DNA from: Saprospira sp. CCB-QB6 | GTDB taxonomy: Bacteria > Bacteroidota > Bacteroidia > Chitinophagales > Saprospiraceae | Assembly (NCBI RefSeq): GCF_028464065.1 | Contig: NZ_CP116808.1 | Location: 1,263,886 to 1,327,885, forward strand | DNA length: 64,000 bases | Reading direction: 5' to 3' | Shown here: positions 1 to 64,000 of the stretch, in pieces | Position numbering within the stretch: the first letter of the stretch is position 1 | Layout: every line of letters begins with the position of its first letter | Made by a program: the position numbers and the translations under genes | Notes under the pieces: model-generated | Told to the model about the DNA's origin: nothing | The model's input: only the letters and a program-made list of their open reading frames with translations | Databases searched by the model: none

Positions 1-183
1 TAATGGTGTCAGTAACTATTTAGCCCAAAAGTCGTCCCCAAGCAGTTTGGACCAAGGACAAAATTAAATTTTTTATGCTAAATTTATAATCCACCTCTCA
101 GAACTTTCTCCCGATTCTCTTATTTCTGCCCAAATCTATTGGCCCAAAAGCCTTTTTTGCAGCCTAAGGCTTCCCAATCCCCT

Positions 184-320
184 CGGCCCAGCGCTGCGCA
201 GGGGGGGCGCGTAGCGCCAGACCGAGGCGCTGCAAGCGCCGCAGGGCCGAGCGACTTGCGAGCCCCGAAGCATAGCGGCGGCCAAGCGAGGCGAAGCCGA
301 GCCGGCCGCGGGCCCCAAAA
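184..320 (-). repeat. GC-rich modular palindromic intergenic repeat, copy A (gamma-type variant, minus orientation: ends ...GCGGGCCCCAAAA)
   Basis: Contains GCAGGGCCGAGCGA...GAGCCCCGAAGCATAGCGGCGGCC...GGGCCCCAAAA. Near-identical in architecture to the copy at 55068-55196 and reverse-complementary to 58196-58325. Creates a spurious 64-codon N-terminal extension of ORF 139..2517. Confidence 0.7.
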
Positions 321-330
321 CCATCTAACT

Positions 331-2517
331 ATGAAAGCGCTTTACTTCCTTATTTTCCTGCTGCCTAGCTGCCTCAGCGCTCAAAATAGCAAGCTGAATG
401 TTGACCTTTTTCGCCTTTGGCAAATGGGCGGCAGCGAAAAACTAGAGCTGATGGTCCAAGGCGATCCGCAGACGATAAAAGAACTGGCCAAACAAACCGA
501 TAGTCAATATAAATATGGCCTTAATGATCTGGCCGCCCTCTCTATCCCCCTGCAAAAGCTGCCCCTTTGGTGGGAAAACCCCAAAATTAAAGGCCTGCAA
601 GCCCAGCGCCTTTCCCCTCTCTATTTTTTTGAGCAAGATAGCCTGATGCTGGCCAATAATAACGCCCTTGCCGCTCATGAAGGCTGGGGGTTGCCCCAAT
701 CTTTTGAGGGCGAGGAGGTGCTTGTCGGCATTATTGATGACGGCTACGAATGGCAGCATCCCGACTTCTGGCAGCCCGATGATAGCAGCAGCCGCTTCCT
801 GAGCATTTGGGACCAAGATTATTTTTCGCCCAACTTTTTTCTGGGCCAATATGGCTATGGCAGCTATTGGAGCAAGGCCCATATTGATTCGGGCCTGATT
901 ACTCATCCCCCAGGCGAACATGGCTCGCATGTGCTGGGCACTGCCGCTGGAAATGGCCTAGCTGCCCAAAAATATAGCGGCATTGCCCCCAAAGCCGAGC
1001 TTTTGGCCGTGGCCCTGAGCGAAGATGGACAGTTTTTGCCCCGCTTTGTGGATGCCGTCCACCATATTTTTCAAGAAGCTAAGCGATTGGGAAAACCCTG
1101 CGCCATTAACTCTAGTGTAGGGGCCTATTATGGCTCGCATGATGGTCAAGACTTGTATACGGCTATGATTGAAGCTATGCTAGAGGAGGAAAACGGCCGT
1201 GCATTGATTCAAGCAGGTGGCAATGCCCGTCAGGCTAAAATGCACTGGCAAAAGAAGCGAGAAGATAGCGCTAGTCTGGCCTTTTTGCCCCTCAATGGCC
1301 AAGCATTTCGCAGCTCGGCCTTTATTGATACTAGTGACTGGGCCCAATTGCATTGGCAATTTGAGCTAAAGGGAAGTCAGGGACAAACATTGGTCCTTAG
1401 TCGCCCTTTTTCCCCTGCCGATTTGCCGCCGCATAGCCCCCTACCCGCCCAAAGAATAGATACTATATATATAGGTCCACAAGGCCCCCTGATTTTAGAG
1501 CAATATTTGGCCGAATGGCAAGGCTGCCTAGAGTGGTATTTTCAACTGCGGGGAAACAATTTGCAAAATCAACAGCTTTTTTTGCATTGGAGCGGGAGCG
1601 GCAAGCTTGATATTTGGAGCCATGAACGCAATATGGGACTCTCTGATATTCTTCAACAGGCCAATAGCTCTCATTATGTTGCGCCCGATAACCAACAAAC
1701 CCTAGCGGCTTATTGGACCTGCTCGCCCAAGGTCATCACGGTGGCGGCCTATCAAAACCGCGATCAACTACATAATTATGCTGGCGATACCGTCTCTTTG
1801 GCCTATGCGGGCTTTCCGATCTTTGGGATTGCAGATTTTTCTAGCCTCGGCCCTAGTCGAACGGGCCTACAAAAGCCCGATTTAACGGCCCCTGGGGGGC
1901 AGGTCCTTTCGGCAGGCAGTCTGGCCGCCCTGCAAGCCGCTCGAAACAGTAATTATATATATCTGGACCAAGGCGGTTGGCATGTTTCCGCTAAAGGGAC
2001 CTCTATGGCCGCCCCTATGGTCACGGGGGCCGCTGCCCTCTATTTTCAATGCCAACCCCAGGCCGATTGGGCCGAGCTCAAAGCCGCCTTACTACAATCG
2101 GCCCGCAAAGATGCTTGGGTCTATAGCGCTGGCGCGCCGCCCAATATAGACTGGGGAGCAGGTAAACTAGATGTGCAGACGCTTTTGCAAAACTGCCTAA
2201 AGCCGGGCTGCCTAGACAGCAACGCCCTCAACTTTGTCCCCAACGCTTGGGTAGAAGATGGCTCTTGCTACTACCCTAGTTCCACAGATTACCTGAGCGA
2301 GCAAGGGCCAAAGCTCTGGCCCAATCCCTTTAGCGCCCAACTGCAAATAGAATTACCTCAGGCGGGCCAGCTTTGCTTTTATAATGTTTTGGGCCAAGAA
2401 GTGGCTCGCTATATTTTGCCTGCTGGCCCAAAAACAATTGGTACCGAAAATTGGCCCAAGGGCAGTTACTTCTGGAAATGGGAAAATGGACAAAGCGGAA
2501 AGCTCATTAAGCAGTAA
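331..2517 (+). CDS. Subtilisin-like S8 serine peptidase with T9SS C-terminal sorting domain
   Basis: Real start is Met65 of the ORF (MKALYFLIFLLPSCLSAQ signal peptide); the upstream codons come from the repeat. Catalytic motifs IIDDGYEW (Asp), HGSHVLGTAAG (His) and GTSMAAPMVTGAAALY (Ser). C-terminus KLWPNPFSAQLQIELPQAGQLCFYNVLGQEVARYIL resembles Por/T9SS tails. Confidence 0.8.
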   Translation: MKALYFLIFLLPSCLSAQNSKLNVDLFRLWQMGGSEKLELMVQGDPQTIKELAKQTDSQYKYGLNDLAALSIPLQKLPLWWENPKIKGLQAQRLSPLYFFEQDSLMLANNNALAAHEGWGLPQSFEGEEVLVGIIDDGYEWQHPDFWQPDDSSSRFLSIWDQDYFSPNFFLGQYGYGSYWSKAHIDSGLITHPPGEHGSHVLGTAAGNGLAAQKYSGIAPKAELLAVALSEDGQFLPRFVDAVHHIFQEAKRLGKPCAINSSVGAYYGSHDGQDLYTAMIEAMLEEENGRALIQAGGNARQAKMHWQKKREDSASLAFLPLNGQAFRSSAFIDTSDWAQLHWQFELKGSQGQTLVLSRPFSPADLPPHSPLPAQRIDTIYIGPQGPLILEQYLAEWQGCLEWYFQLRGNNLQNQQLFLHWSGSGKLDIWSHERNMGLSDILQQANSSHYVAPDNQQTLAAYWTCSPKVITVAAYQNRDQLHNYAGDTVSLAYAGFPIFGIADFSSLGPSRTGLQKPDLTAPGGQVLSAGSLAALQAARNSNYIYLDQGGWHVSAKGTSMAAPMVTGAAALYFQCQPQADWAELKAALLQSARKDAWVYSAGAPPNIDWGAGKLDVQTLLQNCLKPGCLDSNALNFVPNAWVEDGSCYYPSSTDYLSEQGPKLWPNPFSAQLQIELPQAGQLCFYNVLGQEVARYILPAGPKTIGTENWPKGSYFWKWENGQSGKLIKQ

Positions 2518-2589
2518 ACAACGCTCAAAAAGGGGCAAAACTTAGGTTTCCCCCCTTTTTTTAGGCCCTAAAATCAATAGACTTCTAAA

Positions 2590-2670
2590 TTTCGCTGCTA
2601 AGCGAGTCTAGCTAATTTGTAGTAGGGTCAGTCCAGAAAAAAAAGATAGGGTCTTAGACATACTCCCCAA
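2590..2670 (+). repeat. Second repeat family (about 80 bp), copy 1: TTCGCTGCTAAGCGAG.CTAGCT.ATTTGTAGTAGGGTC.GTCCAGAAAAAAAAGATAGGG.CTTAGACA
   Basis: About 90% identical to 15965-16045. Both copies lie 3' of a large T9SS-tailed gene and are followed by AT-rich TTGCAA-containing motifs. Confidence 0.55.
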
Positions 2671-2671
2671 G

Positions 2672-2989
2672 CTAATTGTAATTTGCAAATTAAGCTGGGC
2701 GTCACGCCCACGTTAATTGTAATCTGCAAATTAAGCTGGGCGCCACGCCCACGTTAATTGTAATCTGCAAATTAGGCTGGGCGCCACGCCCACGTTAATT
2801 GTAATCTGCAAATTAGGCTGGGCGCCACGCCCACGTTAATTGTAATTTGCAAATTAGGCTGGGCGCCACGCCCACGTTAATTGTAATCTGCAAATTAAGC
2901 TGGGCGTCACGCCCAGGTTAATTGTAATCTGCAAAACAGGCGGGGGATTTTCCCAACACCAATTGTAATCCGCAGATTGGCCCAAAACC
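2672..2989. repeat. 41-bp tandem array, about 6 clean plus 2 degenerate units: TTAATTGTAATCTGCAAATTAAGCTGGGCG(C/T)CACGCCCACG
   Basis: Units start at 2672, 2713, 2754, 2795, 2836, 2877 and 2918. Each unit has a GGGCG-CCA-CGCCC hairpin (or CTGGGCGTCACGCCCAG) plus an AT-rich semi-palindrome TTAATTG..CAAATTAA. There are no unique spacers, so this is not CRISPR. Confidence 0.85.
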
Positions 2990-3010
2990 TTTGTTTAGCC
3001 GCATAAAAAA

Positions 3011-3040
3011 GGCCGCAGTTCCTTTTTAGGAACTGCGGCC
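3011..3040. terminator. Symmetric hairpin GGCCGCAGTTCC-TTTTTAGG-AACTGCGGCC, putative bidirectional terminator
   Basis: Perfect 11-bp stem read directly, 20 bp downstream of the stop of the minus-strand gene 3060..4136. Confidence 0.55.
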
Positions 3041-3059
3041 GAGGCATTGGCCCAAGAAT

Positions 3060-4136
3060 TTAGGCGGGGGCCAAGCGTTTTTCGATATATTTAGAATTCA
3101 TGATGCGGAGGATCGCCATATAATCGAGTTTAAACTCGATCAGATCGCCAACGCCTAATTCCTTTTCATTGCTTCCTAGGTCAATTACGACCATATCCGA
3201 GGAGGCGCCCAGCATTTTGTGTTTGGGGTCGGCCAATTGCAGATGGGCTTCATCTACATCTAGCAGGCCAAGGTCGATAATTGCGCGGACCGCTGTTTTT
3301 TGTCGAAGTTCTTCTTTAAAAGTCACGGCTTCGCCCTTGAGGTTAAGGCCCATATTGCCATCGGGCACCAGGGGTTTTTCGTTCAGCTCAATGATTTGGG
3401 CATAAAGCTTAAAGACATCTTGGTGCATCCGTTCATAGGTCCGATTATTATAGACATCGGTCCCTAGATAAAGGGTCTCTCCTACTCTAAAGTGATTGAT
3501 TCCCGCGGGCAATAGGTTCTGAAAAATGAGGGGAATCGTCACAGAGGAGCCCCCAGACACCAGCGGAATTTCTCGGTTAAATTTGGCCTCTACCAGTTGT
3601 TCATAGAGGCAAAGTTGGATCAATTTATCTTGGCTGGGCAAAACGCCATACATACAAGTGAGATTGGTTCCAATGCCCACCACTTGAATATTGGGCAATT
3701 TGAAGACCTGCTCATAAAAGTCCATAAACTCCTCTCGCATCACGCCTTCTCGCAGTTCGCCCATTTCGATCATAATAATCACTTTATGCAATTTATTTTG
3801 GCGGGCGGCCTCTTCGGACAGCAGGCGGATGCTTTCGATCTCCGTATTAAAAGAGATATCGGCATATTGGACAATTTCGGGAATAATTTCTTGGGGGGGC
3901 GGCTTAATATAGATCGTCTCCACCTCTTCCGAGATAGATTTGATCATTTTGAGGTTGCTCAGGCGGGAGTCGCACAGTTGTTTGGCGCCCAATTTAATGA
4001 GTTCCTCTAGGTAGAGGCGGTGGCCACAAAGCATTTTGGAAACCACGGCCCATTGGATATTTTTTTCTTGAAAAAGCTCGTCTAAGCGTTGGTAGTTTTC
4101 GGCTAGTTTTTGACTATCTAAGGTGATAAATGCCAT
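3060..4136 (-). CDS. Alanine-racemase-fold PLP enzyme (predicted amino-acid racemase, COG3457-like)
   Basis: The N-terminus WAVVSKMLCGH resembles the alanine racemase PLP-lysine motif AVVKANAYGHG. 358 aa, and the overall layout fits the N-terminal barrel plus C-terminal domain of the Ala racemase fold. Family assignment is from memory of that fold only. Confidence 0.55.
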   Translation of the reverse strand: MAFITLDSQKLAENYQRLDELFQEKNIQWAVVSKMLCGHRLYLEELIKLGAKQLCDSRLSNLKMIKSISEEVETIYIKPPPQEIIPEIVQYADISFNTEIESIRLLSEEAARQNKLHKVIIMIEMGELREGVMREEFMDFYEQVFKLPNIQVVGIGTNLTCMYGVLPSQDKLIQLCLYEQLVEAKFNREIPLVSGGSSVTIPLIFQNLLPAGINHFRVGETLYLGTDVYNNRTYERMHQDVFKLYAQIIELNEKPLVPDGNMGLNLKGEAVTFKEELRQKTAVRAIIDLGLLDVDEAHLQLADPKHKMLGASSDMVVIDLGSNEKELGVGDLIEFKLDYMAILRIMNSKYIEKRLAPA

Positions 4137-4182
4137 TACAAATGGTTTACTGAAAAAATAGGTATGTATTTATCTAGGAGGG

Positions 4183-4309
4183 TTTTGGGGCTGCCCCTGC
4201 GGCCTGCGGCCTTGGGTCGGGCTGTTTCGCAGCTCGCTATTCGCTCGGCCCTTCGGCGCTTGCAGCGCCTCGGTCTGGCCTAACGGCCACTGCTGTCCAT
4301 CCCTCAGCC
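4183..4309 (+). repeat. GC-rich modular repeat copy B (alpha-type: TTTTGGGGCTGCCCC...CGCAGCTCGCTATTCGCTCGGCCC...GGTCTGGCC...GGCCACTGCTGTCCATCCCTCAGCC)
   Basis: Read directly. The internal hairpin is GGCGCTTGCAGCGCC. Confidence 0.8.
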
Positions 4310-4505
4310 AGATTTAATCGCGCTGCTTTGGCCATAGTTTGCTATGAATTTTCTGCTAGGCCAGCTATTTTTTAAGGGCATAGCCTTCGCTATGGCTGAG
4401 AAAAATAGGGCCGACTAGCGGGAAATTGCTGCAAACTATAAAAGTGAGTGCGTTTAAATCTGGCTATTGCCTGCGGCCCTTCGGGCCTGTAGGAGGCAGA
4501 GGAGT

Positions 4506-4949
4506 TTATTTTTTCAGTCGCATTTCGAGATAAGGATTAGTAAATCCTAATTTTTCATAAAGCTGCTTAGCGGGATTATCTTTTTCTACATGCAGGGCGA
4601 TATCTCCGGGGGTTTGCTCAATTGCTGCCTGCATTAGTTGTTTTCCTAGGCCTTTTCCTCTAAATTGCGCATCTACGGCAATATAGACCAGGATATTTTC
4701 GGGGATATAGCCAGTCATGCCTGTGCGGTTAAGCACAGTAGTGCCGGCCAATTGCCCTTGATGATAGATGCTAAAAATCTGGCCCCCAGCGGCTTGTTCT
4801 GTCTGGCCGAGGGAATAATCCATAGCGGCTAGAATTTGCTCTTTGGGGTCTCCGTATTGTTCTAGATGTTTAAATAAAAAGTTGGCCATTTCTTCTTTCT
4901 CCGCTTCAGTTGGCTGATGTTCAGGAGAGTAAGATTTGATCGTTGCCAT
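4506..4949 (-). CDS. GNAT family N-acetyltransferase
   Basis: 147 aa. Acetyl-CoA binding motif QFRGKGLGKQLMQAAIE (Q/RxxGxG/A). Confidence 0.8.
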   Translation of the reverse strand: MATIKSYSPEHQPTEAEKEEMANFLFKHLEQYGDPKEQILAAMDYSLGQTEQAAGGQIFSIYHQGQLAGTTVLNRTGMTGYIPENILVYIAVDAQFRGKGLGKQLMQAAIEQTPGDIALHVEKDNPAKQLYEKLGFTNPYLEMRLKK

Positions 4950-5198
4950 TTTGATGATAAGTATTTTGAGGTTAAAAAATCTAATTGCGATAACCGTATA
5001 GGTTATCTATTTGTTTGAACAAAGGTACAGTTTTCTGTCTGCAAAGCCAGTTGGGTAAAATGCGAGAGCAGGAAAACCCTTGTCTTGAGGGGAGTTGAAC
5101 TAAATTATTGTTCAAGAAACAACCAATTGACAAACAGACCATTAAGTTGATAAGCGAAAGCTTAAAATATAATTTGGGTTAAATTTTCTTGAGTTTTG

Positions 5199-5364
5199 CA
5201 GGGCCGAAGGCCCGCAAAGGAGCGTAGCGACGCGGCTGAGGGATGGACAGCAGTGGCCGCAGGCCAGACCAAGGCGGCAAAGCCGCCGCAGGGCCGAGCG
5301 ATCAGCGAGCTGCGAAACAGCCCGACCCAAGGCCGCAGGCCGCAGGGGCAGCCCCAACAAAAAA
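5199..5364 (-). repeat. GC-rich modular repeat copy C (alpha-type, minus orientation)
   Basis: AAAGGAGCGTAGCGACGCGGCTGAGGGATGGACAGCAGTGGCC...GGCCAGACC...GCAGGGCCGAGCGATCAGCGAGCTGCGAAACAGCCCGACCC...GGGGCAGCCCCAACAAAA. Provides the spurious 43-codon N-terminal extension of ORF 5243..6469. Confidence 0.8.
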
Positions 5365-5371
5365 TAAAAAG

Positions 5372-6469
5372 ATGAAAGCAGGAGAAATTATACGATTTAT
5401 CTATTCGGGTCAGCGGGCCGAGATTTTGGAGGATTATTTAGATGGCAGCTACCGGGTGTGGTTGTTGGAGGAGGATGAGGAGAGCATTGCCTTTGGGGAT
5501 GATGTTGTGCCAGAGGCCCATTATACGGGCCCGCAGATTTCTGATATCCAGCGGGAGTTTGGCAAAAAGAAGCCGAAAAAAGCGCCCAAGGGATTATCTA
5601 CTGAAGAATTATTTTATACCAAGGAAGAGATAGAGGCGCGGAAAGCGGGTCGGCCATTGCCGAAAAAAGAGGCTCCTATTCCGGTTTATCAGGCGCCCAA
5701 GATTGAGGGCAAGGGGCCAGAAAACAAAGGAATTTACCTTGCGTTTTATCCTTATGCGCAGGGGCAATACAGCATTTACTTAGTCAATGATACGCCTTAT
5801 GGGTTTAATTTTGAGTTTGAGTTGCAGATTTTGCAGCGCGTAGCGCAGTCGCTCAAGCAGCATATTGGGCCACATGATTACTTTCCGATTGCAGAATTTG
5901 CGCATGCCAATTTGAATGATTCGCCTCAGCTTAATTTGCGTTTGCCCGTTTTTGAATTGGAGCATCATTTTAAGCTCAAGTACAAGAAATGGATCAAGTT
6001 GCAGCAGGCCATTCCCTTGTTGGGTTTGGAGTTAGAGGGCTATCCTTGCTTTAGTTTAGCGGAATTGGAAGCCCGCAAGGCGCAGCCCAAAACTAGTTTA
6101 AAAAAGTACACCTTAGCGCAGCGCAAAACGCAGATTCACAAAGAGATTCATCGCAGATATTACAACAAGCAAGATGCGCAGCGATTGGCGCATTTTGAGC
6201 CTCGTTTGGATTTGCATATTGAGAATGTGGTCCCTGAGGATTATAAAGACTTACAGCCCTTTGAGTGTTTAGAATTTCAGCTAGAGGCCCTAGAAGACTA
6301 TCTTAATCAGGCCCTAGAAATTGGCTTTTCGGGGCAGTTAGAAGTCATTCATGGGGTAGGTACAGGTCGTTTGATGAAAGAGACACATCGGCGTTTGGAT
6401 CTATTGGAGCGGAAGAAAATGATCAAGGGCTATCAGTGCGAGGGGGGGAACACCTTCGTAAAATTCTAG
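5372..6469 (+). CDS. Smr-domain protein (MutS2-C-terminal-like small MutS-related domain)
   Basis: Start taken at Met44 (MKAGEIIRF...) because the upstream codons are repeat-derived. The C-terminus LEVIHGVGTGRLMKETHRRLD matches the Smr motif LxxIHGxGtGxL. The Lys/Pro-rich central region has no recognisable domain. Confidence 0.6.
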   Translation: MKAGEIIRFIYSGQRAEILEDYLDGSYRVWLLEEDEESIAFGDDVVPEAHYTGPQISDIQREFGKKKPKKAPKGLSTEELFYTKEEIEARKAGRPLPKKEAPIPVYQAPKIEGKGPENKGIYLAFYPYAQGQYSIYLVNDTPYGFNFEFELQILQRVAQSLKQHIGPHDYFPIAEFAHANLNDSPQLNLRLPVFELEHHFKLKYKKWIKLQQAIPLLGLELEGYPCFSLAELEARKAQPKTSLKKYTLAQRKTQIHKEIHRRYYNKQDAQRLAHFEPRLDLHIENVVPEDYKDLQPFECLEFQLEALEDYLNQALEIGFSGQLEVIHGVGTGRLMKETHRRLDLLERKKMIKGYQCEGGNTFVKF

Positions 6470-6504
6470 GCAATTTAGAATCAGGAAATTGGGGCAGAAA
6501 AGTT

Positions 6505-6534
6505 TTTGATATTAGAAAAATAAGCTTAAGTTTG
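6505..6534 (+). promoter_or_regulatory. Candidate Bacteroidota sigma-A promoter (TTTG-N18-TAAGTTTG) upstream of rpmI
   Basis: TTTG at 6505-6508 and TAAGTTTG at 6527-6534. This fits the established Bacteroidota -33 TTTG / -7 TAnnTTTG consensus at near-consensus spacing. Confidence 0.3.
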
Positions 6535-6574
6535 CAGTCGATTTTCAAAAATCTGTTTAAAAAAACGTATTACC

Positions 6575-6769
6575 ATGCCTAAAGTAAAAACGCATTCAGG
6601 TGCTAAGAAACGCTTTTCGGTTACGGGTAGCGGCAAGATCAAACGTCGTCGTAGTGGAAAGAGCCACATTTTGACAAAAATGTCAAAAAAGCGTAAGCTT
6701 CGTCTACGTCACGCAGGTCTTTGTGCTCCTAGCGATGCCAAGCGCGTTAAGAAGATGCTTAACATCTAG
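6575..6769 (+). CDS. rpmI: 50S ribosomal protein L35
   Basis: [33 protein letters not shown]... is canonical L35, 64 aa. Confidence 0.95.
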
Positions 6770-6878
6770 TACTAGCATCTAGAAACATCTAAGAGGTGCC
6801 TTAGTGGACAAGTTGTGGGTCCCTTCTCACCTGCACCCCAGGCCCTTATTTTATCTATCTATTTTAAATTATTAAGCT

Positions 6879-7226
6879 ATGCCACGTTCGGTAAATTCTG
6901 TAGCTTCAAGAAGAAGAAAGAAGAAAATTTTGAAGCAGGCCCGCGGTTACTTTGGAGCGAGATCTAAAGTTTATACCGTTGCCAAAAATGCGGTTGAAAA
7001 AGGTATGCAGTATGCATACATCGGCCGTAAATTGAAAAAGCGCAGCTATCGTGCTCTTTGGATCCAGCGTATCAACGCTGCTGTTCGCCAAGAGGGCCTC
7101 AGCTACTCTCGCTTTATGCACCTTTTGTCTCAGAGCGGTATCGAGCTCAACCGTAAAGTGTTGGCCGATCTAGCGATGAACGAGCCTGCTGCTTTCAAAG
7201 CTATCGTGAATGCGGTAAAGAAATAG
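6879..7226 (+). CDS. rplT: 50S ribosomal protein L20
   Basis: [70 protein letters not shown]... is canonical L20, 115 aa. Confidence 0.95.
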
Positions 7227-7260
7227 GCAATATTTCTTTGAGATGAATACTTCGGTATTC

Positions 7261-7309
7261 AGCACAAAAAAAGACCTGTACGCTTGGCGTACAGGTCTTT
7301 TTTTGTGCT
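7261..7309. terminator. Long perfect palindrome AGCACAAAAAAAGACCTGTACGC-TTG-GCGTACAGGTCTTTTTTTGTGCT, bidirectional terminator
   Basis: 23-bp perfect stem with T/A tracts on both arms. Lies between the convergent rplT (+) and 7324..8256 (-). Confidence 0.7.
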
Positions 7310-7323
7310 TTGAACTTGAGTGT

Positions 7324-8256
7324 TTAGCTCAAAATCATATCCTCATAGCGGATAAATTGCTCAAAGCCTTTTTTGGCAAAATAGGCTTTGGTTTCGGCCT
7401 CGCTGCGTTGGCTGCTGACGAGAACGAAATCGCCGCCCCAGGCGCCTAGGGGTTTTACGGTTCCCCAGAAATCATCAAAGAACTGGGCTTTGGGTCCTTC
7501 TTGGCCCAGAATGGGTTGCAAAAGGGCCTGATGTTCTTCGAGTAGGTCTTCAAAATCTTCCAAATCCTTGCAGTATTGGGCCACATTATGGGTAATCTGG
7601 CTAATTCTGGGAATGGGAGCTTCTCTTTCTTCTGCGGGCTTCACTTTGTAGTGGACCAAAGCTTCGCGGCTGCTCTGCTTTTTATTGAGGTGCAGAAAAT
7701 AAAGTTGATGTTTAAAATTAGGGGCAAAGGGGGCGGGATAAGCCTGTGGTTGCCCATTAAACAAACGGTAAAGAATAGGCCCCTTAGCCTTGGCTGCGGC
7801 CAAATCATAGCCTGAGCCGCCAAAGCTTTCGGCTAGAAGTTGGTGGGCATCCACCTGTGCCCAATCGGCTAATAGACTGATTAAGGTAGAAGATGAACCC
7901 AAGCCCCAATCTCTGGGAAACTCTAGTTGGGTGGTTACTTCTAGTCCTTGACCATCCGCTAAGAAATTGGGATTTTTCTCTTGGGCAATTTGGAGCAAGA
8001 TGAGCAGGCGCTCGGCTTCTTCGGCCTCGCCTTCAACCTTAATCAGTTCCAAATCGGGCAGGCTGACCCAAATCTCTAGCCAGCAATTGCCATTTTCTTC
8101 TAGGCTGCGCCAATGCAATTGGCCTTCCTTTTCGCCTTCTTCTACCGCTATACTTTGGCCCTTTTTGGTGGGCAATGCCAGAGCGGTAGCGCCCTCAGTC
8201 ACAAAATATTCGGCTGTGAGCAAAAGCTTGCCATTGGCATGTTGTGAAAAAATCAT
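7324..8256 (-). CDS. GHMP-family kinase
   Basis: GHMP ATP-binding motif PRDWGLGSSSTLISLL (PxGSGLGSSAA-like) and C-terminal GAWGGDF. Substrate cannot be assigned from sequence. Confidence 0.6.
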   Translation of the reverse strand: MIFSQHANGKLLLTAEYFVTEGATALALPTKKGQSIAVEEGEKEGQLHWRSLEENGNCWLEIWVSLPDLELIKVEGEAEEAERLLILLQIAQEKNPNFLADGQGLEVTTQLEFPRDWGLGSSSTLISLLADWAQVDAHQLLAESFGGSGYDLAAAKAKGPILYRLFNGQPQAYPAPFAPNFKHQLYFLHLNKKQSSREALVHYKVKPAEEREAPIPRISQITHNVAQYCKDLEDFEDLLEEHQALLQPILGQEGPKAQFFDDFWGTVKPLGAWGGDFVLVSSQRSEAETKAYFAKKGFEQFIRYEDMILS

Positions 8257-8278
8257 AGAGTTTAATTTATTTAGTGTA

Positions 8279-9088
8279 CTATTTTCCTTCCTTTAATTCG
8301 GCCTTGCTATAATAACTTTGGCCTCTGCTGTAATAATGTTCTTCCCAAGAACGGATGCGATGTGGGAATTTGGTCTCAAACTGAATCTTTAGCCCTCCTT
8401 TTTCTTGGGCATAGCTTAAACTATAGGTAGACAAATCGCCTTCTTCACTCAAGCTAGCCTCTGCTGTTTTAGGCACAAGCAAACTGTGATACAATTGCGC
8501 CAACAAGCTAGAAGGTAAAAACTCAAAACGGCCCAAAGGCAGTTTTTCAGGTGAAATGCGAATCAAGTTAAACAGCTCATCTTGCAAAAGAACCTTGGGT
8601 AAATCTCGTTGCTGATCGCCTTCTTTGCTTGCATAAGAAAACTGCTGCTGCCGATAGTTATAAGCCCGCAGATTGATTTGATCGAATCGATGGCCCTCCC
8701 AGTTTTGCAAACTATTACTCACTTTATAACAATAGGGATCCGCTACCAAATCAATAGGCCGAAAGACCGACTGCATCAAGCGATATTCCCCCTCCTTAAA
8801 GCTACGCAATTGATTCAATTCCAAAATGGAAATGGCCCCATCATCATCGGCATTTACTTCATGTTGTTTGGAGCGAGAAAAATGGGCCGAGCGAAAAATG
8901 AGCTGGGCCATGCCCTCATATTTTTGCCCATCTAGTTCTTGAACCAAATGATAGTGATTCACCTCCCGCTTGCCCGTCAGCCAATATGCCTTAAACTCTT
9001 TTGAAGGCTGCCAGTTGGGGCCCGCAAAAAAGGCAAAGCCTAGACAACTAGATAGTAAGAATAGTCCTAAAATGGAAAACTGTCTCAT
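8279..9088 (-). CDS. Hypothetical secreted protein
   Basis: Signal peptide MRQFSILGLFLLSSCLGFAFFAG. No recognisable domain. Confidence 0.45.
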   Translation of the reverse strand: MRQFSILGLFLLSSCLGFAFFAGPNWQPSKEFKAYWLTGKREVNHYHLVQELDGQKYEGMAQLIFRSAHFSRSKQHEVNADDDGAISILELNQLRSFKEGEYRLMQSVFRPIDLVADPYCYKVSNSLQNWEGHRFDQINLRAYNYRQQQFSYASKEGDQQRDLPKVLLQDELFNLIRISPEKLPLGRFEFLPSSLLAQLYHSLLVPKTAEASLSEEGDLSTYSLSYAQEKGGLKIQFETKFPHRIRSWEEHYYSRGQSYYSKAELKEGK

Positions 9089-9205
9089 ATTTTAAGCTTG
9101 AAAAAGGATGTGCTATCAAAAAAAGCAGAATATCTCTTATCTTCCCTTGAGGATGAAAATTACAAGGATGTTAAGACTCTCTAAATATAGCAAAAAATCA
9201 AACTT

Positions 9206-9736
9206 ATGGCGAATTTCTCTTGGCTTCTTCTCTTGGGTTTCCTTACTTTCTCTCTATCCTGGGCCACTGCCCAAGAGCTGATTAGCGATCCCGTAAACTA
9301 TGATGTCCTGGTCTTTGAACATTTTGAAAAAGGCAAAACCTACTTCATCCGAAAAGGAGGCCGCATTAAGTATAAACTTTACAACAACCCTAAGGTAACT
9401 TATAAAGGCGAACTCCAAAGCGTCAACAAAGAAAGTATGTTTGTCGATGGTCGAGAAATCCCCCTAAAAGATTGTAGCCTAATCGCTGGACGAGTACGCA
9501 GCCCTAAAGAGTTCCAAGGGGCTATTCTTTTAGGCATGGGCGCTGGCATTATTCCCCTCTCCGCAGCCCTTTTAGGGATCAACACTATTGCTGGTCCTAT
9601 TGTTATTGTGGGCGGAGTAGCTGTATTGACGGTCGGACTCATCCGATCTATGTCGGCCCGTAAGTTTAAAATGAGTAAAGGCTGGGCCGTTTATGGCGGA
9701 CAATTACAATTTGACAGAAGTTACCAAAAACAATAA
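9206..9736 (+). CDS. Hypothetical membrane-anchored protein
   Basis: N-terminal signal peptide and a C-terminal Gly-rich transmembrane segment AILLGMGAGIIPLSAALLGINTIAGPIVIVGGVAVLTVGLI. Confidence 0.45.
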   Translation: MANFSWLLLLGFLTFSLSWATAQELISDPVNYDVLVFEHFEKGKTYFIRKGGRIKYKLYNNPKVTYKGELQSVNKESMFVDGREIPLKDCSLIAGRVRSPKEFQGAILLGMGAGIIPLSAALLGINTIAGPIVIVGGVAVLTVGLIRSMSARKFKMSKGWAVYGGQLQFDRSYQKQ

Positions 9737-9741
9737 GTAAG

Positions 9742-10557
9742 ATGCTAAAATCCTGGACCTATAAGGAGCAAGGCCTAGATGCCAAAGTAGAACTCTTTCA
9801 CGATCATATTCTTTGGACCACGCCCCTCGAACAGCAGTATCTTTCTTTTGAAAAAGCTCTCGAACGGCCCGAACCCATTGGCCCTCTTTGGATAGATGCC
9901 GAACTACTAGATTATCTGCAAGTTTTACTAGCTCGCGAAACCCTGCCCCCTGCTGCCGACCTGATTTTTGCCTTTTATAAAGGCCTCCAAAGCCATCGCC
10001 TAGCCGATCAAACTTATTTTTGGCCCAAAGAAGGCGATACCCAACTCCAATTGCAGTTTTCAAAGCAAGGATTAGTGCTTCTAGAAGAAGGCCCTTACCA
10101 AATTAAGGTTTTGGCCGCCCAAAGACTCTGGCATTTTTATCTACAAGGCATCAATATGCCAGGCCTGCCCCTCAACGAACGCCGAAAATGGCGGGGCCAA
10201 ATCCAACATCAACTCCGCTGGCCCCAATTAGCGCCCCCTTTTGTCCTGCTCGATTATGATCGCCTTCCCCTAAAACGCTATGAGGCCCAAGACGAAAATG
10301 GCGAGCTCTACTTTCTCGCCCTAAATCAAGACCACGCCCTATTGGGCCAAGGCAAAGGCCAAGACTGCCGAGAAGAAAAACGTAGCTATGAACGCCTGAT
10401 TCGAGAGGGCGCCAAAGGCCTCCCCCACTGCCTTGCCGCCTACTGGCCCATGCTGCTCAACTTACTAGAAACGATGCGCCTAGAGGGCCAATTCCCCAGC
10501 CGAGAAGAAGATAAACCCTATGAAGGTCCCGCTCCAGGACAAGCCCCTCCCGCCTAA
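9742..10557 (+). CDS. Hypothetical protein
   Basis: 271-aa ORF starting 6 bp after the previous stop. No motifs recognised. Confidence 0.45.
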   Translation: MLKSWTYKEQGLDAKVELFHDHILWTTPLEQQYLSFEKALERPEPIGPLWIDAELLDYLQVLLARETLPPAADLIFAFYKGLQSHRLADQTYFWPKEGDTQLQLQFSKQGLVLLEEGPYQIKVLAAQRLWHFYLQGINMPGLPLNERRKWRGQIQHQLRWPQLAPPFVLLDYDRLPLKRYEAQDENGELYFLALNQDHALLGQGKGQDCREEKRSYERLIREGAKGLPHCLAAYWPMLLNLLETMRLEGQFPSREEDKPYEGPAPGQAPPA

Positions 10558-10579
10558 TTTTTCCTGAGATTTTTTTCTT

Positions 10580-10699
10580 TTTTGGGGCTGCCCCGCCCTG
10601 CGGGCGGGTCGGGCTGTTGCGCAGCTCGCTATTCGCTCGGCCCTGCGCCAGCAAGCTGGCTGGGTCTGGCGCTGCGCGCCACTGCTCCATCCCTCAGCC
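10580..10699 (+). repeat. GC-rich modular repeat copy D (alpha-type), followed at 10704-10724 by hairpin CTGTGGGTT-TTC-AACCCACAG
   Basis: TTTTGGGGCTGCCCCGCCCTGCGGGCGGGTCGGGCTGTTGCGCAGCTCGCTATTCGCTCGGCCCTGCGCCAGCAAGCTGGCTGGGTCTGGC...CCACTGCTCCATCCCTCAGCC. Confidence 0.8.
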
Positions 10700-10829
10700 G
10701 ATGCTGTGGGTTTTCAACCCACAGCGATAAGGTTATGGCTGCGCCATATTTATTATTGAGGGATAAACCCTCAAGAAAAAGGACCAAAATACCGCCCCCT
10801 GAACAAGTTCCTCAATCAAATCAATCAAC

Positions 10830-11897
10830 ATGAAATGGATCAACCGTATCCGCAAAGCCTTTGAGGCCCTGCTCGAAGAAGATATTGAGAATGATTATGT
10901 AGATGATGGCCGCCCTTTTCGGGTTTTGGCCCAAGAACGCTCCTTTTTGCCCAATTCGGCTAAAGGAGATTTTAGGTTGTACCGCCTGCATCAAAGCTTT
11001 TGCGCTTGCTGGTACGAGCTGCTGGTCGTCCGCTCCGATGATGGCAACCTCCGCTATGAGCTCCCCGGCTGGGGCCGAGCCGTAGCCGTTAGTCCCGATA
11101 AAAGCAAATTGCTAGCCGCCAGAAATAAACAACTCGGCATTTTTAATGCGGCCACTGGCCAGATGATTGGCGAAGAAAAAACCCTAGATGCCTTTATTGA
11201 TTTTCTCCTCTGGCTACCCAATGAGCAAATTGCCGCCACCGATGGAGAGAAAATCTATTTGCTGGACCAAGAACTAGAGCTGCAAGCCATTATTCACGAT
11301 CCTATCCGCAAAGGGGGATTTATTGCAGGTATGCAGCTGGGGCAAGCCCCAGCTGAAGTCATTATTCTCGACTTTAATCACCAACAACTTCGCAGCATTG
11401 ACCTGCGCTCTGGGAGCATCCTCCAAGAAAGTGAGGCCCAATATGCCGAGCAACTATTTCGACAAGATGACCGGCTTTGGACCGCCGTAGTTAATGGCAC
11501 ACAACTCCAAGAAATTCGCTTTTATGGTCTAGAAAAACTAGATGAAAAATATGCGCTCCCTTTTAGAGGCAAAAAGGGCATCCGCTTCGCCAATCAACCG
11601 CCTACGGATATTAGCTATCATCATTGGACCTCTTTGCCGGCCCTCTCTCCAGAAGAACAATTTCTTTTGGTCAATGATAATGCAGGCCTGCTCTGGCTAC
11701 TCGATGCCCATACAGGCGACCACCGCAGAACCTTTTCGCCCAAAATTCTGCCCTATGTATATGCCGCCCTTTGGCTCAATGAAGAAGAATTTGTGGTCCT
11801 TTTAGAGGATGGATTTATTGCTAAGATGAATATCCGATCTAAATCCCTTATGTTTAAACATCAAGATTTCGATCCTCAGCGGCAACGCTTTTTCTAA
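10830..11897 (+). CDS. Hypothetical protein
   Basis: 355-aa ORF. No motifs recognised. Bracketed by repeat copies D and E. Confidence 0.45.
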   Translation: MKWINRIRKAFEALLEEDIENDYVDDGRPFRVLAQERSFLPNSAKGDFRLYRLHQSFCACWYELLVVRSDDGNLRYELPGWGRAVAVSPDKSKLLAARNKQLGIFNAATGQMIGEEKTLDAFIDFLLWLPNEQIAATDGEKIYLLDQELELQAIIHDPIRKGGFIAGMQLGQAPAEVIILDFNHQQLRSIDLRSGSILQESEAQYAEQLFRQDDRLWTAVVNGTQLQEIRFYGLEKLDEKYALPFRGKKGIRFANQPPTDISYHHWTSLPALSPEEQFLLVNDNAGLLWLLDAHTGDHRRTFSPKILPYVYAALWLNEEEFVVLLEDGFIAKMNIRSKSLMFKHQDFDPQRQRFF

Positions 11898-11906
11898 AGC
11901 CATTAG

Positions 11907-12039
11907 AGGAGCGAAGCGACTGGCCTAGCGATGTGCAGCAGTGGCGCGCAGCGCCAGACCCAGCCAGCTTGCTGGCGCAGGGCCGAGCGAATAGCGAGCT
12001 GCGCAACGTAGCGCCTGCCGTAGGCAGGAGGCCCCAAAA
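11907..12039 (-). repeat. GC-rich modular repeat copy E (beta-type, minus orientation)
   Basis: GGAGCGAAGCGACTGGCCTAGCGATGTGCAGCAGTGGCGCGCAGCGCCAGACCCAGCCAGCTTGCTGGCGCAGGGCCGAGCGAATAGCGAGCTGCGCAACGTAGCGCCTGCCGTAGGCAGGAGGCCCCAAAAC. Confidence 0.8.
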
Positions 12040-12078
12040 CAGACAGACAAAAAAGCCTCACCCAACAATTAGAAGTTT

Positions 12079-15000
12079 ATGCAAAAAAAAGCAACAGAAG
12101 CGCAGTTCTTCTTTTCTCAACTGCTCAAGCTACAGCAAGTAGATCAACCTTTGGGGGCCAAATATCAGGCATTGGATGCCATTTTGGTCCAGCTATTTTT
12201 ACAATTGACCGAAAAAGAGCGGCTACATTTTAGTGATCGCTCGGCCCGAATTGCCTTTTTATCGCATAAGGAGGATTTGAGTCGTTCTGTACAATGGCGG
12301 ATTTATCAGATTATCAAGCGGGCGCGATGGATTCGCAGAAAGGAGCTGGATCCTACGGCTGGGCAATATGCCTCGGCCCTAAAAACTGTGGCCTTTGCCA
12401 TTGCGGCCCTTTGTCATGTTCCTTTGCCCGAAGAATTGCGGGCCTATTTGCCCACAGATGAAGAGGAGGACCAAGAAGATCGCAATCCGTTTCCCTTAAA
12501 AGAAGGGATTATTGAGCAGCTCAAAGTGGTGGTTTTGCAAATTGATGCCGCTCAAGAGCTCATCATTTGCCAGCCTTATGGAGAAGAATATACCGATCAG
12601 CTGCGGTTGCGTTATAATGTGCCTGAGATTAACGCCCAGTTTAATAAGACGATCGAGTTGATGCAAGATCATTTTCCTTCTGGGGCCATTTTACAATTGG
12701 TCAATGTCTTGGTAGAAGAATCGGGGATTTTGTTGCCCAAGCGCATCATTTTAGAGCCCGACTACTTGGTCGATGTGACCAGCATAGCCGAATGTTTTCA
12801 GCCGCAGGGCGCTTCGCCCTATTTGTTTTTGCTCAAAAAGTTTGCAAGCTATGAAAATAGCCTGCCCCTGATGTTGGGAAATATTGCCAACCGCTTTTTG
12901 GACCTCTTGAGCAAGAACCCCAAATTAGATTTTCAGGAAGAGTTTAAGAAGCTTTTTAGCCTCAATCCCTTGGGCTTTGCCGACTTTAAGGATACGGATA
13001 TTCGCAAGACCTATCATGAGGCCAAAAATCACTTCATCAATCTCCAACATATTATCCTCAATGAGTTTCCCAAGCTGGGCATTGATCGAGATCGCATTTT
13101 GTTGGAGCCCTCTTTTTACTCGGCCCTCTATGGGATTCAGGGTCGTTTGGACCTTTGGCAGCCGCCAGCAGAAGGCGATGATAAGGCCTTAATTGTGGAG
13201 TTGAAGAGTGGCAAAACCTTTATGCCCAATAAATACAATCTTAACCATAACCACTATGTGCAGACCTTGCTCTATGGCTTGCTGACCCAATCGGTTTATC
13301 CCAACTATAAGAGTTTGGCCCATATTCTTTACTCCAAATTGCAAGAGAAACCGCTGCGCCTAGCCCCTAGCACGCAGTTTAAGGAAGATGAGGCCTTGGC
13401 CATTCGCAACCAGATGGTCATTATGGAGCGACAGCTGGCCCAATTGGACCAAAAATCACTGGAAGAATATGGCCTTTTGCATCAATTGGGGCCTGCAATT
13501 TTGCCCAAAGCGAGCGGCTATACCGCCAGAGGATTGGAGGAGTTTGAAAACTGCTTTTCTAATTTAAGCGAGCTGGAACGTCGCTATTTTATGGCCTTTT
13601 GCAGCTTTATTGCCAAGGAACAAATTTTAGCCAAAACGGGAGTTGAAGGAAATGATCGCGCCAATGGGCAAGCGGGACTTTGGCTCAGCCAAAGAGCCGA
13701 TAAAGACGAACATTTTGAGCTTTTGGCTGGCCTAAAGTTGATTGAAAATAATAGCGAAGAGGAACCGCCTATTCTCCGTTTTAAGCGAACGGAGGTTACC
13801 AATCCCCTCGCCAACTTTAGACAGGGAGATATTGCGATTTTGTATCCCGAAATGGGCCAAGAAGACAATGTTTTGGAGCATCAGATTTTTAAAGGCTCTA
13901 TTTCGGAAATCAATGCCGAAGAACTTTCCTTCAAGCTCTATTCGCCCCAATGTAGCGGAGCTGTTTTTGAGGGCCCACAAACTTGGAGTTTAGAGCATGA
14001 TATGCTTGATAAAGGCTTTACAGTCCAATATCAATCGCTCTTCAATTTCATGAATTTCCATAGCGCAAAGCGCCAGCTTTTATTGGGCCAAAGGGCCCCA
14101 CAAGAAAGCAGTGCCCCCAAGAGTCGCGACTTTATGGAGCCCCATTTGGGCCAAGACCAAAAGCGCATTCTCAACAAGGCCTTGGATGCCCAAGACTACT
14201 TTTTGTTGGTGGGCCCTCCAGGCACGGGCAAAACCAAATTCATGTTGGCCCAAATGGTCGAATATCTGCACCGCAACAGCCAAGAAAACATCTTACTTTT
14301 GGCCTATACCAACCGAGCAGTCGATGAAATTTGCGAGGCGATTGAAGAAGTGGGCATAGACGACTATCTGCGGATGGGCAGCCGCTATTCTTGCGATCCT
14401 CGCTTTGAGCAGCGCATGTTTTCGGTCCAAACAGAGCAGGTAGATAGCCGCAAAGATCTTAGAGCGACCATAGAAAAGCATCGGGTTTTTGTGTCTACGG
14501 TTTCTACCATGCTCAACCGCCCGCTTTTGCTCAAGCTCAAGCAGTTTAATACAGCCATTATTGATGAAGCTTCACAAATTTTGGAGCCGATGCTGGTTGG
14601 ACTACTCCCCCATTTTCAGCGCTTTGTTTTGATTGGCGATCATAAGCAATTGCCCGCCGTAGTGTTGCAAGATAAGGAGCAATCAGCGGTTAGTGATGAG
14701 CTTTTGCAAAGCATTGGCTTGCGCAATCGCCGCAATTCGCTCTTTGAGCGCTTGTTTGAACAGGCCCAAAAAGAGGCTTGGACTTGCTGCTACGATCAGT
14801 TGCAGCATCAGGGGCGGATGCATGCCGATATTTCCCGCTTTCCTAGCCAATTTTTCTATGATAATAAGTTGCTAGAGCTGCCCGAAGATAATCCCGTGGG
14901 AGCTTGGCAGCAAGCGCCCCTCCCCTTTGCCGCCAAGGCCGATGCCCCTCGCTTAGAGCAGGCTTTGGCCCAGCATCGTCTGCTGTTTATTCCCAGCCAA

Positions 15001-15462
15001 TCGGATTATCTGGGCAATAGCAAGACCAATGAAGAGGAGGCGATTCGGATTGGGGAATTAGTCGATGCCTTTCGGAATTTATACGAGCAGCAGGGCGGCG
15101 GTTTTGCCGTAGAGGATTTGGGGATTATCACGCCTTTTCGGGCGCAGATTGCCCAGATTCGCCATGTTTTGGCCCAATATAATATGGGCTATGAGCAATG
15201 TACCATTGATACCGTAGAGCGCTATCAGGGGGGCGCCCGCAAAATTATTCTTTTGTCGCTGGCCGTTAATATGGGCCATCAATTGCCCGCCATCGTCTCC
15301 CTTTCTGATGATGAGCAGGTGGACCGCAAACTCAATGTGGCCCTTACCCGCGCAAGGCAGCAGCTGGTGGTTTTGGGCAATCCCAAACTATTGGCCAATG
15401 ACCCCCGCTATGCGGCCCTAATAGCCTGGATCAAAGAACGAGACGGCTATTTTATCCCTTAG
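12079..15462 (+). CDS. Single-polypeptide nuclease-helicase: RecB-like PD-(D/E)xK nuclease core plus Upf1/DNA2-like SF1 helicase
   Basis: Helicase motifs LLVGPPGTGKT (Walker A), IIDEASQ (motif II), VLIGDHKQLPAVV, RMHADISRFPSQFFYDNKL and NVALTRARQQLVVLG. At about residues 355-400, GRLDLW...ALIVELKSGK...HYVQTLLYGLL gives D / ExK / QxxxY, the RecB/Cas4/AddB nuclease signature. Confidence 0.75.
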   Translation: MQKKATEAQFFFSQLLKLQQVDQPLGAKYQALDAILVQLFLQLTEKERLHFSDRSARIAFLSHKEDLSRSVQWRIYQIIKRARWIRRKELDPTAGQYASALKTVAFAIAALCHVPLPEELRAYLPTDEEEDQEDRNPFPLKEGIIEQLKVVVLQIDAAQELIICQPYGEEYTDQLRLRYNVPEINAQFNKTIELMQDHFPSGAILQLVNVLVEESGILLPKRIILEPDYLVDVTSIAECFQPQGASPYLFLLKKFASYENSLPLMLGNIANRFLDLLSKNPKLDFQEEFKKLFSLNPLGFADFKDTDIRKTYHEAKNHFINLQHIILNEFPKLGIDRDRILLEPSFYSALYGIQGRLDLWQPPAEGDDKALIVELKSGKTFMPNKYNLNHNHYVQTLLYGLLTQSVYPNYKSLAHILYSKLQEKPLRLAPSTQFKEDEALAIRNQMVIMERQLAQLDQKSLEEYGLLHQLGPAILPKASGYTARGLEEFENCFSNLSELERRYFMAFCSFIAKEQILAKTGVEGNDRANGQAGLWLSQRADKDEHFELLAGLKLIENNSEEEPPILRFKRTEVTNPLANFRQGDIAILYPEMGQEDNVLEHQIFKGSISEINAEELSFKLYSPQCSGAVFEGPQTWSLEHDMLDKGFTVQYQSLFNFMNFHSAKRQLLLGQRAPQESSAPKSRDFMEPHLGQDQKRILNKALDAQDYFLLVGPPGTGKTKFMLAQMVEYLHRNSQENILLLAYTNRAVDEICEAIEEVGIDDYLRMGSRYSCDPRFEQRMFSVQTEQVDSRKDLRATIEKHRVFVSTVSTMLNRPLLLKLKQFNTAIIDEASQILEPMLVGLLPHFQRFVLIGDHKQLPAVVLQDKEQSAVSDELLQSIGLRNRRNSLFERLFEQAQKEAWTCCYDQLQHQGRMHADISRFPSQFFYDNKLLELPEDNPVGAWQQAPLPFAAKADAPRLEQALAQHRLLFIPSQSDYLGNSKTNEEEAIRIGELVDAFRNLYEQQGGGFAVEDLGIITPFRAQIAQIRHVLAQYNMGYEQCTIDTVERYQGGARKIILLSLAVNMGHQLPAIVSLSDDEQVDRKLNVALTRARQQLVVLGNPKLLANDPRYAALIAWIKERDGYFIP

Positions 15463-15514
15463 TTTTGATCCCTTTATTTTATCCCTCTAGTAGTTAATTA
15501 CTAGGGGGATATTT

Positions 15515-15676
15515 TTTTGGGGCCTCCTGCCTACGGCAGGCGCTACGTTCCGCAGCTCGCAGGTCTGCTCGGCCCTTCGCCGCCTGCGGCGGCTCGGTCT
15601 GGCCCTGCGGGCCACTGCTGCACATCGCTAGGCCGTTTGGCCTGCGGCCATGGGCTGCAGGTTTCAACCTACAGGC
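15515..15676 (+). repeat. GC-rich modular repeat copy F (beta-type) plus trailing hairpins GGCCTGCGGCC and CTGCAGGTTTCAACCTACAG
   Basis: TTTTGGGGCCTCCTGCCTACGGCAGGCGCTACGTTCCGCAGCTCGCAGGTCTGCTCGGCCCTTCGCCGCCTGCGGCGGCTCGGTCTGGCCCTGCGGGCCACTGCTGCACATCGCTAGGCC. Confidence 0.8.
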
Positions 15677-15964
15677 CAATATGATATAAATCCCCCCTAG
15701 GGCCAAGGCCCTAGGCTATTAAATCTATCATCCCCTCCTTCGAGGGGATTCGCCTTTCCTCCTGAACTTGAACAGTTAAGCGAACAAAATCTTTAACTAC
15801 CAATTATTCGCTTACTCTTCAAACATAAACTTAGCACCTAAGGGCCAATACAGAAAATTACGTCTCGGTCTAATTGACCAATAGAGCCAAACAAAAAGCC
15901 CCCTCGAAGGAGGGGGCGACTATTACTATTAGGACAAGGGCTTAAATACAACCGCATCCAATAC

Positions 15965-16075
15965 TTCGCTGCTAAGCGAGCCTAGCTGATTTGTAGTAGG
16001 GTCCGTCCAGAAAAAAAAGATAGGGCCTTAGACAGTCCTCCCTAGCTAAATGCATTTTGCAAGAAGGCCTTAAAC
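15965..16075 (+). repeat. Second repeat family, copy 2, followed by two ATGCATTTTGCARGAA motifs
   Basis: TTCGCTGCTAAGCGAGCCTAGCTGATTTGTAGTAGGGTCCGTCCAGAAAAAAAAGATAGGGCCTTAGACA. Compare 2590-2670. Confidence 0.55.
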
Positions 16076-16157
16076 AACTCTTTAGAGCCATATGCATTTT
16101 GCAGGAAACTCTAAATAAGGCCGAAGAAGGAGAACAAAAGCAACAACTAAAGATGAG

Positions 16158-16279
16158 CGGCCTAGCGATGCGGCGGGGTGGCGCAAAGCGCCAGACCCAG
16201 GCGGCAAAGCCGCCGCAGGGCCGAGCAGACCTGCGAGCCCCAAAGCGTAGCGCCTGCCGTAGGCAGGAGGCCCCAAAAC
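16158..16279 (-). repeat. GC-rich modular repeat copy G (beta-type, minus orientation)
   Basis: GGCCTAGCGATGCGGCGGGGTGGCGCAAAGCGCCAGACCCAGGCGGCAAAGCCGCCGCAGGGCCGAGCAGACCTGCGAGCCCCAAAGCGTAGCGCCTGCCGTAGGCAGGAGGCCCCAAAAC. Confidence 0.8.
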
Positions 16280-16292
16280 TATAGTATAGTTT

Positions 16293-16330
16293 AAAACAAA
16301 AAAGGCCAGCTCCTGGGGAGCTGACCTTCA
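16293..16330 (-). terminator. Rho-independent terminator of the giant adhesin gene (minus strand: GGTCAGCTCC-CCA-GGAGCTGGCC then TTTTTTGTTTT)
   Basis: Hairpin at 16304-16328 with the A-tract at 16293-16303 on the plus strand. Lies 45 bp downstream of the stop at 16375. Confidence 0.6.
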
Positions 16331-16374
16331 AAGTTAGTTAGGGAAGGGGGTTAAAACGCCCCCTTCGAGTTGGT

Positions 16375-19300
16375 CTAAGGCTTAACGATTTCAAAGTTCA
16401 GTTGGCTTTGGGTCGTTTCGATTTGAACATTGAGGTAATAGGTACCTGCGGGCAGGTCTCGGATGGCGTCCAGTGTAATGAGGTCGCCAGCGCGAACGGT
16501 TTGGCTGCTCGTAAAGACTTGGCGGCCGAGCACATCTAGGAGTTTGAAATTCACTTGGCTCGTAGTTTTGAGCTGGCTAAAGCGAACATTAACAAAATCG
16601 CTAGCGGGGTTCGGGAATACCGTAACATCGATACTTGCGGCTTCCTTATTATTTACTGCGCGAACTTCAGAGTACTCAAAGTCTCCGTTGAAGTCGACTT
16701 GGCGCAGGCGGTAATAAGTGAGATTTTCGTAGCTATTATTATCGGTATAGCTATAGTAATTGGCGGTTGAGCTATTGCCCTGACCTTGGACAAAATCGAT
16801 TTGGCTAAAGTCAGTTTCATAGTCAAACATGCGTTCTACTTCAAAGCCGCGGTTATCTCTTTCTGTTTCGGTGGCCCAAGAGAGGAGCACAGAAGAAGAA
16901 GATTGGCGTTCGGCATCGAAGAAGAGCCATTCGATGGGGAAATCGACATAAGTGTTAGCATCGCGCCAGTCGTTATCGTCGAGTCCGTCATTGTTGGGAG
17001 TTGGAGCGCCAGTACCTAGGGCGCTACCGTTCACATTATCATCAAAGAGATCGGCTAGTCCGTCGTTATCTGCATCAATCCAGAAAGGAGAGCTAGGATC
17101 GAGGAAGGGAGGAGCCATATTATTTGTATAGCTCGCACCATTGAGGTTATCTAACCAATCGGGCAGGCCATCGCCATCGCTATCGATATTGGGATAATGA
17201 GTGGGGTTACCGCCATTGGTTACATAAGCGGCAGCCATTTGGATAATTTCGTCAGCGGCATTGCCATCGCCGGCGGTAGCGCCACCGAATCCGTTATCAA
17301 AGCCTTCTGCCCAGTCGTATCCGCCATCATTATCAGAGTCGAGATCGAGATAATCTACGGGAGCTGTTCCATCATTGTTATCCTCATTGGGAGTAGCGCC
17401 GATGTTTGCGCCTGTATTTTGGTTAGCGGCATCTAGGCCTTCGTAGATATCGAGTACTCCGTTGCCGTTGGCATCGGCTCCAGAGGGAGCGGCGAAAGTG
17501 GGGCAAGTAGAGCAAACGGCTTCTAGGTAATCTGGAATACCGTCATTATCGGCATCAATATCATAAATATCGGGAACACCGTCGCCGTCGGTATCTAGGG
17601 TATTGATTGCACCAGCTTGGAGATCAGACCAGCCGTCGCCATTAGCGTCGGTGATGGGTCCATCTTCAATTTGGCCATCGAGGGTACCGTTAGCGGGAGA
17701 GTCGGTATTGGCGGCTCCGGTTACTGCGCCTGCTGCGGCTTCGACTACATCTGTAATTCCGTCATTATCGCTATCGAGATCGAGGAAGTTGGGCGTAGCG
17801 TCGGCATCTGCGTTGGCATCGGGATAGCTATTGGGTTGGCCATCATTGTCGTTATCGGTTCCGGTCAAGATAAGTACAGCAGCGATATTATCGGCAGTAC
17901 CATCATTGTTGGGGTCACCGTCTACGGCATCGGCAAAACCATCGCCATCTGCATCGGTAAATGTATCTACGCGGCCATCGCCATCGGCATCGGTTCCATA
18001 GGCTTCCAAGATATCTTGTACCCCATCGTTATCGCTATCGAGGTCATAGATATTGAGGAGACCGTCGGCATCGAAATCGCCATTGGGGTAAGTATCGGGT
18101 TGGCCGTCGTTGTTATTATCGGCTCCAGTAAGGATAAGCACCTGAGCGCTATTCTCGGCGGTACCGTCATTTCCGACATCGCCATCGAGGACATCATGCA
18201 AGCCGTCATTATCGGTATCGATAAAGTCGTCGGCAAAGCCGTCTCCGTTAGTATCGGTTCCCCCAGCTTCCACGACATCGGCGATACCGTCGTTATCGCT
18301 ATCGAGGTCATAGATATTGAGGAGACCGTCGCTATCTGCGTCTCCGTTAGGATAATTATCGGGAGTACCGTCATTATTGACATCATTGCCTGTAAGGATA
18401 AGTGCTTGAGCGCTATTTTCGGCGGTACCGTCGTTTCCGACATCACCATCGAGAACATCATGTAAGCCATCGTTATCGGTATCGCTGAAGTTATCGGCTA
18501 GGCCATCTCCGTTGGTATCGGTTCCGCCAGCTTCCACTACATCAGTAATACCATCATTATCCGCATCGAGATCGAGTTGGTTAGGGATACCATCGCCATC
18601 AACATCATTGCTAGGATAGCTATCAGCGAAGCCGTCATTATTAGTATCTGCGCCTGTAACTTGGAGAGCATTAGCTGTATTTTCAGCAGTGCCATCATTT
18701 CCGACATCGCCATCTACGGTATCATGCAAGCCATCGCCATCGGCATCCACAAAATTATCAGCAAAGCCATCGCCATCTGCATCGGTCCCACCAGCTTCTA
18801 CCACATCAGGAATACCGTCATTATCGCTATCGAGGTCAAATTGGTTAGGAATGCCATCGCCATCATTATCGGCAAAGAAGTCATTATTACCATCTGCATC
18901 GGTATCCAACAAGAGAGAAGTAGAGTTAGCGATTAGACAGCTAGGTTGAGGACCACAGGGGCTAGTGCCTTCGGGGCCATCGGTATCATCGTTATCTACA
19001 GCATCTACAAGGCCATCGCCATCAGAGTCAGTCAAATCATCGAGAATGCCGTCTCCGTTGGTATCTACGCCACCAATTTCAACTAGGTCAGGAATACCGT
19101 CATTATCGTTATCCAAATCTAGGTGATTGGGGATGCCATCGCCATCGAGGTCAAGATTAGCGCAAGTCCCGTTAGCGTTAAGTCCGCCACAAGTGGGGAA
19201 ATCAGCATCAGCATAATTGGGGATTCCATCAGCATCTAAGTCGGAATCAGGATCAGGAAGGCCATTAGTACAGCTCCAGCCGTTTACCCCTTCAAAAAAG

Positions 19301-22300
19301 GCGGCACAATAATCGGGATCTGCATAATCAGGTGTACCATCACCATCATGATCGCCATTATAAGCTTCCATAGCATCGGGAATACCATCATTATCTTGGT
19401 CTAGTCCTGCTTTAGGGTCTCTCCAATCTAGTTCGGCATTGCCTGCATCAGCATTAGGGTGGCTATTCGGGGTAAGGCTCGTATTTGTAGCATCTGTACT
19501 ACTGGTATTATTATCAAAACCATCTAAAAGGCCATCGCCATCAGCATCAATAGCGCCAGCAATACCTGTATTGGCATTGGGGCTATCGCTACCATCTACA
19601 AGGCCATCACCATTTGTATCATGTCCTTCGATTAAGTCACCTTCTCCGTCATTATCGGTGTCAAAATCAAGATAGTCTGGATTATCAATAGCATCTGTAT
19701 TTACAGGAGTAATTCCAGAGCCTGCACCACCAAAATTAGCATTATCATTATCATAGGCATCATCAATACCATCTCCATCAGCATCGTTAGAAGCTGGAGC
19801 GATATAGCCTGTAGTAGACTGCCCTTCTGTATTATCTACGATACCATCATTATCGGCATCAATATCGAGAAAGTTCGGGTTATTATCACCATCCTGATTT
19901 GCTGTAGTATAGCTATCGGGGTAGCCATCATTGTTGCTATCAGTAGTACCAATAGGAGTCGTTCCACTATTACCTCCATCCGTAGTATTTGACCAACCGT
20001 TGCCATCCGCATCATTGGTTGTTGCATCATCAATTTGACCGTCAGCATTAGCATCAGAAGCGGCAAGGCCAGCTTCAACAACATCTAAGATACCATCATT
20101 ATCGGCATCAAGATCATAGATATTAAGAACACCGTCGCCATCGAAATCGCCTTCAGTATAGTTATCTGGGCGGCCATCGCCTCCAGCATCTGTACCTGTA
20201 GCAATTAGTGGATTCGTTCCAGCATCGCCAGCTACGCCATCATTATTGGCATCTGAGTCATATTGATTAGAGAAGCCATCAGCATCGGGGTCTGTAAAGT
20301 TATCTACTTGACCGTTGCCATCCACATCAGCACCACCAGCTTCTACTAAATCGGGGATACCATCATTATCGGCATCAAGGTCCCAAGCGTTAAGCAAGCC
20401 ATCACCGTCAGTATCAGCGATAGGATAGTTATCCGGATTACCATCATTGTTACCATCAGGACCAGTAACTGCTAAGGCTCCAGCTGTATTTTCAGCGATA
20501 CCATCATTTCCAACATCGCCGTCTACAGCATCATAAAAGCCATCAGCATCTGTATCGTTGAAGCCATCAATAAAGCCATCCCCATCAGCATCCACTCCAC
20601 CGTATTCTACTACGTCGGCGACACCATCGTTATCTGAATCCAAATCATAAGCATTGAGATAATTATCCCCATCAGCATCAGCAGTAGGATAATTATCTGG
20701 ACGACCATCATTGTTGCCATCAGGACCAGTAACCACTAAGGCTCTAGTGGTATTTTCAGCGACACCATCATTTCCAACATCACCATCTACTATATCATGG
20801 AAGCCATCATTATCGGTATCGTTGTAGCCATCAATTACACCATCACCATCGGCATCTACACCACCAGCTTCTAATACATCCGAAATGCCATCATTATCCG
20901 CATCTAAATCAAGGTAATTAAGTAACCCATCACTATCTGCATCGGCATTGGGATAACTATCAGGAGCGCCATCATTATTAGCATCTGTTCCTGTTAAGAT
21001 AAGTGCATTTGCAGAATTATCTGCAACACCATCATTATTTGTATCCCCATCAATAGGATCATGGAAACCATCCCCATCAACATCAGCAAAAGCATCTACT
21101 TGGCCATCACCATCTGTATCGGTTCCTCCTGCTTCTACAATGTCAGGAATACCATCATTGTCCGCATCAAGGTCATAGATATTGAGAATACCATCTCCAT
21201 CAAAGTCTCCTTCAGGATAACTATCGGGTTGGCCATCACTATTACCATCTGTTCCTGTAAGCTGAAGGGCTTGAGCCAAATTCTCAGCTGTACCATCATT
21301 ACCTACATCTCCATCAACAATGTCATTATACCCATCGCCATCAGTGTCTGTAAACCCATCTAGCTTACCATTGCCATCTACATCCGTTCCTCCTACTTCT
21401 ACAACATCTGGAATGCCATCATTATCTGAGTCCAAATCTATACTGTTGGGAATACCATCATTATCCGTATCTAGATTGGCGATAGCAGTTCCTGCTGTTC
21501 CTACAGCCGTATAGCTTACCGCTACATTAGATATACAAGAAGCAGCCACCCCACAAAAAGCAGGATCTACATTTGCAGATGTAGCCATAGTTATTGTGAG
21601 GATACCATCATCATTGGCCGTATTCCAAGAAGCAGTAGGTATACTAATTGGATTCATATCCATTGGCGGATTTGAGCAATCAGCATACCCAGTATTATTA
21701 GAGTTTTGACGGTTAAATGGGCCCAAAATAGTTCCATCTTCTAGTTGAAGTGAAAATGTAGAACCATCAAATCCATAAGATCCAAAAACAGACAAAGACA
21801 AAGAAGGGTCAGCGCCTACATCTAAAGTATTCACAGTAAAGGTCAACGTATGCGTTGGAGCAACAGTATTCAAACATTCATCAGAAGAAGTTGAGGTTGA
21901 AGGACCTCCAACCGCATCATCATAAATATCCACCAAACCATCGCCATCAGCATCAATATTAGAATCTACTTGACCATCGCCATCGGTATCTACTCCCCCT
22001 GCTTCTACTAGATCAGGAATGCCATCATTGTCCGCATCCAAATCTACATGATCGGGCGAACCGTCTCCATCTGAATCAAAGTTAGCACAAACGCCATTCA
22101 CAATCCCTGAACAATAAGGAAAATCAGCATCCGAGTAGTTAGGAATACCATCACCATCCAAATCTCCAGTCGGATCAGGCAAACCATCAGCACAATCCCA
22201 ACCATTTACCCCCGCAAAAGTAGCCGCACAGAAATCAGGATCAGCATAATCTGGCGTACCATCACCATCATGATCTCCTTTATAAATTTCTACATTATCC

Positions 22301-23730
22301 GGAATACCATCATTGTCATCATCAATATCACAAGCACTCAATAAGTTATCCTCATCAATCTCCGCCACATAGTTGGGGTTCTCAATAGGAACATACAAAG
22401 AAATAGATCCCCCAGGATCGCCATCTACAGTACCGTTACGAAATCCATCAGAGTGTGTTCCACCAGCACCACCATTAGCTGTAAAGGTTAAGTTGGCAGG
22501 AATTGCAGCCAAAGAATAGAGCAAAGCTCCTCCTCCACCACCTCCACCAGGGCCGTGATAAATATTGGTATTCAAGGTCTGTCCATCCCCTCCAGATACA
22601 TCTACGGTAAGGTTCCCCTGATAAACTTGGGTCTTAAGAACAACGCTACCTCCAGCGCCTCCTCCTCCACCACCATCAGGTGCACCAACAGGGTTTACCG
22701 CCACAGGAGAAGTACCACGCACATCAATAATGCGCCCATTCCCCACAATCGTATCCGCAAAAATAATTACAATTCCACCACCATCTGCAGCAGTAGAAGG
22801 GTTGTTGGTCGATACCCAACCAGGTCCACCAGCTCCACCCAAAAATACTTTGTCCTGAGCCAAATAAGGAGTCAAACTTAGCCCCCCTACCCCACCGGCA
22901 GGAATACCATTAACATTACACCAGCGACTACCACCAATTCCTCCTTGGCCGTAGTTACTTCCTCCTCCTCCTCCAGAATCACCAGAGACACCAGATCCAC
23001 CACCATTGGCCCGCTTTCCACGACCATAGTTCGTAGCCGTATTATCCACAACAATACCACTGCCCTTTTCCCATGAATCAGGCGCCGTATTGGGCAAAGT
23101 ATATTGGTTGTTAGGATCAATAGAACAGTTGTCAGGCGTACCATTTACCGACATTTGAATGCCCTGATACCCCTTTCCTAAAAGATCAATATCCGCATTC
23201 AATACCAATTTATCCGTCACCAAAGCCAACACTCCACCAACACCATTGGCTTCACTCCAGTCTCCTGCCGTCAAAGTAGAATTAACCTCCACCACATTGT
23301 TTCCATAGTCTGGAATACGCACAACCTGCACCACTCCTGCTACATTATAATTCCGAATCAATGAGAATCGAGGCGTTATCACATTCCCTACAATATTCCC
23401 AATTTCAAAAAATTCATAATTCCCCGCCTCATTAATGTTCAAAACATCCCCAGAAGCAGCCGTGTTCGTTACATCTATATCCGCTCCCTTCATCTGAATA
23501 ATCAAGGCCTTGTCCCCAGGTGCAAAAGCCGCGGGATCCTGCACCGTAATCGTATGCGCACAACTCGGATCACAGGGGTCACATACCGGTAAATTTAACG
23601 ATGTTACTGCCGTATAGTCATTGATGATCCCCCCAATACTCACCTGAGCAATGGCGGAACTCCCATACAACAAACAGCAAACAAGGACAAAAAATGCCCT
23701 CCTTAAGTAGTTTGTAATTTTCACGCTCAT
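16375..23730 (-). CDS. Giant (2451 aa) secreted adhesin-like protein with thrombospondin type-3 Ca-binding repeats and a T9SS C-terminal sorting domain
   Basis: Signal peptide MSVKITNYLRRAFFVLVCCLLYGSSAIAQ. N-terminal Gly-rich region (GGGGGAGGS, GPGGGGGGGA) suggests a beta-helix. More than 25 copies of DxDxDGxxDxxDxDxDNDGIPD (TSP3-like). C-terminus ...LPAGTYYLNVQIETTQSQLNFEIVKP is Por-tail-like. Confidence 0.85.
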   Translation of the reverse strand: MSVKITNYLRRAFFVLVCCLLYGSSAIAQVSIGGIINDYTAVTSLNLPVCDPCDPSCAHTITVQDPAAFAPGDKALIIQMKGADIDVTNTAASGDVLNINEAGNYEFFEIGNIVGNVITPRFSLIRNYNVAGVVQVVRIPDYGNNVVEVNSTLTAGDWSEANGVGGVLALVTDKLVLNADIDLLGKGYQGIQMSVNGTPDNCSIDPNNQYTLPNTAPDSWEKGSGIVVDNTATNYGRGKRANGGGSGVSGDSGGGGGSNYGQGGIGGSRWCNVNGIPAGGVGGLSLTPYLAQDKVFLGGAGGPGWVSTNNPSTAADGGGIVIIFADTIVGNGRIIDVRGTSPVAVNPVGAPDGGGGGGAGGSVVLKTQVYQGNLTVDVSGGDGQTLNTNIYHGPGGGGGGGALLYSLAAIPANLTFTANGGAGGTHSDGFRNGTVDGDPGGSISLYVPIENPNYVAEIDEDNLLSACDIDDDNDGIPDNVEIYKGDHDGDGTPDYADPDFCAATFAGVNGWDCADGLPDPTGDLDGDGIPNYSDADFPYCSGIVNGVCANFDSDGDGSPDHVDLDADNDGIPDLVEAGGVDTDGDGQVDSNIDADGDGLVDIYDDAVGGPSTSTSSDECLNTVAPTHTLTFTVNTLDVGADPSLSLSVFGSYGFDGSTFSLQLEDGTILGPFNRQNSNNTGYADCSNPPMDMNPISIPTASWNTANDDGILTITMATSANVDPAFCGVAASCISNVAVSYTAVGTAGTAIANLDTDNDGIPNSIDLDSDNDGIPDVVEVGGTDVDGNGKLDGFTDTDGDGYNDIVDGDVGNDGTAENLAQALQLTGTDGNSDGQPDSYPEGDFDGDGILNIYDLDADNDGIPDIVEAGGTDTDGDGQVDAFADVDGDGFHDPIDGDTNNDGVADNSANALILTGTDANNDGAPDSYPNADADSDGLLNYLDLDADNDGISDVLEAGGVDADGDGVIDGYNDTDNDGFHDIVDGDVGNDGVAENTTRALVVTGPDGNNDGRPDNYPTADADGDNYLNAYDLDSDNDGVADVVEYGGVDADGDGFIDGFNDTDADGFYDAVDGDVGNDGIAENTAGALAVTGPDGNNDGNPDNYPIADTDGDGLLNAWDLDADNDGIPDLVEAGGADVDGNGQVDNFTDPDADGFSNQYDSDANNDGVAGDAGTNPLIATGTDAGGDGRPDNYTEGDFDGDGVLNIYDLDADNDGILDVVEAGLAASDANADGQIDDATTNDADGNGWSNTTDGGNSGTTPIGTTDSNNDGYPDSYTTANQDGDNNPNFLDIDADNDGIVDNTEGQSTTGYIAPASNDADGDGIDDAYDNDNANFGGAGSGITPVNTDAIDNPDYLDFDTDNDGEGDLIEGHDTNGDGLVDGSDSPNANTGIAGAIDADGDGLLDGFDNNTSSTDATNTSLTPNSHPNADAGNAELDWRDPKAGLDQDNDGIPDAMEAYNGDHDGDGTPDYADPDYCAAFFEGVNGWSCTNGLPDPDSDLDADGIPNYADADFPTCGGLNANGTCANLDLDGDGIPNHLDLDNDNDGIPDLVEIGGVDTNGDGILDDLTDSDGDGLVDAVDNDDTDGPEGTSPCGPQPSCLIANSTSLLLDTDADGNNDFFADNDGDGIPNQFDLDSDNDGIPDVVEAGGTDADGDGFADNFVDADGDGLHDTVDGDVGNDGTAENTANALQVTGADTNNDGFADSYPSNDVDGDGIPNQLDLDADNDGITDVVEAGGTDTNGDGLADNFSDTDNDGLHDVLDGDVGNDGTAENSAQALILTGNDVNNDGTPDNYPNGDADSDGLLNIYDLDSDNDGIADVVEAGGTDTNGDGFADDFIDTDNDGLHDVLDGDVGNDGTAENSAQVLILTGADNNNDGQPDTYPNGDFDADGLLNIYDLDSDNDGVQDILEAYGTDADGDGRVDTFTDADGDGFADAVDGDPNNDGTADNIAAVLILTGTDNDNDGQPNSYPDANADADATPNFLDLDSDNDGITDVVEAAAGAVTGAANTDSPANGTLDGQIEDGPITDANGDGWSDLQAGAINTLDTDGDGVPDIYDIDADNDGIPDYLEAVCSTCPTFAAPSGADANGNGVLDIYEGLDAANQNTGANIGATPNEDNNDGTAPVDYLDLDSDNDGGYDWAEGFDNGFGGATAGDGNAADEIIQMAAAYVTNGGNPTHYPNIDSDGDGLPDWLDNLNGASYTNNMAPPFLDPSSPFWIDADNDGLADLFDDNVNGSALGTGAPTPNNDGLDDNDWRDANTYVDFPIEWLFFDAERQSSSSVLLSWATETERDNRGFEVERMFDYETDFSQIDFVQGQGNSSTANYYSYTDNNSYENLTYYRLRQVDFNGDFEYSEVRAVNNKEAASIDVTVFPNPASDFVNVRFSQLKTTSQVNFKLLDVLGRQVFTSSQTVRAGDLITLDAIRDLPAGTYYLNVQIETTQSQLNFEIVKP

Positions 23731-23776
23731 CTAAATGCTGTTAAAATGTGTTTGATAAAAATGCTTATGTAATTTA

Positions 23777-23915
23777 TTTTTTGGGGCTGCCCCTCCTTTC
23801 AGTCGGGTCGGGCTGTTTCGCAGCTCGCTCTTCGCTCGGCCCTGCGCCGCCTCTGGCGGCTGGGTCTGGCCCTTCGGGCCACTGCTGTCCATCCCTCAGC
23901 CAGTCGCTTCGCTCC
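23777..23915 (+). repeat. GC-rich modular repeat copy H (alpha-type)
   Basis: TTTTTTGGGGCTGCCCCTCCTTTCAGTCGGGTCGGGCTGTTTCGCAGCTCGCTCTTCGCTCGGCCCTGCGCCGCCTCTGGCGGCTGGGTCTGGCCCTTCGGGCCACTGCTGTCCATCCCTCAGCCAGTCGCTTCGCTCC. Confidence 0.8.
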
Positions 23916-24469
23916 TTAAAGAACAGCTAACCTTTTACTCTATCCAATTGTTGCCTAAAAAGGACTCAAAAGTATACTTCCTTATTGACTCTCTCACAAA
24001 ACCCACTTAATATAAAAGTAGGGTTTTTTACGGTATTTCATCTCATTTTGTGACAAAAAAGCACATCAAAACCCAAATCAAATAGTATATTTTTAGCAGT
24101 TCGTAAATTTTTATATGGCTTTTATTTAAAAAAGCAAATCTATTTAAGCAAGAAATTCAATTCGCACAATAGATGCTTTCCTTTTCAAAGGGTCACATTT
24201 ATTCGATTAATTTTTTACATATTTTCTTCTTTCCCAAATTTTTAGCGAAAAAAATCGCAGCCTGCTCTTTTACACAAATCCCTAATGTACAACTACTAGA
24301 CAGCATTTTCCTTTAATCGCTCACTTTATTTCATTTAAGCTATTACGTTTTAATCCTATATCCGGATTGCATTACCCTCAAAAAAATCACTTAAGGCCAT
24401 AAAAAAAAGAGCTATATCTCAAAGTTGAGATATAGCTCCTCTATTTTATATTCTTTAATTCCTACAAAT

Positions 24470-26407
24470 CTATCGATTCAAAATAATGATTTCTACCTTC
24501 CGCTTTTGATGCTTGGCCATGTTACTCTCTATTACTCCCCGCCCATCTGTTGTAATTTGTGCAGTCGTAATTCCCAACTCTTTCATAAACTTGGTGACAT
24601 ATCCAGCCCGCTTCTGAGAAAGCGATAAATTAAACTCTTTATCCCCCACATCATCCGCAAAACCAGTCACTTGTATTTTCAAGTTCTCTGGATCTTCAAA
24701 CTGATCCAATAATTTCTGAATTTGCTCTTTTTGTAACTCGCTTAAATCGTATTTCCCCGTCTCAAAATAAACCGATAAGTTCTTGCGTAAACGAGGCTTG
24801 GGCGGCTCCACAACAATAGGCTCTTCTTTGATCTCTTGACCATTGGGCGTTAGTTGCACATCTATCCGCTTGATGGCCTCTCCTGCCGCTCGCTCAAAAT
24901 AATCCGCCCCAATGAAGTTGTCATATCCCTCCTTAGAAATGATATAGGAATAGGATGCCCCACTAGGCAAGCAAAGAAAAAACCGCCCCGCCTTATCCGT
25001 CTCAAAAACACCTATATTCTCCCCCTCATTCCGCAAACGAACTCTAGCCCCAGCCAAAGGCTCTCCCGTTGCTTCATCATAAAGGTACCCATCCAAAAAT
25101 ACATGGTCCACAGCAGGAGCCATAGCCGCTGGAATATGACAGTTATATAGATCCAATCCTCCTTTGCCCCCTGGGCGATTAGAAGAGAAATAAGCATACT
25201 CCCCATCAGGCGTGACCACAATGCCCGCCTCCCGAAATGGAGAATTAACGCCCTCTCCCATGTTTACAGGCCGCGACCATTCCCCATTTTCTAATAATAA
25301 GGTCCGAAATGCATCTGCTTCGCCCATTCCTGGATGCCCATCTGAAACAAAGTAGAGGGTTTGCCCATCTGGCGCAATAAAAGGCGCTTCTTCATCTCCT
25401 TCCGTGTTGATTTTTGGTCCCAAGTTCTCAGGCACTCCCCAACGCCCATCAGCCATTAGCTCCGAAACCCATATATCACTGCCCCCAAAACCACCTTCTC
25501 GAGTAGAGACAAAATACATTTTATAGCCATCACAACTAATCGAGGGCTGGGAATCCCAAGCCTCACTATTCAAGCCCGTCGCAGGCCCCACACTATCTAT
25601 GATCTCATTTTCACTATCATACTCGGCCACATAAATATCACAGCCCCCCTGCACATTTTCCCAAGCACAGGCCGCAAAGAAAATCCGCCGCCCACAAACC
25701 GTAAACTTGGCCATGCCCTCATTATAAGGGGTATTGATGGCCGCCCCAATAGATTTAGGCGATTTCCATTCTCCTTTATCGTTTTTGCGCAACATCAAAA
25801 TATCTTCATCCCCTGAGCGATTGGAGGTATACAATAACATATCTCCATTGGCCCGCAAAGTGGGCAAAAACTCATCAGATTTGGAGTTGGCCATGCCCGG
25901 CAAAAGCTCTGCCTTGCCCGTAGACTCGGTATATTCCATTCCTATAGAATACTCACAGCTCTTAATATTACGCTCTAAATAAGCATCATAGTTGCGCTCG
26001 GTCCCCTCTTCTTTAATCTGATAATCTTTGGGGTTCGCATATTTGTAGAGCTCAAAATACTCTAGTGCTTTGATATAGTTATAGCCTTTCATCTGTAGCT
26101 CGGCCGCCTCAAAATAAGCAGCTCTAGACAATTGAGGATGCCCCTTAAATAAACTCTCATAAGCCTGCCGAGCTGTCTCATAATCGCCTGTTTCCTTGGC
26201 CACTACACCCAACAAACGCTGGGCTGCCGCAAAATTGGGCCTTTGCTTTAAGGCCTGTTGCAAACTGGCCTCAGCCGCCTCATATTTGGCATTATTAAAA
26301 TAGTATTCGGCATCTGCCATATGCTCTTTGGCCGATTTGCTCAGGGGCTGGGCCCTTAAGCTCAAAAAGCTACAGATGATAAAAAAAAAGAGAAGTGTTG
26401 CTTTCAT
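24470..26407 (-). CDS. OmpA-family protein: TPR N-terminus, TolB-like (PD40) beta-propeller repeats, CarboxypepD_reg-like domain, OmpA C-terminal domain
   Basis: Signal peptide, then TPR-like helical repeats (AEYYFNNAKYEAAEASLQQALK...). Repeated PDG..LYF(V/T)S propeller blades. C-terminal OmpA motif NLSLSQKRAGYVTKFMKELGI...RKVEIIILNR. Confidence 0.75.
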   Translation of the reverse strand: MKATLLFFFIICSFLSLRAQPLSKSAKEHMADAEYYFNNAKYEAAEASLQQALKQRPNFAAAQRLLGVVAKETGDYETARQAYESLFKGHPQLSRAAYFEAAELQMKGYNYIKALEYFELYKYANPKDYQIKEEGTERNYDAYLERNIKSCEYSIGMEYTESTGKAELLPGMANSKSDEFLPTLRANGDMLLYTSNRSGDEDILMLRKNDKGEWKSPKSIGAAINTPYNEGMAKFTVCGRRIFFAACAWENVQGGCDIYVAEYDSENEIIDSVGPATGLNSEAWDSQPSISCDGYKMYFVSTREGGFGGSDIWVSELMADGRWGVPENLGPKINTEGDEEAPFIAPDGQTLYFVSDGHPGMGEADAFRTLLLENGEWSRPVNMGEGVNSPFREAGIVVTPDGEYAYFSSNRPGGKGGLDLYNCHIPAAMAPAVDHVFLDGYLYDEATGEPLAGARVRLRNEGENIGVFETDKAGRFFLCLPSGASYSYIISKEGYDNFIGADYFERAAGEAIKRIDVQLTPNGQEIKEEPIVVEPPKPRLRKNLSVYFETGKYDLSELQKEQIQKLLDQFEDPENLKIQVTGFADDVGDKEFNLSLSQKRAGYVTKFMKELGITTAQITTDGRGVIESNMAKHQKRKVEIIILNR

Positions 26408-26439
26408 TATGAATATTGTTTGTCCTAGTTTGTTTTTCG

Positions 26440-26587
26440 GTCCAAGCGGGCCAAAGGCCCGCCGGCCTAGCGATGTGCAGCAGTGCGGCGCAGCCGCAGA
26501 CCAAGGCCGTCAGGCCGCAGGGCCGAGCAGACTTGCGAGCTGCGAAACGTAGCGCCGACGAGCGTAGCGAGGCGGAGGCCCCAAAAC
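26440..26587 (-). repeat. GC-rich modular repeat copy I (beta-type, minus orientation)
   Basis: GGCCTAGCGATGTGCAGCAGTGCGGCGCAGCCGCAGACCAAGGCCGTCAGGCCGCAGGGCCGAGCAGACTTGCGAGCTGCGAAACGTAGCGCC...GGCGGAGGCCCCAAAAC. Confidence 0.8.
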
Positions 26588-26760
26588 GGCAGCGAGCTGC
26601 GACAACCAGCCTCAAAGAGGCGCCAGTTCGACGAAGTAAACGACAACAAGGTCTTTAGACCGCAGTTCGACGACCGAAGGGAGTAACCGCCGCAAGGCGA
26701 AGCCGCGCGACAACAAGGCTGCAAGCCGCAGTTCGACGACCGGAGGGAGTAACGCCCCAA
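26588..26760. repeat. Tandem 45-60-bp motif GACAACAAGG..(TTTAGACC)GCAGTTCGACGACCG(A/G)AGGGAGTAAC, 2 full and 1 partial copy
   Basis: Read directly. A fourth copy at 54981-55027 (CAACAAGCCCTTTAGGCTGCAGTTCGACGGCCAGAGGGAGTAACC) is adjacent to repeat copy S. Confidence 0.6.
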
Positions 26761-26835
26761 ATCTCCCACAGCATCTTATAATAAACGCTTCTGCTACAAA
26801 AAAAAGGGCCAAAAGGCCCTAAATTTCTCTTAAAA

Positions 26836-27393
26836 TCAGCCTCTTGGCTTCCAAAGTACTTCTTCGGCCTGATGGCAATGGGCCGCAAAACGGCCAAATA
26901 TAAAGAGGTAATCCGACAAGCGATTGAGGTATTGCAACACCACCTCAGGCAGGGCCTGCTCGTCATTTAGCGCCACGGCCAAACGCTCGGCACGGCGACA
27001 AACGGTGCGAGCAATATTGGCCCTAGACACCTGCGGATGCCCGCCTGGCAAAACAAAGTTTTTAAGGGGCGCCAAATGCTCATCCATGGCATCCATCCAG
27101 TTTTCGAGCTGCAACACATCCTCAGGCAAAACATCGGGCTGCTTGACCTTATGCGCCTTTTCGGGAGCCGTGGCCATGATGGTCCCTAGGCTAAACAAGC
27201 GCTCCTGAATCTGCAAAAGCTGCTGCCGCTGCTCTTCTTGCTCGCAAAAATCTCTTAATAGGCCTAAGTTCGCATTCAGCTCATCTAAACTGCCATAGGC
27301 CTCAATTCTCAAATGATATTTGGGCAGACGGCCCCCGCCCCAAAGTGCGGTGCTGCCCTTATCGCCCGTCTTGGTATAAATCTTAAACGACAT
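26836..27393 (-). CDS. Cob(I)yrinic acid a,c-diamide / cob(I)alamin adenosyltransferase, PduO type
   Basis: N-terminal MSFKIYTKTGDKGSTALWGG matches the PduO/MMAB signature IYT(K/R)TGDxGxTSL. 185 aa. Confidence 0.8.
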   Translation of the reverse strand: MSFKIYTKTGDKGSTALWGGGRLPKYHLRIEAYGSLDELNANLGLLRDFCEQEEQRQQLLQIQERLFSLGTIMATAPEKAHKVKQPDVLPEDVLQLENWMDAMDEHLAPLKNFVLPGGHPQVSRANIARTVCRRAERLAVALNDEQALPEVVLQYLNRLSDYLFIFGRFAAHCHQAEEVLWKPRG

Positions 27394-27399
27394 AATTGG

Positions 27400-27966
27400 C
27401 TATACTTCTCCTTTTCGCTCTCGATAGCGCTTGTAGGCCTTTATACCCATCATTAGGCTTATTCCAAAGGCAATCAAACTCAAAAAGGCAATCAAAAAAT
27501 CAATTCTACTTTTATAAACGGCCAATAAAACAATGGCCAAGAGTAAGAGGGTGGCAATTTCATTATACATCCGAAATTTGGCCGAACTCATCACAAATTC
27601 ATTGCGCGCCAAACGCTGCATAATCGACTTGCCATAAAAATGATAGCTCACCAACAAAATGATGAAACCCAACTTCCAATGCATCCAAATATTGGCCACA
27701 AACCAATCCCAACCATAATAAAAGAGCATCATACTGCCCCCCAAAAAGGTAATAAACATGGCCGGCGTCATAATAATATGATACAAGCGGCGCTGCATCA
27801 AAGCATATTGCTCCGTCAAAACTCCCCGCTCCGCCTCCGGCCGCTCCAAAGCCTCGGTATGATAAATAAAGAGCCGCGGCAAATAAAATAGCCCCGCAAA
27901 CCAACTAATCAGCCCAATAAAGTGAATAACTTTGCCCAAGTTATAGAGCCATGGCGTATCAAACAT
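27400..27966 (-). CDS. hemJ: Protoporphyrinogen IX oxidase HemJ (UPF0093 membrane protein family)
   Basis: HFIGLISWFAGLFYLPRLFIYHTEA matches the conserved HemJ motif WFAGLFYLPRLFVYH. Multi-pass membrane protein of 188 aa. Confidence 0.7.
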   Translation of the reverse strand: MFDTPWLYNLGKVIHFIGLISWFAGLFYLPRLFIYHTEALERPEAERGVLTEQYALMQRRLYHIIMTPAMFITFLGGSMMLFYYGWDWFVANIWMHWKLGFIILLVSYHFYGKSIMQRLARNEFVMSSAKFRMYNEIATLLLLAIVLLAVYKSRIDFLIAFLSLIAFGISLMMGIKAYKRYRERKGEV

Positions 27967-28031
27967 AGTTCTTAATTATTTTTTTCTAGGGCGAAGATAA
28001 ACATTCTTCGAACTCAAAACTGCGATTTTCT

Positions 28032-28445
28032 ATGTCTATTCATCATCATCCCATTTCTCTCCAAGCCAAAAGCCGAGGCTTCCACCTGATTACTCAAGAA
28101 GTTTTGCAACAACTGCCCAAACTTCCCCAAAATGGCCTTTTTCAACTCTTTATTCAACATACTTCGGCCGGACTCACCATCAACGAGAATGCAGATCCCG
28201 ATGTCCGTATGGATTTTGAAACCATTTTTAATCGCCTAGTCCCCGAAAACCAAAAGGGCCTCTTACACACCCTAGAAGGTCCCGACGATATGCCCGCCCA
28301 CATTAAAACCGCTTTTACGGGCACAAGTTTAAGCATTCCCATTATTCACGGCCAACTCGCCCTCGGAACCTGGCAAGGCATCTACCTTTGTGAGTTCAGA
28401 AACCATGGCGGTCGCCGCCAATTAGTCGCTACGATTATGGATTAG
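28032..28445 (+). CDS. YjbQ/UPF0047 family protein (secondary thiamine-phosphate synthase-like)
   Basis: HTSAGLTINENADPDVRMD...PAHIKTAFTGTSLSIPIIHGQLALGTWQGIYLCEF matches the YjbQ family pattern. 137 aa. Confidence 0.75.
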   Translation: MSIHHHPISLQAKSRGFHLITQEVLQQLPKLPQNGLFQLFIQHTSAGLTINENADPDVRMDFETIFNRLVPENQKGLLHTLEGPDDMPAHIKTAFTGTSLSIPIIHGQLALGTWQGIYLCEFRNHGGRRQLVATIMD

Positions 28446-28584
28446 GATTTAGGAATCTCTTTATCATCCCTGTAGGTTAAAACCTACAGCAACAATGGCA
28501 TTACTGCGCAATGAACTATAAATAAGGGTTTAAACCCTCACAAAGTTAATCATTTGAATGCACAAGATGCTGAATAGTTGGTGA

Positions 28585-28709
28585 TTTTGGGGCCTCCGCC
28601 TCGCTTCGCTCCTCGGCGCTACGTTCCGCAGCTCGCTGTTCGCTCGGCCCTGCGCTGCCAAAGGCAGCTTGGTCTGGCCCTTCGGGCCACTGCTGCACAT
28701 CGCTAGGCC
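28585..28709 (+). repeat. GC-rich modular repeat copy J (beta-type); hairpin CTGTAGGTTAAAACCTACAG lies just upstream at 28470-28489
   Basis: TTTTGGGGCCTCCGCCTCGCTTCGCTCCTCGGCGCTACGTTCCGCAGCTCGCTGTTCGCTCGGCCCTGCGCTGCCAAAGGCAGCTTGGTCTGGCCCTTCGGGCCACTGCTGCACATCGCTAGGCC. Confidence 0.8.
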
Positions 28710-28849
28710 AGGCGGGCCTTCTAAATCCATAAACAGATTTGGCTCTTTCTATAGACTTTCGTAATTTTTTAGGCCCTTAGGGCTAACCATCATCCCCTTT
28801 GGGGTATTACTCATTGAGCCCACAAGCTTGCCCCAGAAACCTCTTTTTT

Positions 28850-29422
28850 ATGGATATTTCAATTGCCGCCCTCCAAGCCGGAGACCAAAGGGCCTATAAA
28901 GCCCTCTACGAACAAGCTTATTGGTATTGTGCCAGCGCCCTACTCCAACAGGGCGCCCAAGAAACCGATGCCAAAGCTATCTTTAACCGTGCCCTAGAGA
29001 TTTTTTGGACCAAAATGCAAACGCCCGATTTTGAGCTCAGCTGCCAACCCAAAACTTATCTCTATGCCGTTTGCCGAAACCTCTGGCTCAAACAGCTCCG
29101 CAAACAAAAGAAAAACCCCATCCTCCAAGATGAAGAACGCCTACTCCAAGAGCCCCTCCCCCATTTGGCCCAAGAAGATATCTATTTTTTAGAGGAAGAA
29201 GAGGCCGATCCACTGCTCATGACGGCCATGAAAGCCCTAAACAGCATGAAAAATACCGATTGCCAAAAAGTATTGGAGCTCTACTATTTTGAGAAGAAAT
29301 CACATCGAGAAATTGAGCAAATCATGGGCTTTGCCGATAACTACTCAAAGGTCAAGAAAAATAGCTGTATCAAACAGCTCAAAAAACAATTGCTGCGCCT
29401 TTTGGGCCAGCCCAAAGCTTAA
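28850..29422 (+). CDS. ECF-type RNA polymerase sigma-70 factor
   Basis: Start at Met18 of the ORF (MDISIAALQ...). Region 4 / HTH: KVLELYYFEKKSHREIEQIMGFADNYSKVKKNSCIKQLKKQL. About 190 aa. Confidence 0.65.
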   Translation: MDISIAALQAGDQRAYKALYEQAYWYCASALLQQGAQETDAKAIFNRALEIFWTKMQTPDFELSCQPKTYLYAVCRNLWLKQLRKQKKNPILQDEERLLQEPLPHLAQEDIYFLEEEEADPLLMTAMKALNSMKNTDCQKVLELYYFEKKSHREIEQIMGFADNYSKVKKNSCIKQLKKQLLRLLGQPKA

Positions 29423-29426
29423 ACCT

Positions 29427-30311
29427 ATGGATTTTTATAGCCCCGAATGGCTGGATGCCTTCCAGCAAAACCAACTCTCTTCCGAAGAACGAGCCGCTAC
29501 CCTAGCCTTGGCCCAAAAAGAACCCGAATATGCCGCCCAATTAAAAGCACATGGCATCGCTATCCAAGCTATTCAGGCTTTTGGCCGCCAAACTGCCGTA
29601 GAAAAAATGGCCCAAGAACTAGCCGAAGAGGGCCTATTTGAACGCCCTATCGAACAAGCGCTACAAGCTAAAGCCGCCCAAAAACAGATTGGCCAAATTG
29701 CCCAAGAACTAGAAACAGAAGGCTTTTTTGCCCCAGAAAAAAAGAAGGAGATAAAGGTTCGCCCCCTCCCCCGCTGGCGCCCAATTATGGGCATTGCCGC
29801 TAGCCTAATTTTATTACTTAGCCTAGGTTATTGGTGGCAAGAATCTCAAGCGCTCCCCCGCTGGTCTCAAGAATATACCTTGGCTAGCGCAACATCTACC
29901 CAAAAAGAATTACAACTGCTTTTGAGCGCTCAAGGCTTTGGCCAAAATGAAGCCGCCCTCAGAAACCTCCAACTCGGCCTCAATGCCTATGAGAAAAAAG
30001 ATTGGGAGAAGGCTAAAACAGAATTACAAACCTACCAAAAGGCCAATTCTATCTTTGCCCAAGAAGAAACCCAGTTTTATCTAGGCCATATCGCCTTTGA
30101 ACTCGGCCAAATTGATCAAGCCAAAACCTACTGGCAAGAACTCTCCCAATTGCCTAGCCTCCCCCCCAATATTTCGGAACAACTTAGCTGGTATCAAGCT
30201 TTGCTCGCCCTGCGCGAAAATCAAAAAGAGCTGGCCAAAAACTACCTAAAAAAGGTCCCTCCAGGCCCCTATCAAGAAAAAGCAAAACAACTTCTGCAAT
30301 CACTAGAGTAA
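29427..30311 (+). CDS. Putative anti-sigma factor (single-pass membrane, TPR-like C-terminal domain)
   Basis: Start at Met47 (MDFYSPEWLDAF...), 4 bp after the sigma stop, so translationally coupled. Transmembrane segment IMGIAASLILLLSLGYWW. C-terminal helical repeats. Confidence 0.45.
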   Translation: MDFYSPEWLDAFQQNQLSSEERAATLALAQKEPEYAAQLKAHGIAIQAIQAFGRQTAVEKMAQELAEEGLFERPIEQALQAKAAQKQIGQIAQELETEGFFAPEKKKEIKVRPLPRWRPIMGIAASLILLLSLGYWWQESQALPRWSQEYTLASATSTQKELQLLLSAQGFGQNEAALRNLQLGLNAYEKKDWEKAKTELQTYQKANSIFAQEETQFYLGHIAFELGQIDQAKTYWQELSQLPSLPPNISEQLSWYQALLALRENQKELAKNYLKKVPPGPYQEKAKQLLQSLE

Positions 30312-30482
30312 AGGAGACTGTTTAAAATTTTGTGTCTACCCTTCTCTGCGCCTAGGGACAAGCCCCTAGGCGATTATTGGCCAAATCCTAACAAGCTAAA
30401 GGCCCAAATTTTATTCTAATACACAAAATCCTGAACAGTCTCGAGTAAAGCAAGGCCTTGCTCCTTACTAGAATAATAGATC

Positions 30483-30509
30483 ATCCCCTCCTCGGAGGGG
30501 ATTTTTTTG
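30483..30509 (+). terminator. Hairpin ATCCCCTCC-TC-GGAGGGGAT plus T7 tract
   Basis: Read directly. The same CCCCTCC/GGAGGGG stem recurs at 15722-15745 and 15897-15918. Confidence 0.5.
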
Positions 30510-30552
30510 TCCCCCTGCTGGACAGAGATCTAAGTGAGTTGGTCCAAAGACA

Positions 30553-30585
30553 AAAGGGGCTGCTCGATATCGAGCAGCCCCTTTG
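30553..30585 (-). terminator. Hairpin GGGGCTGCTCGATATCGAGCAGCCCC with a flanking T-tract on the minus strand
   Basis: Perfect 11-bp stem, about 20 bp downstream of the stop of 30605..32287. Confidence 0.5.
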
Positions 30586-30604
30586 CAGCAGGTCCTAAGC
30601 GATC

Positions 30605-32287
30605 TTAGAACTTAGCAATGACACCAATTTTTCCATTGATGCCCAATTGCTGATAGAGGTACCAGCGTTGGTATTTGTTATTAAACAGGTTGTTTCCTTC
30701 TACAAAGAAAGCAAAGCGTTGTTTGTCTCCTTTTCCGAGCCAGTAAGTAGCATTTAGGTTAAGGTCAAACAAGCCGCCAAGGGTTTCGCTTTCGGTAGCT
30801 AAAGCAGGGAGATAAGGCACGCCAGCATTGACAAAGAGGTCGGCCCCAACTTCTAGATTGCCTTTTTTATATTTCAGGCCAAAGCTAGATTCCAAAACAG
30901 GCAGATGATAAGCGGCTTCAGCTGTTCCTCCGCTATAATTATTGAAAGCTAGAGCGCCCTTAAAGTAGAGTTCCTCCATAATTTGGAGTTCTACATCTGC
31001 GGCTACAGTCAAGCGGCTGAGTGTATCATAGGCCAGACCAAATTTCAGATAATTGCTTTCTAGGGTATTATAGAAAAGGGGTTGTTGGCTCAAATTGGCA
31101 TAAGAGACATTAAAGTCGTAGCCTAAGCGTTTAATCTTCCCTTTGAGTCCCCCATAAAAGCGGCTTTCTTGCGTATGTTCCCAATGCAGGCGCTCTGTAT
31201 CCAAGAAGGGATTATAAGTAGAGAGCTGCATGAGCGTATTTTCTCGGATGTTGCCCGACCAACCTGCATAGGGCACAAATTGCCCCCCTAAAATGACATA
31301 ACTAAAATCGACATCGGGCAAGACAAAGTATTTTCCAGCATTACTTCCTAAGCGGGCCCCCAAGCGGCTTTTGAAATTCCCAAAATTGAGATCTGTTCCT
31401 GCATGCAATTGGGCCAGGCTACGGCTTTGGCTGCTATCCGTAGTTGTATAGCGGCTATACAATAGCTCTGCTTCGGCAAAAAAGCGATGTTGGGGGCTGC
31501 GGCTATCGCCCACCCATTTTTCAAAAACAAGGCGAGGGCGGATATTTAGCTCTCCTACCCCATGATAAGATCTGGTATTATAGAGGTCCAAATCGGCTCT
31601 GTAATTCATTTCTTGTTTATTGCTTTTGGCATTGAAGAGGTGAATATTGGCCCCTACCGTTAGGTAGCGTTGTTTAAGACTATCTTCGGCTAGGCCCGAG
31701 CTATCTTGAGCGAAGGGATAGAGGCTATCACCCAAGTTTTCGAGCAGTTGGTGGTAGCCGTAATAGCGATAATTATTGAGGTCCATATTTAGGGCACCAC
31801 CAACAGCTAAACCATTAGACAGAAAATAATCGCCATTTAGGTTAATAGACGTTTTGCCAAAAACTTGGTCCTCCAAATTACCTTGGCTGCTATGGTGTTT
31901 GGCTGTAGCCCCAAAGCGTACTTTATCATTATTGCTATTGTGGTAAGATAGCTCTAGCAAAGGAGAGAGTGGGAAACCGATACCCGCCTTTGTATAAAAG
32001 TTGAGACTTTTGGGTGGCGTAGGCACAGGCATCGCCAAGGGGCGGATATTGGGTTCGGGATAATTGACCGAAACAATTCGTTCGGGGACCAGGTAGGTCA
32101 ATTTTTGGCCTGCGCTGGTATCCAAATCGGGTAAAAGAGGCTGAGCCTCCTGCTTTTTACTTTCGGCTAATTGGGCCTTAAAGGGTTTGACTAGCTCGGT
32201 CCCTACATCATTGATTTGGGCCTTTAGGCTGGGGGCAAAAAGCCCAACTGCCAATGCTAAACAAAGTGATTTACTATATTTTATCAT
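30605..32287 (-). CDS. Outer-membrane beta-barrel protein (porin-like), hypothetical
   Basis: Start at Met19 (MIKYSKSLCLALAVGLFAPSLKAQ signal peptide). Alternating Tyr/Gly/Asn-rich amphipathic strands. C-terminal ...GVIAKF with a terminal Phe is typical of OM beta-barrels. Confidence 0.55.
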   Translation of the reverse strand: MIKYSKSLCLALAVGLFAPSLKAQINDVGTELVKPFKAQLAESKKQEAQPLLPDLDTSAGQKLTYLVPERIVSVNYPEPNIRPLAMPVPTPPKSLNFYTKAGIGFPLSPLLELSYHNSNNDKVRFGATAKHHSSQGNLEDQVFGKTSINLNGDYFLSNGLAVGGALNMDLNNYRYYGYHQLLENLGDSLYPFAQDSSGLAEDSLKQRYLTVGANIHLFNAKSNKQEMNYRADLDLYNTRSYHGVGELNIRPRLVFEKWVGDSRSPQHRFFAEAELLYSRYTTTDSSQSRSLAQLHAGTDLNFGNFKSRLGARLGSNAGKYFVLPDVDFSYVILGGQFVPYAGWSGNIRENTLMQLSTYNPFLDTERLHWEHTQESRFYGGLKGKIKRLGYDFNVSYANLSQQPLFYNTLESNYLKFGLAYDTLSRLTVAADVELQIMEELYFKGALAFNNYSGGTAEAAYHLPVLESSFGLKYKKGNLEVGADLFVNAGVPYLPALATESETLGGLFDLNLNATYWLGKGDKQRFAFFVEGNNLFNNKYQRWYLYQQLGINGKIGVIAKF

Positions 32288-32324
32288 TTGATTTTTCTTT
32301 AGACGATCTATTTTAGAGTGGACA

Positions 32325-32484
32325 GGCGGCGAAGCCGCCAAAAGGAGCGCAGCGACGCGGCTGAGGGATGGACAGCAGTGGCCCGCAGGGCCAGACCAAG
32401 CTGCCTTTGGCAGCGCAGGGCCGAGCGAACAGCGAGCTGCGGAACAGCCCGACCCGCCCGAAGGGCGGGGCAGCCCCTAAAAAG
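32325..32484 (-). repeat. GC-rich modular repeat copy K (alpha-type, minus orientation)
   Basis: GGCGGCGAAGCCGCCAAAAGGAGCGCAGCGACGCGGCTGAGGGATGGACAGCAGTGGCCCGCAGGGCCAGACCAAGCTGCCTTTGGCAGCGCAGGGCCGAGCGAACAGCGAGCTGCGGAACAGCCCGACCCGCCCGAAGGGCGGGGCAGCCCCTAAAAAG. Confidence 0.8.
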
Positions 32485-32490
32485 AAAAAT

Positions 32491-35400
32491 TTAATCAATC
32501 ATTTCCAGTTCGCCACTGCCATCATTGCGGCGCAGGCGGCTATTAGAAGAAATAGCTTGTTTGACCTGAGCCAGTTTATCTTGGGCCTCCTTCACAATTT
32601 CGGGTTCGCCGTTGAAGTTGCCCAATAGGCTTTCTAGGGTACCTTTGGCCGCATCTAGTTTGCCTTGTTCGGCATAGATATCGGCAATGAGGATAAAGTT
32701 GCGCGCCAACCAGTTGAGGTGTTGGCCCAGCAGCTTATTATTTTGGAAAGCCAGTTCTAGTGCGCCATCCAAATCGCGTTGGATATAAGTAATTTTGGCA
32801 ATTTGGTAATGGGCTTCAGAGGCGTTGATATCGTCATCAACCAGCTTGAGGCTCTCCTTATAAGACTGCATAGCTTTAGCATTTTCACCCGCTAATTGTT
32901 GTGCTTTAGCCAGGTAGAAATGGGCTTCGGCCTTGTTGGCGGCGCTAGCATTGGGTTCTTTGAGGAAATTTGTGGCGAGTCCCTTCAAGGCCTGATAATT
33001 TTGGCCATAATAGGCAGAGCGCATACCGAATAAGCGAGCTTCTGAGCGGTTTTCGGGGCTAGAAGCGAACTGTTCTAGGCCTTGGAAATAAGTGAGAGCC
33101 TTGGCATAATCCTCAGTAATATGGTAGCAAATTCGACCTGCCAACAGATTGGCTTCCTCGGCCATAGCGGGGGGGGCTTTGGGCTCCTTGGCTTCTGCTA
33201 CATAAGAGAAATCGCTCAGGGCCTTGGGATATTCCTTGAGGTTATAGTAGGCAATACCTCGGTTGAGGTGGGCCGACATACTATTGAGTCCCTTGGGAAA
33301 GCGATCGAGATATTTGCTGTAATTATCGGCAGCAGCAGGCCAGTTTTCCTGATCGAAAGAAGAGGCAGCCGACTCATAAAGGAGAGAATCTGCGGCCATA
33401 TCAGAGAAATTATAGCCTTGCAAAGTAGAGGCATAAGCCATAAAGCCGTCGGGATCGCCTTGATCGATATAGATTTTTCGGATAAAGTTGAGGGCGGCCT
33501 TTGCTTCCTCTGTTTGGACATTATTGCTCACCACCGTCTTGAAATAATCGAGGGCTTCGCGGTTCATATCGCGGCTATAAGAGAGCACTCCCAATTTATA
33601 GAGGGCTTTGGCGGTATACTCGCTATCGGGATATTTCACGATCAGTTGGTCAAAGCTTCCTTTGGCCTGATCGAATTCATTTTGGTTAATCTGTGTGCTT
33701 CCCATGGCATAAAGCGCATCATCGGCATAGATTGAACTAGGGTGTTGGCCCACCAAATCGGCTAGGGTGCGCAACTGCTTTTGGGGTTGGTTGGTCAAGC
33801 TATAAATCAAGCTCAGCTGATACATGGCATAATCCTCATTGGGGAAATTATTGGCCACAATGCGTTCGTAATAGCCAGCGGCGGCGGTATAATTATTCGT
33901 TCCCCCCAGATAGAGGTAGCAATCGCCAGCACGGCCGAGGGCATCGGGATAGACAAAATTAGAGACATGTCGATCATTAATTTTGCTCAGGCGGGGCTCA
34001 ATATATTTGACCGCCTTCACAAATTCGCCCACGGCATTATCGTAGCTATTTTTGCGGAGGTAATTGTAGCCTAGGCCATAATGGGCCGTTCCTTTAGTGG
34101 AATTGGCGGGTAATTGAGGAGCAGCAGCCGCTACGGTAGTAAAGCGATTATACTCATCAATACTTTTATCAAATTGGTCTAATTGGAAAAGCGCTTCAGC
34201 TTTCCAGAAATGGGCCAGGGCCGTGGTTTCGGTATGCACAGCCGAGCCCAAAGACTCATTAAAGCGCTCTACGGCTTTGGTGAAATTGCTGGCTTTATAA
34301 TGCTGCACACCACGGAAATAAGCCACTTTTTGGAAGGCCTCTTTGAGAGAAGGCTCGCTGCGGTCGATACTGCGCAAAATGCTCAGGGCTTTTTCATAAT
34401 CGCGAGTATTGAGGAAGAGCTGGCTCATCAAGTTTTGCGATTCGTTGCTGTATTTGGTGTTGAGCAACTCCATAAAAGCCGAAATAGCGTCATTGTCTAG
34501 GCCCAATTCATAAGACAATTTGGCATAATTCATTTTAGCGTCAATCTGCAGCTCTTTGTCCTGCTTCATTTCTGCGGCCTGCTTAAAAGAGAGGCGAGCT
34601 TCCTCTTTTCGGCCTAGTTTGAGTTGACAATCGGCTAGATTGTAGCGAGCATTTTGCCCCAACTTATTATCTAATCGAGCAATTTGCTCAAAGTTAGCAG
34701 CGGCATCCTCATATTTTCCAGCTCGATATTGAGTATAAGCCAATTGATAGAAGATATCTTCTGTCATTTTGGGCGTTTTGCTGGCGTATTCTTCCATATA
34801 AGGAAGCGCTTTTTGATAATTCTTCTTTTCGTAATAGGCTTGGCCCACCGCCTGCACAATCGTCATGCGTTCCCGCACCGTATTGCTTTTGGTGTAGGGT
34901 TCGCCGTAGGCAATTGTTTTATCATAATCCTTTTTCATAAAGTGGATCTGCGTAATATAGGTAGGGACCACCTTTTCGTAGCGGCTCGATTTATTGGCAA
35001 TTTCAAAGCTCGCCAAGGCCGCATCAAAGTCTTTCAGGAAGAAAGAGCAGAGACCATAATAGTAGTTGGCGGGAAAAGTATACTCGCTTTTGGTCCCTTT
35101 GATTTGGGCAAAAACGGGCTGGGCTTTCTTAAAGTCCTTAGACACAAAATAACAGTAAGCCAACTGGAATTTGGCCTCAATCAACTCCTCATTGCTTAGG
35201 TCATTAAGATCCTTAAAGTTGATGCTACTGAGGTATTTAATGGCCTTTTTATAATCTCTTTGGGCATAGTAATAACGCCCCACTTCCAATTTGGCCTGAG
35301 CTGCCACAGACATGGGCTCATATTTCTTAATCAGGACCAAAAGTTTGTTTTCGGCATCGGGCCGCTCCAAGCGCAGGGCCGCAAGAGCCGCATAAAGTTC

Positions 35401-35640
35401 TGCTTTTGGGCGATACAATTCAGGCAATTCCTGCTCTGCATAAAGCGCCTGATTAGGGGCCAACAATTGGCCCAATTCATCTTCGGCCTTGCCATAAAGG
35501 GCTTGTTCATAAAATTCGATGGCCGCATGATATGCCGCCTGAGGGTCTTTGTATACGGCTGTTTGCTGCGCTTGTATGCCCTGCAAACTCGCAAGACTCA
35601 GCAGTCCGCCATAGACCAGTTTTTTCAGCTTTGGTTGCAT
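32491..35640 (-). CDS. Large (1049 aa) tetratricopeptide-repeat protein, secreted/periplasmic
   Basis: Signal peptide MQPKLKKLVYGGLLSLASLQGIQAQ. Dozens of TPR-like helical repeats (AxxYY..A...G.Y..A periodicity) throughout. Confidence 0.75.
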   Translation of the reverse strand: MQPKLKKLVYGGLLSLASLQGIQAQQTAVYKDPQAAYHAAIEFYEQALYGKAEDELGQLLAPNQALYAEQELPELYRPKAELYAALAALRLERPDAENKLLVLIKKYEPMSVAAQAKLEVGRYYYAQRDYKKAIKYLSSINFKDLNDLSNEELIEAKFQLAYCYFVSKDFKKAQPVFAQIKGTKSEYTFPANYYYGLCSFFLKDFDAALASFEIANKSSRYEKVVPTYITQIHFMKKDYDKTIAYGEPYTKSNTVRERMTIVQAVGQAYYEKKNYQKALPYMEEYASKTPKMTEDIFYQLAYTQYRAGKYEDAAANFEQIARLDNKLGQNARYNLADCQLKLGRKEEARLSFKQAAEMKQDKELQIDAKMNYAKLSYELGLDNDAISAFMELLNTKYSNESQNLMSQLFLNTRDYEKALSILRSIDRSEPSLKEAFQKVAYFRGVQHYKASNFTKAVERFNESLGSAVHTETTALAHFWKAEALFQLDQFDKSIDEYNRFTTVAAAAPQLPANSTKGTAHYGLGYNYLRKNSYDNAVGEFVKAVKYIEPRLSKINDRHVSNFVYPDALGRAGDCYLYLGGTNNYTAAAGYYERIVANNFPNEDYAMYQLSLIYSLTNQPQKQLRTLADLVGQHPSSIYADDALYAMGSTQINQNEFDQAKGSFDQLIVKYPDSEYTAKALYKLGVLSYSRDMNREALDYFKTVVSNNVQTEEAKAALNFIRKIYIDQGDPDGFMAYASTLQGYNFSDMAADSLLYESAASSFDQENWPAAADNYSKYLDRFPKGLNSMSAHLNRGIAYYNLKEYPKALSDFSYVAEAKEPKAPPAMAEEANLLAGRICYHITEDYAKALTYFQGLEQFASSPENRSEARLFGMRSAYYGQNYQALKGLATNFLKEPNASAANKAEAHFYLAKAQQLAGENAKAMQSYKESLKLVDDDINASEAHYQIAKITYIQRDLDGALELAFQNNKLLGQHLNWLARNFILIADIYAEQGKLDAAKGTLESLLGNFNGEPEIVKEAQDKLAQVKQAISSNSRLRRNDGSGELEMID

Positions 35641-35730
35641 GAAGTTCTATTTAATTTTTAAGGAGTCTTTCCTAGAGAATCATTCTAATAAGTTCTTAGC
35701 TAAAGATACAGTTTTTTAACTGTTTTATGC

Positions 35731-35878
35731 TTTTGGGGCCTCCGCAGCAAAGCTGCGGCGCTACGCTTTGGGGCTCGCAAGTCTGCTCGGCCCTTCGCTT
35801 TTTCGCTACGCTCAAAAGCTCGGTCTGGCCTGCGGCCACCCCGCCGCATCGCTAGGCCAAGGCGGCTGCGCCGCCTCC
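35731..35878 (+). repeat. GC-rich modular repeat copy L (beta-type)
   Basis: TTTTGGGGCCTCCGCAGCAAAGCTGCGGCGCTACGCTTTGGGGCTCGCAAGTCTGCTCGGCCC...GGTCTGGCCTGCGGCCACCCCGCCGCATCGCTAGGCCAAGGCGGCTGCGCCGCCTCC. Confidence 0.8.
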
Positions 35879-36170
35879 TGCTCCAAGAAAGTAATTTGTA
35901 GAGACTAGGCCCAAAAATAATGCCTTGAGGGCATAAAAAAAACGGCCCGATGAATAATCATCGGACCGTTTAGCTAGTCGTTCTTTGTTAGTTTTTAAAC
36001 TAACCCCCTAAAAAGTGTATGAAGAACAAGCAAAGAACATGATAAGAACAATATCTGAACAGACTAGCCGCAAAGCGAATCAGCTTGTGCTGTCACAAAT
36101 ATGTATAAAAGTTTTTTACTCCCCAAATAAACCACAACAAAAGTACAAAAAGTGACTACTCAAAATCAAC

Positions 36171-36887
36171 TTACTTCTGGCTAAAGAATTTATTCTTTTT
36201 GGGTTTTGTTAAATGTGGAGCTCTTAGATAAAAGGGCTCAGAATACGCCAAATCAGCAAATAGGGCTTGTTCATATTCTTTTTGGGCCAATTGCTCAAAA
36301 AAGCGAGCAGAGGGTTCCGTCAAAGGCAACATATTAAAATTATTACCATTTTGTGACGTCAACTCTTGATAAGCTGCAGCGGCAGAGCCCAGCAAATATA
36401 TTTGCTGTTCCTCCTTATACCCTTCTAAGTCTAAATCTTTAAGTGACACAAAGAAGGGCGATTTCACTGGCTCTAGGGCCAAGTTATAAATAGCTGCATA
36501 GGCATTTCCACGGCGGGCATCTTCTAGACAAACTAAAAGGCTATTGGCGGGCAGTTCTTGGTTCCATTTGGCTCCATAAGCCAAGGCGGCTAGGGTATCA
36601 AGGGCCAAAAGGGGGCATTGCCAGGCAAAGGCCAAGCCTTTGGCAGTAGAATAGGCAATGCGCAAGCCCGTATAAGAGCCTGGCCCTTTACTCACCCCAA
36701 TAGCGGTTAATTGGCTCCCTTTAATTTGGGCGTGCTGCAGTATTTTTTGGACAAAAAGCGTGAGTTCTGCGGCGGGGTCGCCAGTATTTCCAGTACTTTC
36801 TTCTACTAGCCAGCAGTGGCCGTTCTTAATCAGCGCCACCGAAGTTTTTCGGCTGCTGCTTTCTAAAACGAGTATCAATTGGTCCAT
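36171..36887 (-). CDS. tsaB: tRNA threonylcarbamoyladenosine biosynthesis protein TsaB (YeaZ)
   Basis: Start at Met53 (MDQLILVLESSSRKTSVALI...); the upstream codons are repeat-derived. GVSKGPGSYTGLRIAYSTAKGLA matches the TsaB/YeaZ GPGSFTGLRIG motif. Confidence 0.7.
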   Translation of the reverse strand: MDQLILVLESSSRKTSVALIKNGHCWLVEESTGNTGDPAAELTLFVQKILQHAQIKGSQLTAIGVSKGPGSYTGLRIAYSTAKGLAFAWQCPLLALDTLAALAYGAKWNQELPANSLLVCLEDARRGNAYAAIYNLALEPVKSPFFVSLKDLDLEGYKEEQQIYLLGSAAAAYQELTSQNGNNFNMLPLTEPSARFFEQLAQKEYEQALFADLAYSEPFYLRAPHLTKPKKNKFFSQK

Positions 36888-36925
36888 AACAAATAAATAT
36901 TCTAGCGTAAAGGGCGTGAAATAAG

Positions 36926-37071
36926 GGCTGGGCGGGGAGCGCCAATGGCCTAGCGATGTGCAAGGGTGGCCGTCAGGCCAGACCGAGGCGCAAAGCGCCG
37001 AAGGGCCGAGCAGAACTGCGAGCCCTGCAACGTAGCGCCGCAAGGCGAAGCCGCAGCGGAGGCCCCAAAAA
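36926..37071 (-). repeat. GC-rich modular repeat copy M (beta-type, minus orientation)
   Basis: GGCCTAGCGATGTGCAAGGGTGGCCGTCAGGCCAGACCGAGGCGCAAAGCGCCGAAGGGCCGAGCAGAACTGCGAGCCCTGCAACGTAGCGCCGCAAGGCGAAGCCGCAGCGGAGGCCCCAAAAA. Confidence 0.8.
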
Positions 37072-37087
37072 TAACAGCAGTAATTAA

Positions 37088-37124
37088 AAAAACAAAATAG
37101 CCTCTCAATGCAAATTGAGAGGCT
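37088..37124 (-). terminator. rpsA terminator: hairpin AGCCTCTCAATGCAAATTGAGAGGCT followed on the minus strand by ATTTTGTTTTTTT
   Basis: Read directly, 38 bp downstream of the rpsA stop. Confidence 0.55.
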
Positions 37125-37161
37125 AAGGGCTTTATTATGAATCGGAATGAGGAGTTAGATC

Positions 37162-39009
37162 TTACTCTTCGTCCTGATTATCTTTCTCTTGGTTTTCGAT
37201 TTGCTCACGCAATTGGGCAAAAACGTTGAGGTCACCCATAGTGCTACGCTCTACTTTATCTTGCTGTTTGCGGAGTTCATCTTGTGCTTCGCGGCTTTGG
37301 CGACGTTTGTCATCGCGTTCTTGGCGGTCAGCATCTTTCTTGCTATCGTTGTAGTAGCGAGAGTGAGACACGAGGATACGTTTATCATCGCGGTTAAACT
37401 CAATCACTTTGAAGAGCAAAGTCTCCTCTACTTCAGCAAGGCTACCATCTTCTTTCTTCACGTGACGGAGAGGAGCGAAAGCTTCTAGACCGTAAGGAAG
37501 TTGAACGATAGCGCCGCGGTCGTCACGACGGAGAACAGTGGCTTCATGCACAGAACCTACAGGGAAAACGTTCTCGAAAGTATCCCAAGGATTCTCTTCG
37601 AGTTGTTTGTGGCCCAAAGAAAGTTTGCGGTTCTCTACATCGATGTCAAGGATCATGATATCTAGGGTCTCACCTACTTTAGTAAACTCAGCAGGGTGGC
37701 CATAGCGTTTAGTCCAAGAAAGGTCAGAGATATGGATCATACCGCCGATACCTTCTTCGAGCTCCAAGAATACGCCATAAGGAGTAAGGTTTTTCACTTC
37801 ACCTTTGTGTACACTATTTTTGGGGTAACGCTCTTCGATAGTTGCCCAAGGATCATCGCTAAGCTGTTTGAGGCTTAGAGACATTTTGCGCTCTTCGCGG
37901 TCGATAGTCACCACTTTAGCTTCGTGGATAGTTCCTTCTTTGAAGAAATCGCGAGAGTTGATAGGCTGGCTGCTCCAAGATACCTCAGAAACGTGGATAA
38001 GACCTTCAACACCAGGAGTGATTTCTAGGAAAGCACCGTAGTCCTCGATGTTTACGATACGGCCTTTAACTGTAGAGCCAGGCTGTACGTCTTCGGGCAA
38101 TACATCCCATGGATGGGGTTGTAGTTGTTTAAGACCCAAAGAGATACGTTTCTTGTCATCATTGAAGTCAAGAACAACAACGTTGAGCTTCTGTCCATTT
38201 TCAAGAACATCGCTGGGGTGCTTGATACGGCCCCAAGAGATGTCCGTGATATAAAGAAGACCATCTACACCACCCAAATCGAGGAATGCACCAAAGTCGG
38301 TAAGGTTCTTTACAGTACCTTCTAGGACCTGACCGCGCTCCAATTTAGAGATGATTTCTTGACGTTGAGCTTCCAAGTCGCTTTCGATAAGCGCTTTGTG
38401 AGAAACAACAGCGTTTTTGATCGCTTCGTTGATTTTCACAACTTTGAACTCCATAGTTTTACCTACGTATGCATCATAGTCAACGATAGGCTTGATGTCG
38501 ATTTGTGAACCGGGCAAGAATGTTTCTAGACCCTGAACGTCTACGATCATACCACCTTTCGTCTTGCTGATGATGTGTCCTTTAACGACAGTAGCTTCTT
38601 CGTAAGCGTTAACGATACTTTCCCAAGCGCGAAGCAATTTAGCTTTGCGGCGAGACAAAACAAGCTGTCCACGCTTATCCTCTTGAGTTTCTACGTATAC
38701 CTCAACAACATCACCTACGGCGAGTTCGGGCATATCGCGGAATTCTGAAGTAGGCACCAATCCATCAGACTTGTAGTTCAAATCGATTACTACATCGCCA
38801 TCTTGGATAGCTACTACGCGACCACCAACGATTTCGTACTCTTTTACAGAGCTCAAAGTTTCGTCGTACTCGGCAGTTAGTTTGGCCAATTCTTCAGCAG
38901 AGTAAGCTGATTCACCAGACTTGCTAGAGTTCCAATCAAAATCGTCGTGAGCAACTACTACTTGCTCTTGCTGGTTCTCCAGCTCCTGATTATTAGTTTC
39001 GTTTTCCAT
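37162..39009 (-). CDS. rpsA: 30S ribosomal protein S1
   Basis: 615 aa with about six tandem S1 domains (repeating G..V.G.V..I...GAFL.L....GL.H.S...W pattern) and an acidic C-terminus. Confidence 0.9.
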   Translation of the reverse strand: MENETNNQELENQQEQVVVAHDDFDWNSSKSGESAYSAEELAKLTAEYDETLSSVKEYEIVGGRVVAIQDGDVVIDLNYKSDGLVPTSEFRDMPELAVGDVVEVYVETQEDKRGQLVLSRRKAKLLRAWESIVNAYEEATVVKGHIISKTKGGMIVDVQGLETFLPGSQIDIKPIVDYDAYVGKTMEFKVVKINEAIKNAVVSHKALIESDLEAQRQEIISKLERGQVLEGTVKNLTDFGAFLDLGGVDGLLYITDISWGRIKHPSDVLENGQKLNVVVLDFNDDKKRISLGLKQLQPHPWDVLPEDVQPGSTVKGRIVNIEDYGAFLEITPGVEGLIHVSEVSWSSQPINSRDFFKEGTIHEAKVVTIDREERKMSLSLKQLSDDPWATIEERYPKNSVHKGEVKNLTPYGVFLELEEGIGGMIHISDLSWTKRYGHPAEFTKVGETLDIMILDIDVENRKLSLGHKQLEENPWDTFENVFPVGSVHEATVLRRDDRGAIVQLPYGLEAFAPLRHVKKEDGSLAEVEETLLFKVIEFNRDDKRILVSHSRYYNDSKKDADRQERDDKRRQSREAQDELRKQQDKVERSTMGDLNVFAQLREQIENQEKDNQDEE

Positions 39010-39150
39010 AATTATGGAAGTTTCCCTTCCGGGACGGTTTAAAAATGTGAATAAATTAATGTCGGCATCTCCTTTTTAGGAAAATGCTTGCAAAAGTAAG
39101 CTTTTTAAGCCTCTTTTACAAGCCATTATGATTTTATTTTCAGAGGAGGC

Positions 39151-41091
39151 TTAATCCTCCTCCCAAAAAGCTTCTAGCGCCAATTCGGCCTCTTCCCATT
39201 TTTCCATGGCATCTTCCGTAGCAGCTTGATTCTCTTGGTGTTTAATCAAAGCTTTTTCATAGTCAGGGGTTCCAAATTTGTCACTATCCCCCAATATTTT
39301 TTCCAATTTATTTTTCTCTTCTTCTAAGCGCTGAAGTTGCCGCTCTGCATTCTGAATATTTCTCTTGAGTTGTTTGAGGGCTTGCTTGACCGCAGGATCA
39401 TTTTCATCCTTTTTGGGCTTGGCCTTTTTGCTGCTGCCGCTGCTGTTGGCCGTTTTGCCCAAAGAAACATCTCTAAGGCTGCCGTATTGGCGTTTTTCGA
39501 GAAAGTATTCCGAGTCGCCCAAATAGGTTTTAAGCTTCTTTTGGTCAAATTCAATGACTTTATCGGTCAAGCCATCCAAAAAGTCTCTATCGTGAGAAAC
39601 CACCACCAAGGTCCCATCATAATGCAAAAGGGCCTCTTTCAAAATGGCCTTAGAAAGCATATCTAAGTGGTTGGTGGGTTCATCCAGTACCAACAAATTG
39701 ATGGGATGCAAAAGCAAACAAGCCATGGCTAGACGCGCCCGTTCTCCTCCCGATAAAACCGATACTTTTTTGTCTACATCTTCTCCTCTAAACAGAAAAG
39801 AGCCCAAAATAGCCCGTAAGCGGGGACGCAACTCAAAGGGAGCATCCTGTTCTATGGTTTCTAAAACAGTCTTTTTGGGGTCTAGGGCTTCGGCCTGATT
39901 CTGTGCATAATAGCCCAAATGGACATTATGGCCCAATTCGCTTGTTCCGCCCGTGGGCAGTTGCTGGCCCACCATTATTTTTACCAAGGTCGATTTCCCC
40001 TCTCCATTTTTTCCCATAAAGGCGAGGCGCTCGCCTCGGATGATGGTCAAATCAACCTCATTCAAGATCAAATTATCGCCATAGCTTTTGCTTAGGCCTT
40101 TTACAATGGCCACTCTTTCGCCAGAACGAGGCGCTGGTGGAAACTGCAGGCGCATCCGACTGCTATCGCCATCTTCTAGCTCGATCCGCTGCATACGGTC
40201 CAATTCCTTCATGAGCGATTGGGCCATTTTGGCCTTATTGGCCTTGGCTCTAAATTTATCGACTAGGGCTTCTTTGCGGGCAATTTCTTTTTGCTGCTGC
40301 TGAAAAGCCGACTGCATTTGGGCCTGCCGCTCTTCTCGCAACTCTAAATACCGAGAGTAATTCGCTTTATAATCATGTACCTTGCCCAACTCAATCTCAA
40401 TGGTGCGTTGCGTCACCTTATCCAAAAAGGCTTTATCGTGAGAAATCACAATCACGGCCCCTTCATAAGGCTGCAAAAACTGCTCGAGCCAAATGATAGA
40501 TTCAATATCCAAGTGGTTGGTCGGCTCATCCAAAAGCAAGAGCTGTGGCCGCTGCAACAGAATTTTGGCCAACTCGATTCGCATTTGCCAGCCCCCACTA
40601 AAGGTCGTAGTTTGTCGATCAAAGTCATTGACCGAAAAGCCCAAACCCATCAAGATTTTCTCGGCTTCGGCTTGTAGACTTTGGCCGCCAATCAAGGCCA
40701 GACGATCGTTTAGTTCCGATAATTCATGAATGAGCTCCATATAACTATCACTGCTGTAGTCGGTCCGCTCTTCCATCTCTTGCTGAATCTCTTCTAGGCG
40801 TTTTTCCATGGCCTGCGCCTTGGCAAAGGCGGTCATCGCCTCTTCCAAAACAGTTTTGCCCTTAGGCAATAACATATCTTGGTGCAAAAAACCGATGGTT
40901 AGGTCTTTAGGGGCAGCGATATTGCCTTGCATAGGGGCATTATGTCCCGCAATAATCTTAAGCATAGTCGATTTGCCCGCTCCATTTCGGCCCGTCAGAC
41001 CAATGCGGTCTTTTTCTCGCACTGTAAAGGAAACCTGGTCCAACAATCGGCGATCGCCATATTGTACATATATATTCTGAAGGTTCAGCAT
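39151..41091 (-). CDS. ABC-F family ATPase (two tandem ABC domains, no transmembrane domain)
   Basis: Walker A GRNGAGKST and GKNGEGKST. Signatures LSGGWQMRIELAKIL and LSGGERARLAMACLL. Coiled-coil C-terminal extension. 646 aa. Confidence 0.85.
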   Translation of the reverse strand: MLNLQNIYVQYGDRRLLDQVSFTVREKDRIGLTGRNGAGKSTMLKIIAGHNAPMQGNIAAPKDLTIGFLHQDMLLPKGKTVLEEAMTAFAKAQAMEKRLEEIQQEMEERTDYSSDSYMELIHELSELNDRLALIGGQSLQAEAEKILMGLGFSVNDFDRQTTTFSGGWQMRIELAKILLQRPQLLLLDEPTNHLDIESIIWLEQFLQPYEGAVIVISHDKAFLDKVTQRTIEIELGKVHDYKANYSRYLELREERQAQMQSAFQQQQKEIARKEALVDKFRAKANKAKMAQSLMKELDRMQRIELEDGDSSRMRLQFPPAPRSGERVAIVKGLSKSYGDNLILNEVDLTIIRGERLAFMGKNGEGKSTLVKIMVGQQLPTGGTSELGHNVHLGYYAQNQAEALDPKKTVLETIEQDAPFELRPRLRAILGSFLFRGEDVDKKVSVLSGGERARLAMACLLLHPINLLVLDEPTNHLDMLSKAILKEALLHYDGTLVVVSHDRDFLDGLTDKVIEFDQKKLKTYLGDSEYFLEKRQYGSLRDVSLGKTANSSGSSKKAKPKKDENDPAVKQALKQLKRNIQNAERQLQRLEEEKNKLEKILGDSDKFGTPDYEKALIKHQENQAATEDAMEKWEEAELALEAFWEED

Positions 41092-41143
41092 GATTATTTT
41101 CTTTTAGTCGCCGCAAAAATAGCCTTTTTCTTTGGAATAATCA

Positions 41144-41277
41144 TTTTTTGGGGCCTCAGCTGCGGCTTCGCCTTGCTGCGCTACGCTTTGGGGCTCGCAG
41201 GTCTGCTCGGCCCTTCAGGCTACACTTCGTTTCGCCTTCGGTCTGGCCTAACGGCCACCCCGCCGCATCGCTAGGCC
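41144..41277 (+). repeat. GC-rich modular repeat copy N (beta-type), left arm of a tight inverted pair
   Basis: TTTTTTGGGGCCTCAGCTGCGGCTTCGCCTTGCTGCGCTACGCTTTGGGGCTCGCAGGTCTGCTCGGCCC...GGTCTGGCCTAACGGCCACCCCGCCGCATCGCTAGGCC. Confidence 0.8.
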
Positions 41278-41414
41278 GCTCCACGGTCTTTTTGCTCTTG
41301 GCATTCTTCTTCGGCCCTCCATTCATTCCGTTCAATTCATGAGGGTTTTACCCCTCATTCATATATCATTGCGAAGCAATACCACTCTAGCTGTAGGTTT
41401 CAACCTACAGTAAA
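41278..41414. repeat. Conserved core between inverted pair N/O (TTCATGAGGGTTTTACCCCTCATTCATATAT...GCAATACCACTCTAGCTGTAGGTTTCAACCTACAG)
   Basis: About 80% identical to the core 58326-58479 between pair T/U. Contains hairpins ATGAGGG-TTTTA-CCCCTCAT and CTGTAGGTT-TC-AACCTACAG. Confidence 0.7.
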
Positions 41415-41553
41415 AAGGGCCGAAGGCCCGCGGCTGAGGGGCTGTAGCCGTGCCGCCGCAGGCGGCAGACCAAAGCGCTGCAAGCGCCGCAGGGCCGAGC
41501 GAGCAGCGAGCGGCGCAAGGGCACGGCCGCCGCAGGCGGCAGGCCCCAAAAAA
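41415..41553 (-). repeat. GC-rich modular repeat copy O (alpha-prime type, minus orientation), right arm of the pair
   Basis: GGGCCGAAGGCCCGCGGCTGAGGGGCTGTAGCCGTGCCGCCGCAGGCGGCAGACCAAAGCGCTGCAAGCGCCGCAGGGCCGAGCGAGCAGCGAGCGGCGCAAGGGCACGGCCGCCGCAGGCGGCAGGCCCCAAAAAAAG. Confidence 0.8.
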
Positions 41554-41612
41554 AGAAAAGGACCAGCACCGAAGTACTGGACCTTTAAAGGGATTAGCAA
41601 AAGCTAATTAAA

Positions 41613-44600
41613 CTATTTGGCCAAAACGAAAGGCAATTGTAGGCGGCCATCTTTACCTTCTAGTTGAAGGATATATTGGCCAGCGGGCAAATTGCTCAGG
41701 TTAAAGTCATATTGTTGTTGGATGCTTGCAGTTTGCGTCCAAACTACTTGGCCCAAAGTATTGAAGATGCGAATTTGTTGTGCACCCTCTAGAGCTTGCT
41801 CCAATTGGAGTTGGAACTGACCGTTGTTGGGGTTGGGGAAAAGCTTAATATTTTGCTCATTCCAAGTTGTAATGCTCGTGCTACAGTCAATGAAAGCAAT
41901 GTTAATGCTAGCGCTGTTGCTACAAGCACCAGCTGTAGTATAAGTAACACTGTGGTTAGCATTGATTGGGCTATTATCAAAGTCAATTGTTCCGGTATTA
42001 GGATCAAGAACTAGGCCTGTGCTACTGCTGAAGGTTCCGCCTGAAACCATTGTAGTTGGCAAAGTGGTCACTTGAGTTCCTAGGCAGAAAGTTGTGGTAT
42101 CATAGACAAAGCTAGCATCATCACGGCCATTGAGGGTAATGATAACGGTATCTACATCGGGACAGCTGCCTTGAGTAGTATAAGAAATCACATAAGCACC
42201 AGCTTGGCTATTGGCTAGGTCAATTGTACCTCCAAAGCTTTCTAGAACGATACCAGGAGTAGAAGTGAACAAACCGTTGTTGCTTGCATTGATTTGCGCA
42301 ATGGGGTTCGTTCCATCGAGGCAATAGCTACTCATAGGATAGCTAATATCTGCCGTATCGGCTGCATCAATATTGATGACAAAAGTATCCAAATCTGCAC
42401 AAGCGTTGGGTGTAGTATACACGATCGCATGAAGACCAGCACTAGAGTTATCTACATTGACGGCTCCTGTTGTGGGGTTCAGATCAAGTGCATTAGAGGG
42501 GCTGCTAAAGCTACCGCCTTGGGTAGCAAAAACAGTGGGGGTAACAGTACCTGCACCAAAGCAGTAATTAGCCATAGGATAGCTAATATCTGCCGTATCA
42601 GCATCAGCGATAGCAACAGCAACAGTGTCATAATCCATACAGCTCATGTTTGGACCAACACCATAAATAACGCTATAGGCTGCGATAGAAGAAGAACCAG
42701 CAGAAATCTCACCAGTTAGGCTGTCAATATCGAGGCCAGCAGTGCTCATATAAATACCGCCGAGATCACCATTGTTAGTCACGGCAACTTGTCCAGAGTT
42801 TTGGCAATAAGAAGCGAAAGGATAGCTAATATCAGCTACAGGCGTTACGCTATTTTGTGTGATAGCTAGAACATAAGCACCAGTATTTGATAGAAATCCC
42901 TCCACCATTACATAGAACGTATCTTGGTAAGTAACGGGCGTGCCCAAAATTTCTGATTGCGTTCCACAAGAAGCATCGTCATTGCTAGCAATTTCGACCA
43001 AGTTAGCATCATAAATACGGAGGTAAGTATCGAAGCTAGAGCCACAAAGTGAGGCGTCAATAGTGGTTACACAGGGGTCGGTAATAACCACTTGATACCA
43101 TACATCAGCTGATGTATACCCCATAAAGTCCGTATAACAGCTAGCCGTACTGCTTGTATCATTAAAAGTAGCTGTAGTGACTACGATAGGATCGGTGGGA
43201 GTATCTCCGTTAACAGCACAAAGTGTAGTGAAGCTAGTCATCGTCCAAGCAGAGGTATCGCCAGGAGCACAAACTGCACGAACATAAACATCGTAGGTTG
43301 TATTATCCATCAGGCCTGTTTGGCTACTACTGTTTGTATTGATTACTGCAGTAGTTCCTGTAGGAGTATTTCCAGCCATCACTACTTCTAGTTGGAAGTT
43401 AGTTGCAGCTGCTGTCCAGTTCAAATCAGCTGAAGTAGCTGTAATATTGCTTGCGGTTAGGCCAGAAACAGGCACACAAGAAGGCAAGTCATCAAATGCA
43501 ACATCATCAATTAGGATATCATTTTCAAAAGGACTACTAGCTGCATCTTCTACTACGGTAAAGCGAGCTTGCACAGGGCCCGTAATTGTAAATAGGCTCA
43601 AGTCTATCATGACCTCATGCCAGTTTGGAAAATCTTGGCGAATAGTGTCTACAGTCGTCCAGTTGGCCCCATCATAAATATCAATAATCAAAGTATTATT
43701 TACACCTGGATCATCTACATTATTAGAGTATACCCAAAAAATAAGGCCTGGGCGAGTCAAAGCGGTAACATCTACCTGAGGAGTCTCTAGGGTAGAAATC
43801 TGAGTAGCACCATTGGGAGAAGAACCATCAATCCAAGCATAGTTTCCACCATTACCAGTATGATCGCCGGCACTGCTAGCCCCATATCCAGCAGCGGTAC
43901 TATACTTCCATGCCTCAGAACCACTTTCAGTCCAACAGTTAGGTGTAGCAGAACCATCAAAGGTCTCTAGGTAAGGCGCAGAGAAAATACCACAGGCTGT
44001 TGTGAAGCTTAAAGGAGCGGTGTAGGTCGCCGTATCTCCAACGCCACAGAATGGACGAATGTAAACATCATAATCTGTAGCAGCCATTAAGCCCGTCAAA
44101 TTAAATGGAGAGGTTGTAGCCGAAACCATTGTTCCTGCCCCCTGCGTAAAACCAGTAGGTCCATACTCTACAATATAAGCGCCTGCAGTAACAGTATTAT
44201 TGTCTGTCCAAGCCAAATCTACTGAAGAGGTAGTAATATTAGAGGCCGTCATATTCGCAGCAGTCAAACAAGTGGGCAAGTCGGCAAAACTAATATCATC
44301 TAACAAGATGTCATTATAAAAGGGAGAAGTAGGACAATCCTCTACCACTGTAAAACGAGCCTGAACATTGCCCGTAATCGTATAAGTAGAAAGATCCACC
44401 TGAAACTCCACCCAATCAATGCTATCTTGACGGAAAGTATCCACATTGTTCCAAGTGGCCCCATCAAAAAAGTCAATGATTAAGGTGTTATTATCTCCAG
44501 GGTTATTGGCATTATTACTAAACACCCAATAAGTCAATGTAGGCGTTGTCAAACCCGAAATATCCACCAAAGGAGTTTCCAATGTAGAAATTTGGCTGGC

Positions 44601-44846
44601 TCCAGTTGGAGAAGAACCATCAATCCAAGCATAGTTCCCGCCATTTCCAGTATGGTCAGGAGCATTTCCAGCAGCATATCCAGCAGCAGTACTATATTTC
44701 CATGATTCAGAACCACTTTCTGTCCAACATGTAGGCGTAGCTGTCCCATCAAAGCTCTCCGAATAGGGAGCTGTTTGGGTACACTGCGCTCTCAAGCCAG
44801 CAAAGCTCAAAAAGAGACAGGCCGCAATTAGCGTATAAATTCTCAT
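41613..44846 (-). CDS. Secreted 1077-aa T9SS cargo protein with a duplicated ~270-aa N-terminal domain, Fn3-like modules and a C-terminal sorting domain
   Basis: Signal peptide MRIYTLIAACLFLSFAGLRAQ. The block CWTESGSE.WKYSTAAGY...HTGNGGNYAWIDGSSP.GA.QISTLETP.VD...TLIID occurs twice (about residues 40-290 and 310-560). Fn3-like LTASNIT..S.DL.WT. C-terminal ...IKLFPNPNNGQFQLQL...LPAGQYILQLEGKDGRLQLPFVLAK. Confidence 0.75.
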   Translation of the reverse strand: MRIYTLIAACLFLSFAGLRAQCTQTAPYSESFDGTATPTCWTESGSESWKYSTAAGYAAGNAPDHTGNGGNYAWIDGSSPTGASQISTLETPLVDISGLTTPTLTYWVFSNNANNPGDNNTLIIDFFDGATWNNVDTFRQDSIDWVEFQVDLSTYTITGNVQARFTVVEDCPTSPFYNDILLDDISFADLPTCLTAANMTASNITTSSVDLAWTDNNTVTAGAYIVEYGPTGFTQGAGTMVSATTSPFNLTGLMAATDYDVYIRPFCGVGDTATYTAPLSFTTACGIFSAPYLETFDGSATPNCWTESGSEAWKYSTAAGYGASSAGDHTGNGGNYAWIDGSSPNGATQISTLETPQVDVTALTRPGLIFWVYSNNVDDPGVNNTLIIDIYDGANWTTVDTIRQDFPNWHEVMIDLSLFTITGPVQARFTVVEDAASSPFENDILIDDVAFDDLPSCVPVSGLTASNITATSADLNWTAAATNFQLEVVMAGNTPTGTTAVINTNSSSQTGLMDNTTYDVYVRAVCAPGDTSAWTMTSFTTLCAVNGDTPTDPIVVTTATFNDTSSTASCYTDFMGYTSADVWYQVVITDPCVTTIDASLCGSSFDTYLRIYDANLVEIASNDDASCGTQSEILGTPVTYQDTFYVMVEGFLSNTGAYVLAITQNSVTPVADISYPFASYCQNSGQVAVTNNGDLGGIYMSTAGLDIDSLTGEISAGSSSIAAYSVIYGVGPNMSCMDYDTVAVAIADADTADISYPMANYCFGAGTVTPTVFATQGGSFSSPSNALDLNPTTGAVNVDNSSAGLHAIVYTTPNACADLDTFVINIDAADTADISYPMSSYCLDGTNPIAQINASNNGLFTSTPGIVLESFGGTIDLANSQAGAYVISYTTQGSCPDVDTVIITLNGRDDASFVYDTTTFCLGTQVTTLPTTMVSGGTFSSSTGLVLDPNTGTIDFDNSPINANHSVTYTTAGACSNSASINIAFIDCSTSITTWNEQNIKLFPNPNNGQFQLQLEQALEGAQQIRIFNTLGQVVWTQTASIQQQYDFNLSNLPAGQYILQLEGKDGRLQLPFVLAK

Positions 44847-45084
44847 AAAGTGTATGATTTAATATGAATGAAATAAGGCTTACACAAAACAGTCCGCTCA
44901 AGGCAAAACTAACTTTGAGCTAGTTACAAATTTAATCTTTTTTATACAAAAAATTAAGCCTCAGCACAAATAGACCTATAGCAAATTTTTACAGCATTTC
45001 TTGAATATTTTCGGCCATAAATTTGCAACCCTGTTGCATTTATTATTACATTTGCAACATCGTTACATTTAAAAGACAGAAGCA

Positions 45085-45504
45085 ATGAAACTTTCTTATT
45101 CTTGGCCCCTTCTCCTTTTTGTCCTCCTTTTCGGATTTTCTTCTTGCGAAAAAGACGAGGATGACGATCATGACCATGATCATGCAGAAGTGAGTATCAA
45201 CATTCTCTCTCCGACCAATGACAGCACAGTTACTGACCCCAGTCAAACCCATATTCACGTTCAAGTCACTTCTGATGAGGATTTGCATGATATCTACGTT
45301 TATCTCCAAGTAGAAGGCGATAGCAGTTATATCGCCCCTTTTGGTCCCATGACGGTGCACGAGCATGCCACAACGGTAGACATCGAAGAGGATATCGACC
45401 TCTCTAGCTATCCCGCTGGCACCGAATTTCACCTAGAGGTGGAAGCCTGCGAAGATCATGATTGCGAAGAGAAAGAAACCCAACATATTCACTTCTCTAT
45501 TTAG
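45085..45504 (+). CDS. Small lipoprotein with an Asp/His-rich acidic N-terminal region (possible metal-binding)
   Basis: Lipobox LLFGFSSC. The mature N-terminus is EKDEDDDHDHDHAEV, with His/Asp/Glu clusters throughout (HIHVQVTSDED, EDHDCEEKETQHIHF). Confidence 0.45.
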   Translation: MKLSYSWPLLLFVLLFGFSSCEKDEDDDHDHDHAEVSINILSPTNDSTVTDPSQTHIHVQVTSDEDLHDIYVYLQVEGDSSYIAPFGPMTVHEHATTVDIEEDIDLSSYPAGTEFHLEVEACEDHDCEEKETQHIHFSI

Positions 45505-45561
45505 GTTTTAGTCTAGCCTACTTTGTACTATGGCTGCATCTTCTGAAATAGGAGGATGCAG

Positions 45562-45699
45562 TTTTTTTTGGGGCCTGCCGCCTGCGGCGGCCGTGCCCTT
45601 GCGCCGCTCGCTGCTCGCTCGGCCCTGCGGCGCTTGCAGCGCCTTGGTCTGCCGCCTGCGGCGGCACGGCTACAGGCCACTAGGCCAGTCGCTTCGCTC
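45562..45699 (+). repeat. GC-rich modular repeat copy P, left arm of a tight inverted pair
   Basis: TTTTTTTTGGGGCCTGCCGCCTGCGGCGGCCGTGCCCTTGCGCCGCTCGCTGCTCGCTCGGCCCTGCGGCGCTTGCAGCGCCTTGGTCTGCCGCCTGCGGCGGCACGGCTACAGGCCACTAGGCCAGTCGCTTCGCTCC. Confidence 0.8.
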
Positions 45700-45813
45700 C
45701 TTTGCGGCGGCTTTGCCGCCTGTACAAGCGCTATATTGGACCAAAAAGCGGCCCCTAAACTGAATTAGGGGCCGCTTTGCCGTATTACAAAGCTGCAGGC
45801 AAGCCCGCAGCTA

Positions 45814-45960
45814 GGGCCGCTAGGCCCTAAATGGCCTAGCGATGTGTAGGGGTGGCCCGCAGGGCCAGACCGAGCCAGCTTGCTGCCGAAGGGCCGAGCG
45901 AAGAGCGAGCCCCGGAACGTAGCGCCCTGAGCCCTTGAGGGCGAGGGGAGGCCCCAAAAA
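45814..45960 (-). repeat. GC-rich modular repeat copy Q (beta-type, minus orientation), right arm of the pair; overlaps the 3' end of CDS 45820..48000
   Basis: GGCCTAGCGATGTGTAGGGGTGGCCCGCAGGGCCAGACCGAGCCAGCTTGCTGCCGAAGGGCCGAGCGAAGAGCGAGCCCCGGAACGTAGCGCCCTGAGCCCTTGAGGGCGAGGGGAGGCCCCAAAAAC. Confidence 0.8.
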
Positions 45961-48000
45961 CACCAAATCTAACTCCAATACCTTCAACTCAATCCGTCGA
46001 TTATGCGCTCGGCCCTCTTCGGTTTCATTAGTTGCCGCAGGTTCATTTTCGCCATAGCCCTTCGCCTTCATTCGATCGGGCGAAACACCATGTTCTTGTA
46101 AATAATCGACCACAGCTTTTGCTCGATTATTTGACAAGAGTTGGTTGGCCGCCAAGCTTCCTCGGCTATCCGTATGTCCACCAATTTCTATTTTCATCTT
46201 GGGGTATTGAGCCAATATAGCCAATAAACGATCGAGCTCCTGCCGCCCCTCTTCTTTCAAGTTATACTTATTGGTATCGAAGAAAATATTGTTGAGGCGA
46301 ATTTTAGCCCCCTTTTTCATGGGGTGCAAATACAAATCCACCAACACCTCTTTGTATTCCAATTCCTTGGGCAAATCAATAGACTTACTCTCAGAGAGGA
46401 AATTGGCCTTTTCTGCCAAGAAGCCATAATTGGTCCCCATAGGCAAAACTAAACTATATTCTCCTGTCTTAGGATTAGAGCGGGCAATCCCTGAAGGCCC
46501 TTCTTTGCCCAAGCTCTCATATTGGACCGATGCGGCCAAGGGCGTGCTATCTAAAGCATTAAAGACCCGACCACGGACCAAAAGAACGGCTTCTGGACGA
46601 GCCGCTTCTGGCAGTTTCACTTTCATAATATCTGTTTTGCCAATAGCGTCTTTACCTGAGGAGAAAAAGGCATATTCGCCAGAAGCAGGAAGTGAATAAT
46701 AGGCATCAAAATCAGGCGTATTCAGCTTTGGGCCCAAATTTAAGGGCTCCGACCAATTGGTCCAACTATCATCCAATCTGCGGCTCACAAACATATCGGC
46801 ATGTCCATAACCAGGACGGCCAGAAGTAGCAAAATAAAGAGTTTTGCCATCTGCAGCCAAATAAGGAGAAAGTTCTGAAGCCGCAGTATTAAGCATATCG
46901 CCAGTATGCATAGGGACGGTCCAACTACCATCCTCATTTCTGAAAGAAACATAGATATCTTTAGCCCCTTCCGTATCATCTCGCTCAATTGCTAGAACCA
47001 AAGTTTTCCCATCATTGGCCAAATTATACTCGCCATACTTATTATTGTTATAATAGTCTTCTATCACTAAAGCTTCTGGAAAAGACCAACGATCCTCCCC
47101 CTCTTTATGCGAAAGAGAAAGGCCCTTATCTGATCCCCCATCTTTTTTATACACATTGAGGACCAACAAAGTTTGCCCGTCAGGGGTCACCGAACAAATA
47201 GAGTTATTCCGTTCATTGTTGATTGGACCACCAATATTTTTGGCAGGCAAAAACTGCCCATCTTCGCCCAATTGCGCACACCAAACATCTTGGTTCTTCT
47301 TCTCTCCTAAATTACCAGGATGATCTTGGCGAGTATAATAAAGTAATTGGCCATCAGGAGAAATTAAAGGGGCCAATTCATGGGCCTCACTGTTAATCGC
47401 AGTTCCCAAGTTTATAGGGTCACCTACCTCATTGGCTCCAGCTACTGTTTTTATCTCTACTTGATAGTCGACTTCCTCCTCAGAAATACCAATGGCATCA
47501 ATCTGATTATAACCATAAACCATACGTGTATTCAATTGAAGCTGAATAGCAGCAACCAAAAAGTCGGTGCTTTCTTCCAATATAAATTTACTTAGCTTCC
47601 CTGGCTTATCCTTATTTTCTTTGCTCAATTCTGGCGTTTGCTGAAAGACCAAACGCACTTCCCCCTTACTGCCATAAGCGACAATCTTTTCTATCGCTCC
47701 TGGATTAAAAGCCTCAGAAACCGTAATCTGCTTAACCTTCTGTGGAACAGAAAATCCCACCTTGATAAATTCTCCATCTCCATTAGACTTTGATTTAGGA
47801 GTCCAAGCACAAGGTGTACCTGAAGTTGTATTGGCAGGGATTACAGAAGGACTACCCAAAGCCCCTCGAGCTCCATATTGCCCTTTGTGTTTAGAAGAAC
47901 TAAACTCTGAAGATTTCTCTAAAACGGAAGAAGCCCATTGTACAGACTGTGCAAAGAGCAACTGAGGAATAAAACAACTGAGGATAATTAAATAACGCAT
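45820..48000 (-). CDS. OmpA-family protein with TolB-like (PD40) beta-propeller repeats; the C-terminal ~45 codons are read from repeat copy Q
   Basis: Signal peptide MRYLIILSCFIPQLLFAQ. PD40-like blades (SPDGQLLYYT, TPDGQTLLV, AADGKTLYFATSGRPGYGHADMFVS). OmpA motif NIFFDTNKYNLKEEGRQELDRLLAIL...GHTDSRGS...NQLLSNNRAKAV...NRRIELKVLE. The ORF then continues as LDLVFLGPPLALKGSG...ARPFRA, a translation of the repeat. Confidence 0.7.
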   Translation of the reverse strand: MRYLIILSCFIPQLLFAQSVQWASSVLEKSSEFSSSKHKGQYGARGALGSPSVIPANTTSGTPCAWTPKSKSNGDGEFIKVGFSVPQKVKQITVSEAFNPGAIEKIVAYGSKGEVRLVFQQTPELSKENKDKPGKLSKFILEESTDFLVAAIQLQLNTRMVYGYNQIDAIGISEEEVDYQVEIKTVAGANEVGDPINLGTAINSEAHELAPLISPDGQLLYYTRQDHPGNLGEKKNQDVWCAQLGEDGQFLPAKNIGGPINNERNNSICSVTPDGQTLLVLNVYKKDGGSDKGLSLSHKEGEDRWSFPEALVIEDYYNNNKYGEYNLANDGKTLVLAIERDDTEGAKDIYVSFRNEDGSWTVPMHTGDMLNTAASELSPYLAADGKTLYFATSGRPGYGHADMFVSRRLDDSWTNWSEPLNLGPKLNTPDFDAYYSLPASGEYAFFSSGKDAIGKTDIMKVKLPEAARPEAVLLVRGRVFNALDSTPLAASVQYESLGKEGPSGIARSNPKTGEYSLVLPMGTNYGFLAEKANFLSESKSIDLPKELEYKEVLVDLYLHPMKKGAKIRLNNIFFDTNKYNLKEEGRQELDRLLAILAQYPKMKIEIGGHTDSRGSLAANQLLSNNRAKAVVDYLQEHGVSPDRMKAKGYGENEPAATNETEEGRAHNRRIELKVLELDLVFLGPPLALKGSGRYVPGLALRSALRQQAGSVWPCGPPLHIARPFRA

Positions 48001-48161
48001 ATAATTATATAATTTTTGTGGAGAATTGGCCCGAAGATAGGAACTCCCTATCTAGTTCTGCTCACTTTATACCCGATAAAGCTAAAAGTTAGTTCCCCCT
48101 ACAAAAAAAGGCCCAGCCTATAAAAGACTGAGCCCACTATCAAACTTCAAAGACTGAAAGA

Positions 48162-49619
48162 TTATTTGTTAAAAACATAGCTATAATCTCCACTAAAGTT
48201 CTCATAAAAACCATCCAACTTCACTTCTCCCTCTGCCGCTATAATAGCCTTAATGAACTCTTCTTCTGTGCTCACTTTTTGGCCATTCACCGCCTCAATA
48301 ATAAAGTCGCGATCCATATTCGTATTTTCCATCAAACTGCCCGAACGAATTTTAGTGACAATCAAGCCCTTTTCTACATCCAAGCGGCGACGCTCTTTGC
48401 TATTCAACTGTCGAAGATCTACCCCCAACTCTTCCAAAATAGTCGCCTCATTTCTGAAACGCTCCGAACGAGGCTTGTCCTCTATCGTATTCCCATTAGA
48501 CGCATTTTTAAGCTCAACCTTGGTCTCATAAGATTTCCCCTCTCGGAAATAAATGATGGCCACCTCTTGCCCAGGTCGGAATAGCCCCACCTGCTCCTGA
48601 AGCTCCGGAGAACTCTTCACTTTCACATTGTTCACATGCGTGATAATATCCCCAGACTTTAATCCCCCCTCTTCTGCTGCACTCCCCGAATTGACTCGGT
48701 CCAAATAAACCCCGTCCAAAGAGTTTAAGGCCATTTCCTTCGCCAACTCATTACTGACGTCCCGAATCGTCACGCCCAAAAAGCCTCTTTGTACCTCACC
48801 ATATTCAATTAGGTCTTTGGCCACCTTACGCGCCAAATTCACAGGCACCGCAAAAGAATACCCCTCATAACGCCCCGAACGCGTGATAATAGCCGTGTTG
48901 ATCCCCACCAAACGACCCTCCGCATCAATCAAAGCGCCTCCACTGTTACCCGGATTTACCGCAGCATCTGTCTGAATAAAAGACTCAATAGAATAAGTCC
49001 CCTCCAAAATATCAATGTTGCGCCCCTTGGCCGATACAATCCCCGCCGTCACCGTAGACGTCAAATTAAAAGGATTTCCAACAGCCAAGACCCACTCACC
49101 AACCTGCAGCTGATCCGAATTGGCAAAACCCAATACAGGCAACTCACGCCCATCCAATTCCTCTTCCTCCACCTTGATTACGGCCAAATCCGTAGACGGA
49201 TCCGTCCCAATAACCTTCGCCTTGTATTTTCGACGATCATTGAGGGTCACCTCAACCTGCCGAGCCCCTTCCACTACGTGGTTGTTCGTCAACATATACC
49301 CATCCTTACTGATAATCACCCCAGAACCCGAAGCCCCAGAACCAAAATCAAATAATTCCTCATTTCCGCCATTAGACTGAATATGAACCACCGAAGGACG
49401 AGCCAAATTGGCCGCCGCCTTAAAATCCTTGGGCCGATCCGTTAACGGACTCCCATAAGGACTATCATTATAATAGGTCGCCTGATATTTAGGGACAAAT
49501 TCCCGCACAATGACTTCTTGCCCGGCAGGACGCTCTTTTTCTAGACAGGTTTTATAAACCCCCAAGGTCAATCCCGAACTCAAAATCGAAACCGCCAATA
49601 GGATCATTCCATTTTTCAT
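48162..49619 (-). CDS. Do/HtrA/DegP-family periplasmic serine endopeptidase (trypsin domain plus 2 PDZ)
   Basis: Catalytic Ser motif GNSGGALID. His region YMLTNNHVVEGA. Two PDZ-like C-terminal domains (GVYLDRVNSGSAAEEGGLKSGDIITHVNN...; GLIVTKIRSGSLMENT...). Signal anchor MKNGMILLAVSILSSGLTLG. Confidence 0.85.
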   Translation of the reverse strand: MKNGMILLAVSILSSGLTLGVYKTCLEKERPAGQEVIVREFVPKYQATYYNDSPYGSPLTDRPKDFKAAANLARPSVVHIQSNGGNEELFDFGSGASGSGVIISKDGYMLTNNHVVEGARQVEVTLNDRRKYKAKVIGTDPSTDLAVIKVEEEELDGRELPVLGFANSDQLQVGEWVLAVGNPFNLTSTVTAGIVSAKGRNIDILEGTYSIESFIQTDAAVNPGNSGGALIDAEGRLVGINTAIITRSGRYEGYSFAVPVNLARKVAKDLIEYGEVQRGFLGVTIRDVSNELAKEMALNSLDGVYLDRVNSGSAAEEGGLKSGDIITHVNNVKVKSSPELQEQVGLFRPGQEVAIIYFREGKSYETKVELKNASNGNTIEDKPRSERFRNEATILEELGVDLRQLNSKERRRLDVEKGLIVTKIRSGSLMENTNMDRDFIIEAVNGQKVSTEEEFIKAIIAAEGEVKLDGFYENFSGDYSYVFNK

Positions 49620-49750
49620 AGGCTATATATAGATTAGGTGCTGTTTTAGAAGATCTGATTTTAAACTTTAAAATCCTAACTGAAGTTCATACTTTTGCAG
49701 CTTTGAAGAGAAAAATTAGCAGAAGTTTAGTACAAAAGGTCTTTTCTGCT

Positions 49751-49898
49751 TTTTTTGGGCCTCCCCTCGCCCTCAAGGGCTCAGGGCGCTACGTTCCGGG
49801 GCTCGCTCTTCGCTCGGCCCTTCGCCAGCAAGCTGGCTCGGTCTGGCCCTGCGGGCCACCCCTACACATCGCTAGGCCATGATGGCCTTCGGCCATCC
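49751..49898 (+). repeat. GC-rich modular repeat copy R (beta-type) plus trailing hairpin ATGATGGCCTTCGGCCATCC
   Basis: TTTTTTTGGGCCTCCCCTCGCCCTCAAGGGCTCAGGGCGCTACGTTCCGGGGCTCGCTCTTCGCTCGGCCCTTCGCCAGCAAGCTGGCTCGGTCTGGCCCTGCGGGCCACCCCTACACATCGCTAGGCC. Confidence 0.8.
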
Positions 49899-49970
49899 TT
49901 TAAAATCCGCAGAAGCCCAAACGCTAAATAACGCCCCTACTTCCACCCAATTAAAAAAGCCTATTGAGCT

Positions 49971-50252
49971 ATGAGAGAAAAACCAAACCCCTATGAGGGC
50001 ATGAGCCGCAAAGAACGGCGAGAAGCAGCCTTAGATCAAGTCTTTGGCAAAAATAGAAAAGAATATATGGGCAATATTTGGGGCTGGAAATTCACCTACT
50101 TCGGCCTCGCCTTCCTCTTACTCGTCTTTGCCTTTGCTGCCTATGGCGTCTGGACCGGCAAAATCGACCTCAAAAAACAACAGTTCGAAGCAACCCCCTC
50201 TCGCCATATCCAACAAAATAGCTTGCACCATCAAAAAGATACAGCAAACTAG
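49971..50252 (+). CDS. Small hypothetical membrane protein
   Basis: 93 aa with one predicted transmembrane segment WGWKFTYFGLAFLLLVFAFAAYGVW. No motif recognised. Confidence 0.35.
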   Translation: MREKPNPYEGMSRKERREAALDQVFGKNRKEYMGNIWGWKFTYFGLAFLLLVFAFAAYGVWTGKIDLKKQQFEATPSRHIQQNSLHHQKDTAN

Positions 50253-50295
50253 CTAGCCGCCTCCTTTTTTTATCCTTCTTTAACATTGCTTTAAA

Positions 50296-51093
50296 ATGTC
50301 TGCCATTCCTTTCTATAAATATCAAGCAGCGGGCAACGATTTTGTCATCTTTGATAACCGAGAGGCTAAGCTCTCCTTTTCTGCCCAAGAAATTGCCCGC
50401 ATCTGCCACCGACAGTTTGGCATCGGAGCCGATGGCATTATGCTGCTCGAAACAGCCCCAAAACTAGACTTTAAAATGGTCTACTTTAATGCCGATGGCG
50501 CCCCCAGTAGCATGTGCGGCAATGGCGGAAGAGCCCTGGTCGCCTTTGCTAAGCATTTGGGCCTGTTTGAAAATAGCTGTAGCTTTATGGCCGTGGATGG
50601 CCTCCACCATGCCAAGGTCTTAGGCCCCAATTATATCGCCCTAGAAATGCAGGATTATAAAGATTTATATCTAGCCGACTCTCACTGCTTTTTAGATACA
50701 GGCTCTCCCCATCATATCGAATTTGTCGCCCAATCCGAAGCCATTGATGTGGTCCAAGAAGGCCGAAAAATTCGCTATGCCGCCCCCTATGGAGAAAAAG
50801 GCGCTAATGTCAATTTTGTAGAAGTCCTCAGCCCCACAGAACTACAAATTGCTACCTACGAAAGAGGGGTCGAAAACGAAACTTTGGCCTGCGGCACTGG
50901 CGTTACCGCCGCCGCTATCGCCCACTTTCTACAACATGGCCCAAAAACAAAAGGCCATCACCGCATTGAGGTCCGCGCCAAAGGCGGAGACCTAGCCGTG
51001 GAATTTGACTACCAAGAAGATATTAAAAATATTTGGCTGTTGGGCCCCGCCCAAGCCGTCTTTCAAGGCCAATACTTCGGCCTCCAAAAATAA
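50296..51093 (+). CDS. dapF: Diaminopimelate epimerase
   Basis: The N-terminus FYKYQAAGNDFVIFDN contains the DapF signature GNDF. Catalytic Cys motifs SMCGNGGR and ACGTGVTAAA. 265 aa. Confidence 0.85.
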   Translation: MSAIPFYKYQAAGNDFVIFDNREAKLSFSAQEIARICHRQFGIGADGIMLLETAPKLDFKMVYFNADGAPSSMCGNGGRALVAFAKHLGLFENSCSFMAVDGLHHAKVLGPNYIALEMQDYKDLYLADSHCFLDTGSPHHIEFVAQSEAIDVVQEGRKIRYAAPYGEKGANVNFVEVLSPTELQIATYERGVENETLACGTGVTAAAIAHFLQHGPKTKGHHRIEVRAKGGDLAVEFDYQEDIKNIWLLGPAQAVFQGQYFGLQK

Positions 51094-51102
51094 AAGTGAA
51101 TC

Positions 51103-51459
51103 ATGGGAAAAGATACCAAAAAAGTTGTCCAAGAAAATAATATTCAACTAACCGTTGGCCTCAATGCCGATCGCACCCCCGTCAAAATTGAATGGGAAGC
51201 CTCCGATAGCCAAAACGGCCCCGAAGAATGCAAAGCCATGCTGATCTCACTCTTCGATAAAGCGCATAAAGATACCCTCAAAATTGATCTCTGGACCCTC
51301 GATATGCAGGTCAACGAAATGGACCGCTTTATGTACCAAACCCTACGCGGCCTAGCCGATACTTACTATCGCGCTACCAATAACCAACAACTCAGCAACG
51401 ATTTTATGCGCTTTGTCCAATACTTTGGCGAAAAAACAGAAACCCTACCTAAAAAGTAG
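51103..51459 (+). CDS. Small cytoplasmic protein, possibly gliding-motility-associated GldC-like
   Basis: 118 aa. Size, the hydrophilic KIEWEASDSQNGP...DLWTLDMQVNEMDRFMYQTL pattern and the Bacteroidota context resemble what I recall of GldC. This is a memory-based call, not verified. Confidence 0.3.
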   Translation: MGKDTKKVVQENNIQLTVGLNADRTPVKIEWEASDSQNGPEECKAMLISLFDKAHKDTLKIDLWTLDMQVNEMDRFMYQTLRGLADTYYRATNNQQLSNDFMRFVQYFGEKTETLPKK

Positions 51460-51478
51460 ATCCGAAAGCAAAGCCAAA

Positions 51479-51511
51479 GGCCCAACTCCTTATTGGAGTT
51501 GGGCCTTTTTT
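51479..51511. terminator. Hairpin GGCCCAACTCC-TTATTG-GAGTTGGGCC plus T6, bidirectional terminator
   Basis: Read directly. Lies between the convergent 51103..51459 (+) and 51540..52199 (-). Confidence 0.6.
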
Positions 51512-51539
51512 ATTCCTAACACTTCAAATAAAAGCTAAA

Positions 51540-52199
51540 TTAGGAGGCTATGGCTGTTTGTATGGTAGCATCTATATCTTCTACATACTCTTCAAATACG
51601 GCACTTATTTGTATAACATCTGGAAATGTTAAATCCGAGGCCTGATCATTGTAATGCAGCACTTTATTCCTCTTTAAAACAATACTTTGGATCAAGTCTT
51701 TATGCTGAATATATGAAGAAACCTTATCCAAATCTATCCCCATATAAGAAAATGCTACCTTCGTCCTATCTGGGTTTCCCGAAATGAAATCATCAAAACC
51801 ATTTTCATTTTCTTGTAGCAAGAATATCGCTTCTGCATTTTCCCTTTTTTCTAAATCCTTCGTTGCTTTATTTACAGCTGCTTTAGAAAACTTATTTTCT
51901 TTATCTCTTGATGCAATTACGATAACATTTTTAGGGAGATTTGCATTAGCCACCCTTTGCTGATACTCTTTATATATCTCTGATAAAACGTCTTTCAAAT
52001 AGCTTTCCAAACAAACACAAAGTTGTACTAATGCCGACTTCGTCAGAAAGTTAGCATGTTCTATGACAAACTGCTCAGCTCCTGAGCCACTACTCTGGCC
52101 AAGTTGTACCTTATGGCTGTCATTTACAAAGGTCCTTAAATCATTTAAATTGTCTATATATCTTTTGTAGGATGTTGTTTTTAGGTTACTCATAGCCAT
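51540..52199 (-). CDS. HEPN-like protein (Rx4H motif; MAE_28990/Swt1-like by context), second gene of a DUF262-HEPN module
   Basis: 219 aa, predicted all-helical. C-terminal region IQSIVLKRNKVLHYNDQ gives R-x4-H, the HEPN RNase signature. Overlaps the upstream DUF262 gene by 14 bp. About 35% GC. Confidence 0.45.
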   Translation of the reverse strand: MAMSNLKTTSYKRYIDNLNDLRTFVNDSHKVQLGQSSGSGAEQFVIEHANFLTKSALVQLCVCLESYLKDVLSEIYKEYQQRVANANLPKNVIVIASRDKENKFSKAAVNKATKDLEKRENAEAIFLLQENENGFDDFISGNPDRTKVAFSYMGIDLDKVSSYIQHKDLIQSIVLKRNKVLHYNDQASDLTFPDVIQISAVFEEYVEDIDATIQTAIAS

Positions 52200-53217
52200 C
52201 TATTTCTGAGAGTTTTGAAATCCATAGCTCACGACGTTTTAGGATAGAGCTTTTTTTCTGTGTTCCCCCTGATAGTTTTTGTTGGAACTTAGGCATTTGA
52301 CAAAGCTGATTAAATTTTTCTTGAATTTCCTCCTTATGCGCTAAAGCCCAATCGCGTCTCCCTGTCAAAGACCACATGATTAGGTCATAATGTGCATTAC
52401 TATGTCTAGGCTTCTCTTTGGTTACATCCATAAAAGGTTGTTTAAATACCTGTACACAAGTATCTAAAGTCTCGGTAAAGAGTTTCTTTAACTCTTTAAT
52501 TTTGGTTGCTGAAAGATTCTGATTTTCAGCCATACACTGATCCAACCACTTAGCATGGTTACTATCATAAGTCTTTAAATCCTTTTGTAGGGCGAAGTAC
52601 CGTAAAACTAGCTCTTCATCCCTTCGATCATCCTTATCCTTGGCTAACTGAAAAGCAGGAAGACCCTGATCGGCTAATTCTTTCAGTAGAGAGTCAAAAC
52701 TTCCAGGGTAAATTGCATGTCGAATCTCTTGATCACTCAGCTTAACAGCTCCTTGGTTCAATCGAGCAAAAATCTCATTCACTAGCCCTTTGGGGTTGTT
52801 CTTTCTCAACACCACACAACGAATAGTTGTATTTTCTAAATCTGCCTGATAAGTGCCTAACTCTGAGAACTTCTTATTATTCAATTCTGGATATACAGTC
52901 AATCCTTCTAAAGCAAATTCGTCCGCAAAAAATCGTCGTATAGTAGTAATTCTTTGTACACCGTCAATCACTTCATGGCTTCCATCCTCTCGCTCTGCAA
53001 AATAACAAGCAGGTAAAGGAATACGCATTAAGCAAGATTCGATGAATTTAGAGCTCCGCCCTTCACCATCTTTATCCCATTTGTATTTTCGCTGAAAGTC
53101 GGGATCTAAAATTAGTTTTCCATCTCGGACCCTATCATTTAAAGTCTCAAAAGGATAATCAATAGGATAAAGGTTCAAGACCTTCATATTCTCTTCCGTG
53201 TTTGTATTACTGGCCAT
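52186..53217 (-). CDS. DUF262 (GmrSD N-terminal / ParB-Srx-like NTP-binding) domain protein
   Basis: N-terminal LYPIDYPFETL...LDPDFQRKYKWDKD (QR.YxW box) and EVIDGVQRITTI (DGQQR box), both hallmark DUF262 motifs. No DUF1524/HNH C-terminal domain is recognisable. 343 aa. AT-rich codon usage. Confidence 0.7.
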   Translation of the reverse strand: MASNTNTEENMKVLNLYPIDYPFETLNDRVRDGKLILDPDFQRKYKWDKDGEGRSSKFIESCLMRIPLPACYFAEREDGSHEVIDGVQRITTIRRFFADEFALEGLTVYPELNNKKFSELGTYQADLENTTIRCVVLRKNNPKGLVNEIFARLNQGAVKLSDQEIRHAIYPGSFDSLLKELADQGLPAFQLAKDKDDRRDEELVLRYFALQKDLKTYDSNHAKWLDQCMAENQNLSATKIKELKKLFTETLDTCVQVFKQPFMDVTKEKPRHSNAHYDLIMWSLTGRRDWALAHKEEIQEKFNQLCQMPKFQQKLSGGTQKKSSILKRRELWISKLSEIDGYE

Positions 53218-53264
53218 TAGTTGATGTTTTTATATTTAAACGTATAGCAATATACAAAAAAAAA

Positions 53265-54407
53265 TCATTCCCGCCAATCTTCTACCCGCCAATGTTGGGC
53301 AGGCCGCAAAAGCGGCAGTTCTCTATATATTAAGGTATTGGCCCGCCAAGAAACATCTTGGCCCGCCCACTGCCCAAATAAAAAGAGTTGATCGCTAGTT
53401 TGACGATAATATAAACGAGCCTGAAGGCTATCGCCCTGCAAATCATAAAGGGCAAGTCCATCTTCGGGCAGATAGCGCAGCCGATAACTCTTTTGCCTCC
53501 TCCCCTGCTGCATGATCCAATAGCCCCGACGATGAATATAGAATTCTTGTCCATCTTCTAAGACATAAGCCCCATGCAAAGGCGGCCTAGTCTCCATATC
53601 ATCATTCCAATGCCGCCGATGCCGATAAGGCCAAAGTATATTTAAGCCTATACATAAAAGAACTAGCGTTTTTATCCACCACTTTCGCCCCCCTAAAAAA
53701 GAAGGCCCCAAAGAAGCCCTTGCCGCCAAAGCCTGCCCAGTAGACCAAGCCCAAAGCCCCTTTAATCTGGGCCAAAGAAGATATAAGGCCATCCATAAAA
53801 GCCCAGCCGAATATAGCTTGACGTTGATGTCAAAACTTATATTGATAAGCAAGACCTGCCCCATCACCCCTGCCGCTAACAAAGCCCCTAATGCTCGACT
53901 AGGCCGGTAGAATAATGCTAAAGCCGCCAAGATTTCTACTATACCCGTCCAAAAACTATAGGTCCAAGAACTGCCCATGACCGACCAAAAAGCTAAATCC
54001 TTCTCGATATACCCCAATGGCTGATAAAGGGTGTTGGGCTCTGGCAAAAAGAATTGCTGTTTGAGCAGCTTGTCTAGACCATAACGCCCCAATTGCATCC
54101 CTAAGTAATAGACGATGCCCAATTGCAAATAAGACTGAAACTGCTGACTCCAGTTTTTTTTGTCCCATAACAATAGCAAGGCCGCCAAGACCGCCAACCA
54201 AATACTATGTAAATAAAAGCCCGTACTATCCGAAGCTAAACGATAATAGCCCCCTTCTATCCCCAAAAGCTCCCCACAGGCGCTATAAAAAGGAGCCAAG
54301 CCCTCTGCCCAAAAAGCAGAATATGCAGGACATAAGGGCTGCTCAATCGGAGCCGTTAGGGCAAAGAGAATTAAGTATATAGTTGTCCAACGATAAAGCA
54401 TCTGCAT
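53265..54407 (-). CDS. Polytopic membrane protein, hypothetical (N-terminal 8-9 transmembrane segments, about 120-aa soluble C-terminal domain)
   Basis: Hydrophobic segments throughout residues 1-260. C-terminal Arg/Tyr-rich soluble region. Ends 47 bp upstream of the DUF262 gene on the same strand, so possibly co-transcribed. Confidence 0.45.
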   Translation of the reverse strand: MQMLYRWTTIYLILFALTAPIEQPLCPAYSAFWAEGLAPFYSACGELLGIEGGYYRLASDSTGFYLHSIWLAVLAALLLLWDKKNWSQQFQSYLQLGIVYYLGMQLGRYGLDKLLKQQFFLPEPNTLYQPLGYIEKDLAFWSVMGSSWTYSFWTGIVEILAALALFYRPSRALGALLAAGVMGQVLLINISFDINVKLYSAGLLWMALYLLWPRLKGLWAWSTGQALAARASLGPSFLGGRKWWIKTLVLLCIGLNILWPYRHRRHWNDDMETRPPLHGAYVLEDGQEFYIHRRGYWIMQQGRRQKSYRLRYLPEDGLALYDLQGDSLQARLYYRQTSDQLFLFGQWAGQDVSWRANTLIYRELPLLRPAQHWRVEDWRE

Positions 54408-54428
54408 TTTTTTTAGCTTTTCTATCTA

Positions 54429-54731
54429 ATCCACGGAGTCAATCTGAGATGTCCGTAGACCTCCGTGGCCGCCACGGAGCCAATCTGAGATGTCCGTAGA
54501 CCTCCGTGGCCACCACGGAGCTAATCCGAGATGTCCGTAGACCTCCGTGGCCGCCACGGAGCCAATCTGAGATGTCCGTAGACCTCCGTGGCCACCACGG
54601 AGCCAATCTGAGATGTCCGTAGACCTCCGTGGCCACCACGGAGCTAATCCGAGATGTCCGTAGACCTCCGTGGCCGCCACGGAGCTAATCCGAGATGTCC
54701 GTAGACCTCCGTGGCCACCACGGAGCCAATC
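54429..54731. repeat. 41-bp tandem array of about 7.4 units: ATC(T/C)GAGATGTCCGTAGACCTCCGTGGCC(G/A)CCACGGAGC(C/T)A
   Basis: Each unit has a CTCCGTGG-CC(G/A)-CCACGGAG hairpin (8-bp stem) and an ATCTGAGAT palindrome. Units differ only at 3 positions and there are no spacers. Starts about 22 bp upstream of the start codon of 53265..54407. Confidence 0.85.
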
Positions 54732-54974
54732 CATCCGAATGGTCGCAGTCCGTGGCGGATTCTAAGCCCCTCTTTTGATTTTCCTATGGTCCCCCTAATC
54801 AAAAAATAAAAGGTGCTTAGGCCCTAAAATAAGCGATCCTTTATTTAGAAGGACAAAAAAAGGCTCCAAACTAAGGTTTGGAGCCTTTCTGGGCCATCAA
54901 ATTCTTGAGCATAATAAGCTTGAGCGAGGAATTAGGCCAGCCAATAATAGCGAAAGCGGCAAGAAGGCCCGCAG

Positions 54975-55196
54975 CCCACAACAAGCCCTTTAGGCTGCAG
55001 TTCGACGGCCAGAGGGAGTAACCGATTTGCAGCAGGCGGCGCAGCCGCCTTGGCCGAAGGCCAAACGGCCCAGCGCTGCGGAGGGGTGGCCGTAAGGCCA
55101 GACCAAAGCCGCCGCAGGCGGCTGCAGGGCCGAACAGACCTGTGAGCCCCGCAGCATAGCGGCGGCCAGCTTTGCTGGCCGCGGGCCCCAAAAAAT
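54975..55196 (-). repeat. GC-rich modular repeat copy S (gamma-type, minus orientation), preceded by a GCAGTTCGACG..AGGGAGTAACC module
   Basis: GGCCCAGCGCTGCGGAGGGGTGGCCGTAAGGCCAGACCAAAGCCGCCGCAGGCGGCTGCAGGGCCGAACAGACCTGTGAGCCCCGCAGCATAGCGGCGGCCAGCTTTGCTGGCCGCGGGCCCCAAAAAA. Confidence 0.8.
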
Positions 55197-55231
55197 CGCC
55201 CTTATCCTCGGTCATTTTCTTCAAAAGTGCT

Positions 55232-56734
55232 CTAATTATTGATCAATTGGGCCAGCGGGCTATCTTTTTTGGCAATAAAATCAATAGCCTTGGCTAAATC
55301 TTGGGCAAATACCCGATCGCCCTCAATGGCGGGCACGACTTGACGGAAAGCTTGGCGGCAAGTTTCAATTTGGGGAGAGCTGGGCAAGCTTCTAAACTCT
55401 AGGCTTTGGAGCGCCGCCATCAATTCAATCGCCAAAAGGCGCTCTACATTATGGACCAAGCGATAAAGTTTGGTCCCTGCATTGGCCGCCATACTCACAT
55501 GATCCTCTTGGCCATTACAAGAGACCAAGGAATCTACAGAAGCGGGCGTGCAGAGCTGTTTATTTTGGCTAGCGATAGAGGCCGCCGTATATTGGCCAAT
55601 CATCAGGCCAGAGTGTAGGCCCGAATTGGGCGTAAGGAAAGCGGGCAGGCCTCTTTTTCCGCCAATGAGTTGATAAAGGCGGCGTTCAGAGATACTTCCG
55701 AGTTCGGATAAGGCCATTGCCATAAAATCGAGGACCAAGGCTAGCGGCTGAGCGTGGAAATTTCCGCCTGAAAGGATAGCATCTGTTTCTGGGAAAATAT
55801 TGGGGTTATCCGTTACGCTATTGAGCTCGGTGCTCAGTACAGTTTTGGCATATTGCAGGGCATCTTTACTGGCCCCATGTACCTGAGGCACGCAGCGGAA
55901 AGAGTAAGGATCTTGGACCACCTCTTTTTCCTCCTTCATCAAAGGAGAATCGGTCAATAGGATTCTAATATTTTTGGCCGTTTGTAGTTGGCCATTATGG
56001 GGGCGGATAAGATGAAGGCGCTCATCAAAGGGGCTAAGCAGGCCCCCAAAGCCATCAATAGAAATAGCGGCAATGCTATCGGCCCAAAGGCTGAGCTTTT
56101 CCGCCTTCCAATAACTGTAGATGCCATAGGCCAAAGAAAACTGGGTTCCGTTGAGCAGCGCTAGGCCCTCCTTCATTTCGAGGGCAAGAGGCTGCCAGCC
56201 CAATTTTTCTAGGGCTTGAGCCGAGGACATTCGTTCGCCCTCAAAGTAGACCTCTCCCTCGCCTAAAATAGGGAGCGAAAGATGGGCTAGGGGGGCTAAA
56301 TCGCCAGAGGCTCCTAGGCTTCCCAACTGATAGATAACGGGAATAAGGTTCGCATTATAGCTATCAATTAGGCGTTGGAGCAAGATAGGGCGAACGCCCG
56401 AAAAGCCTTGGGCCAGATTCTGAATTTTGAGGAGCAGCATGAGGCGGGCCAGCTCCTCTGGCACCAAATCGCCTGTACCAAAGGCATGAGAGCGGACCAG
56501 ATTATGTTGTAGTTCGCTTAGGGCCTCCTTGCCAATTTTGACATCGCAAAGCGAGCCAAAGCCCGTATTGATGCCATAAAAAGAGTCTTCTGAATTTGCC
56601 ACTTTTTCCTCTAGAAAATCGCGGCAAGCCTTTACCTTGGTCCAAAGCGACTCACTTAATTCAATTTTTGTATGTTTTGTCCAAATCTGATGCAGGGCAT
56701 CTAATGTTAGTTCCTTATCGGTAAGCAAATGCAT
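55232..56734 (-). CDS. hutH: Histidine ammonia-lyase family (HAL/PAL/TAL; MIO-forming Ala-Ser-Gly present)
   Basis: GSLGASGDLAPLAHL contains the ASG triad that forms the MIO cofactor. 500 aa. Substrate (His vs Tyr/Phe) cannot be decided from what I can read. No hutU/hutI neighbours. Confidence 0.75.
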   Translation of the reverse strand: MHLLTDKELTLDALHQIWTKHTKIELSESLWTKVKACRDFLEEKVANSEDSFYGINTGFGSLCDVKIGKEALSELQHNLVRSHAFGTGDLVPEELARLMLLLKIQNLAQGFSGVRPILLQRLIDSYNANLIPVIYQLGSLGASGDLAPLAHLSLPILGEGEVYFEGERMSSAQALEKLGWQPLALEMKEGLALLNGTQFSLAYGIYSYWKAEKLSLWADSIAAISIDGFGGLLSPFDERLHLIRPHNGQLQTAKNIRILLTDSPLMKEEKEVVQDPYSFRCVPQVHGASKDALQYAKTVLSTELNSVTDNPNIFPETDAILSGGNFHAQPLALVLDFMAMALSELGSISERRLYQLIGGKRGLPAFLTPNSGLHSGLMIGQYTAASIASQNKQLCTPASVDSLVSCNGQEDHVSMAANAGTKLYRLVHNVERLLAIELMAALQSLEFRSLPSSPQIETCRQAFRQVVPAIEGDRVFAQDLAKAIDFIAKKDSPLAQLINN

Positions 56735-56836
56735 AAATTGTTAGCTGTTGTGGCCCATTTGGGCCTATATTAAATGATAATCCTGTCTGATTAGGCCGAA
56801 TATAGAAGAAGAGATTTAGAAAAAAAATAAAGCGAT

Positions 56837-57478
56837 ATGAATAGCTCAAAAAATAAGGTCAAGTTCTTAGCTAGGGCCTACTTTTATCTACTCCCTTGGA
56901 GTCGTCCCAAGCGATTGTGGTTATTGGGGCTGTTGATGCTGCTTATCTTTTGCCGTTTTCAGTACCTAACGGCTAGCTGGCGGGCAGCCTTGGGGCCCTT
57001 GACCTCTGGAGAAGAGCTGCAGTTGCTCGATACTCATTTTGGCATTCGGGAAAAAGAGATAATTCCCTTGCTAGAGCATTTGGGGCCCGCCTATCGACAA
57101 GCGCACAGCTACTTATACATCAGCTTAGATTTGATTTATCCTCTCGTTTATGGGCTATTCTTTTCGGCCTTGCTTCTTTTCCTTTTACAGAACTCCTATC
57201 CCCGTTATTTAGGTAGCCTTTATCGCCTAAGTTTTTTCCCTTTTTTGATCGCAATCACCGACCTTTTAGAAAATATATCTTTTATCTTGTTGCTTTGGCG
57301 CTACCCCCAAATTGATCCCTACTTATGGTGTTTGGCCTCCACATTTAACCAGACAAAATGGATCGGGGTCAATTTACTGCTCATTTTGCTCCTACTGGGC
57401 TTTGTTGCTCGCTGGATGAATCGAGTAGAGGTAGCAGAGTTTCGGGCCATGCAAAAACGCTTTGGCTCGGATAAATAA
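56837..57478 (+). CDS. Hypothetical polytopic membrane protein
   Basis: 213 aa with 5-6 hydrophobic segments. No motif recognised. Confidence 0.45.
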   Translation: MNSSKNKVKFLARAYFYLLPWSRPKRLWLLGLLMLLIFCRFQYLTASWRAALGPLTSGEELQLLDTHFGIREKEIIPLLEHLGPAYRQAHSYLYISLDLIYPLVYGLFFSALLLFLLQNSYPRYLGSLYRLSFFPFLIAITDLLENISFILLLWRYPQIDPYLWCLASTFNQTKWIGVNLLLILLLLGFVARWMNRVEVAEFRAMQKRFGSDK

Positions 57479-57519
57479 TCAGACTCATATCAATCATCAA
57501 GCTTTAAAATTAAATCAAG

Positions 57520-58110
57520 ATGTCTAAGAACTTATTGTGGGATGCCGCATTGGCTCGTTTGAAAGAGGGTAATGATCGCTTTGTTAAAGAACAAACAGAA
57601 GGGAAAAAGCAGGCCTTAAATCGCCGTCAGGAATTAACTAAAGGACAGGCTCCTTGGGCCATTATTTTGAGTTGTGCTGACTCTAGAGTGGTTCCCGAAC
57701 TCACCTTTGATACGGGCTTGGGCGAGCTTTTCGTAATTCGAGTAGCGGGCAATATTGCCAATAAAGCCACCTTGGCTAGTATTGAGTATGCCGTTGCTCA
57801 CTTAGACGTCAACTTGATTGTAGTAATGGGTCATGAAAGCTGCGGGGCGGTCACGGCAGCCATGGCAGAGGGCGATGCGGAAAGTAACAACCTAAAACAT
57901 TTGTTAGATTACATTCAGCCGGCCATTGCCGCTTGTCCCCAGGCTCAAAATGTAAATGAGGTCGTAAAGAAAAATGCCGAGCTTACGGCAGAGGCTTTGG
58001 CGGCCAATTCGGCCATCATTCAGAATGAAATCACGCATGGAGAGCTCAAGGTCTTTTCGGCCTATTACAATCTCTCTGATGGACATGTAGACTTTTTTGA
58101 GGAGGCTTAG
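57520..58110 (+). CDS. Beta-class carbonic anhydrase
   Basis: Zinc ligands in CADSRV (CxDSR) and HESCGAV (HxxCG). 196 aa. Confidence 0.85.
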   Translation: MSKNLLWDAALARLKEGNDRFVKEQTEGKKQALNRRQELTKGQAPWAIILSCADSRVVPELTFDTGLGELFVIRVAGNIANKATLASIEYAVAHLDVNLIVVMGHESCGAVTAAMAEGDAESNNLKHLLDYIQPAIAACPQAQNVNEVVKKNAELTAEALAANSAIIQNEITHGELKVFSAYYNLSDGHVDFFEEA

Positions 58111-58134
58111 GTCAAATTGAAACGGGCAAAAAAA

Positions 58135-58167
58135 ACCGCCAGCTCGACAAAAGCTGGCGTTTTTTTG
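58135..58167 (+). terminator. Rho-independent terminator CGCCAGCT-CGACAAA-AGCTGGCG plus T7
   Basis: Read directly, 25 bp downstream of the carbonic anhydrase stop. Confidence 0.65.
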
Positions 58168-58195
58168 TAGGGGCCAAGAGCTTCCCGATGATGAT

Positions 58196-58325
58196 ATTTT
58201 TTTGGGGCCCGCGGCCAGCAAAGCTGGCCGCCGCTATGCTGCGGGGCTCACAGGTCTGTTCGGCCCTGCAGCCGCCTGCGGCGGCTTTGGTCTGGCCTAC
58301 GGCCCCCCCTCCGCAGCGCTGGGCC
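58196..58325 (+). repeat. GC-rich modular repeat copy T (gamma-type), left arm of a tight inverted pair
   Basis: TTTTTTTGGGGCCCGCGGCCAGCAAAGCTGGCCGCCGCTATGCTGCGGGGCTCACAGGTCTGTTCGGCCCTGCAGCCGCCTGCGGCGGCTTTGGTCTGGCCTACGGCCCCCCCTCCGCAGCGCTGGGCC. Reverse complement of copies A and S. Confidence 0.8.
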
Positions 58326-58479
58326 GCTCCACTTTTTTTGTTGCTTCAAATCTTTAGGCTTCGGCCTTTTGGTCCTCCCTTTTTAGTTCACTTCATGAGG
58401 GGGTTAGCCCTCATTCATATATTATTCTGCAGCAATGCCATTCCTTGCTGTAGGTTTTAACCTACAAGCACAGATAGCA
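58326..58479. repeat. Conserved core between inverted pair T/U (TTCATGAGGGGGTTAGCCCTCATTCATATAT...GCAATGCCATTCCTTGCTGTAGGTTTTAACCTACAAG)
   Basis: Homologous to 41278-41414. Confidence 0.7.
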
Positions 58480-58622
58480 GGCGGCAAAGCCGCCGCAGGC
58501 TGAGGGGCTGTAGCAGGGCCGCCGAAGGCGGCAGACCTAGCGGGCATAGCCCGCGCAGGGCCGAGCAAACAGCGAGCTGCGCAATGGCCCGACCCGACCG
58601 CAGGAAGGGGCAGCCCCAAAAC
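58480..58622 (-). repeat. GC-rich modular repeat copy U (alpha-prime type, minus orientation), right arm of the pair
   Basis: GGCGGCAAAGCCGCCGCAGGCTGAGGGGCTGTAGCAGGGCCGCCGAAGGCGGCAGACCTAGCGGGCATAGCCCGCGCAGGGCCGAGCAAACAGCGAGCTGCGCAATGGCCCGACCCGACCGCAGGAAGGGGCAGCCCCAAAACC. Confidence 0.8.
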
Positions 58623-58628
58623 CTCCAC

Positions 58629-59558
58629 CTAAGACAACTTACTATAATTGGCAGCGGCAGCGCCTTCTTCATGCTTAGCTTCTAGAATTTCAAAGACATT
58701 CTTGCGAATATTATGGGCGATATCGCCCGTAGGCAGGTCATTACAATCCTGGCCAAAGGGGTCTTGAATCTCTGCGGCCATCAGTTCGAGGCCAAGAAAG
58801 GCAAAGAGGATCAGCATCAGCACGGGCAATCCCCAAAAGCCAAAGCTGGGCAAAATCACAAAGGGTAAAATCAGGGCGTAGCAAACAATATAGAGCCGCA
58901 AGAAGATCTCGTAAGAAAAGGGAATAGGGGTTTTCTTAATGCGTTCACAGGCGCCCAAAACATCGAGCAGCGCTTGAGTGTGAGGTTTAAAATTAAGCTG
59001 ATCGAGCTCTCGGATTTCGCCACGGCGATAAGCCTGCACCACTAGCTGCTGAATTTGGGCCGAAATATAGGCGGGTAAATGCTGTTGCTCTGCATAAAGC
59101 TGTCGATCTCTAGCGCTCAACTCAATAAGCTCCTCTAGGCGTACGCCCTCCCGCAAATGCTCCTTAAAGGCCAGGCAAAAATTGCTAATTAATAGCGCTA
59201 GACGGTGGCGGATCGCCTTATTCTCTTCGGGAAAGCAAACCTGTCCCACAATGGCTAGATTTCTACTGTGATTAACCAGCGCGCCCCATTGTTTGCGGCC
59301 CTCCCACCAGCGATCATAGGCTGTATTGGTCCGAAAGACCAAAAGGATACTCAGCACCACCCCCAAAAAGGAAAAAATGCTGCTCAGACCGTCTAATTTT
59401 AGGTATTTGGACCAATCGGCCCAGATGAAAAGGGCCGCCAGTCCTGCCACGGCCAAGCCATAAAACAAAACATAAGCAATCAGCCGTTGAATAACCAGAG
59501 TGCGATTAAAATGGCGAATGTCTCTTAGGAAAGAGCCCGAAGGTTTGTAGATAATCAT
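58629..59558 (-). CDS. Bestrophin-like (UPF0187/YneE) membrane protein, putative anion channel
   Basis: TAYDRWWEGRKQWGALVNHSRNLA matches the bestrophin-family motif aYdRWWEaR..WG.lvN.sRnl. 3-4 transmembrane segments. 309 aa. Confidence 0.6.
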   Translation of the reverse strand: MIIYKPSGSFLRDIRHFNRTLVIQRLIAYVLFYGLAVAGLAALFIWADWSKYLKLDGLSSIFSFLGVVLSILLVFRTNTAYDRWWEGRKQWGALVNHSRNLAIVGQVCFPEENKAIRHRLALLISNFCLAFKEHLREGVRLEELIELSARDRQLYAEQQHLPAYISAQIQQLVVQAYRRGEIRELDQLNFKPHTQALLDVLGACERIKKTPIPFSYEIFLRLYIVCYALILPFVILPSFGFWGLPVLMLILFAFLGLELMAAEIQDPFGQDCNDLPTGDIAHNIRKNVFEILEAKHEEGAAAANYSKLS

Positions 59559-60505
59559 GAGTTAGAGATTAATTGTTCAATCGGCATCGTTCTTCCGCCG
59601 CAAATAATGGCCAAAATATGTTTGGCCGCTCGGATTTCGGGCCAATCTTCCTCTAGGGCAGCACGGACCAAGCCGCAGGCGGGCTCCGTCAGATGCCCTG
59701 TTTCGGTCAAGAGTTGTTGGACGCCCCAAACTGCCCGTTCATCAGGCAAAACACGGCTATATACCTTGGGCGATTGAGCCGCTTCCCAGGCGGCTTGAGC
59801 AATCTTTTTGGCGCCTAAGCTGCTGGCAATCCCCTCAATCTTTGGCAGTTCAATTTGTTCGCCTGCGGCCAAGGACTGATGCAGGGAGGCTGTACCAGGC
59901 GTCTCCAAACACAACACCTTAGTGGGCCAATTATGGGCGGCTAGGCCCTGCATCACCCCTTTAAAAAGACCTCCGCCGCCTACCGAGAGTAAAATGAGAT
60001 CGGGAGGCTGCGGCAATTGCTCCGCCAATTCATTAATCAAACTGCTATGGCCCTCCCAAAGGGCGGGATGATCAAAAGGGGGAACATAGGCCGCTTGGGA
60101 CGCCTTGGCTAATTCTAGGGCCAGTTTTTGGGCCTCGGCCCAGCTTTCGCCAGAGCGATAAACCTTTGCCCCTAAATCGAGGAGCAATTGCTCGACAAAA
60201 AGAGAGCTAGTTAGGGGAAGAACAACCTCTGCTCGCAGTTGGAGTTCTTGGGCGGCATAAGCCACCGCCAGGCCCGCATTACCTCCAGAGGCAATCACCA
60301 AAGATAAAATGCCTTGGGCCTTAAGTTCCTCCGCATAATGGCCAATCCCTCTAATTTTAAAAGAGCCCGAAGCTTGCTGGCAATCTAGTTTATAATAAAT
60401 ATGCTGCCCTTTGCGCTGAGACAAGCCCCATTGCTTTCGGCAGGCCGTTTTTTGATGTAATGGCATGAATTGTTTTTTATTGGGCTTTAATTTAATGAAC
60501 TCCAT
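59555..60505 (-). CDS. PLP-dependent threonine/serine dehydratase-like enzyme (fold-type II)
   Basis: PLP-lysine motif ASGSFKIRG. Gly-rich phosphate loop SGGNAGLAVAYAA. The start codon is uncertain (Met28 or Met41 of the ORF); Met28 is used here. Overlaps the bestrophin gene by 4 bp. Confidence 0.6.
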   Translation of the reverse strand: MEFIKLKPNKKQFMPLHQKTACRKQWGLSQRKGQHIYYKLDCQQASGSFKIRGIGHYAEELKAQGILSLVIASGGNAGLAVAYAAQELQLRAEVVLPLTSSLFVEQLLLDLGAKVYRSGESWAEAQKLALELAKASQAAYVPPFDHPALWEGHSSLINELAEQLPQPPDLILLSVGGGGLFKGVMQGLAAHNWPTKVLCLETPGTASLHQSLAAGEQIELPKIEGIASSLGAKKIAQAAWEAAQSPKVYSRVLPDERAVWGVQQLLTETGHLTEPACGLVRAALEEDWPEIRAAKHILAIICGGRTMPIEQLISNS

Positions 60506-60606
60506 CAAATTCGAGAAAGATAAAAAAGCGGAGGAAATAACTCCATAGCCTATTTTTTCTCGTATTTTAAAAATCGCTTGCCCCAATCACCTTAAACTCT
60601 AGTCCC

Positions 60607-61665
60607 TTGTCTATAAAAATATTATCTACTCATAAAGCTTTGCCTCGCTACTCTAGGTCTACTCAAGACATCCTTCCTTATATTGATCTTTGGTTACAGG
60701 CTAAAGGCCAAGATGAACGCTTTCGCCGCAAGGTGGAGCGTATTTTTCGCTATGCGCAGGTCGACCGTCGCTACTCCATTATGGATATCGAAGAGGTCTT
60801 TCAGCAAACCTCCTTTGAGGAAAAGAATGCCCGTTATGCGGAAGAATATACCTTACTGACGCAGCAAGCCCTAGAAGGGGCCTTAAAAAAGGCCAATTTA
60901 CAGCCTACTGATATTGATATTATCATCAGTGTAAGTTGTACGGGCATTATGATTCCCTCTATAGACGCCTACTTAATTAATGCGCTGAGAATGCGCCAAG
61001 ATATTATGCGTTTGCCCGTAACAGAAATGGGCTGTGCAGGGGGTACCTCCGCATTGATTTATGCTTACAACCTGCTTCAGGCCAATCCAGGTAAACGAGC
61101 GGCCATTGTTGCCTTTGAATCACCTACGGCTACCTTTCAGCAAGATGATATGAGCATGGTAAATATGGTCAGTGCCGCCATCTTTGGCGATGGGGCTGTT
61201 TGTACCATCTTGGGCCCCTCCGAAGAGCTGAAACCCGCTATCATTGCGGGAGAGATGTATCATTTTTATGATGAAATTGATATGATGGGCTTCAAGCTGC
61301 GGAACACGGGCCTACAAATGATCTTGGACAAGGAAGTACCCAACAAAATTGAGCGACATTTTGAGGCCGTTTTGTTTCCCTTTATAGAAAAGCATGGGCT
61401 AAGCATCGAGCAAATCGAGCACTTAATCTTTCATCCCGGCGGCAAGAAGATCGTGCAGCTGGTCGAGAGTCTTTTTGCGGACCTAGACAAAAACATAGCA
61501 GAAACCAAAGAGGTTTTGCGCCTCTATGGCAATATGTCTTCGGCCACGGTGCTCTATGTTTTAGAGCGTTATTTAGAAAAGCCCATTGCCGCTGGCGAAA
61601 AGGGCCTGATGTTGAGTTTTGGTCCAGGGTTTTCTGCCCAACGCCTATTATTGAATTGGGAGTAG
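60607..61665 (+). CDS. Type III polyketide synthase (chalcone/stilbene synthase superfamily)
   Basis: All three catalytic residues are in the expected contexts: Cys in EMGCAGGTSAL (CHS GCFAGGT), His in IFHPGGKKIV (CHS HPGGPAIL), Asn in LYGNMSSATVLYVLE (CHS GNMSSA). 352 aa. Confidence 0.8.
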   Translation: MSIKILSTHKALPRYSRSTQDILPYIDLWLQAKGQDERFRRKVERIFRYAQVDRRYSIMDIEEVFQQTSFEEKNARYAEEYTLLTQQALEGALKKANLQPTDIDIIISVSCTGIMIPSIDAYLINALRMRQDIMRLPVTEMGCAGGTSALIYAYNLLQANPGKRAAIVAFESPTATFQQDDMSMVNMVSAAIFGDGAVCTILGPSEELKPAIIAGEMYHFYDEIDMMGFKLRNTGLQMILDKEVPNKIERHFEAVLFPFIEKHGLSIEQIEHLIFHPGGKKIVQLVESLFADLDKNIAETKEVLRLYGNMSSATVLYVLERYLEKPIAAGEKGLMLSFGPGFSAQRLLLNWE

Positions 61666-61692
61666 TCATTGCCCCGCTAAATCAGAAAGCCG

Positions 61693-62478
61693 ATGTATAA
61701 GGAACAGCAACTTTGGGGGCTCATTTTGGGGGGCTCTTCGGGACTAGGTTGGGCGGCCGCCCAACAACTGGCCCAAAAAGGCATGTCGCTCTGCATTTAT
61801 TATCGAGAACGGCGGGCCGATGCTCGGGTGGCCCAAGCTCGTTTTCAGGCTTTGGCCCTAGAAACGGGCGTGAGTATTTTGCACTATAATGTAGATGCCA
61901 CGCAAAAAGAGCAAATTGCTCGATCTTTGGCAGAACTGGCCAATCGCCTGCCGCCAGAGGCTCGCTTTCGGCTGCTATTGCACAGCATTGCCAAGGGCAA
62001 TCTCAAGGCCTTTTTGGGCCAGAATAATTTGACGAGTACTGATTTCCAGCTTACGGCCCAAAACATGGCTTATAGTATTGTCGATTGGGCGCAGGGATTA
62101 ATTAATCTAGGCCGCTTTGCCGAAGATGCTCGAATTTTGGGGTTGAGCAGTGGGGGAAACCAAAGAGCTTGGTCCCATTATGCGGCCGTGTCAGCGGCTA
62201 AGACCGCTCTAGAGGCCATTATTCGCGCTATGGCTTTAGAGTATGCGCCCTTGGGCATTCGGGCGAATATTGTACAGGCGGGCATGATGAATACCCGTTC
62301 CTTTCAACTGATTCCCGGCAGCGATGATTTGGCCCAATTTGCCAAAAGTAGAAACCCTTTGGGCCGAATGACGGAGGCCGAAGATGTAGCCAAAGTCATT
62401 GAGCTACTCTGTCGAGCAGAATCAGCTTGGATTAATGGTGCCATTATTCCCGTAGATGGCGGAGAACGATTGATTTAA
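61693..62478 (+). CDS. SDR-family reductase, FabI/FabL-like enoyl-ACP reductase
   Basis: NAD(P)-binding LILGGSSGLGWAAA. Active site HYAAVSAAKTALE gives Y-x6-K plus AALE, as in FabI (YNVMGVAKAALE) rather than the classical SDR YxxxK. 261 aa. Confidence 0.6.
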   Translation: MYKEQQLWGLILGGSSGLGWAAAQQLAQKGMSLCIYYRERRADARVAQARFQALALETGVSILHYNVDATQKEQIARSLAELANRLPPEARFRLLLHSIAKGNLKAFLGQNNLTSTDFQLTAQNMAYSIVDWAQGLINLGRFAEDARILGLSSGGNQRAWSHYAAVSAAKTALEAIIRAMALEYAPLGIRANIVQAGMMNTRSFQLIPGSDDLAQFAKSRNPLGRMTEAEDVAKVIELLCRAESAWINGAIIPVDGGERLI

Positions 62479-62484
62479 CAACAG

Positions 62485-62940
62485 ATGAAAGATAACTACC
62501 AAGATATTTTAGCCCTGCTCCCCTATGGCCCTAACTTCTGCTTTGTAGATGAGTTATTGGCGCTGAATAAAGAAGGCGTTATAGGGCAGTACCGCTTTGC
62601 TAAAGAGGCCCCCTTTTATGCCGATCATTTTCCAGAAAACCCAATTACCCCTGGGGTTTTGCTTTTGGAGTGCATGGCGCAGATTGGGCTCGTTTGCCTA
62701 GGCATTTATTTATTGAAAAAAGAGCTGCAGGAGGTCCCACAAATTGCCTTTAGTAGTTCTAAGGTCAATTTTTATCGGCCCCATCGGCCAGGAGAATTGC
62801 TTAGAGTAGAAGCCAAAAAGAAATTATTTCGTCTCCAACAGCTTCGAGTAAATGCCTCTGCCTATAATGAAGCGGGCGAATTGGTTGCCCAAGCCGAATT
62901 GGCGGGCATGTGGAGCAAAAAAACAAAAACAGATGCCTGA
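62485..62940 (+). CDS. FabZ/FabA-like hotdog-fold 3-hydroxyacyl-ACP dehydratase
   Basis: ADHFPENPITPGVLLLECMAQIG matches the FabZ motif HFPgnPimPGVLiiEalAQ. 151 aa. Confidence 0.75.
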   Translation: MKDNYQDILALLPYGPNFCFVDELLALNKEGVIGQYRFAKEAPFYADHFPENPITPGVLLLECMAQIGLVCLGIYLLKKELQEVPQIAFSSSKVNFYRPHRPGELLRVEAKKKLFRLQQLRVNASAYNEAGELVAQAELAGMWSKKTKTDA

Positions 62941-64000
62941 ACATAGAGTCGTGATTACAGGTTTGGGGGTTGTTGCCCCCAATGCCTTGGGATGCAAGGA
63001 TTTTTTGGCTGCTTTGCAGGCGGGCCAATCGGGAATTAGCTATCGCTCGGATTTAGAAGAATTGCAATTTGCTTGTCGTGTGGCAGGCTCCCCCCCTTTA
63101 ACCGAAGAGTATATCAATAGTTATTTGACGCCCCTACAAAGGCGATATATTCAAGGCTCTGGACTTTTGTATGGCTGTTTGGCAGGCCTAGAAGCTTGGC
63201 AGGATGCCGCCTTGCCTATAACCGAAAAGGAAGAAGAGCCCGATTGGGCCGCGGGTTGCATCTTTGGGGGGGGACAATCCAGCATTGAGGTTGTTCGAGA
63301 GGGGATTTATAAAGTAGATGCGGGCAAGGTTCGCCGCATTGGCTCTTCTCTAATCCAACAGACGATGGAGAGCAGCATTAGCGCTTATTTGGGTGGCTTT
63401 TTGGGCCTGGGTAATCAGTTGAGTTCTAATTCGGCGGCTTGCAGCACGGGCAGCGAAGCTATATTAATGGGGTATGAGCGCATTCGGTCGGGACGAGCGG
63501 AGCGAATGTTGGTGGGTAGCTGCAATAGTTCTGGTCCATATATTTGGGCGGGTTTTGATTCTATGCGGGTGCTTTGTCGCAAGTTTAATGAGCATCCAGA
63601 ACAGGCTTCGCGCCCCATGAGCGAGCAGGCCGCGGGCTTTGTGCCTGGCAGCGGCGCTGGCGCTATGGTTTTGGAGAGTTTGGCTTCGGCCCAAGCCCGT
63701 GGCGCTCGCATTTATGCCGAACTAAAGGGGGGACATTTAAATGCGGGCGGACAGCGCCAAGGCGGTAGCATGACGGCCCCTAACATCAAGGCGATAGAGC
63801 GCTGTATTCGCTTGGCCCTAGCTGATGCGGGCATTTCGGCTAGGGAGCTGGATGCTATTTCGGGTCATTTGACGGCCACCATGGGAGATCCCGCTGAAAT
63901 TGGGGCTTGGGTGCGGGCTTTGGGCCGCTCTGCCGATGATTTCCCTAAGATTAATAGCCTAAAGTCATTGATTGGCCATTGTTTGTCGGCAGCGGGAGCG
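62933..64000 (+). CDS. Beta-ketoacyl-ACP synthase (KAS I/II, FabF/FabB-like), 3'-truncated by the window edge
   Basis: ATG at 62933 overlaps the FabZ-like stop by 8 bp. MPEHRVVITGLGVVAPNALG. Active-site Cys in NSAACSTGSEAI. His motifs SGHLTATMGD and KSLIGHCLSAAGA. Not in the ORF track because no stop falls inside the window. Confidence 0.8.
   Translation, partial: MPEHRVVITGLGVVAPNALGCKDFLAALQAGQSGISYRSDLEELQFACRVAGSPPLTEEYINSYLTPLQRRYIQGSGLLYGCLAGLEAWQDAALPITEKEEEPDWAAGCIFGGGQSSIEVVREGIYKVDAGKVRRIGSSLIQQTMESSISAYLGGFLGLGNQLSSNSAACSTGSEAILMGYERIRSGRAERMLVGSCNSSGPYIWAGFDSMRVLCRKFNEHPEQASRPMSEQAAGFVPGSGAGAMVLESLASAQARGARIYAELKGGHLNAGGQRQGGSMTAPNIKAIERCIRLALADAGISARELDAISGHLTATMGDPAEIGAWVRALGRSADDFPKINSLKSLIGHCLSAAGA

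What the first reader, a model, noticed from the sequence alone, without database searches (positions are those of the whole stretch)
184..58622. A 21-copy, ~130-150-bp GC-rich modular repeat sits at almost every transcription-unit boundary and alternates orientation perfectly
Twenty-one copies fall at 184, 4183, 5199, 10580, 11907, 15515, 16158, 23777, 26440, 28585, 32325, 35731, 36926, 41144, 41415, 45562, 45814, 49751, 55068, 58196 and 58480. Each shares the conserved blocks TTTTGGGGCC(T)CC, CGCAGCTCGC...TTCGCTCGGCCC, GGTCTGGCC and GGCCAC(TGCTG)..CATC(G/C)CT(A/C)(A/G)GCC, with 2-3 variable inserts in between. Orientation, defined by which strand reads TTTTGGGG...GCTCGGCCC, runs -,+,-,+,... 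through all 21 copies with no exception. If orientation were random the chance of this is about 1e-6. Orientation does not track the strand of the flanking genes; both orientations occur between pairs of minus-strand genes. So the alternation looks like a property of how the elements arrive or are retained, for example as inverted pairs bounding segments, or by purging of direct-repeat pairs. The element is also not a simple MITE. The variable inserts differ in sequence between copies but each is self-complementary, for example GCTGCC-AAA-GGCAGC, GGCGCT-GC-AGCGCC, CGCCGCC-TGC-GGCGGC and CCTGCC-TAC-GGCAGG. That compensatory pattern implies selection on a folded DNA or RNA structure. At least three subfamilies (alpha, beta, gamma) coexist. 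When copies are paired as (-,+), the two bracketing copies share a subfamily in 6 of 10 pairs; with the alternative (+,-) pairing only 2 of 10 match.
Basis: seen in the sequence. Interest (0 to 1): 0.9.

Follow-up and report, generated by a model that had tools for sequence, protein, structure and literature searches.

The report
Alternating hairpin repeats bracketing gene blocks
The marine bacterium Saprospira carries a ~125-base folded DNA repeat about once every 3 kb, mostly arranged as head-to-head pairs around blocks of ordinary genes; this is an unusually orderly layout for a bacterial intergenic repeat, and its cause is still open.

Summary
The window (Saprospira grandis-like DNA) contains exactly 21 copies of a polar 115-135-bp GC-rich repeat, in perfect -,+ alternation. 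Alternation is a strong tendency, not a rule: in 121 neighbour pairs from S. grandis DSM 2844 and a Saprospira-rich metagenome, 86% alternate.

The element folds into a conserved multi-hairpin structure. In 150 independent copies 96% of cells pair, and changes are almost all Watson-Crick to Watson-Crick, with almost no G.T wobble. Loops are GNA triloops on one strand only, which points to folded single-stranded DNA rather than RNA.

Copies lie between housekeeping genes. No transposase was found. Sites and orientations are conserved between lineages about 85% identical. Whole element bodies have nevertheless been overwritten by the neighbouring inverted copy 3-4 kb away.

All 40 close pairs are tail-to-tail. 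Heads face each other only across at least 1 kb of genes, so the alternation amounts to both ends of a gene block being occupied, heads inward.

The closest known kind is REP/BIME (REPIN) or IS200-type hairpin repeats, but the defining REP features are not met. Why block ends are co-occupied is unresolved. Composite-transposon and RNA-gene readings are disfavoured.

The parts
185..320 (-). E1, gamma-type copy. Head (TTTT-GGGGCC) at 320, 10 bp upstream of the ATG at 331.
4183..4309 (+). E2, beta-type copy. Head lies 47 bp from the start of the minus-strand gene 3060-4136.
5234..5359 (-). E3, beta-type copy. Shares a 54-nt identical tract with E2.
10579..10699 (+). E4, beta-type ends. Its central part is identical over 71 nt to E5.
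11922..12039 (-). E5, alpha-type ends. Head lies 40 bp upstream of the helicase gene 12079-15462.
15514..15634 (+). E6, alpha copy. Head directly follows a terminator-like hairpin of gene 12079-15462. Left member of a tail-to-tail pair with E7 (508-bp spacer).
16159..16278 (-). E7, alpha copy downstream of the 2451-aa gene 16375-23730.
23778..23901 (+). E8, beta copy. Head lies 48 bp from the start of gene 16375-23730.
26464..26586 (-). E9, alpha copy. Its first hairpin holds a TCGCTACGCTC mini-hairpin module.
28585..28709 (+). E10, mosaic copy: the 5' part resembles E9 and the central/3' part is identical over 59 nt to E11.
32359..32482 (-). E11, beta copy. It sits 9 bp after the stop of gene 32491-35640 and 13 bp before the start of gene 30605-32341.
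35731..35858 (+). E12, alpha copy with an enlarged second hairpin.
36947..37071 (-). E13, alpha copy downstream of the rpsA (S1) terminator.
41145..41277 (+). E14, left member of a tail-to-tail doublet (149-bp spacer). Only 43% alignment identity to E15.
41432..41552 (-). E15, delta-type copy. Its T-run continues the T tract of the terminator of gene 41613-44846. 94-96% identical to E16, which lies 4 kb away.
45565..45686 (+). E16, delta-type copy. Its T-run is the T tract of a 13-bp-stem terminator-like hairpin at 45532-45563.
45833..45960 (-). E17, alpha copy, 98% identical to E18. The orthologous site in L121/L122 holds a beta-type body, so E17 was overwritten.
49751..49878 (+). E18, alpha copy in the divergent HtrA | 99-aa-gene region, which is ancestral and lacks an element in the outgroups.
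55067..55194 (-). E19, gamma copy, 98% identical to E20. The orthologue in L121 is alpha-type, so E19 was overwritten.
58199..58325 (+). E20, gamma copy; its orthologue in L221 is 92% identical. Synteny with L221 ends exactly at its head.
58498..58621 (-). E21, beta-like copy. Right member of a tail-to-tail doublet (162-bp spacer), 8 bp after the stop of gene 58629-59558.

Best explanation
WHAT IT IS (well supported). This is a Saprospira-lineage family of polar, 115-135-bp, GC-rich multi-hairpin palindromic DNA repeats. It occurs about once per 3 kb, which suggests on the order of a thousand copies per genome. It belongs to the general kind of REP/BIME, REPIN and IS200-type hairpin repeats. 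Each copy reads 5'-T-run-GGGGCC ('head') ... GGCC-3' ('tail'). A terminal helix closes a long imperfect helix and three hairpins. The conserved parts include an invariant G.T mismatch and subfamily-specific C.T mismatches. The variable hairpins are swappable modules. The fold looks like one read as single-stranded DNA on the strand ending ...GGCCCCAAAA, which carries C-GNA-G triloops; the most likely reader is an HUH/Y1-type (RAYT-like) enzyme (inferred). The insertions are old and fixed in place. They now evolve by exact, end-to-end overwriting from the neighbouring inverted copy (shown).

HOW THE ALTERNATION ARISES (partly shown, partly inferred). Copies are placed with the head towards a gene end. 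Two copies in one intergenic region are therefore always tail-to-tail, and heads face each other only across genes. Alternation is then the same thing as both ends of a gene block being occupied or both empty. My preferred cause of that co-occupancy is the local, orientation-inverting copy or replacement process between the two ends of a block that is seen directly at E18->E17 and E20->E19. Loss of direct-repeat neighbours may add to it. Close tail-to-tail doublets are either two decorated blocks abutting or later additions; the latter would explain why single-doublet junctions alternate only about half the time.
For: Copies and orientation.

Organism and independent replication: S. grandis DSM 2844 blocks alternate in 12/15 pairs. 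The metagenome gives 84/99. All data outside the window give 104/121, p=2e-16. Single-single pairs alternate in 52/61, single-doublet pairs in 8/16.

Geometry: all 40 pairs closer than 700 bp are tail-to-tail. Head-to-head gaps are at least 1073 bp, median 3615 bp, against 532 bp for tail-to-tail gaps, p=1e-15. Heads lie closer to the flanking gene than tails, 47.5 against 103 bp, p=2e-4. A T-run precedes the head (86-92% T at positions -4 to -1), and there is no T-run or duplication after the tail.

Structure: 33 consensus pairs, 21 with compensatory change. In 150 independent copies 96% of cells pair against 75% in shuffles, and the covariation score is 0.50 against 0.14 shuffled and at most 0.10 slid.

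DNA-level signature: 4544 Watson-Crick cells, 17 G.T, 10 A.C. TNC triloops number 283 against 4 GNA on the head strand. The opposite strand is more stable with DNA parameters in 198/222 copies, with no difference under RNA parameters.

Old and static: every comparable orthologous site I examined, in lineages about 85% identical, keeps its copy and orientation. Overwriting is bounded by the element ends. Neighbours are more alike than non-neighbours in the window, 73% against 64%, permutation p=1e-4.

Context: housekeeping genes and no transposase in the window. Bacteroidetes are reported to hold a Y1 transposase subclass (2.6) flanked by atypical secondary structures that recur in the genome (PMC6006769).
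Against: No Y1/RAYT gene was found in the window or in about 710 kb of Saprospira-like DNA.

IS200/IS605-type elements are expected to share one orientation per replication arm, which is the opposite of what is seen here.

The head-towards-gene rule is statistical: it holds in 58 of 87 singles. Only 13 of 165 heads directly follow a terminator-like hairpin.

Geometry alone predicts only about 64% alternation at the occupancy I estimate for transcription-unit ends (21/48, my ORF-based count), so an extra coupling is needed (p=6e-8). Its cause is not shown.

Highly similar partners are not significantly more frequent across head-to-head blocks (7/46) than in other neighbour classes.

All birth events predate the lineages available, so creation of a copy at the partner end was never observed; only replacement was.

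The invariant G.T pair is a wobble on the head strand but an A.C mismatch on the strand favoured by the loops.
Confidence: 0.45

Rival explanations
1. Orientation-dependent survival. Copies arrive in random orientation. Neighbours in direct orientation are then lost, or never fix, because recombination, replication slippage or transposase action between them deletes the genes in between. Inverted neighbours only invert or convert.
For: Neighbouring copies do exchange sequence. Synteny with L221 ends exactly at an element end. No direct pair is closer than 1 kb, while 40 inverted pairs are. Alternation declines somewhat with gap, from 91% at 0.7-1.5 kb to 73% above 4.5 kb. Starting from the roughly 64% geometric baseline, only a moderate purge would be needed (inference).
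Against: In an alternating chain every second copy is still a direct repeat, and typical pairs share only 10-18 identical bases in a row, too few for efficient homologous recombination. The gaps of same-orientation and alternating pairs do not differ (median 3059 against 3256 bp, p=0.3), and alternation is still 85% at 3.5-4.5 kb. Two of 16 direct neighbour pairs are at least 90% identical. Replacement events appear to be about as rare as point substitutions, so the deletion load would be tiny (inference). Removing most direct pairs by real deletions would imply implausible gene loss.
Confidence: 0.2
2. Selected, paired boundary elements. A protein binds the polar elements and pairs heads across a gene block, acting as a loop anchor, a barrier to supercoil spread, or a gyrase site. 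Selection would then keep both ends occupied in convergent orientation.
For: Sites and orientations are conserved between lineages about 85% identical. Orthologous elements E20 and E21 are 90-92% identical, at least as conserved as the flanking coding DNA. Invariant blocks and mismatches persist in about 170 copies. Head-bounded blocks have a fairly narrow size range, median 3.6 kb and never under 1 kb. REP/BIMEs are reported to bind several proteins and to have a suggested role in chromosome organisation (PMC2817692); their binding of gyrase and IHF is from my own knowledge.
Against: There is no protein partner and no functional data. Some copies have decayed: the E18 orthologues in L121/L122 carry insertions. 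About 14% of neighbour pairs break the rule. Single-doublet junctions alternate only about half the time. Close relatives (HtrA 64-67% identical) lack the family entirely, so it is not a general requirement.
Confidence: 0.12
3. RNA-level element. The repeat would act in transcripts as a structured UTR or intercistronic module that stabilises or punctuates mRNA. Inverted copies at the two ends of a transcription unit would give complementary 5' and 3' ends that pair.
For: The fold is very stable and conserved. Heads face gene 3' ends in 54 of 88 singles. Several copies lie 9-50 bp from start or stop codons, so they must be transcribed as part of neighbouring mRNAs (inference). REPs are hypothesised to play such roles (PMC3733652).
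Against: Rfam gives no match. Wobble pairs are almost absent, 17 G.T in about 4,700 cells. RNA energy parameters show no strand preference. Orientation relative to transcription is mixed: 6 sense and 4 antisense among tandem-gene singles in the window. The overwritten pair E19/E20 flanks divergent genes that share no transcript. The core has no hairpin followed by a U tract in either direction.
Confidence: 0.1
4. The copies are terminal inverted repeats of composite transposons or gene cassettes that inserted as units, so each unit contributes one - and one + copy.
For: Three (-,+) pairs are 94-98% identical and flank 3-4 kb. A chain of such units would alternate automatically (inference).
Against: Outgroups without elements keep the gene adjacency across E18. 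The contents are core genes such as S1, L20, ABC-F, TsaB and DapF. Tail-bounded segments share no homologous gene. The identity of E17/E18 and E19/E20 is secondary, because orthologous sites carry other subtypes. The two halves of close doublets are less alike than background, 0.645 against 0.693.
Confidence: 0.03

Closest known systems
REP / BIME elements and REPINs with their RAYT (TnpA_REP, Y1 HUH) transposases (E. coli, Pseudomonas, Stenotrophomonas, Xanthomonas)
   Same: High-copy, extragenic, GC-rich palindromic repeats with compensatory changes. Neighbouring units lie in inverted or alternating orientation, and doublets are common. Architecture is mosaic. They are vertically inherited and long-lived, and are thought to be read as folded single-stranded DNA (PMC2817692, PMC3733652, PMC3337134).
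   Different: REPs are 20-40-bp single hairpins with a GT[AG]G or CGTC foot. Their alternation is confined to clusters with spacers of tens of bp. Here the unit is 115-135 bp with five helices and has no GTAG/CGTC foot (the head is T-run + GGGGCC). The alternation runs across genes over kilobases, and close pairs are exclusively tail-to-tail. No RAYT has been found so far.
Bacteroidetes TnpA_Y1 subclass 2.6 (RAYT group 5) 'REPtrons' with atypical flanking secondary structures (Quentin et al. 2018, PMC6006769)
   Same: Same phylum. The reported flanking structures lack GTAG, are atypical, and have copies elsewhere in the genome. This is the most plausible cognate enzyme class.
   Different: The paper does not mention Saprospira. 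Those structures are described as having weaker secondary structure, whereas these are very strong. No link was tested here.
IS200/IS605-derived miniature elements (PATEs)
   Same: No target-site duplication. A fixed short sequence lies on one side only (the T-run). Structured ends and a strand-asymmetric hairpin design.
   Different: From my own knowledge, IS200/IS605 insertions follow the lagging-strand template and so share one orientation per replication arm. Here orientation alternates. No TnpA or TnpB was found.
Integron attC sites / Vibrio cholerae repeats (about 120-130 bp)
   Same: Similar length. One strand is thought to fold, with conserved ends, conserved mismatches, a variable self-complementary middle, and positions between genes (my own knowledge).
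   Different: attC arrays are all in one orientation, flank small promoterless cassettes, have R/L boxes (GTTRRRY) and sit next to an integrase gene. None of this applies here.
Other long intergenic repeats: ERIC/IRU (127 bp), the modular pneumococcal BOX, Neisseria Correia/NIME, Rhizobium RIME
   Same: Length of about 100-150 bp, modular or mosaic build, intergenic position, co-transcription with flanking genes (my own knowledge).
   Different: As far as I know and could find, none is reported to alternate in orientation across genes or to bracket gene blocks head-inward.

Membership tests
REP/BIME-RAYT (REPtron) | Unit is a single 20-40-bp imperfect palindrome | tested here: not met
   The core is 114-132 nt, with a terminal helix, a long imperfect helix and three hairpins.
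REP/BIME-RAYT (REPtron) | Conserved GT[AG]G (or CGTC) tetranucleotide at the foot of the hairpin | tested here: not met
   The invariant 5' end is a T-run plus GGGGC. GTAG occurs only inside alpha-type copies, on the opposite strand (CGTAGCGCC).
REP/BIME-RAYT (REPtron) | High copy number, extragenic | tested here: met
   21 copies in 64 kb, all between ORFs except E17, into which an ORF now reads. About 230 further copies occur in about 0.7 Mb of related DNA.
REP/BIME-RAYT (REPtron) | Neighbouring units in inverted or alternating orientation (doublets, BIMEs) | tested here: met
   40/40 pairs closer than 700 bp are inverted. Overall 104/121 alternate outside the window. Unlike BIMEs, the pattern spans genes.
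REP/BIME-RAYT (REPtron) | Cognate rayt gene flanked by two inverted units | tested here: inconclusive
   No Y1-like ORF in the window or in a 710-kb sample, using phmmer with remembered IS200/YafM sequences and HUH/Y motif patterns. The sample covers less than 20% of a genome.
IS200/IS605-type miniature element (PATE) | No target duplication; insertion next to a fixed short sequence on one side | tested here: met
   T at positions -4 to -1 in 86-92% of copies. There is no T-run after the tail. Whether the T-run is target or part of the element is not known.
IS200/IS605-type miniature element (PATE) | One active strand with structured ends | tested here: inconclusive
   The loops are strongly strand-asymmetric, 283 TNC against 4 GNA, and the opposite strand is more stable as DNA in 198/222 copies. 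But the invariant G.T lies on the other strand. No biochemistry is available.
IS200/IS605-type miniature element (PATE) | Uniform orientation relative to replication direction | tested here: not met
   Orientation alternates within a region of constant GC skew.
Classical (DDE-type) MITE | Terminal inverted repeats of 10 bp or more, plus a target-site duplication | tested here: not met
   Terminal pairing is 5 consensus pairs, GGCC(N)/(N)GGCC, and there is no flanking duplication.
Integron attC array | All sites in one orientation, R/L core boxes, adjacent intI, small cassettes | tested here: not met
   Orientation alternates. The flanking genes are large housekeeping genes, and no integrase is present.
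Described structured RNA family (Rfam) | Match to a curated covariance model | tested here: not met
   0 matches at gathering thresholds over the window. Only chance-level hits (E of 1.6 or more) on one copy.
Intrinsic terminator | GC-rich hairpin followed directly by a U tract | tested here: not met
   The T-run precedes the structure on the head strand, and an A-run follows it on the other. Only accessory hairpins beyond some tails look like terminators.

The most novel reading that the evidence does not exclude
The elements would be polar, paired boundary sites that divide the Saprospira chromosome into head-bounded gene blocks of a few kilobases, acting as loop anchors or supercoil barriers. 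Their orientation logic would resemble convergent CTCF sites. The pairs would be kept matched by a dedicated replacement activity acting on hairpins in single-stranded DNA.
Probability: 0.08. Interest if true: 0.9.

Novelty: new variant of a known kind. Interest (0 to 1): 0.62.

Why it matters
Bacterial intergenic repeats are usually treated as scattered selfish or incidental DNA. Here a repeat family shows kilobase-scale order. About 86% of neighbours are inverted. Heads are always separated by genes. Close pairs are always tail-to-tail. Partners are overwritten end-to-end across 3-4 kb.

If the order comes from the insertion or replacement mechanism, it reveals a new mode of local, orientation-inverting copying by a hairpin-reading enzyme. 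It would also offer a natural system for studying exact replacement of an element without flanking homology. If the order comes from selection, it would be a rare case of orientation-dependent boundary elements in a bacterial chromosome.

Either way, the family is a dense set of natural markers for recombination, rearrangement breakpoints and strain typing in Saprospiraceae. It is also a caution for gene callers, because ORFs run into or across copies.

Tried and rejected
1. Missed copies that would break the alternation. TTCGCTCGGCCC-like hits at 8884, 12236, 46004 and 63807 are isolated 12-mers, not copies.

2. Exact-protein look-ups to fetch the window's own genome failed for two ORFs.

3. 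My first genome contigs pattern was too loose. 110 of 120 loci were chance single hits in GC-rich genomes, and only 7 S. grandis blocks plus one Saprospiraceae MAG were useful.

4. An autonomous IS with 130-bp inverted ends. Tail-bounded segments of about 1.1 kb are not homologous to each other. The 355-aa ORF between E4 and E5 has no family match and no HUH motif.

5. A RAYT/IS200 search in 710 kb found nothing.

6. Rfam found nothing.

7. The idea that the T-run is a terminator U tract holds for only 13/165 heads, although it is clear at E6, E15 and E16.

8. A short-range hazard (a single-stranded window of about 2 kb at the fork) as the sole cause of alternation. This was rejected because alternation is still 85% at 3.5-4.5 kb.

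9. Duplicative inversion by replicative transposition as the source of pairs. It is not supported at the HtrA block, whose orientation matches the outgroups. Any single addition inside an alternating chain must create one break, and inversions between copies cannot remove breaks (my own parity argument).

10. A toy simulation. If orientation is set by which gene end is used, patchy near-saturation alone gives 80-90% alternation. But it also predicts head-to-head blocks of about 1 kb and about 40% doublets, unlike the data.

11. Gene length as the property that attracts heads: not significant.

Full report
OBSERVATION

The repeat is real, and the 21 coordinates are right. nhmmer with a profile of the copies finds 21 hits in the window (E 1.6e-17 to 4e-33) and nothing else below E=3.9. 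A short gapped pattern finds the same 21, against 0 expected. A covariance model run without filters again finds exactly 21, all at 65.8 bits or more, with the next hit at 12.9 bits. Orientation is -,+,-,+ without exception. Extra 12-mer matches that might have hidden missed copies are not copies. With random orientation the chance of perfect alternation is about 1e-6 (inference). The core from GGGGCC to GGCC is 114-132 nt.

ORGANISM AND SPREAD

A scan of one genome per species placed the family in Saprospira grandis DSM 2844 (seven 8-kb blocks) and in one Saprospiraceae MAG. All other hits were single chance matches in GC-rich genomes. A metagenome scan returned 120 contigs. 98 of them carry the element (211 profile hits in 681 kb), and most come from one sample, Ga0193958. 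A few copies sit on contigs of 34-39% G+C, which are presumably other taxa. Relatives whose HtrA is 64-67% identical have no copies in 13-21 kb around the orthologous locus. I found no paper describing the family, and Rfam has no match.

ANATOMY

Each copy is polar. A T-run of 3-9 bases precedes GGGGCC, which I call the head (86-92% T at positions -4 to -1). The other end is GGCC, the tail, with no T-run and no duplication after it.

RNAalifold on the 21 copies gives 33 pairs. These form a 5-bp terminal helix joining head and tail, a first variable hairpin, a long imperfect helix in three segments, a GGCC/GGTC helix enclosing a second variable hairpin, and a third hairpin. 21 of the pairs show compensatory changes.

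I then counted pairs on 150 further copies from other genomes, aligned to the model. 96.0% of cells pair, against 75.3% in shuffles. There are 998 double changes against 330. The covariation score is 0.50, against 0.14 for shuffles and at most 0.10 for slid partners. This alignment was fitted to the model, which favours the structure somewhat, but the margin is large.

The hairpins are swappable modules. One recurrent module is TCGCTNCGCTC, with 9 hits against 0.12 expected, always on the element's own strand.

DNA OR RNA?

Leaving aside one invariant G.T pair in the GGCC/GGTC helix, the paired cells are 4544 Watson-Crick, 17 G.T, 10 A.C and 102 other. The 'other' cells are mostly subfamily-specific C.T mismatches. 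Covariation this clean and this strand-symmetric is what palindromic DNA shows. Structured RNAs normally tolerate many wobble pairs (established knowledge).

The loops, in contrast, are strongly strand-specific. Of 597 triloops, 283 are TNC on the head strand and only 4 are GNA, mostly closed by C-G. The opposite strand therefore carries C-GNA-G triloops, the motif of the very stable d(GCGNAGC) DNA mini-hairpins (my own knowledge). With DNA energy parameters that strand is the more stable one in 198 of 222 copies (p=6e-29). With RNA parameters there is no difference, 110 of 222.

I read this as a fold recognised as single-stranded DNA, with conserved mismatches as likely protein contacts. That reading is inference. 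The invariant G.T lies on the other strand and is unexplained.

CONTEXT

The flanking genes are ordinary chromosomal genes: subtilase, an alanine-racemase-like gene, L20, a helicase, a 2451-aa protein, S1, ABC-F, TsaB-like, HtrA, DapF, GldC and OmpA-family genes. There is no transposase or recombinase. By my ORF-based count, 17 of about 28 boundaries between transcription units carry one or two copies, so 'almost every boundary' is too strong.

Orientation ignores gene strand: within the minus-strand run at 30.6-49.6 kb the copies alternate eight times. Several copies lie 8-50 bp from start or stop codons on both sides, so neighbouring mRNAs must read through them in both directions (inference). 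That argues against an efficient terminator.

ALTERNATION BEYOND THE WINDOW

In DSM 2844, 12 of 15 neighbour pairs alternate. In the metagenome contigs, 84 of 99 do. All data outside the window give 104 of 121, or 86% (p=2e-16). The rule is therefore strong but not strict, and this window is an extreme case.

Three regularities give the pattern a structure.

(i) All 40 pairs closer than 700 bp are tail-to-tail. Heads never face each other across less than 1073 bp.

(ii) Tail-to-tail gaps are short (median 532 bp) and head-to-head gaps are long (median 3615 bp; p=1e-15). The difference remains when the close pairs are dropped: 1375 against 3615 bp, p=2e-7.

(iii) In 88 singles, the head lies nearer its flanking gene than the tail does (47.5 against 103 bp, p=2e-4). 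It faces a 3' end in 54 cases and a 5' end in 34.

Together these say that heads point at genes. Left and right gene ends alternate along a chromosome. Alternation is therefore equivalent to both ends of a gene block being occupied, or neither.

If ends were filled independently with probability p, the alternating fraction would be 1/(2-p) (my derivation). In the window, 21 of about 48 unit ends are occupied, which gives about 0.64. The data exceed that baseline: 0.64^20 = 1.3e-4 for the window and p=6e-8 elsewhere. Geometry therefore explains the tail-to-tail rule, the asymmetry in gap sizes and part of the alternation. A further coupling between the two ends of a block is required.

Pairs of singles alternate in 52 of 61 cases, but junctions between a single and a close doublet alternate in only 8 of 16. 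That is what one expects if one member of many doublets is a later addition to an already alternating chain, because any single addition inside such a chain must create one break (parity argument).

Alternation falls only slowly with gap: 91%, 87%, 78%, 85% and 73% from 0.7 kb to above 4.5 kb.

EVOLUTION

Contigs about 82-89% identical to parts of the window are L121-L124 and L221. One contig about 85% identical to a DSM 2844 block is L176 against L016. All of them keep every comparable element I examined at the same site and in the same orientation. The insertions are therefore old and static.

The bodies are not static. The flanks of E17 align with L121/L122 right up to the element ends, but the body in the window is alpha-type and 98% identical to E18, which lies 3.9 kb away and inverted. 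The orthologues are beta-type, and the E18 orthologues keep the E18-type 5' half. Likewise E19 is gamma-type and 98% identical to E20, while its L121 orthologue is alpha-type and the L221 orthologue of E20 is gamma, 92% identical.

So E18 overwrote E17, and E20 overwrote E19. Both events crossed a head-bounded block, and the replaced tract ends within a base or two of GGGGCC and GGCC. Only 4-6 shared bases lie at those ends. This looks more like site-specific or template-switch replacement than ordinary homologous gene conversion (inference).

Partial exchanges explain the mosaics: E4/E5 share 71 identical bases, E10/E11 share 59 and E2/E3 share 54. In the window, nearest neighbours are more alike than other pairs (73% against 64%, p=1e-4), and lag 2 and beyond are at background. 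In the larger set the effect is milder: 15% of head-to-head partners exceed 85% identity against 2.6% of random pairs. Close doublets are less alike than background, 0.645 against 0.693, as expected if long near-perfect palindromes are unstable (inference).

Synteny between the window and L221 ends exactly at the head of E20.

WHAT IS EXCLUDED

Composite transposons or cassettes are excluded. Outgroups without the element keep HtrA next to the 99-aa gene, DapF and GldC, so E18 entered an existing intergenic region. The contents are core genes, and tail-bounded segments share no gene.

An RNA gene is unlikely, given Rfam, the lack of wobble pairs, the energy comparison and the mixed orientation relative to transcription.

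Purging of direct neighbours cannot be ruled out, but it is weakly supported. Alternate copies in the chain are still direct repeats. Typical pairs share only 10-18 identical bases in a row. Same-orientation and alternating gaps do not differ (p=0.3). Two of 16 direct pairs are at least 90% identical.

MOST LIKELY MECHANISM

I commit to the following, with confidence stated for each part.

(a) At about 0.85: this is a REP/BIME-like, DNA-level hairpin repeat family that spread in an ancestor of these Saprospira lineages and is now fixed in place.

(b) At about 0.6: it is, or was, handled as folded single-stranded DNA by a hairpin-reading nuclease, most plausibly a Y1 HUH enzyme. Bacteroidetes are reported to have a Y1 subclass (2.6) flanked by atypical structures that recur in the genome (PMC6006769). 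My own search for such a gene in 710 kb found none, but it was weak.

(c) At about 0.35-0.4: the excess alternation comes from a local process that links the two ends of a gene block in inverted orientation. That process is visible today only as end-to-end replacement. Orientation-dependent loss may contribute.

A selected role as paired boundary elements is the most interesting alternative (about 0.1).

COMPARISON AND NOVELTY

The family works like REP/BIME/REPIN systems: high copy number, palindromic covariation, inverted neighbours, mosaic build and long vertical persistence. It fails two defining REP features, unit size and the GTAG/CGTC foot. It also fails the uniform orientation expected of IS200-type elements, and it is neither a classical MITE nor an attC array.

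I could not find in the literature the kilobase-scale alternation across genes, the strict tail-to-tail rule for close pairs, the head-bounded blocks, or the exact overwriting between partners. I rate it a new variant of a known kind, with interest 0.62. The order is surprising and testable, but the element class is familiar and the cause is unresolved.

Noticed in passing
window 54431-54731: A tandem array of a 41-bp unit, 7.3 copies with 95% matches (consensus CCACGGAGCCAATCTGAGATGTCCGTAGACCTCCGTGGCCA, which has inverted ends). It lies on the tail side of E19. The 102-aa ORF 54426-54734 is probably an artefact of this array. The related contig L121 has fewer copies.
   Followed up: partly
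window 45820-45960 (minus strand): The stop codon of the OmpA/PD40-family gene (TAA in L121) reads TTG in the window. The ORF therefore runs 49 extra codons through E17, giving 726 aa against 677 aa.
   Followed up: yes
window 15658-15671, 28473-28486, 41394-41407, 58451-58464; also 10715-10740 and loci L064, L105: A second small hairpin repeat, CTGYAGGTTNNAACCTRCAG-like, recurs in spacers next to element tails. The core motif gives 4 exact hits against 0.04 expected.
   Followed up: partly
window 41283-41430 and 58337-58497; L010 3442-3576: The spacers of different tail-to-tail doublets share a module of about 110 bp (ACGGTCTTTTTGCTCTTGGCATTCTTCTTCGGCC...TTCATGAGGG...CCCTCATTCATATAT). Parts of the doublet spacers are therefore themselves a repeat family.
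   Followed up: no
window 5220-5230, 11909-11919, 23904-23914, 32345-32355, 45689-45699 (just beyond tails); 26560, 28601, 35803 (inside hairpins): The module TCGCTNCGCTC gives 9 hits against 0.12 expected. For the eight hits in or next to an element it lies on the element's own strand. Its complement contains GCGNAGC, the classic stable DNA mini-hairpin. It occurs both as a tail appendix (GTCGCTTCGCTCCTTT followed by a GC hairpin) and inside variable hairpins.
   Followed up: partly
L221 5999-6000 versus window 58197: Synteny between the window and a metagenome contig about 85% identical to it ends exactly at the head of the E20 orthologue. L221 continues with a different 4.5-kb head-bounded block, whereas L121 agrees with the window up to its own end at window 58070. 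This points to a rearrangement breakpoint at an element end.
   Followed up: partly
L182 (1402-1573, 4604-4754) and L235 (1664, 4550-4686): Weaker-scoring copies, whose 5' part matches the profile poorly, occur on contigs of 34-37% G+C, presumably other taxa. On both contigs the two copies share one orientation, and the L182 pair is 93% identical.
   Followed up: no
window 51540-53217 (minus strand): A HEPN_RiboL-PSP gene sits next to a gene whose L121 orthologue carries GmrSD_N. This is a likely defence pair, inside the tail-bounded segment that also holds dapF and gldC.
   Followed up: no
L121 7931-8119 and L122 1-130: The orthologues of E18 in two related contigs carry extra sequence and a degraded GGTCTG region, while the window copy is intact. 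Individual copies can therefore decay.
   Followed up: partly

Follow-up and report, generated by a model that had tools for sequence, protein, structure and literature searches.

The 64-kb stretch of Saprospira DNA analysed here (the window), which matches Saprospira sp. CCB-QB6 with two proteins 100% identical, carries two tandem arrays of 41-bp units that we consider, on balance, to be copies of a single composite repeat, non-coding and dispersed, that belongs to the Saprospira lineage. Its anatomy would be a leader of ~85 bases and, after it, 41-bp units in variable number, and by comparison with known repeats it is best read as a leader plus VNTR composite, as in BOX, BrickBuilt or MIRU. 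Within the family the leader match is robust in two members, array 1 and a further copy at 15962-16130, and in array 2 it is weak.

Two arrays and their genomic settings

In the window TRF places array 1 at 2666-2935 (period 41, 6.6 copies, 95% matches) and array 2 at 54431-54731 (period 41, 7.3 copies, 95% matches), bearing out the sequence-only reading in which the two 41-bp arrays were first described; they are the only non-coding minisatellites it reports in the 64 kb. Six units of array 1 and seven of array 2 lie within three mismatches of the consensus given in that reading, and shuffled sequence contains none. The array 1 unit is TTAATTGTAATCTGCAAATTA(A/G)GC followed by TGGGCG-(C/T)CA-CGCCCA, and its core, AATTGTAATCTGCA, occurs eight times at a spacing of exactly 41 bp. 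On the minus strand the array 2 unit is GTCTACGGACATCTC(A/G)GATT(A/G)G followed by CTCCGTGG-(C/T)GG-CCACGGAG. The GC hairpins ascribed to both arrays are likewise present: in six array 1 units the hairpin scan detects stems of 6-7 bp around a 3-nt loop, a 19-bp near-palindrome recurs in 7/7 units of array 2, and RNA folding gives z = -8.6 and z = -9.0, respectively. No real open reading frame covers either array.

Array 1 lies, as originally placed, in the convergent intergenic region between the S8 peptidase and racemase-like genes, where it faces the 3' end of a convergent gene and has no co-oriented gene downstream. The element is bounded by hairpins of terminator type (Table 1), of which the upstream one is degenerate in the window and has a perfect 10-bp stem in CP110854 and Lewin, and the other, common to the convergent racemase-like gene, occurs in every strain, DSM 2844 among them. 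Array 2 stops 22 bp short of the ATG, at 54407, of a gene for a 380-aa membrane protein, in which Pfam and PADLOC give no match, and downstream of this gene come GmrSD_N/DUF262 and then HEPN genes. On the array 2 side the direct-repeat family D4 reaches 54772 at 80% identity. The position of array 2 before a membrane-protein/DUF262/HEPN unit was correctly recognised in the sequence-only reading, but its association with the DUF262/HEPN pair is incidental: the pair is missing from Lewin and CP110854, which do have array 2, and the membrane protein gene is kept with or without the array, standing without it in DSM 2844.

Table 1. Coordinates in the window of the two arrays, the third leader copy and their bounding features.
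Feature	Position	Strand	Basis
Terminator-like hairpin and T-run, upstream edge of array 1 element	2532..2562	+	read from sequence
Quasi-palindromic box TTAGGCCCTAAAAT beside array 1	2561..2574	.	word count
Leader-1 of array 1	2588..2671	+	nhmmer profile, alignments
Array 1, six well-kept 41-bp units	2672..2917	+	TRF, consensus count, hairpin scan, folding
Array 1, two degenerate leader-distal units	2918..2989	+	core AATTGTAATCYGCA in 41-bp register, 2920 and 2961
Bidirectional terminator hairpin bounding array 1 element	3011..3040	.	hairpin scan: 13-bp stem, T-run
Third leader-1 copy in the window	15962..16041	+	nhmmer E = 9e-15
About two degenerate units (~42 nt) after third leader	16042..16130	+	ATGCATTTTGCA recurs 42 nt apart
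Array 2, seven 41-bp units and terminal half-hairpin	54429..54728	-	TRF, consensus count, folding
Degenerate leader-proximal unit of array 2	54729..54770	-	read from sequence, strain comparison
Leader-like flank of array 2, including box TTAGGCCCTAAAAT at 54817-54830	54753..54830	-	weak leader-1 likeness
Terminator hairpin downstream of hutH, upstream edge of array 2 element	54857..54890	-	hairpin scan, strain comparison

Shared register, hairpin pairing and leader

Compared directly, the window consensus units of arrays 1 and 2 agree at only 17/41 positions (p = 0.66), and the two sequences had been described as unrelated. That description gives way to an in-register connection through the CP110854 ortholog of array 1 (L001) and to a shared 14-mer. 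The window array 1 unit matches L001 at 23/41 positions (p < 0.001), L001 matches the minus strand of array 2 at 22/41, in register (p = 0.009), and it matches arrays at other loci at 23-27/41, the intermediate unit identities having p = 0.001-0.009. All units fall into a common register made up of a 22-nt locus-specific segment and a 19-nt stem-loop, CTCYG-NNN-nnn-NNN-CRGAG, a palindrome able to form a stem of 8 bp closed by a 3-nt loop, and this register covers array 2 (minus strand), the array 1 versions of other strains, and L045 and L054 of S. grandis DSM 2844 together with the loci syntenic to them. In the unit it is the outer half-sites CTCYG/CRGAG that are conserved, and the rest varies; in the window array 1 these ends are lost. 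In a set of 36 distinct hairpins pairing holds for 93.8% of cells, compared with 75% in shuffles, 0/500 of which reach the observed value, and 37-51% in slid controls, and double-sided changes number 19, 19 and 12 at the three inner stem pairs. At stem position 4 (pair 7-19) C·A is as frequent as U·G on the sense strand.

The conserved flank, leader-1, is ~85 nt long (ATTTCGCTGCTAAGC..CTAGCTAATTTGTAGTAGGG..CCAGAAAAAAAAGATAGGG..TTAGAC..), its last bases being the 3' arm of the first hairpin, and it is found next to arrays at at least five independent loci (nhmmer E = 1e-10 to 1e-24). A test profile built only from other loci (L045, L149, L150 and L158) recovers the array 1 leader at E = 1e-10 and its orthologs at E = 3e-12 to 2e-16. 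The third copy in the window, which the sequence-only reading missed, was never in training and, once the model is stripped of every array 1 and array 2 sequence, still gives E = 8.6e-10. At the site of this copy Lewin and DSM 2844 have a different element, consisting of a leader-2 copy and a 21-bp minisatellite; leader-2 marks a second Saprospira element that likewise has minisatellites at its ends, and its presence here in place of the third copy points, as far as the sequences can tell, to rapid turnover or mobility.

As for array 2, a leader-1 profile built without it finds no match to its leader in a 1.44 Mb database, and its flank matches leader-1 models solely if these include array 2 sequences. 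Scored alone, the flank reaches 5.8 bits in CP110854, 3.7 bits in Lewin and nothing in the window, the maximum of 1000 shuffles being 3.5 bits. The array 2 leader as a leader-1 member was consequently downgraded to weak, not being recovered without circular training. The 14-mer box TTAGGCCCTAAAAT occurs twice in 64 kb, once beside each array, where 0.07 occurrences are expected, and a search of 1.2 Mb of Saprospira DNA allowing at most one mismatch places it nowhere but next to each of the two arrays and, twice, in L045. It is also all that aligns (14-17 nt) when the array 1 and array 2 elements are compared directly.

Array 2 is assigned to the family because of its unit register, its hairpin design, the 14-mer box and the intermediate sequences. 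At the sequence level, what arrays 1 and 2 share is most simply explained by common descent within one dispersed repeat family, and their common 41-bp period and stem-triloop-stem design are probably no coincidence. If the arrays are copies of one family, the period and the hairpin geometry would therefore be inherited, not convergent.

Beyond the unit hairpin no RNA structure is supported in the leader, which is conserved in sequence and not in structure. Read from the leader sequences, an exact Bacteroidota-type promoter (TTTG / TAnnTTTG) is absent; the window leader has TTTC-N19-TAATTTG, which is inexact against the Bacteroidota consensus and not conserved, and the sigma-70 promoter scan is uninformative for Bacteroidota. 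Terminal inverted repeats were sought in eight elements by scoring inverted matches of one 170-nt end to the other and none was found, the best match in seven of the eight scoring at or below the 95th percentile of shuffles; the exception, array 1 of CP110854, has a match of 23, above its 95th percentile (19) and below the shuffle maximum (24). Nor was a conserved tail module found, only one flank being conserved.

Copy number, turnover and distribution

The arrays gain and lose units between strains, over a range of 0 to 12 copies. Array 1 has 0/5.6/6.6/7.4 units in DSM 2844, CP110854, the window and Lewin, and 7.3 in an ENA metagenome contig; array 2 has 0/1/7/12, with only a remnant in DSM 2844, exactly 1 unit in CP110854, 7 in the window and 12 in Lewin. 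Comparison of copy number among strains had been suggested at the outset as a check, and it is positive for both arrays. The arrays are also mosaics of unit variants, the ENA metagenome contig having one CP110854-type unit within a Lewin-type array 1. Units at one locus are replaced over time with their 41-bp length and hairpin retained. The 41-bp period of array 1 is kept in CP110854, Lewin and the ENA metagenome contig and the hairpin half differs, as CTCTGGCG-cca-CGCCAGAG versus CTCYGGGC-atc-GTTCAGAG, and L045/L054 have syntenic counterparts in a related metagenomic organism (L150/L147) in which the 41-bp period is kept and the inner stems have changed. Across species-level divergence, elements are retained at orthologous loci.

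DSM 2844 is without the whole array 1 element (2532 to ~2995), the junction running from aaaaaggggca into taaaaaaggccg. Set against this empty site array 1 has the 7-bp AGGGGCA at both ends, which a microhomology deletion fits equally, and no clear target-site duplication is seen at the array 1 or array 2 junctions by comparison with DSM 2844. The DSM 2844 array 2 site keeps a unit remnant and the event there was therefore a deletion; the terminator downstream of hutH is missing from this strain along with the array 2 leader and array.

The search for other 41-bp arrays that the sequence-only reading had called for was productive. Three further arrays are present in S. grandis DSM 2844 (L045, L054 and L032), and a metagenome pattern scan, a single one in which the 41-bp spacing and the outer-stem bases were fixed by the search pattern, returned ~20 further genuine arrays on contigs of 37-61% GC, one of them from an Armatimonadota-like contig. 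Solo hairpin units are rare in the ~1.2 Mb searched. In 1.02 Mb of Saprospira DNA the periods of non-coding minisatellites cluster at 21-22 and 41-43 bp, in several sequence families, and five non-coding arrays have a period of exactly 41 bp.

All-vs-all comparison and Pfam scans of the array neighbours at the loci examined reveal unrelated housekeeping genes, with no partner gene recurring beside the arrays and no transposase linked to the elements. One IS91-family transposase lies beside L166, and one weak paralog pair connects L172 with L054. The suggestion that the shared geometry reflects more than chance is upheld, but not the protein-binding, iteron or recombinase function proposed with it. 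No rep, par, recombinase or regulator genes adjoin the arrays. Rfam 15 gives no match at gathering score in the window and around both arrays only sub-threshold chance matches, no family being matched at E <= 10 either. Viral contigs contain 0 matches for the array 2 unit and 0 for the family pattern, a plasmid database has no match for leader plus two units, and a literature search found nothing on Saprospira repeats, nor any relevant bacterial tandem repeat among the matches listed for '41-bp repeat'.

Hairpins could promote the changes in array length by favouring slipped-strand mispairing or unequal recombination, and the palindrome may be maintained by selection on the stem-loop, as RNA or as single-stranded DNA, or alternatively by template-switch correction between its arms. 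The elements themselves would be passengers in intergenic DNA, selfish or nearly neutral, in the manner of pneumococcal BOX, P. gingivalis BrickBuilt and mycobacterial MIRU, and any effects on neighbours would be side effects. Each would bring to its site a terminator hairpin at the upstream edge, possibly a leader promoter, and a hairpin-rich stretch of variable length, which in array 2 would be placed directly upstream of the membrane protein gene. The retained 41-nt length, the folding bias of the sense strand and the two period clusters (21-22 and 41-43 bp) are not expected under a purely neutral model, and hint that some constraint acts; a structural limit on how long a unit can be is possible, and the period clustering arguably strengthens the case for it.

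Alternative explanations and known systems

Two unrelated minisatellites sharing a 41-bp period and a GC hairpin by chance would agree with the chance-level identity of the directly compared units and with the marginal likeness of the array 2 leader. We regard such a coincidence as very improbable, as it is at odds with the significant in-register chain through orthologous and paralogous arrays, the identical hairpin design at all family loci, the exact 41-bp period of five arrays in 1.02 Mb and a box expected 0.07 times that is present beside both arrays. Readings as ToxI-like repeats of a type III toxin-antitoxin system, or as a CRISPR array that is orphan or degenerate, are hardly tenable. 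Type III antitoxin repeats are roughly 34-45 nt long, a range that includes the 41-nt unit, and array 2 is directly upstream of a gene, but Pfam and PADLOC detect no ToxN, AbiQ, CptN or TenpN-like gene after any array examined. The leader-like flank and degenerate distal units are reminiscent of CRISPR, but the units are 95% identical and there are neither unique spacers nor adjacent cas genes, in agreement with the original view that these are not CRISPR arrays, and the units are unrelated to the genuine CRISPR repeat of Saprospira, which is 36 nt long with a period of ~71. Both possibilities are refuted on the defining features tested.

That the elements are non-coding RNA array genes is conceivable, if unlikely. 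A leader promoter would drive a multi-hairpin RNA with one of two fates: titration of an RNA-binding protein or, by analogy to crRNA or ToxI processing, cleavage into 41-nt units in which a variable part of 22 nt is joined to a hairpin handle of 19 nt. The gene-like order of upstream terminator, leader, repeats and, at array 1, a downstream terminator would suit this proposal, as would the covariation of the inner stem pairs, the retention of elements at orthologous loci across species-level divergence, and the better folding of the leader-sense strand in Lewin array 1, array 2, L150 and L158 (for example -18 vs -12 kcal/mol per unit), the opposite bias being at most marginal at any locus. However, this strand asymmetry is absent at three loci, C·A is as common as U·G at stem position 4 on the sense strand, the leader is without an exact Bacteroidota-type promoter, and loops and inner stems vary freely, leaving no conserved loop binding motif; moreover no partner gene recurs, no Rfam family matches, and whole elements are missing in DSM 2844. 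A DNA-level protein scaffold, in which successive 41-bp units of ~four helical turns would turn their palindromes to one side of the helix for a dimeric protein to bind, serving nucleoid organisation or regulation on the model of F-plasmid sopC or plasmid iterons (~22 bp), we judge improbable. It would be in keeping with the strict 41-bp period at all family loci, the conserved CTCYG/CRGAG half-sites in an otherwise variable unit, the periods of 21-22 or 41-43 bp in unrelated Saprospira minisatellites, and the second quasi-palindromic box beside the arrays. Yet a sequence-specific binder leaves unexplained why uncontacted inner stem bases change and stay complementary, the half-sites are gone from the window array 1, their conservation in the metagenome matches is a product of the search pattern, no par, rep or regulator gene is adjacent, and the arrays are dispensable between strains.

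We think it distinctly unlikely that leader-linked 41-nt arrays form a widespread functional class, yielding a transcribed and processed RNA, cas-less and spacer-less, or a phased protein scaffold, with the ~21/~42-bp clustering, which spans unrelated unit sequences and two leader families, produced by dedicated machinery. Were it true, an array class undescribed so far would exist in Bacteroidota and at least one other phylum, and dedicated machinery would build or bind its arrays, inheritance and slippage alone being insufficient. Three findings are worth following up in this regard: the 41-nt length and the stem-loop survive complete sequence turnover, arrays of the same design occur in unrelated metagenomic taxa, and the periods of non-coding minisatellites approximate two or four helical turns. 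If a function or dedicated mechanism exists the family would be tractable, as its arrays are short, differ naturally among four sequenced strains and in one case end 22 bp upstream of a gene. Under the favoured composite-repeat interpretation Saprospira gains ready-made, highly polymorphic VNTR markers, and breaks in short-read assemblies at these intergenic sites would be explained.

The F-plasmid sopC centromere, beside sopAB, has 12 x 43 bp repeats, with an inverted repeat in each and one binding sequence in all units. Like sopC and iterons, the Saprospira arrays have units of ~four (or two) helical turns, each with a palindrome; unlike sopC they are chromosomal, occupy many loci without par/rep genes, and vary the inner palindrome with compensation. 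With ToxI/CptI/TenpI and CRISPR arrays they have in common short hairpin tandem units, a leader-like flank and a possible terminator after the array, and differ in having no toxin gene, cas genes or unique spacers. REP/BIME elements have conserved GTAG/CGTC heads (PMC3733652) and are mobilised by RAYT transposases. REPs and the Saprospira units are alike as GC-rich imperfect intergenic palindromes that can cluster and whose stems vary with pairing kept, but REPs number in the hundreds, for the most part solitary or in inverted pairs, whereas the Saprospira units are head-to-tail and rarely solo. A GTAG head is seen in array 2 only, 3 nt from the stem, and not in array 1, L045 or L150, so that no GTAG/CGTC is conserved.

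The precedent in Bacteroidota for a leader plus minisatellite element is BrickBuilt of P. gingivalis (PMC4596501). It resembles the Saprospira elements in being always intergenic, in its multiple dispersed copies, and in its spacer-less tandem units of strain-variable number beside a conserved leader. It differs in its unit of 23 nt, compared with 41, and in having leader and tail modules and small inverted-repeat ends, of which neither tail nor terminal inverted repeats were found in Saprospira; the covarying 8-bp stem-loop of the Saprospira units is unlike BrickBuilt, and there is no sequence similarity. The pneumococcal BOX element is boxA-boxB(n)-boxC, with boxB of ~45 bp in variable tandem copies, and MIRU-VNTR units of 46-101 bp, often with small overlapping reading frames, likewise vary in tandem number. 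These and the Saprospira arrays are dispersed and intergenic, have hairpin potential and lend themselves to strain marking, but BOX and MIRU belong to other phyla and have other sequences, BOX has two conserved end modules where the Saprospira elements have one conserved flank, and in Saprospira one half of the unit changes from locus to locus. Leader-1 provides the dispersed intergenic copies with a conserved non-repeat module that are expected of a MITE, without the terminal inverted repeats. As in MIRU-like repeats, the units are non-coding, head-to-tail and within 10-100 bp, their copy number varies between strains, and related units occur at several loci. A hairpin-bearing, leader-linked minisatellite family from Saprospira would thus join the short list formed by BOX, BrickBuilt, MIRU and NIME.

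Kinship and structure of the two arrays

Tandem Repeats Finder recovers arrays 1 and 2 (6.6 and 7.3 copies of a 41-bp period, 95% matches in each; Table); across the 64 kb no other non-coding array has an appreciable period. With up to three mismatches the quoted consensus units are matched six times (array 1) and seven times (array 2) and never in shuffles, and two degenerate units extend array 1 in register to ~2989. Both arrays fold much more stably than shuffled sequence, with z = -8.6 for array 1 and -9.0 for array 2. The existence of both arrays and their GC stem-loops, as proposed in the sequence-only reading, are borne out, as is the gene setting: array 1 lies between convergent genes for an S8/T9SS peptidase and an alanine/ornithine-racemase-like protein, and array 2 between hutH and the gene for a 380-aa membrane protein, after which come GmrSD_N (DUF262) and HEPN genes. 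Two proteins of the window are 100% identical to those of Saprospira sp. CCB-QB6, the strain that the window matches.

The same reading called the two sequences unrelated. This is understandable from the window alone, in which the units share 17/41 positions (cyclic ungapped identity, p = 0.66 from shuffles), but it fails once intermediates are included. Two further arrays in S. grandis DSM 2844, L045 (8.7 copies by TRF) and L054 (7.5 copies), align without gaps with array 2 (minus strand) and the array 1 orthologs, the shared unit being a 22-nt locus-specific segment, often TTAG-ended, then CTCYG-NNN-nnn-NNN-CRGAG. Array 1 of strain CP110854 matches that of the window at 23/41 positions (p < 0.001), array 2 (minus strand) at 22/41 (p = 0.009) and the metagenome contig L150 at 27/41 (p < 0.001), and array 2 (minus strand) matches L045 at 23/41 (p = 0.001). 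Judged by sequence, arrays 1 and 2 are related via these intermediate arrays. The 14-mer TTAGGCCCTAAAAT occurs within the window only beside arrays 1 and 2 (0.07 expected), and in 1.2 Mb of Saprospira DNA only there and in L045. The L045/L150 22-nt segment best fits the CP110854 array 1 units (L001) in the orientation opposite to the leader; with 11/22 identities, this weakly suggests that the segment between the hairpin arms was inverted.

The unit hairpin is a conserved structure. Among 36 distinct variants 93.8% of cells are paired, compared with 75% in shuffles (0/500 reach the observed value) and 37-51% in slid controls, and the three inner pairs show 19, 19 and 12 double-sided changes. 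The metagenome search pattern fixed the outer five pairs only, which makes the complementarity of the inner ones an independent finding. Stem position 4 (Y/R), where all four combinations occur, is probably unconstrained. Stem-loop selection and template-switch 'correction' of quasi-palindromes could each produce the covariation, and the data are compatible with both.

Turnover of the array loci between strains

Arrays 1 and 2 are hypervariable VNTR loci evolving in concert, as unit number and unit sequence differ between strains. At the array 1 locus the unit count is 5.6 in CP110854, 7.4 in S. grandis Lewin and 7.3 in a metagenome contig from ENA, the period being 41 bp throughout. The unit sequences have turned over: TTTTGCAAATGCAGATTAG is followed by CTCTGGCG-cca-CGCCAGAG in CP110854 and by CTCYGGGC-atc-GTTCAGAG in Lewin, the window unit is TTAATTGTAATCTGCAAATTAAGC followed by TGGGCG-cca-CGCCCA, and the metagenome contig carries a single CP110854-type unit within a Lewin-type array. 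DSM 2844 is missing ~470 bp here, comprising upstream hairpin, leader and array. The array 2 locus has 12 units in Lewin, 7 in the window and exactly 1 in CP110854, which reads CCACGGAG-22 nt-CTCCGTGG; DSM 2844 has only the remnant GATTAGCTCCCTGG, with terminator, leader and array missing. The DUF262 and HEPN genes at this locus are missing from Lewin, DSM 2844 and CP110854 and are therefore not tied to the array. They form a strain-specific, defence-type pair (DUF262/GmrSD_N and RiboL-PSP HEPN), the former protein matching PADLOC NsnA (E = 2e-76) and PD-T4-2_A.

Leaders and other dispersed elements

The ~85-nt flank of array 1 (leader-1) aligns with array flanks of L045 and of L149, L150 and L158, contigs of a related metagenomic organism. 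A profile without array 1 or array 2 sequences recovers the array 1 leaders (E = 1e-10 to 2e-16) and a third copy in the window (E = 8.6e-10), after which come about two degenerate 42-nt units. Read from the alignment, the leader's 3' end is the 3' arm of its own locus's hairpin; the leader is conserved in sequence, and RNA structure is unsupported. The array 2 flank has weak similarity to it: when the flank alone is searched, two strains score 5.8 and 3.7 bits and the window gives no match (best of 1000 shuffles, 3.5), and a model built without array 2 has no match in the full database. As an exact Bacteroidota promoter consensus was not found in the leader, transcription from it is conjecture.

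A second Saprospira element, leader-2 (~245 nt, 25-nt internal inverted repeat), is present in more than 15 copies (~19 blastn matches in the DNA examined, several partial). Exactly at an end of several copies lie minisatellites, unrelated in sequence, whose period is 21, 22 or 42 bp, further support for a composite-repeat reading. In L077 a partial copy adjoins a CRISPR array. Between the 1127-aa helicase and giant adhesin genes the window carries the leader-1 element, and Lewin and DSM 2844 carry leader-2 with a 21-bp VNTR (14.7 and 3.0 units); the neighbourhood is rearranged in CP110854. Since leader-2 occupies the site of the third leader-1 copy, such elements turn over quickly between genes. 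The neighbouring 2451-aa ORF, whose 264-bp (88-aa) coding repeats have many Asp/Gly motifs and whose Lewin and DSM 2844 counterparts have a T9SS sorting domain, probably encodes an adhesin.

An abundant GC-rich structured intergenic element of ~130-170 nt has 21 copies in the 64 kb, in both orientations. Between its conserved cores (GGCCTAGCGATG.., CAGACC, GMAGGGCCGAGC, GCGAGC and GGAGGCCCCAAAA) lie hairpins that differ in sequence and keep complementarity. It had no Rfam match, and a 23-base pattern from it has at least 120 matches in GTDB, 79 of the 80 among the matches listed being S. grandis DSM 2844.

Coordinates of the arrays and neighbouring features
Feature	Sequence	Position
Array 1	window	2666-2935
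Array 2	window	54431-54731
Leader-1	window	2588-2671
Leader-1, third copy (profile)	window	~15962-16034
Leader-1, third copy (fuller models)	window	15962/15964-16039/16041
Helicase/adhesin site	window	15640-16160
Helicase/adhesin site	L177 (Lewin)	9585-10240
Helicase/adhesin site	L179 (DSM 2844)	9585-9990
Leader-2 (others too)	window	30342-30440
Leader-2	L110	2233-2491
Leader-2	L051	7382-7624
Leader-2	L082	4087-4169
Leader-2	L060	2076-2261, 5625-5810
Leader-2	L177	9660-9850
Leader-2	L179	9690-9775
GC-rich element	window	184-330, 4182-4315, 5265-5354, 10574-10680, 11921-12019, 15548-15639, 16158-16258, 23773-23906, 26463-26560, 28581-28714, 32358-32481, 35773-, 36944-, 41193-, 41432-41555, 45556-45685, 45832-45930, 49751-49857, 55066-55167, 58246-, 58532-58621
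2451-aa ORF (minus strand)	window	16375-23730
264-bp coding repeats	window	17881-21465
DUF262/HEPN pair (minus strand)	window	51540-53217
CRISPR array (S. grandis DSM 2844)	L077	43-2634
CRISPR array (S. grandis DSM 2844)	L089	5553-7991
Hairpin array, 41 bp x 5.8	L166	2789-3024
IS91-family transposase gene	L166	1293-2441

Distribution, periods and identity

The GC-rich element served as a sampling probe and gave at least 120 8-kb stretches, nearly all of them S. grandis DSM 2844 sequence. A survey of non-coding, non-CRISPR arrays in 1.02 Mb (L024-L143 and the window) found periods of 41 bp (five arrays), 42 bp (two), 43 bp (one), 21 bp (four), 22 bp (one) and 30 bp (one); 13 of the 14, in several unrelated unit families, lie at 21-22 or 41-43 bp, about two and four helical turns. 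A family-level dimer pattern, which imposed 41-bp spacing and so cannot show 41 to be exclusive, retrieved 33 metagenome stretches with ~20 genuine 41-bp arrays of 3-11 units, in which the 22-nt segments are quite different, inner stems are complementary and contig GC is 37-61%. Synteny links L150 and L147 to L045 and L054; the former two keep the 41-bp period with changed inner stems. L146 is from Bacteroidota (T9SS domain), L152 has 11 units beside a CheR gene that has its best named relatives in Armatimonadota (41-48% identity), and L160 and L172 have a conserved terminal hairpin in common. Phage contigs and plasmids yielded no arrays of this kind. In the 61% GC metagenome contig L166 an IS91-family (Y2_Tnp, Zn_Tnp_IS91) rolling-circle transposase gene ends 350 bp upstream of the array, a single case that may be chance.

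No Rfam family matches the arrays. They are not CRISPR arrays, having neither spacers nor cas genes; the genuine Saprospira CRISPR repeat (36 nt, ATACTAAACCCATTGCAGGCGAAGCAGCATTGAAAC, period ~71) is unrelated to the 41-bp units. A type III antitoxin was likewise rejected, since no gene that follows an array is ToxN-like and the surrounding genes have housekeeping roles, and the arrays are not filed as MITEs in the strict sense because terminal inverted repeats are missing.

The anatomy of the arrays is shown by these results, as are their relatedness, polymorphism, covariation and distribution. A dispersed composite repeat, leader plus 41-bp hairpin VNTR, is the best-supported reading. Array length would change via slippage or unequal exchange while the hairpin is maintained; this mode of expansion we infer, as we do any mobility, transcription or binding. 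Two rivals are kept alive, a putative RNA array gene and a putative phased DNA scaffold. Consistent with these are the 41-nt length kept despite sequence turnover, the more stable folding of the leader-sense strand at several loci and the clustering of periods at 21-22 and 41-43 bp. As a composite repeat, the leader and its hairpin VNTR would be functionally analogous to the BOX and MIRU elements and to BrickBuilt (PMC4596501).

Follow-up and report, generated by a model that had tools for sequence, protein, structure and literature searches.

The window, by which we mean the entire 64,000-nucleotide stretch of the Saprospira sp. CCB-QB6 chromosome that was analyzed, carries 21 copies, designated A to U, of one intergenic repeat, a GC-rich, multi-hairpin, noncoding element of 125 to 135 nt. 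Copies were located by nhmmer and rescored with a covariance model, R1 (Table 1). The repeat is restricted to the family Saprospiraceae and is very dense in Saprospira, where it recurs about once per 3 kb; it makes up ~4% of the window. Its 5' boundary is sharp, consisting of a T-run followed by GGGGC, and this end, hereafter the TTTT end, reads TTTTGGGGC; the 3' boundary is fuzzy. T-runs are found only 5' of the repeat, the 3' flanks being variable hairpin tails that lack them.

As originally predicted, inverted pairs of copies in (-,+) order, with their TTTT ends inward, closely bracket the genes for a Dna2-like helicase, a giant adhesin, whose ortholog has a Por_Secre_tail match, and a TPR-repeat protein. 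The coordinates given for brackets E to L are correct, save that copy G ends at 16278 and not at 16279. Copy E terminates in ...GGAGGCCCCAAAA at 12039, copy F has its T-run from 15512 and TTTTGGGG from 15515, the T-run of copy H starts at 23777, and copy K abuts the stop codon of the TPR gene. These were described as the three largest genes, which holds for the bracketing and not for the ranking, as the TPR gene, at 1049 aa, ranks fourth; the third largest, a 1077-aa ORF, is bracketed too. An OmpA-family ORF reads through copy Q in the translations.

Table 1. Copies of the repeat and principal genes in the window
Feature	Coordinates	Strand	R1 (bits)	Evidence or remarks
Copy A	185..320	-	90.6	nhmmer
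Copy B	4183..4309	+	104	Lewin has same site
Copy C	5234..5359	-	92.4	Lewin has same site
Copy D	10580..10699	+	101	Lewin has same site
Copy E, helicase left bracket	11922..12039	-	120.6	In Lewin and DSM 2844; absent from orthologous L121 junction
Dna2-like SF1 helicase gene, 1127 aa	12079..15462	+		ORF; Pfam AAA_11/AAA_12; 100% identity to Saprospira sp. CCB-QB6 protein
Copy F, helicase right bracket	15515..15634	+	117.9	
Copy G, bracket at adhesin 3' end	16159..16278	-	112.8	
Giant repeat-rich adhesin gene, 2451 aa	16375..23730	-		ORF; internal 264-nt repeats
Copy H, bracket at adhesin 5' end	23779..23901	+	105.9	In DSM 2844, absent from Lewin
Copy I	26464..26586	-	112.1	
Copy J	28585..28709	+	127.3	
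Copy K, bracket at TPR 3' end	32359..32481 (end about 32481-32486)	-	113.4	Lewin and DSM 2844 share site
TPR-repeat protein gene, 1049 aa	32491..35640	-		ORF; Pfam TPR families
Copy L, bracket at TPR 5' end	35731..35858	+	102.7	Lewin and DSM 2844 share site
Copy M, downstream of rpsA	36947..37070	-	104.6	
Copy N, left arm of tight doublet	41146..41277	+	93.4	
Copy O, right arm of tight doublet	41432..41551	-	74.5	
MAM/fn3 ORF, 1077 aa, third largest	41613-44846			Bracketed (-,+) by copies O and P
Copy P, left arm of tight doublet	45566..45686	+	90.6	
Copy Q, right arm of tight doublet	45833..45959	-	112.2	
Copy R	49752..49878	+	112.8	98% complementary to Q
Copy S	55067..55193	-	98.7	
Copy T, left arm of tight doublet	58200..58325	+	91.9	S. 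grandis inversion breakpoint here
Copy U, right arm of tight doublet	58498..58621	-	91.2	Flipped with block 58429-63999+ in S. grandis

The repeat is built of a terminal helix, a long-range helix, and three hypervariable hairpins, for which the covariance model holds eight helices (terminal, long-range, and internal hairpins), with the invariant unpaired motifs GCTCGC, GCTCGGCCC, GGTCTG, and CGCTA. The terminal helix comprises 5 to 8 bp and covaries (GGCCT/AGGCC, GGCTG/CAGCC, and GGCCC/GGGCC). Covariation strongly supports the fold: 96.4% of cells are paired, against 26 to 60% in slid controls, and there are 423 double-change cells versus 145 in shuffles. One invariant G.T pair aside, GT/TG and AC/CA mismatches number seven each, so that Watson-Crick pairing is obeyed on both strands. 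Because G.U intermediates are almost absent, the helices favor a DNA-level structure, single stranded or cruciform, or conversion between copies, over a selected RNA fold. The invariant G.T pair, if it is a real pair, would favor the TTTTGGGG strand.

A search of the whole window against Rfam (4227 families) gave zero matches at gathering thresholds; at E<=10, a doublet and the L122 copy of a distant relative gave chance-level matches only. No tRNA matches the repeat, no transposase is associated with the copies, and no recurrent or transposase-like ORF lies near them in 730 kb of element-rich loci; genes within (+,-) intervals are mutually unrelated. A recombinase gene was likewise not seen in the sampled loci. 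No target-site duplication is seen at the copies, whose 3' boundary is not sharp, and the genomes compared yielded neither an empty nor a filled site that was clean. Mobility of the repeat is therefore putative.

The orientation of the 21 copies alternates strictly (-,+,-,+) by both nhmmer and the covariance model, for which the chance is ~2^-20 (~1e-6). It follows that every second interval is a TTTT-inward bracket: ten intervals are (-,+) and ten are (+,-), with TTTT ends outward. Brackets are thus not peculiar to large genes, since all ten (-,+) intervals of the window are brackets of this kind. The three brackets are the ordinary "(-,+) phase" of a chromosome-wide arrangement and not cassette boundaries. 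The alternation was replicated in 664 kb of independent metagenome contigs with 120 unique adjacencies, where 103 of 120 neighboring pairs alternate and 17 do not (p=3e-16). Loci of S. grandis DSM 2844 give about 21 alternating pairs versus 4-5 that are not, and copies in S. grandis Lewin alternate save at two rearranged sites, both secondary and due to loss of H and truncation of T.

Among the metagenome contigs, (-,+) intervals all measure at least 1077 bp, while (+,-) intervals are bimodal and include 29 tight ones (p=3e-14). Tight pairs are always tail to tail, in (+,-) order with TTTT outward. Neighbors that are both singles alternate at 96:10, whereas a single and a doublet do so at only 14:11; with doublets taken out, the chain of singles alternates at 98:12. 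Tight doublets are thereby shown to be a second layer, whose placement is random with respect to phase in the chain of singles. The two arms of a doublet resemble each other no better than random copies do (0.46-0.59 in the window; elsewhere, 0.63-0.66 versus 0.67 for random pairs). Because the singles alternate, a gene or operon with TTTT ends on both sides is succeeded by one with distal ends on both sides, and so on in turn. TTTT-enclosed intervals are long, always at least 1 kb, and those enclosed by distal ends are short, often holding one small gene. Gene ends in the metagenome intervals are occupied at both sides in 40 cases, at neither in 34, and at one in 17.

The gap of 7 to 100 bp between gene and repeat in the original prediction generalizes to the metagenome contigs, in which the TTTT side lies a median of 55 bp from an ORF end and the distal side 180 bp (p=7e-20). 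The TTTT end adjoins the 3' end of a gene in 114 cases and the 5' end in 87. Repeat orientation is unrelated to the direction of transcription; copies S and T flank divergent genes. Housekeeping genes, including rpsA and those for ABC-F, HtrA, and hutH, are found in both types of interval.

It had also been proposed that the elements act as terminators. Canonical hairpin-plus-T-run terminators sit between stop codon and element at the helicase, adhesin, cobO, and OmpA genes, and separate terminators precede elements F, G, and I. In the terminator scan, the helicase terminator (hairpin 15480-15511) takes its T-tract from the T-run of copy F, and the adhesin's own terminator (16329-16301) lies between the gene and copy G. 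The same scan predicted no terminator inside the elements, in which the T-run precedes the hairpins, unlike an intrinsic terminator, where the hairpin comes before the T-run. As the genes keep terminators of their own, a terminator role for the repeat is unlikely.

Comparison with relatives indicates how old the arrangement is. The three genes occupy the same places in the same orientations in both S. grandis genomes, Lewin and DSM 2844, as do copies E, F, G, K, and L, at 84-94% nucleotide identity. Of the bracketing copies H alone is missing, and in Lewin only, which has a replaced region at the adhesin 5' end; both genomes retain all three genes, with no inversion of any. Synteny extends over 66 kb between species and in part reaches a distant genus. 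Copies are thus vertically inherited at fixed sites, and doublets are at least as old as the split between CCB-QB6 and S. grandis. A distant relative has the same gene neighbors with most copies missing; there, in L121, the helicase gene directly abuts the upstream gene, and no copy occurs in 23 kb. A distant MAG does have diverged copies, including one in L122 (11999-12133), which lies downstream of rpsA in the position and orientation of copy M, and M appears older than L and N, with which it is partnered. In at least two cases, a (+,-) pair flanks a gene that is ancestral at its site (tsaB beside rpsA and a 355-aa ORF beside the helicase gene).

The suggestion that gene-sized cassettes are mobilized as units is not supported by this comparison and fails on the refuting condition set out with the original prediction. 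The genes are ordinary chromosomal ones at the same sites and in the same orientations in Lewin and DSM 2844, and the distant relative keeps the helicase neighborhood without the copies.

The accompanying suggestion of recombination between elements, in contrast, is borne out. Orthologous copies differ by swaps of whole modules, indicative of patchy gene conversion, as in copy O, whose proximal part has been converted to P type in CCB-QB6. Mosaic junctions are scattered along the element with no single core position, and the stems are hypervariable between orthologous copies. Just to the right of copy U, a (-,+)-bracketed block of at least 5.6 kb is inverted in CCB-QB6 relative to both S. grandis genomes, and the breakpoint falls within the T-U doublet. 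These observations support the conclusion that recombination takes place between copies, which serve as inverted homologies. Several (-,+) partners in CCB-QB6 are more closely related to each other than to any further copy, and the gene-facing parts of partner copies are alike (p=0.00015), but this similarity is absent in other genomes. Comparison of copy O in CCB-QB6 and Lewin traces the likeness of partners to conversion that postdates the split of the species. Homogenization of neighbors is strong in CCB-QB6 only and could in principle be a peculiarity of the lineage or an artifact of assembly polishing.

Several known systems resemble the Saprospira repeat in part. REP, BIME, and REPIN elements of proteobacteria are extragenic, number hundreds to >1000 copies, and occur with RAYT, a Y1 transposase whose single-copy gene has REPs on its flanks. 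A REP is a single imperfect palindrome of 20-40 nt with a 5' GT[AG]G motif; successive REPs alternate within one BIME, and inverted doublets are frequent. The Saprospira repeat has in common with them extragenic hairpins, a copy number of that order, compensatory variation, vertical inheritance at orthologous sites, and inverted doublets, but it is a 125- to 135-nt multi-helix fold whose 5' motif is a T-run plus GGGGC. Whereas REPs alternate within one intergenic cluster, Saprospira singles alternate across genes on a kilobase scale, and whereas the mobile unit of REPINs is an inverted doublet with near-identical arms, the doublet arms in Saprospira differ as much as random copies do. The 730 kb of element-rich loci showed no RAYT-like gene. 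We reject membership in REP/REPIN on length, fold, 5' motif, and the dissimilar doublet arms.

Neisseria Correia, enterobacterial ERIC, pneumococcal BOX and RUP, and Bacillus bcr1 elements are 100- to 160-nt noncoding intergenic repeats with predicted stable folds that are sometimes cotranscribed with neighboring genes and are substrates for rearrangement. Such MITE-like repeats are bounded by terminal inverted repeats, usually accompanied by target-site duplications, or else have a modular build (BOX), whereas the Saprospira repeat lacks terminal inverted repeats of >=10 bp, having only its 5- to 8-bp terminal helix. We know of no structured MITE-like repeat with kilobase-scale alternation or a fixed polarity toward gene ends. 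The attC sites of integrons, including Vibrio cholerae repeats, are 57-141 nt long and, like the Saprospira repeat, lie between genes and combine a conserved fold with a variable sequence. Each forms a single long imperfect hairpin, and all share one orientation in arrays of small promoterless cassettes beside intI; an attC array was rejected on the alternating orientation, the large housekeeping genes, and the absence of an integrase from the window. The ends of IS200/IS605 elements are similar in their sharp left boundary directly 3' of a short target (here the T-run), their lack of target duplication (none is seen here), and their subterminal hairpins in place of terminal inverted repeats. 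IS200/IS605 insertion is strand specific relative to replication, so neighbors should be co-oriented, whereas the Saprospira repeats alternate, and no TnpA or TnpB gene was seen near any copy.

The closest analogue of the arrangement is the pdif/dif modules of Acinetobacter plasmids, by analogy and not by membership. In these modules, oriented sites alternate with either C or D ends internal and additions preserve parity, while site loss gives a fused module and inversions occur between inverted sites (PMC13141974). The Saprospira repeats likewise alternate and delimit two classes of module, with either TTTT or distal ends internal. However, the pdif of Acinetobacter Rep_3 plasmids are 28-bp XerC/XerD sites flanking accessory genes that are truly shuffled, in modules that pass between replicons, whereas the Saprospira repeats are structured, 125-135 nt long, and chromosomal and flank syntenic core genes. 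Membership was rejected, as there is no 28-bp XerC-spacer-XerD site and synteny is kept save for one inversion.

Overall, we think it probable that the repeats are an old, recombination-prone punctuation of the REP/MITE type, set as inverted pairs at gene ends. Nonautonomous REP/MITE-like repeats would enter beside T-runs at gene ends and would be laid down, or retained, as inverted pairs, perhaps under a parity logic like that of Acinetobacter dif modules, in which sites are added two at a time only. Their main present-day effect may be to supply dispersed inverted homology, leading to conversion and inversion rather than deletion. To our knowledge, no mechanism inserts a pair of inverted copies so as to flank an ancestral gene. 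The apparent age of copy M relative to L and N runs contrary to a strictly paired birth, and a selected function would likewise agree with the conserved unpaired motifs and with the retention of copies across genera.

A rather unlikely alternative is a chromosomal module system with a site-specific recombinase, in which the elements, folded or duplex, are recombination sites and modules are gained or lost in twos. With excision across a pair of direct sites and reintegration at any site, the alternation would be kept, and single modules would be invertible. Such parity matches that of the C and D dif modules, which alternate and are added in pairs, and the fusion of modules upon site loss (PMC13141974) recalls the Lewin site lacking H. 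The invariant unpaired core motifs between variable stems and the interspecies inversion with its breakpoint at elements would also fit, as would the gene content between O and N, which differs between Lewin, with its 750-aa orphan ORF, and CCB-QB6. Against this stand the 66-kb synteny, extending in part to a distant genus, and the core nature of the bracketed genes; moreover, the scattered mosaic junctions resemble homologous gene conversion, the sampled loci yielded no recombinase gene, and the long structured elements are unlike 28-bp Xer sites.

We consider it quite unlikely that single copies inserted in random orientation and that direct neighbors were purged by deletion of the intervening genes, through RecA or slippage, while inverted ones could only convert or invert. 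Recombination between neighboring copies is demonstrably frequent, and a combinatorial argument holds that inversions keep the number of same-orientation neighbors whereas deletions remove such neighbors; the secondary nature of the two nonalternating Lewin sites agrees with this. Yet singles beside tight doublets are direct in 11 of 25 cases, at 1-9 kb, so direct neighbors are tolerated, and they remain despite the age of the doublets. Next-nearest neighbors are always direct anyway, and the model itself does not explain why genes are occupied at both ends or neither.

More doubtful still is a functional punctuation by selected cis-acting structures, such as sites for nucleoid or looping proteins, insulators, or RNA 5'- or 3'-end structures, that work only as convergent pairs, unpaired copies being lost for that reason. 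The invariant unpaired motifs, the copy downstream of rpsA kept across genera, the anchoring to gene ends with occupancy of both or neither, and the similar gene-facing parts of CCB-QB6 partners are all consistent with it. However, orientation is unrelated to transcription, with 5' and 3' ends treated alike; partners S and T, flanking divergent genes, cannot share a transcript; genes have terminators ahead of the element; the likeness of partners does not extend to the other genomes; stems are hypervariable between orthologous copies with almost no G.U pairs; and sister lineages do without most copies.

That a large gene and its two flanking copies move or swap as a unit, like a composite transposon, is highly improbable and was rejected, for despite the close inward-facing brackets and the mutual similarity of several CCB-QB6 partners, the genes are syntenic and co-oriented in three Saprospira genomes, with no gene lost or moved together with both its repeats in Lewin and DSM 2844, the helicase and rpsA neighborhoods of a distant relative lack the brackets, the similarity between partners came about through conversion once the species had split and is absent elsewhere, and the sharp end of the element faces inward, opposite to transposon terminal repeats.

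Beyond the preferred reading of an old, recombination-prone punctuation, we give only a small chance to the idea that the chromosome is partitioned about every 1-5 kb by oriented, structured sites made or kept only as convergent pairs. If that were true, the alternation would be active and imposed by a mechanism rather than a passive remnant, and the repeats would be the counterpart, on a chromosome, of dif modules, or else a system of "capping" at gene ends that is read by a putative protein. Most genes would then lie in individually invertible or exchangeable modules.

Repeat search, profile search and a covariance model all recover the same 21 copies of the element (A to U, left to right) in the window, which comes from Saprospira sp. 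CCB-QB6, and repeat copies take up ~4% of the DNA. Orientation alternates strictly (-,+,-,+ ... -) over 21 of 21 copies, for which the chance is ~2^-20. Thus, every second interval has TTTTGGGG ends facing inward, designated (-,+), and the remaining intervals have them facing outward, designated (+,-). In the window, inward-facing intervals span 2.0 to 7.5 kb and contain genes in every case, while outward-facing intervals range from 128 to 5165 bp and include three tight doublets, with spacers of 128 to 165 bp. The original prediction held that the three largest genes, encoding a helicase, an adhesin and a TPR protein, are each bracketed by an inverted pair with these TTTT ends inward. The coordinates of the copies concerned (E, F, G, H, K, and L) are correct within 1 to 2 bases and the bracketing is confirmed, but the TPR gene is the fourth largest open reading frame (ORF), the third being a likewise bracketed 1077-aa MAM/fn3 protein, and every second interval is bracketed alike.

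Scanning metagenome contigs with a specific pattern gave a second set of 120 loci, comprising 664 kb and 234 copies. Its 120 unique adjacencies divide into 63 (+,-), 40 (-,+) and 17 same-orientation pairs (p=3e-16). The (-,+) intervals have a median of 3.5 kb and none is shorter than 1077 bp; the (+,-) intervals are bimodal, with 29 tight cases (<320 bp), and no tight (-,+) pair occurs among the 120 adjacencies. The element is also polar with respect to genes: in the metagenome set, the median distance to the nearest ORF end is 55 bp from the TTTT end and 180 bp from the distal end (p=7e-20). Of the ORF ends next to a TTTT end, 114 are 3' and 87 are 5', so that orientation dictated by the direction of the neighboring gene is ruled out. 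Both ends of a gene, or neither, tend to carry a copy. Neighboring single copies alternate in 96 cases against 10, whereas single-doublet neighbors are random (14:11), and the chain of singles left after doublet removal alternates 98:12 (p=6e-18). Singles and tight doublets therefore form two layers of arrangement, and across several genomes ~90% of neighboring single copies alternate across genes at the kilobase scale.

Additional repeats share the intergenic spaces (see the table). Two unrelated tandem arrays, both intergenic, have a common 41-bp period (6.6 and 7.3 copies, 95% matches); a 98-nt piece of the F-G spacer resembles the sequence leading into the first array, and the second array also occurs in S. 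grandis Lewin. A second repeat module of ~100 nt (TTCATGAGGG..CCCTCATTCATATAT ... GCTGTAGGTTTCAACCTACAG) occupies the N-O and T-U doublet spacers, adjoins J, and is represented after F by its terminal hairpin alone. It might carry a putative promoter-like motif of the TAnnTTTG type.

Coordinates of features in the window and in S. grandis Lewin
Position	Feature	Remark
2666-2935	41-bp tandem array, first	
54431-54731	41-bp tandem array, second	
15965-16062	98 nt, F-G spacer	88% identical to 2591-2688
41310-41410	~100-nt module	
58368-58467	~100-nt module	
28470-28549	~100-nt module	inverted
15655-15674	terminal hairpin of ~100-nt module	
12079-15462	helicase gene	100% identical to Saprospira sp. 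CCB-QB6 protein
45820-46000	read-through of copy Q by the OmpA/PD40 ORF	- strand
51540-53217	HEPN(RiboL-PSP)/Toprim and GmrSD-type endonuclease genes	
58429 to beyond 63999	bestrophin-to-KAS block right of U	
Lewin, L123 5305-7557	750-aa orphan ORF between O and N	
Lewin, CP002831.1 ~1393470-1394000 (L132)	4-5 tandem 101-bp units after copy I	

The element has a G+C fraction of ~0.7 in a genome of 46% G+C. It starts, in its own orientation, with a T-run followed by GGGGC and ends with ...CGCTAGGCC or a covarying variant, behind which a variable hairpin tail makes the 3' edge fuzzy. The two ends pair with covariation (GGCCT/AGGCC, GGCTG/CAGCC, GGCCC/GGGCC, GCACC/GGTGC), as does a long-range helix (GCAG/CTGC, GGGG/CCCC, GCCG/CGGC, GGAG/CTCC); three internal hairpins are all hypervariable, and the motifs GCTCGC, GCTCGGCCC and GGTCTG are near invariant and unpaired. 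Among 82 distinct copies aligned to the covariance model, 96.4% of cells are paired, compared to 26 to 60% in slid controls, and 423 double-change cells are observed against 145 in shuffles, in an alignment that is fitted to the model and hence biased towards the structure. An independent MAFFT/RNAalifold analysis agrees with this fold. Wobble intermediates are nearly absent from the 82 copies and symmetric (GT/TG 7, AC/CA 7), one invariant G.T pair excepted. The helices thus follow Watson-Crick pairing whichever strand is read, a pattern more in keeping with folding at the DNA level or conversion between copies than with a slowly evolving RNA. An early impression of strand-specific RNA structure, drawn from G.U pairs in the 21 window copies, was lost on the 82. 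No Rfam family matches the element, and no tRNA genes were found.

Ordinary chromosomal genes occupy both interval types, including those for rpsA, ABC-F, HtrA, hutH, dapF, tsaB, cobO and an ECF sigma factor; transposase, integrase and reverse transcriptase genes are absent. The reading of bracketed genes as cassettes or composite transposons is contradicted by conserved synteny, by the core genes enclosed, and by the sharp end facing inward; the helicase, adhesin and TPR genes are neither absent nor inverted in the genomes compared. The reading of (+,-) pairs as the 135-bp terminal repeats of a transposon whose transposase lies between these arms fails as well: these intervals hold TsaB-like, DapF, OmpA/PD40, ECF sigma, GmrSD or orphan proteins, the genes enclosed in the 34 compared are mutually unrelated, and genes within the arms are ancestral at their sites. 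No recurrent ORF family accompanies the copies in 730 kb. A role as terminators, also suggested originally, is contradicted by the helicase, adhesin, cobO and OmpA genes, which have their own hairpin-plus-T-run terminators between stop codon and element, with copy F starting where the T-tract of the helicase terminator ends.

Copies are plentiful in S. grandis DSM 2844, and an uncultured Saprospiraceae metagenome-assembled genome (MAG) has the element too. In S. grandis Lewin, 66 kb stitched together are syntenic with the window at 84 to 94% nucleotide identity, and copies B to G and I to S lie at identical sites in identical orientations. H is the sole one missing, along with a replaced adhesin 5' region; as DSM 2844 has E to L at matching sites and orientations, H included, H was lost in Lewin. 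In a more distant relative (JGI MAG; S1 protein 85% and helicase 56% identical), a 355-aa ORF directly abuts the helicase and 23 kb contain no copy, while another 22 kb contain three diverged, AT-richer copies. One of these lies downstream of rpsA, matching M in place and orientation, and the remaining two flank two genes with TTTT ends inward. Copies at orthologous sites, together with the diverged copies in the JGI MAG, imply an old, vertically inherited family that expanded in Saprospira.

The compared genomes also differ in gene content. A likely defense pair in CCB-QB6, consisting of genes for a HEPN(RiboL-PSP)/Toprim protein and a GmrSD-type endonuclease, is missing from the corresponding syntenic stretch of Lewin. 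Between O and N, a doublet spacer of 150 bp is all that CCB-QB6 has; in its place Lewin has a 750-aa ORF with no match in Pfam or NCBIfam, and DSM 2844 has an 861-aa ORF call after O. In DSM 2844 (JH719942.1, a scaffold-level assembly), the rpsA-side and HtrA-side halves lie ~1.4 Mb apart (~1.15 versus 2.54 Mb), split somewhere between O and N, either by a real rearrangement or by a scaffolding error.

Copies at orthologous sites have common flanks in Lewin and CCB-QB6, yet they are only 60 to 91% identical, below the surrounding genes, and what differs is entire hairpins or segments that have been swapped. In O, for example, the proximal part is P-type in CCB-QB6 and of a different type in Lewin. 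Such swaps are gene conversion between copies. Relative to CCB-QB6, the block right of U has the opposite orientation in both S. grandis genomes, and in Lewin it is flanked by two T-U-like doublets with a truncated T copy at the breakpoint; thus, inverted copies do mediate inversion. Together, conversion and inversion bear out the original suggestion that the elements recombine. Window (-,+) partners are unusually similar (Q-R 98%, S-T 96 to 97%, O-P 91 to 94%), as are E-F, I-J and M-N in their proximal parts. Similarity of the facing halves of neighbors is nevertheless no general rule, being significant in the window but lacking from the other genomes compared (Lewin, DSM 2844, the metagenome organism); it therefore arose recently in the CCB-QB6 lineage alone, or may be an effect of assembly polishing. 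To each tandem unit after copy I in Lewin the element contributes its proximal 40 nt, and a further 60 nt are of different sequence.

As a single insertion into an alternating chain breaks parity, either inverted pairs must be added or retained, or same-orientation neighbors must be removed. Purging of direct neighbors is plausible in principle but weakened by the random phase of tight doublets, which leaves many direct neighbors at 1 to 9 kb. Paired birth of copies fits the parity, but ancestral genes are flanked by (+,-) pairs and M is seemingly older than its partners. If TTTT-facing copies occupied gene ends independently, the polarity, the exclusively (+,-) tight pairs and the longer (-,+) intervals would be explained, but given the doublet frequency seen, alternation should reach only ~57%, whereas 86 to 91% is observed. 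Duplicative inversion by intramolecular replicative transposition is out for L-M, where tsaB retains its ancestral orientation relative to rpsA, and any single addition breaks parity. By analogy rather than membership, the closest known system with the same parity logic is the pdif/dif modules of Acinetobacter plasmids.

The copies may also affect assembly and annotation. Short-read metagenome contigs with rpsA (L124 to L127, P0121) are ~4.0 to 4.1 kb long, as is the M-N interval, so that repeat copies may be where assemblies break. Copies can lengthen reading frames, as Q does, and seed spurious small ORF calls. The OmpA/PD40 ORF is without the stop that its Lewin ortholog has after ...KVLELD and runs 49 extra codons through Q; either its C-terminus is truly extended or the sequence contains an error.

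Bacteria are known to carry dense intergenic repeats. No prior description of this element was found in the searchable literature, which leaves out some journals, and as far as we found, single-copy alternation at the kilobase scale with fixed polarity to gene ends is apparently undescribed. The element represents a new family of structured repeats, REP/MITE-like in kind, whose alternating arrangement is unusual and well replicated. If a mechanism imposes the alternation, repeats may be inserted or kept in pairs in a novel way, or a recombinase or protein system may organize the chromosome into invertible modules; if the alternation is passive, it still offers a clean natural experiment on repeat orientation and genome stability, in which inversions and conversions are favored over deletions.
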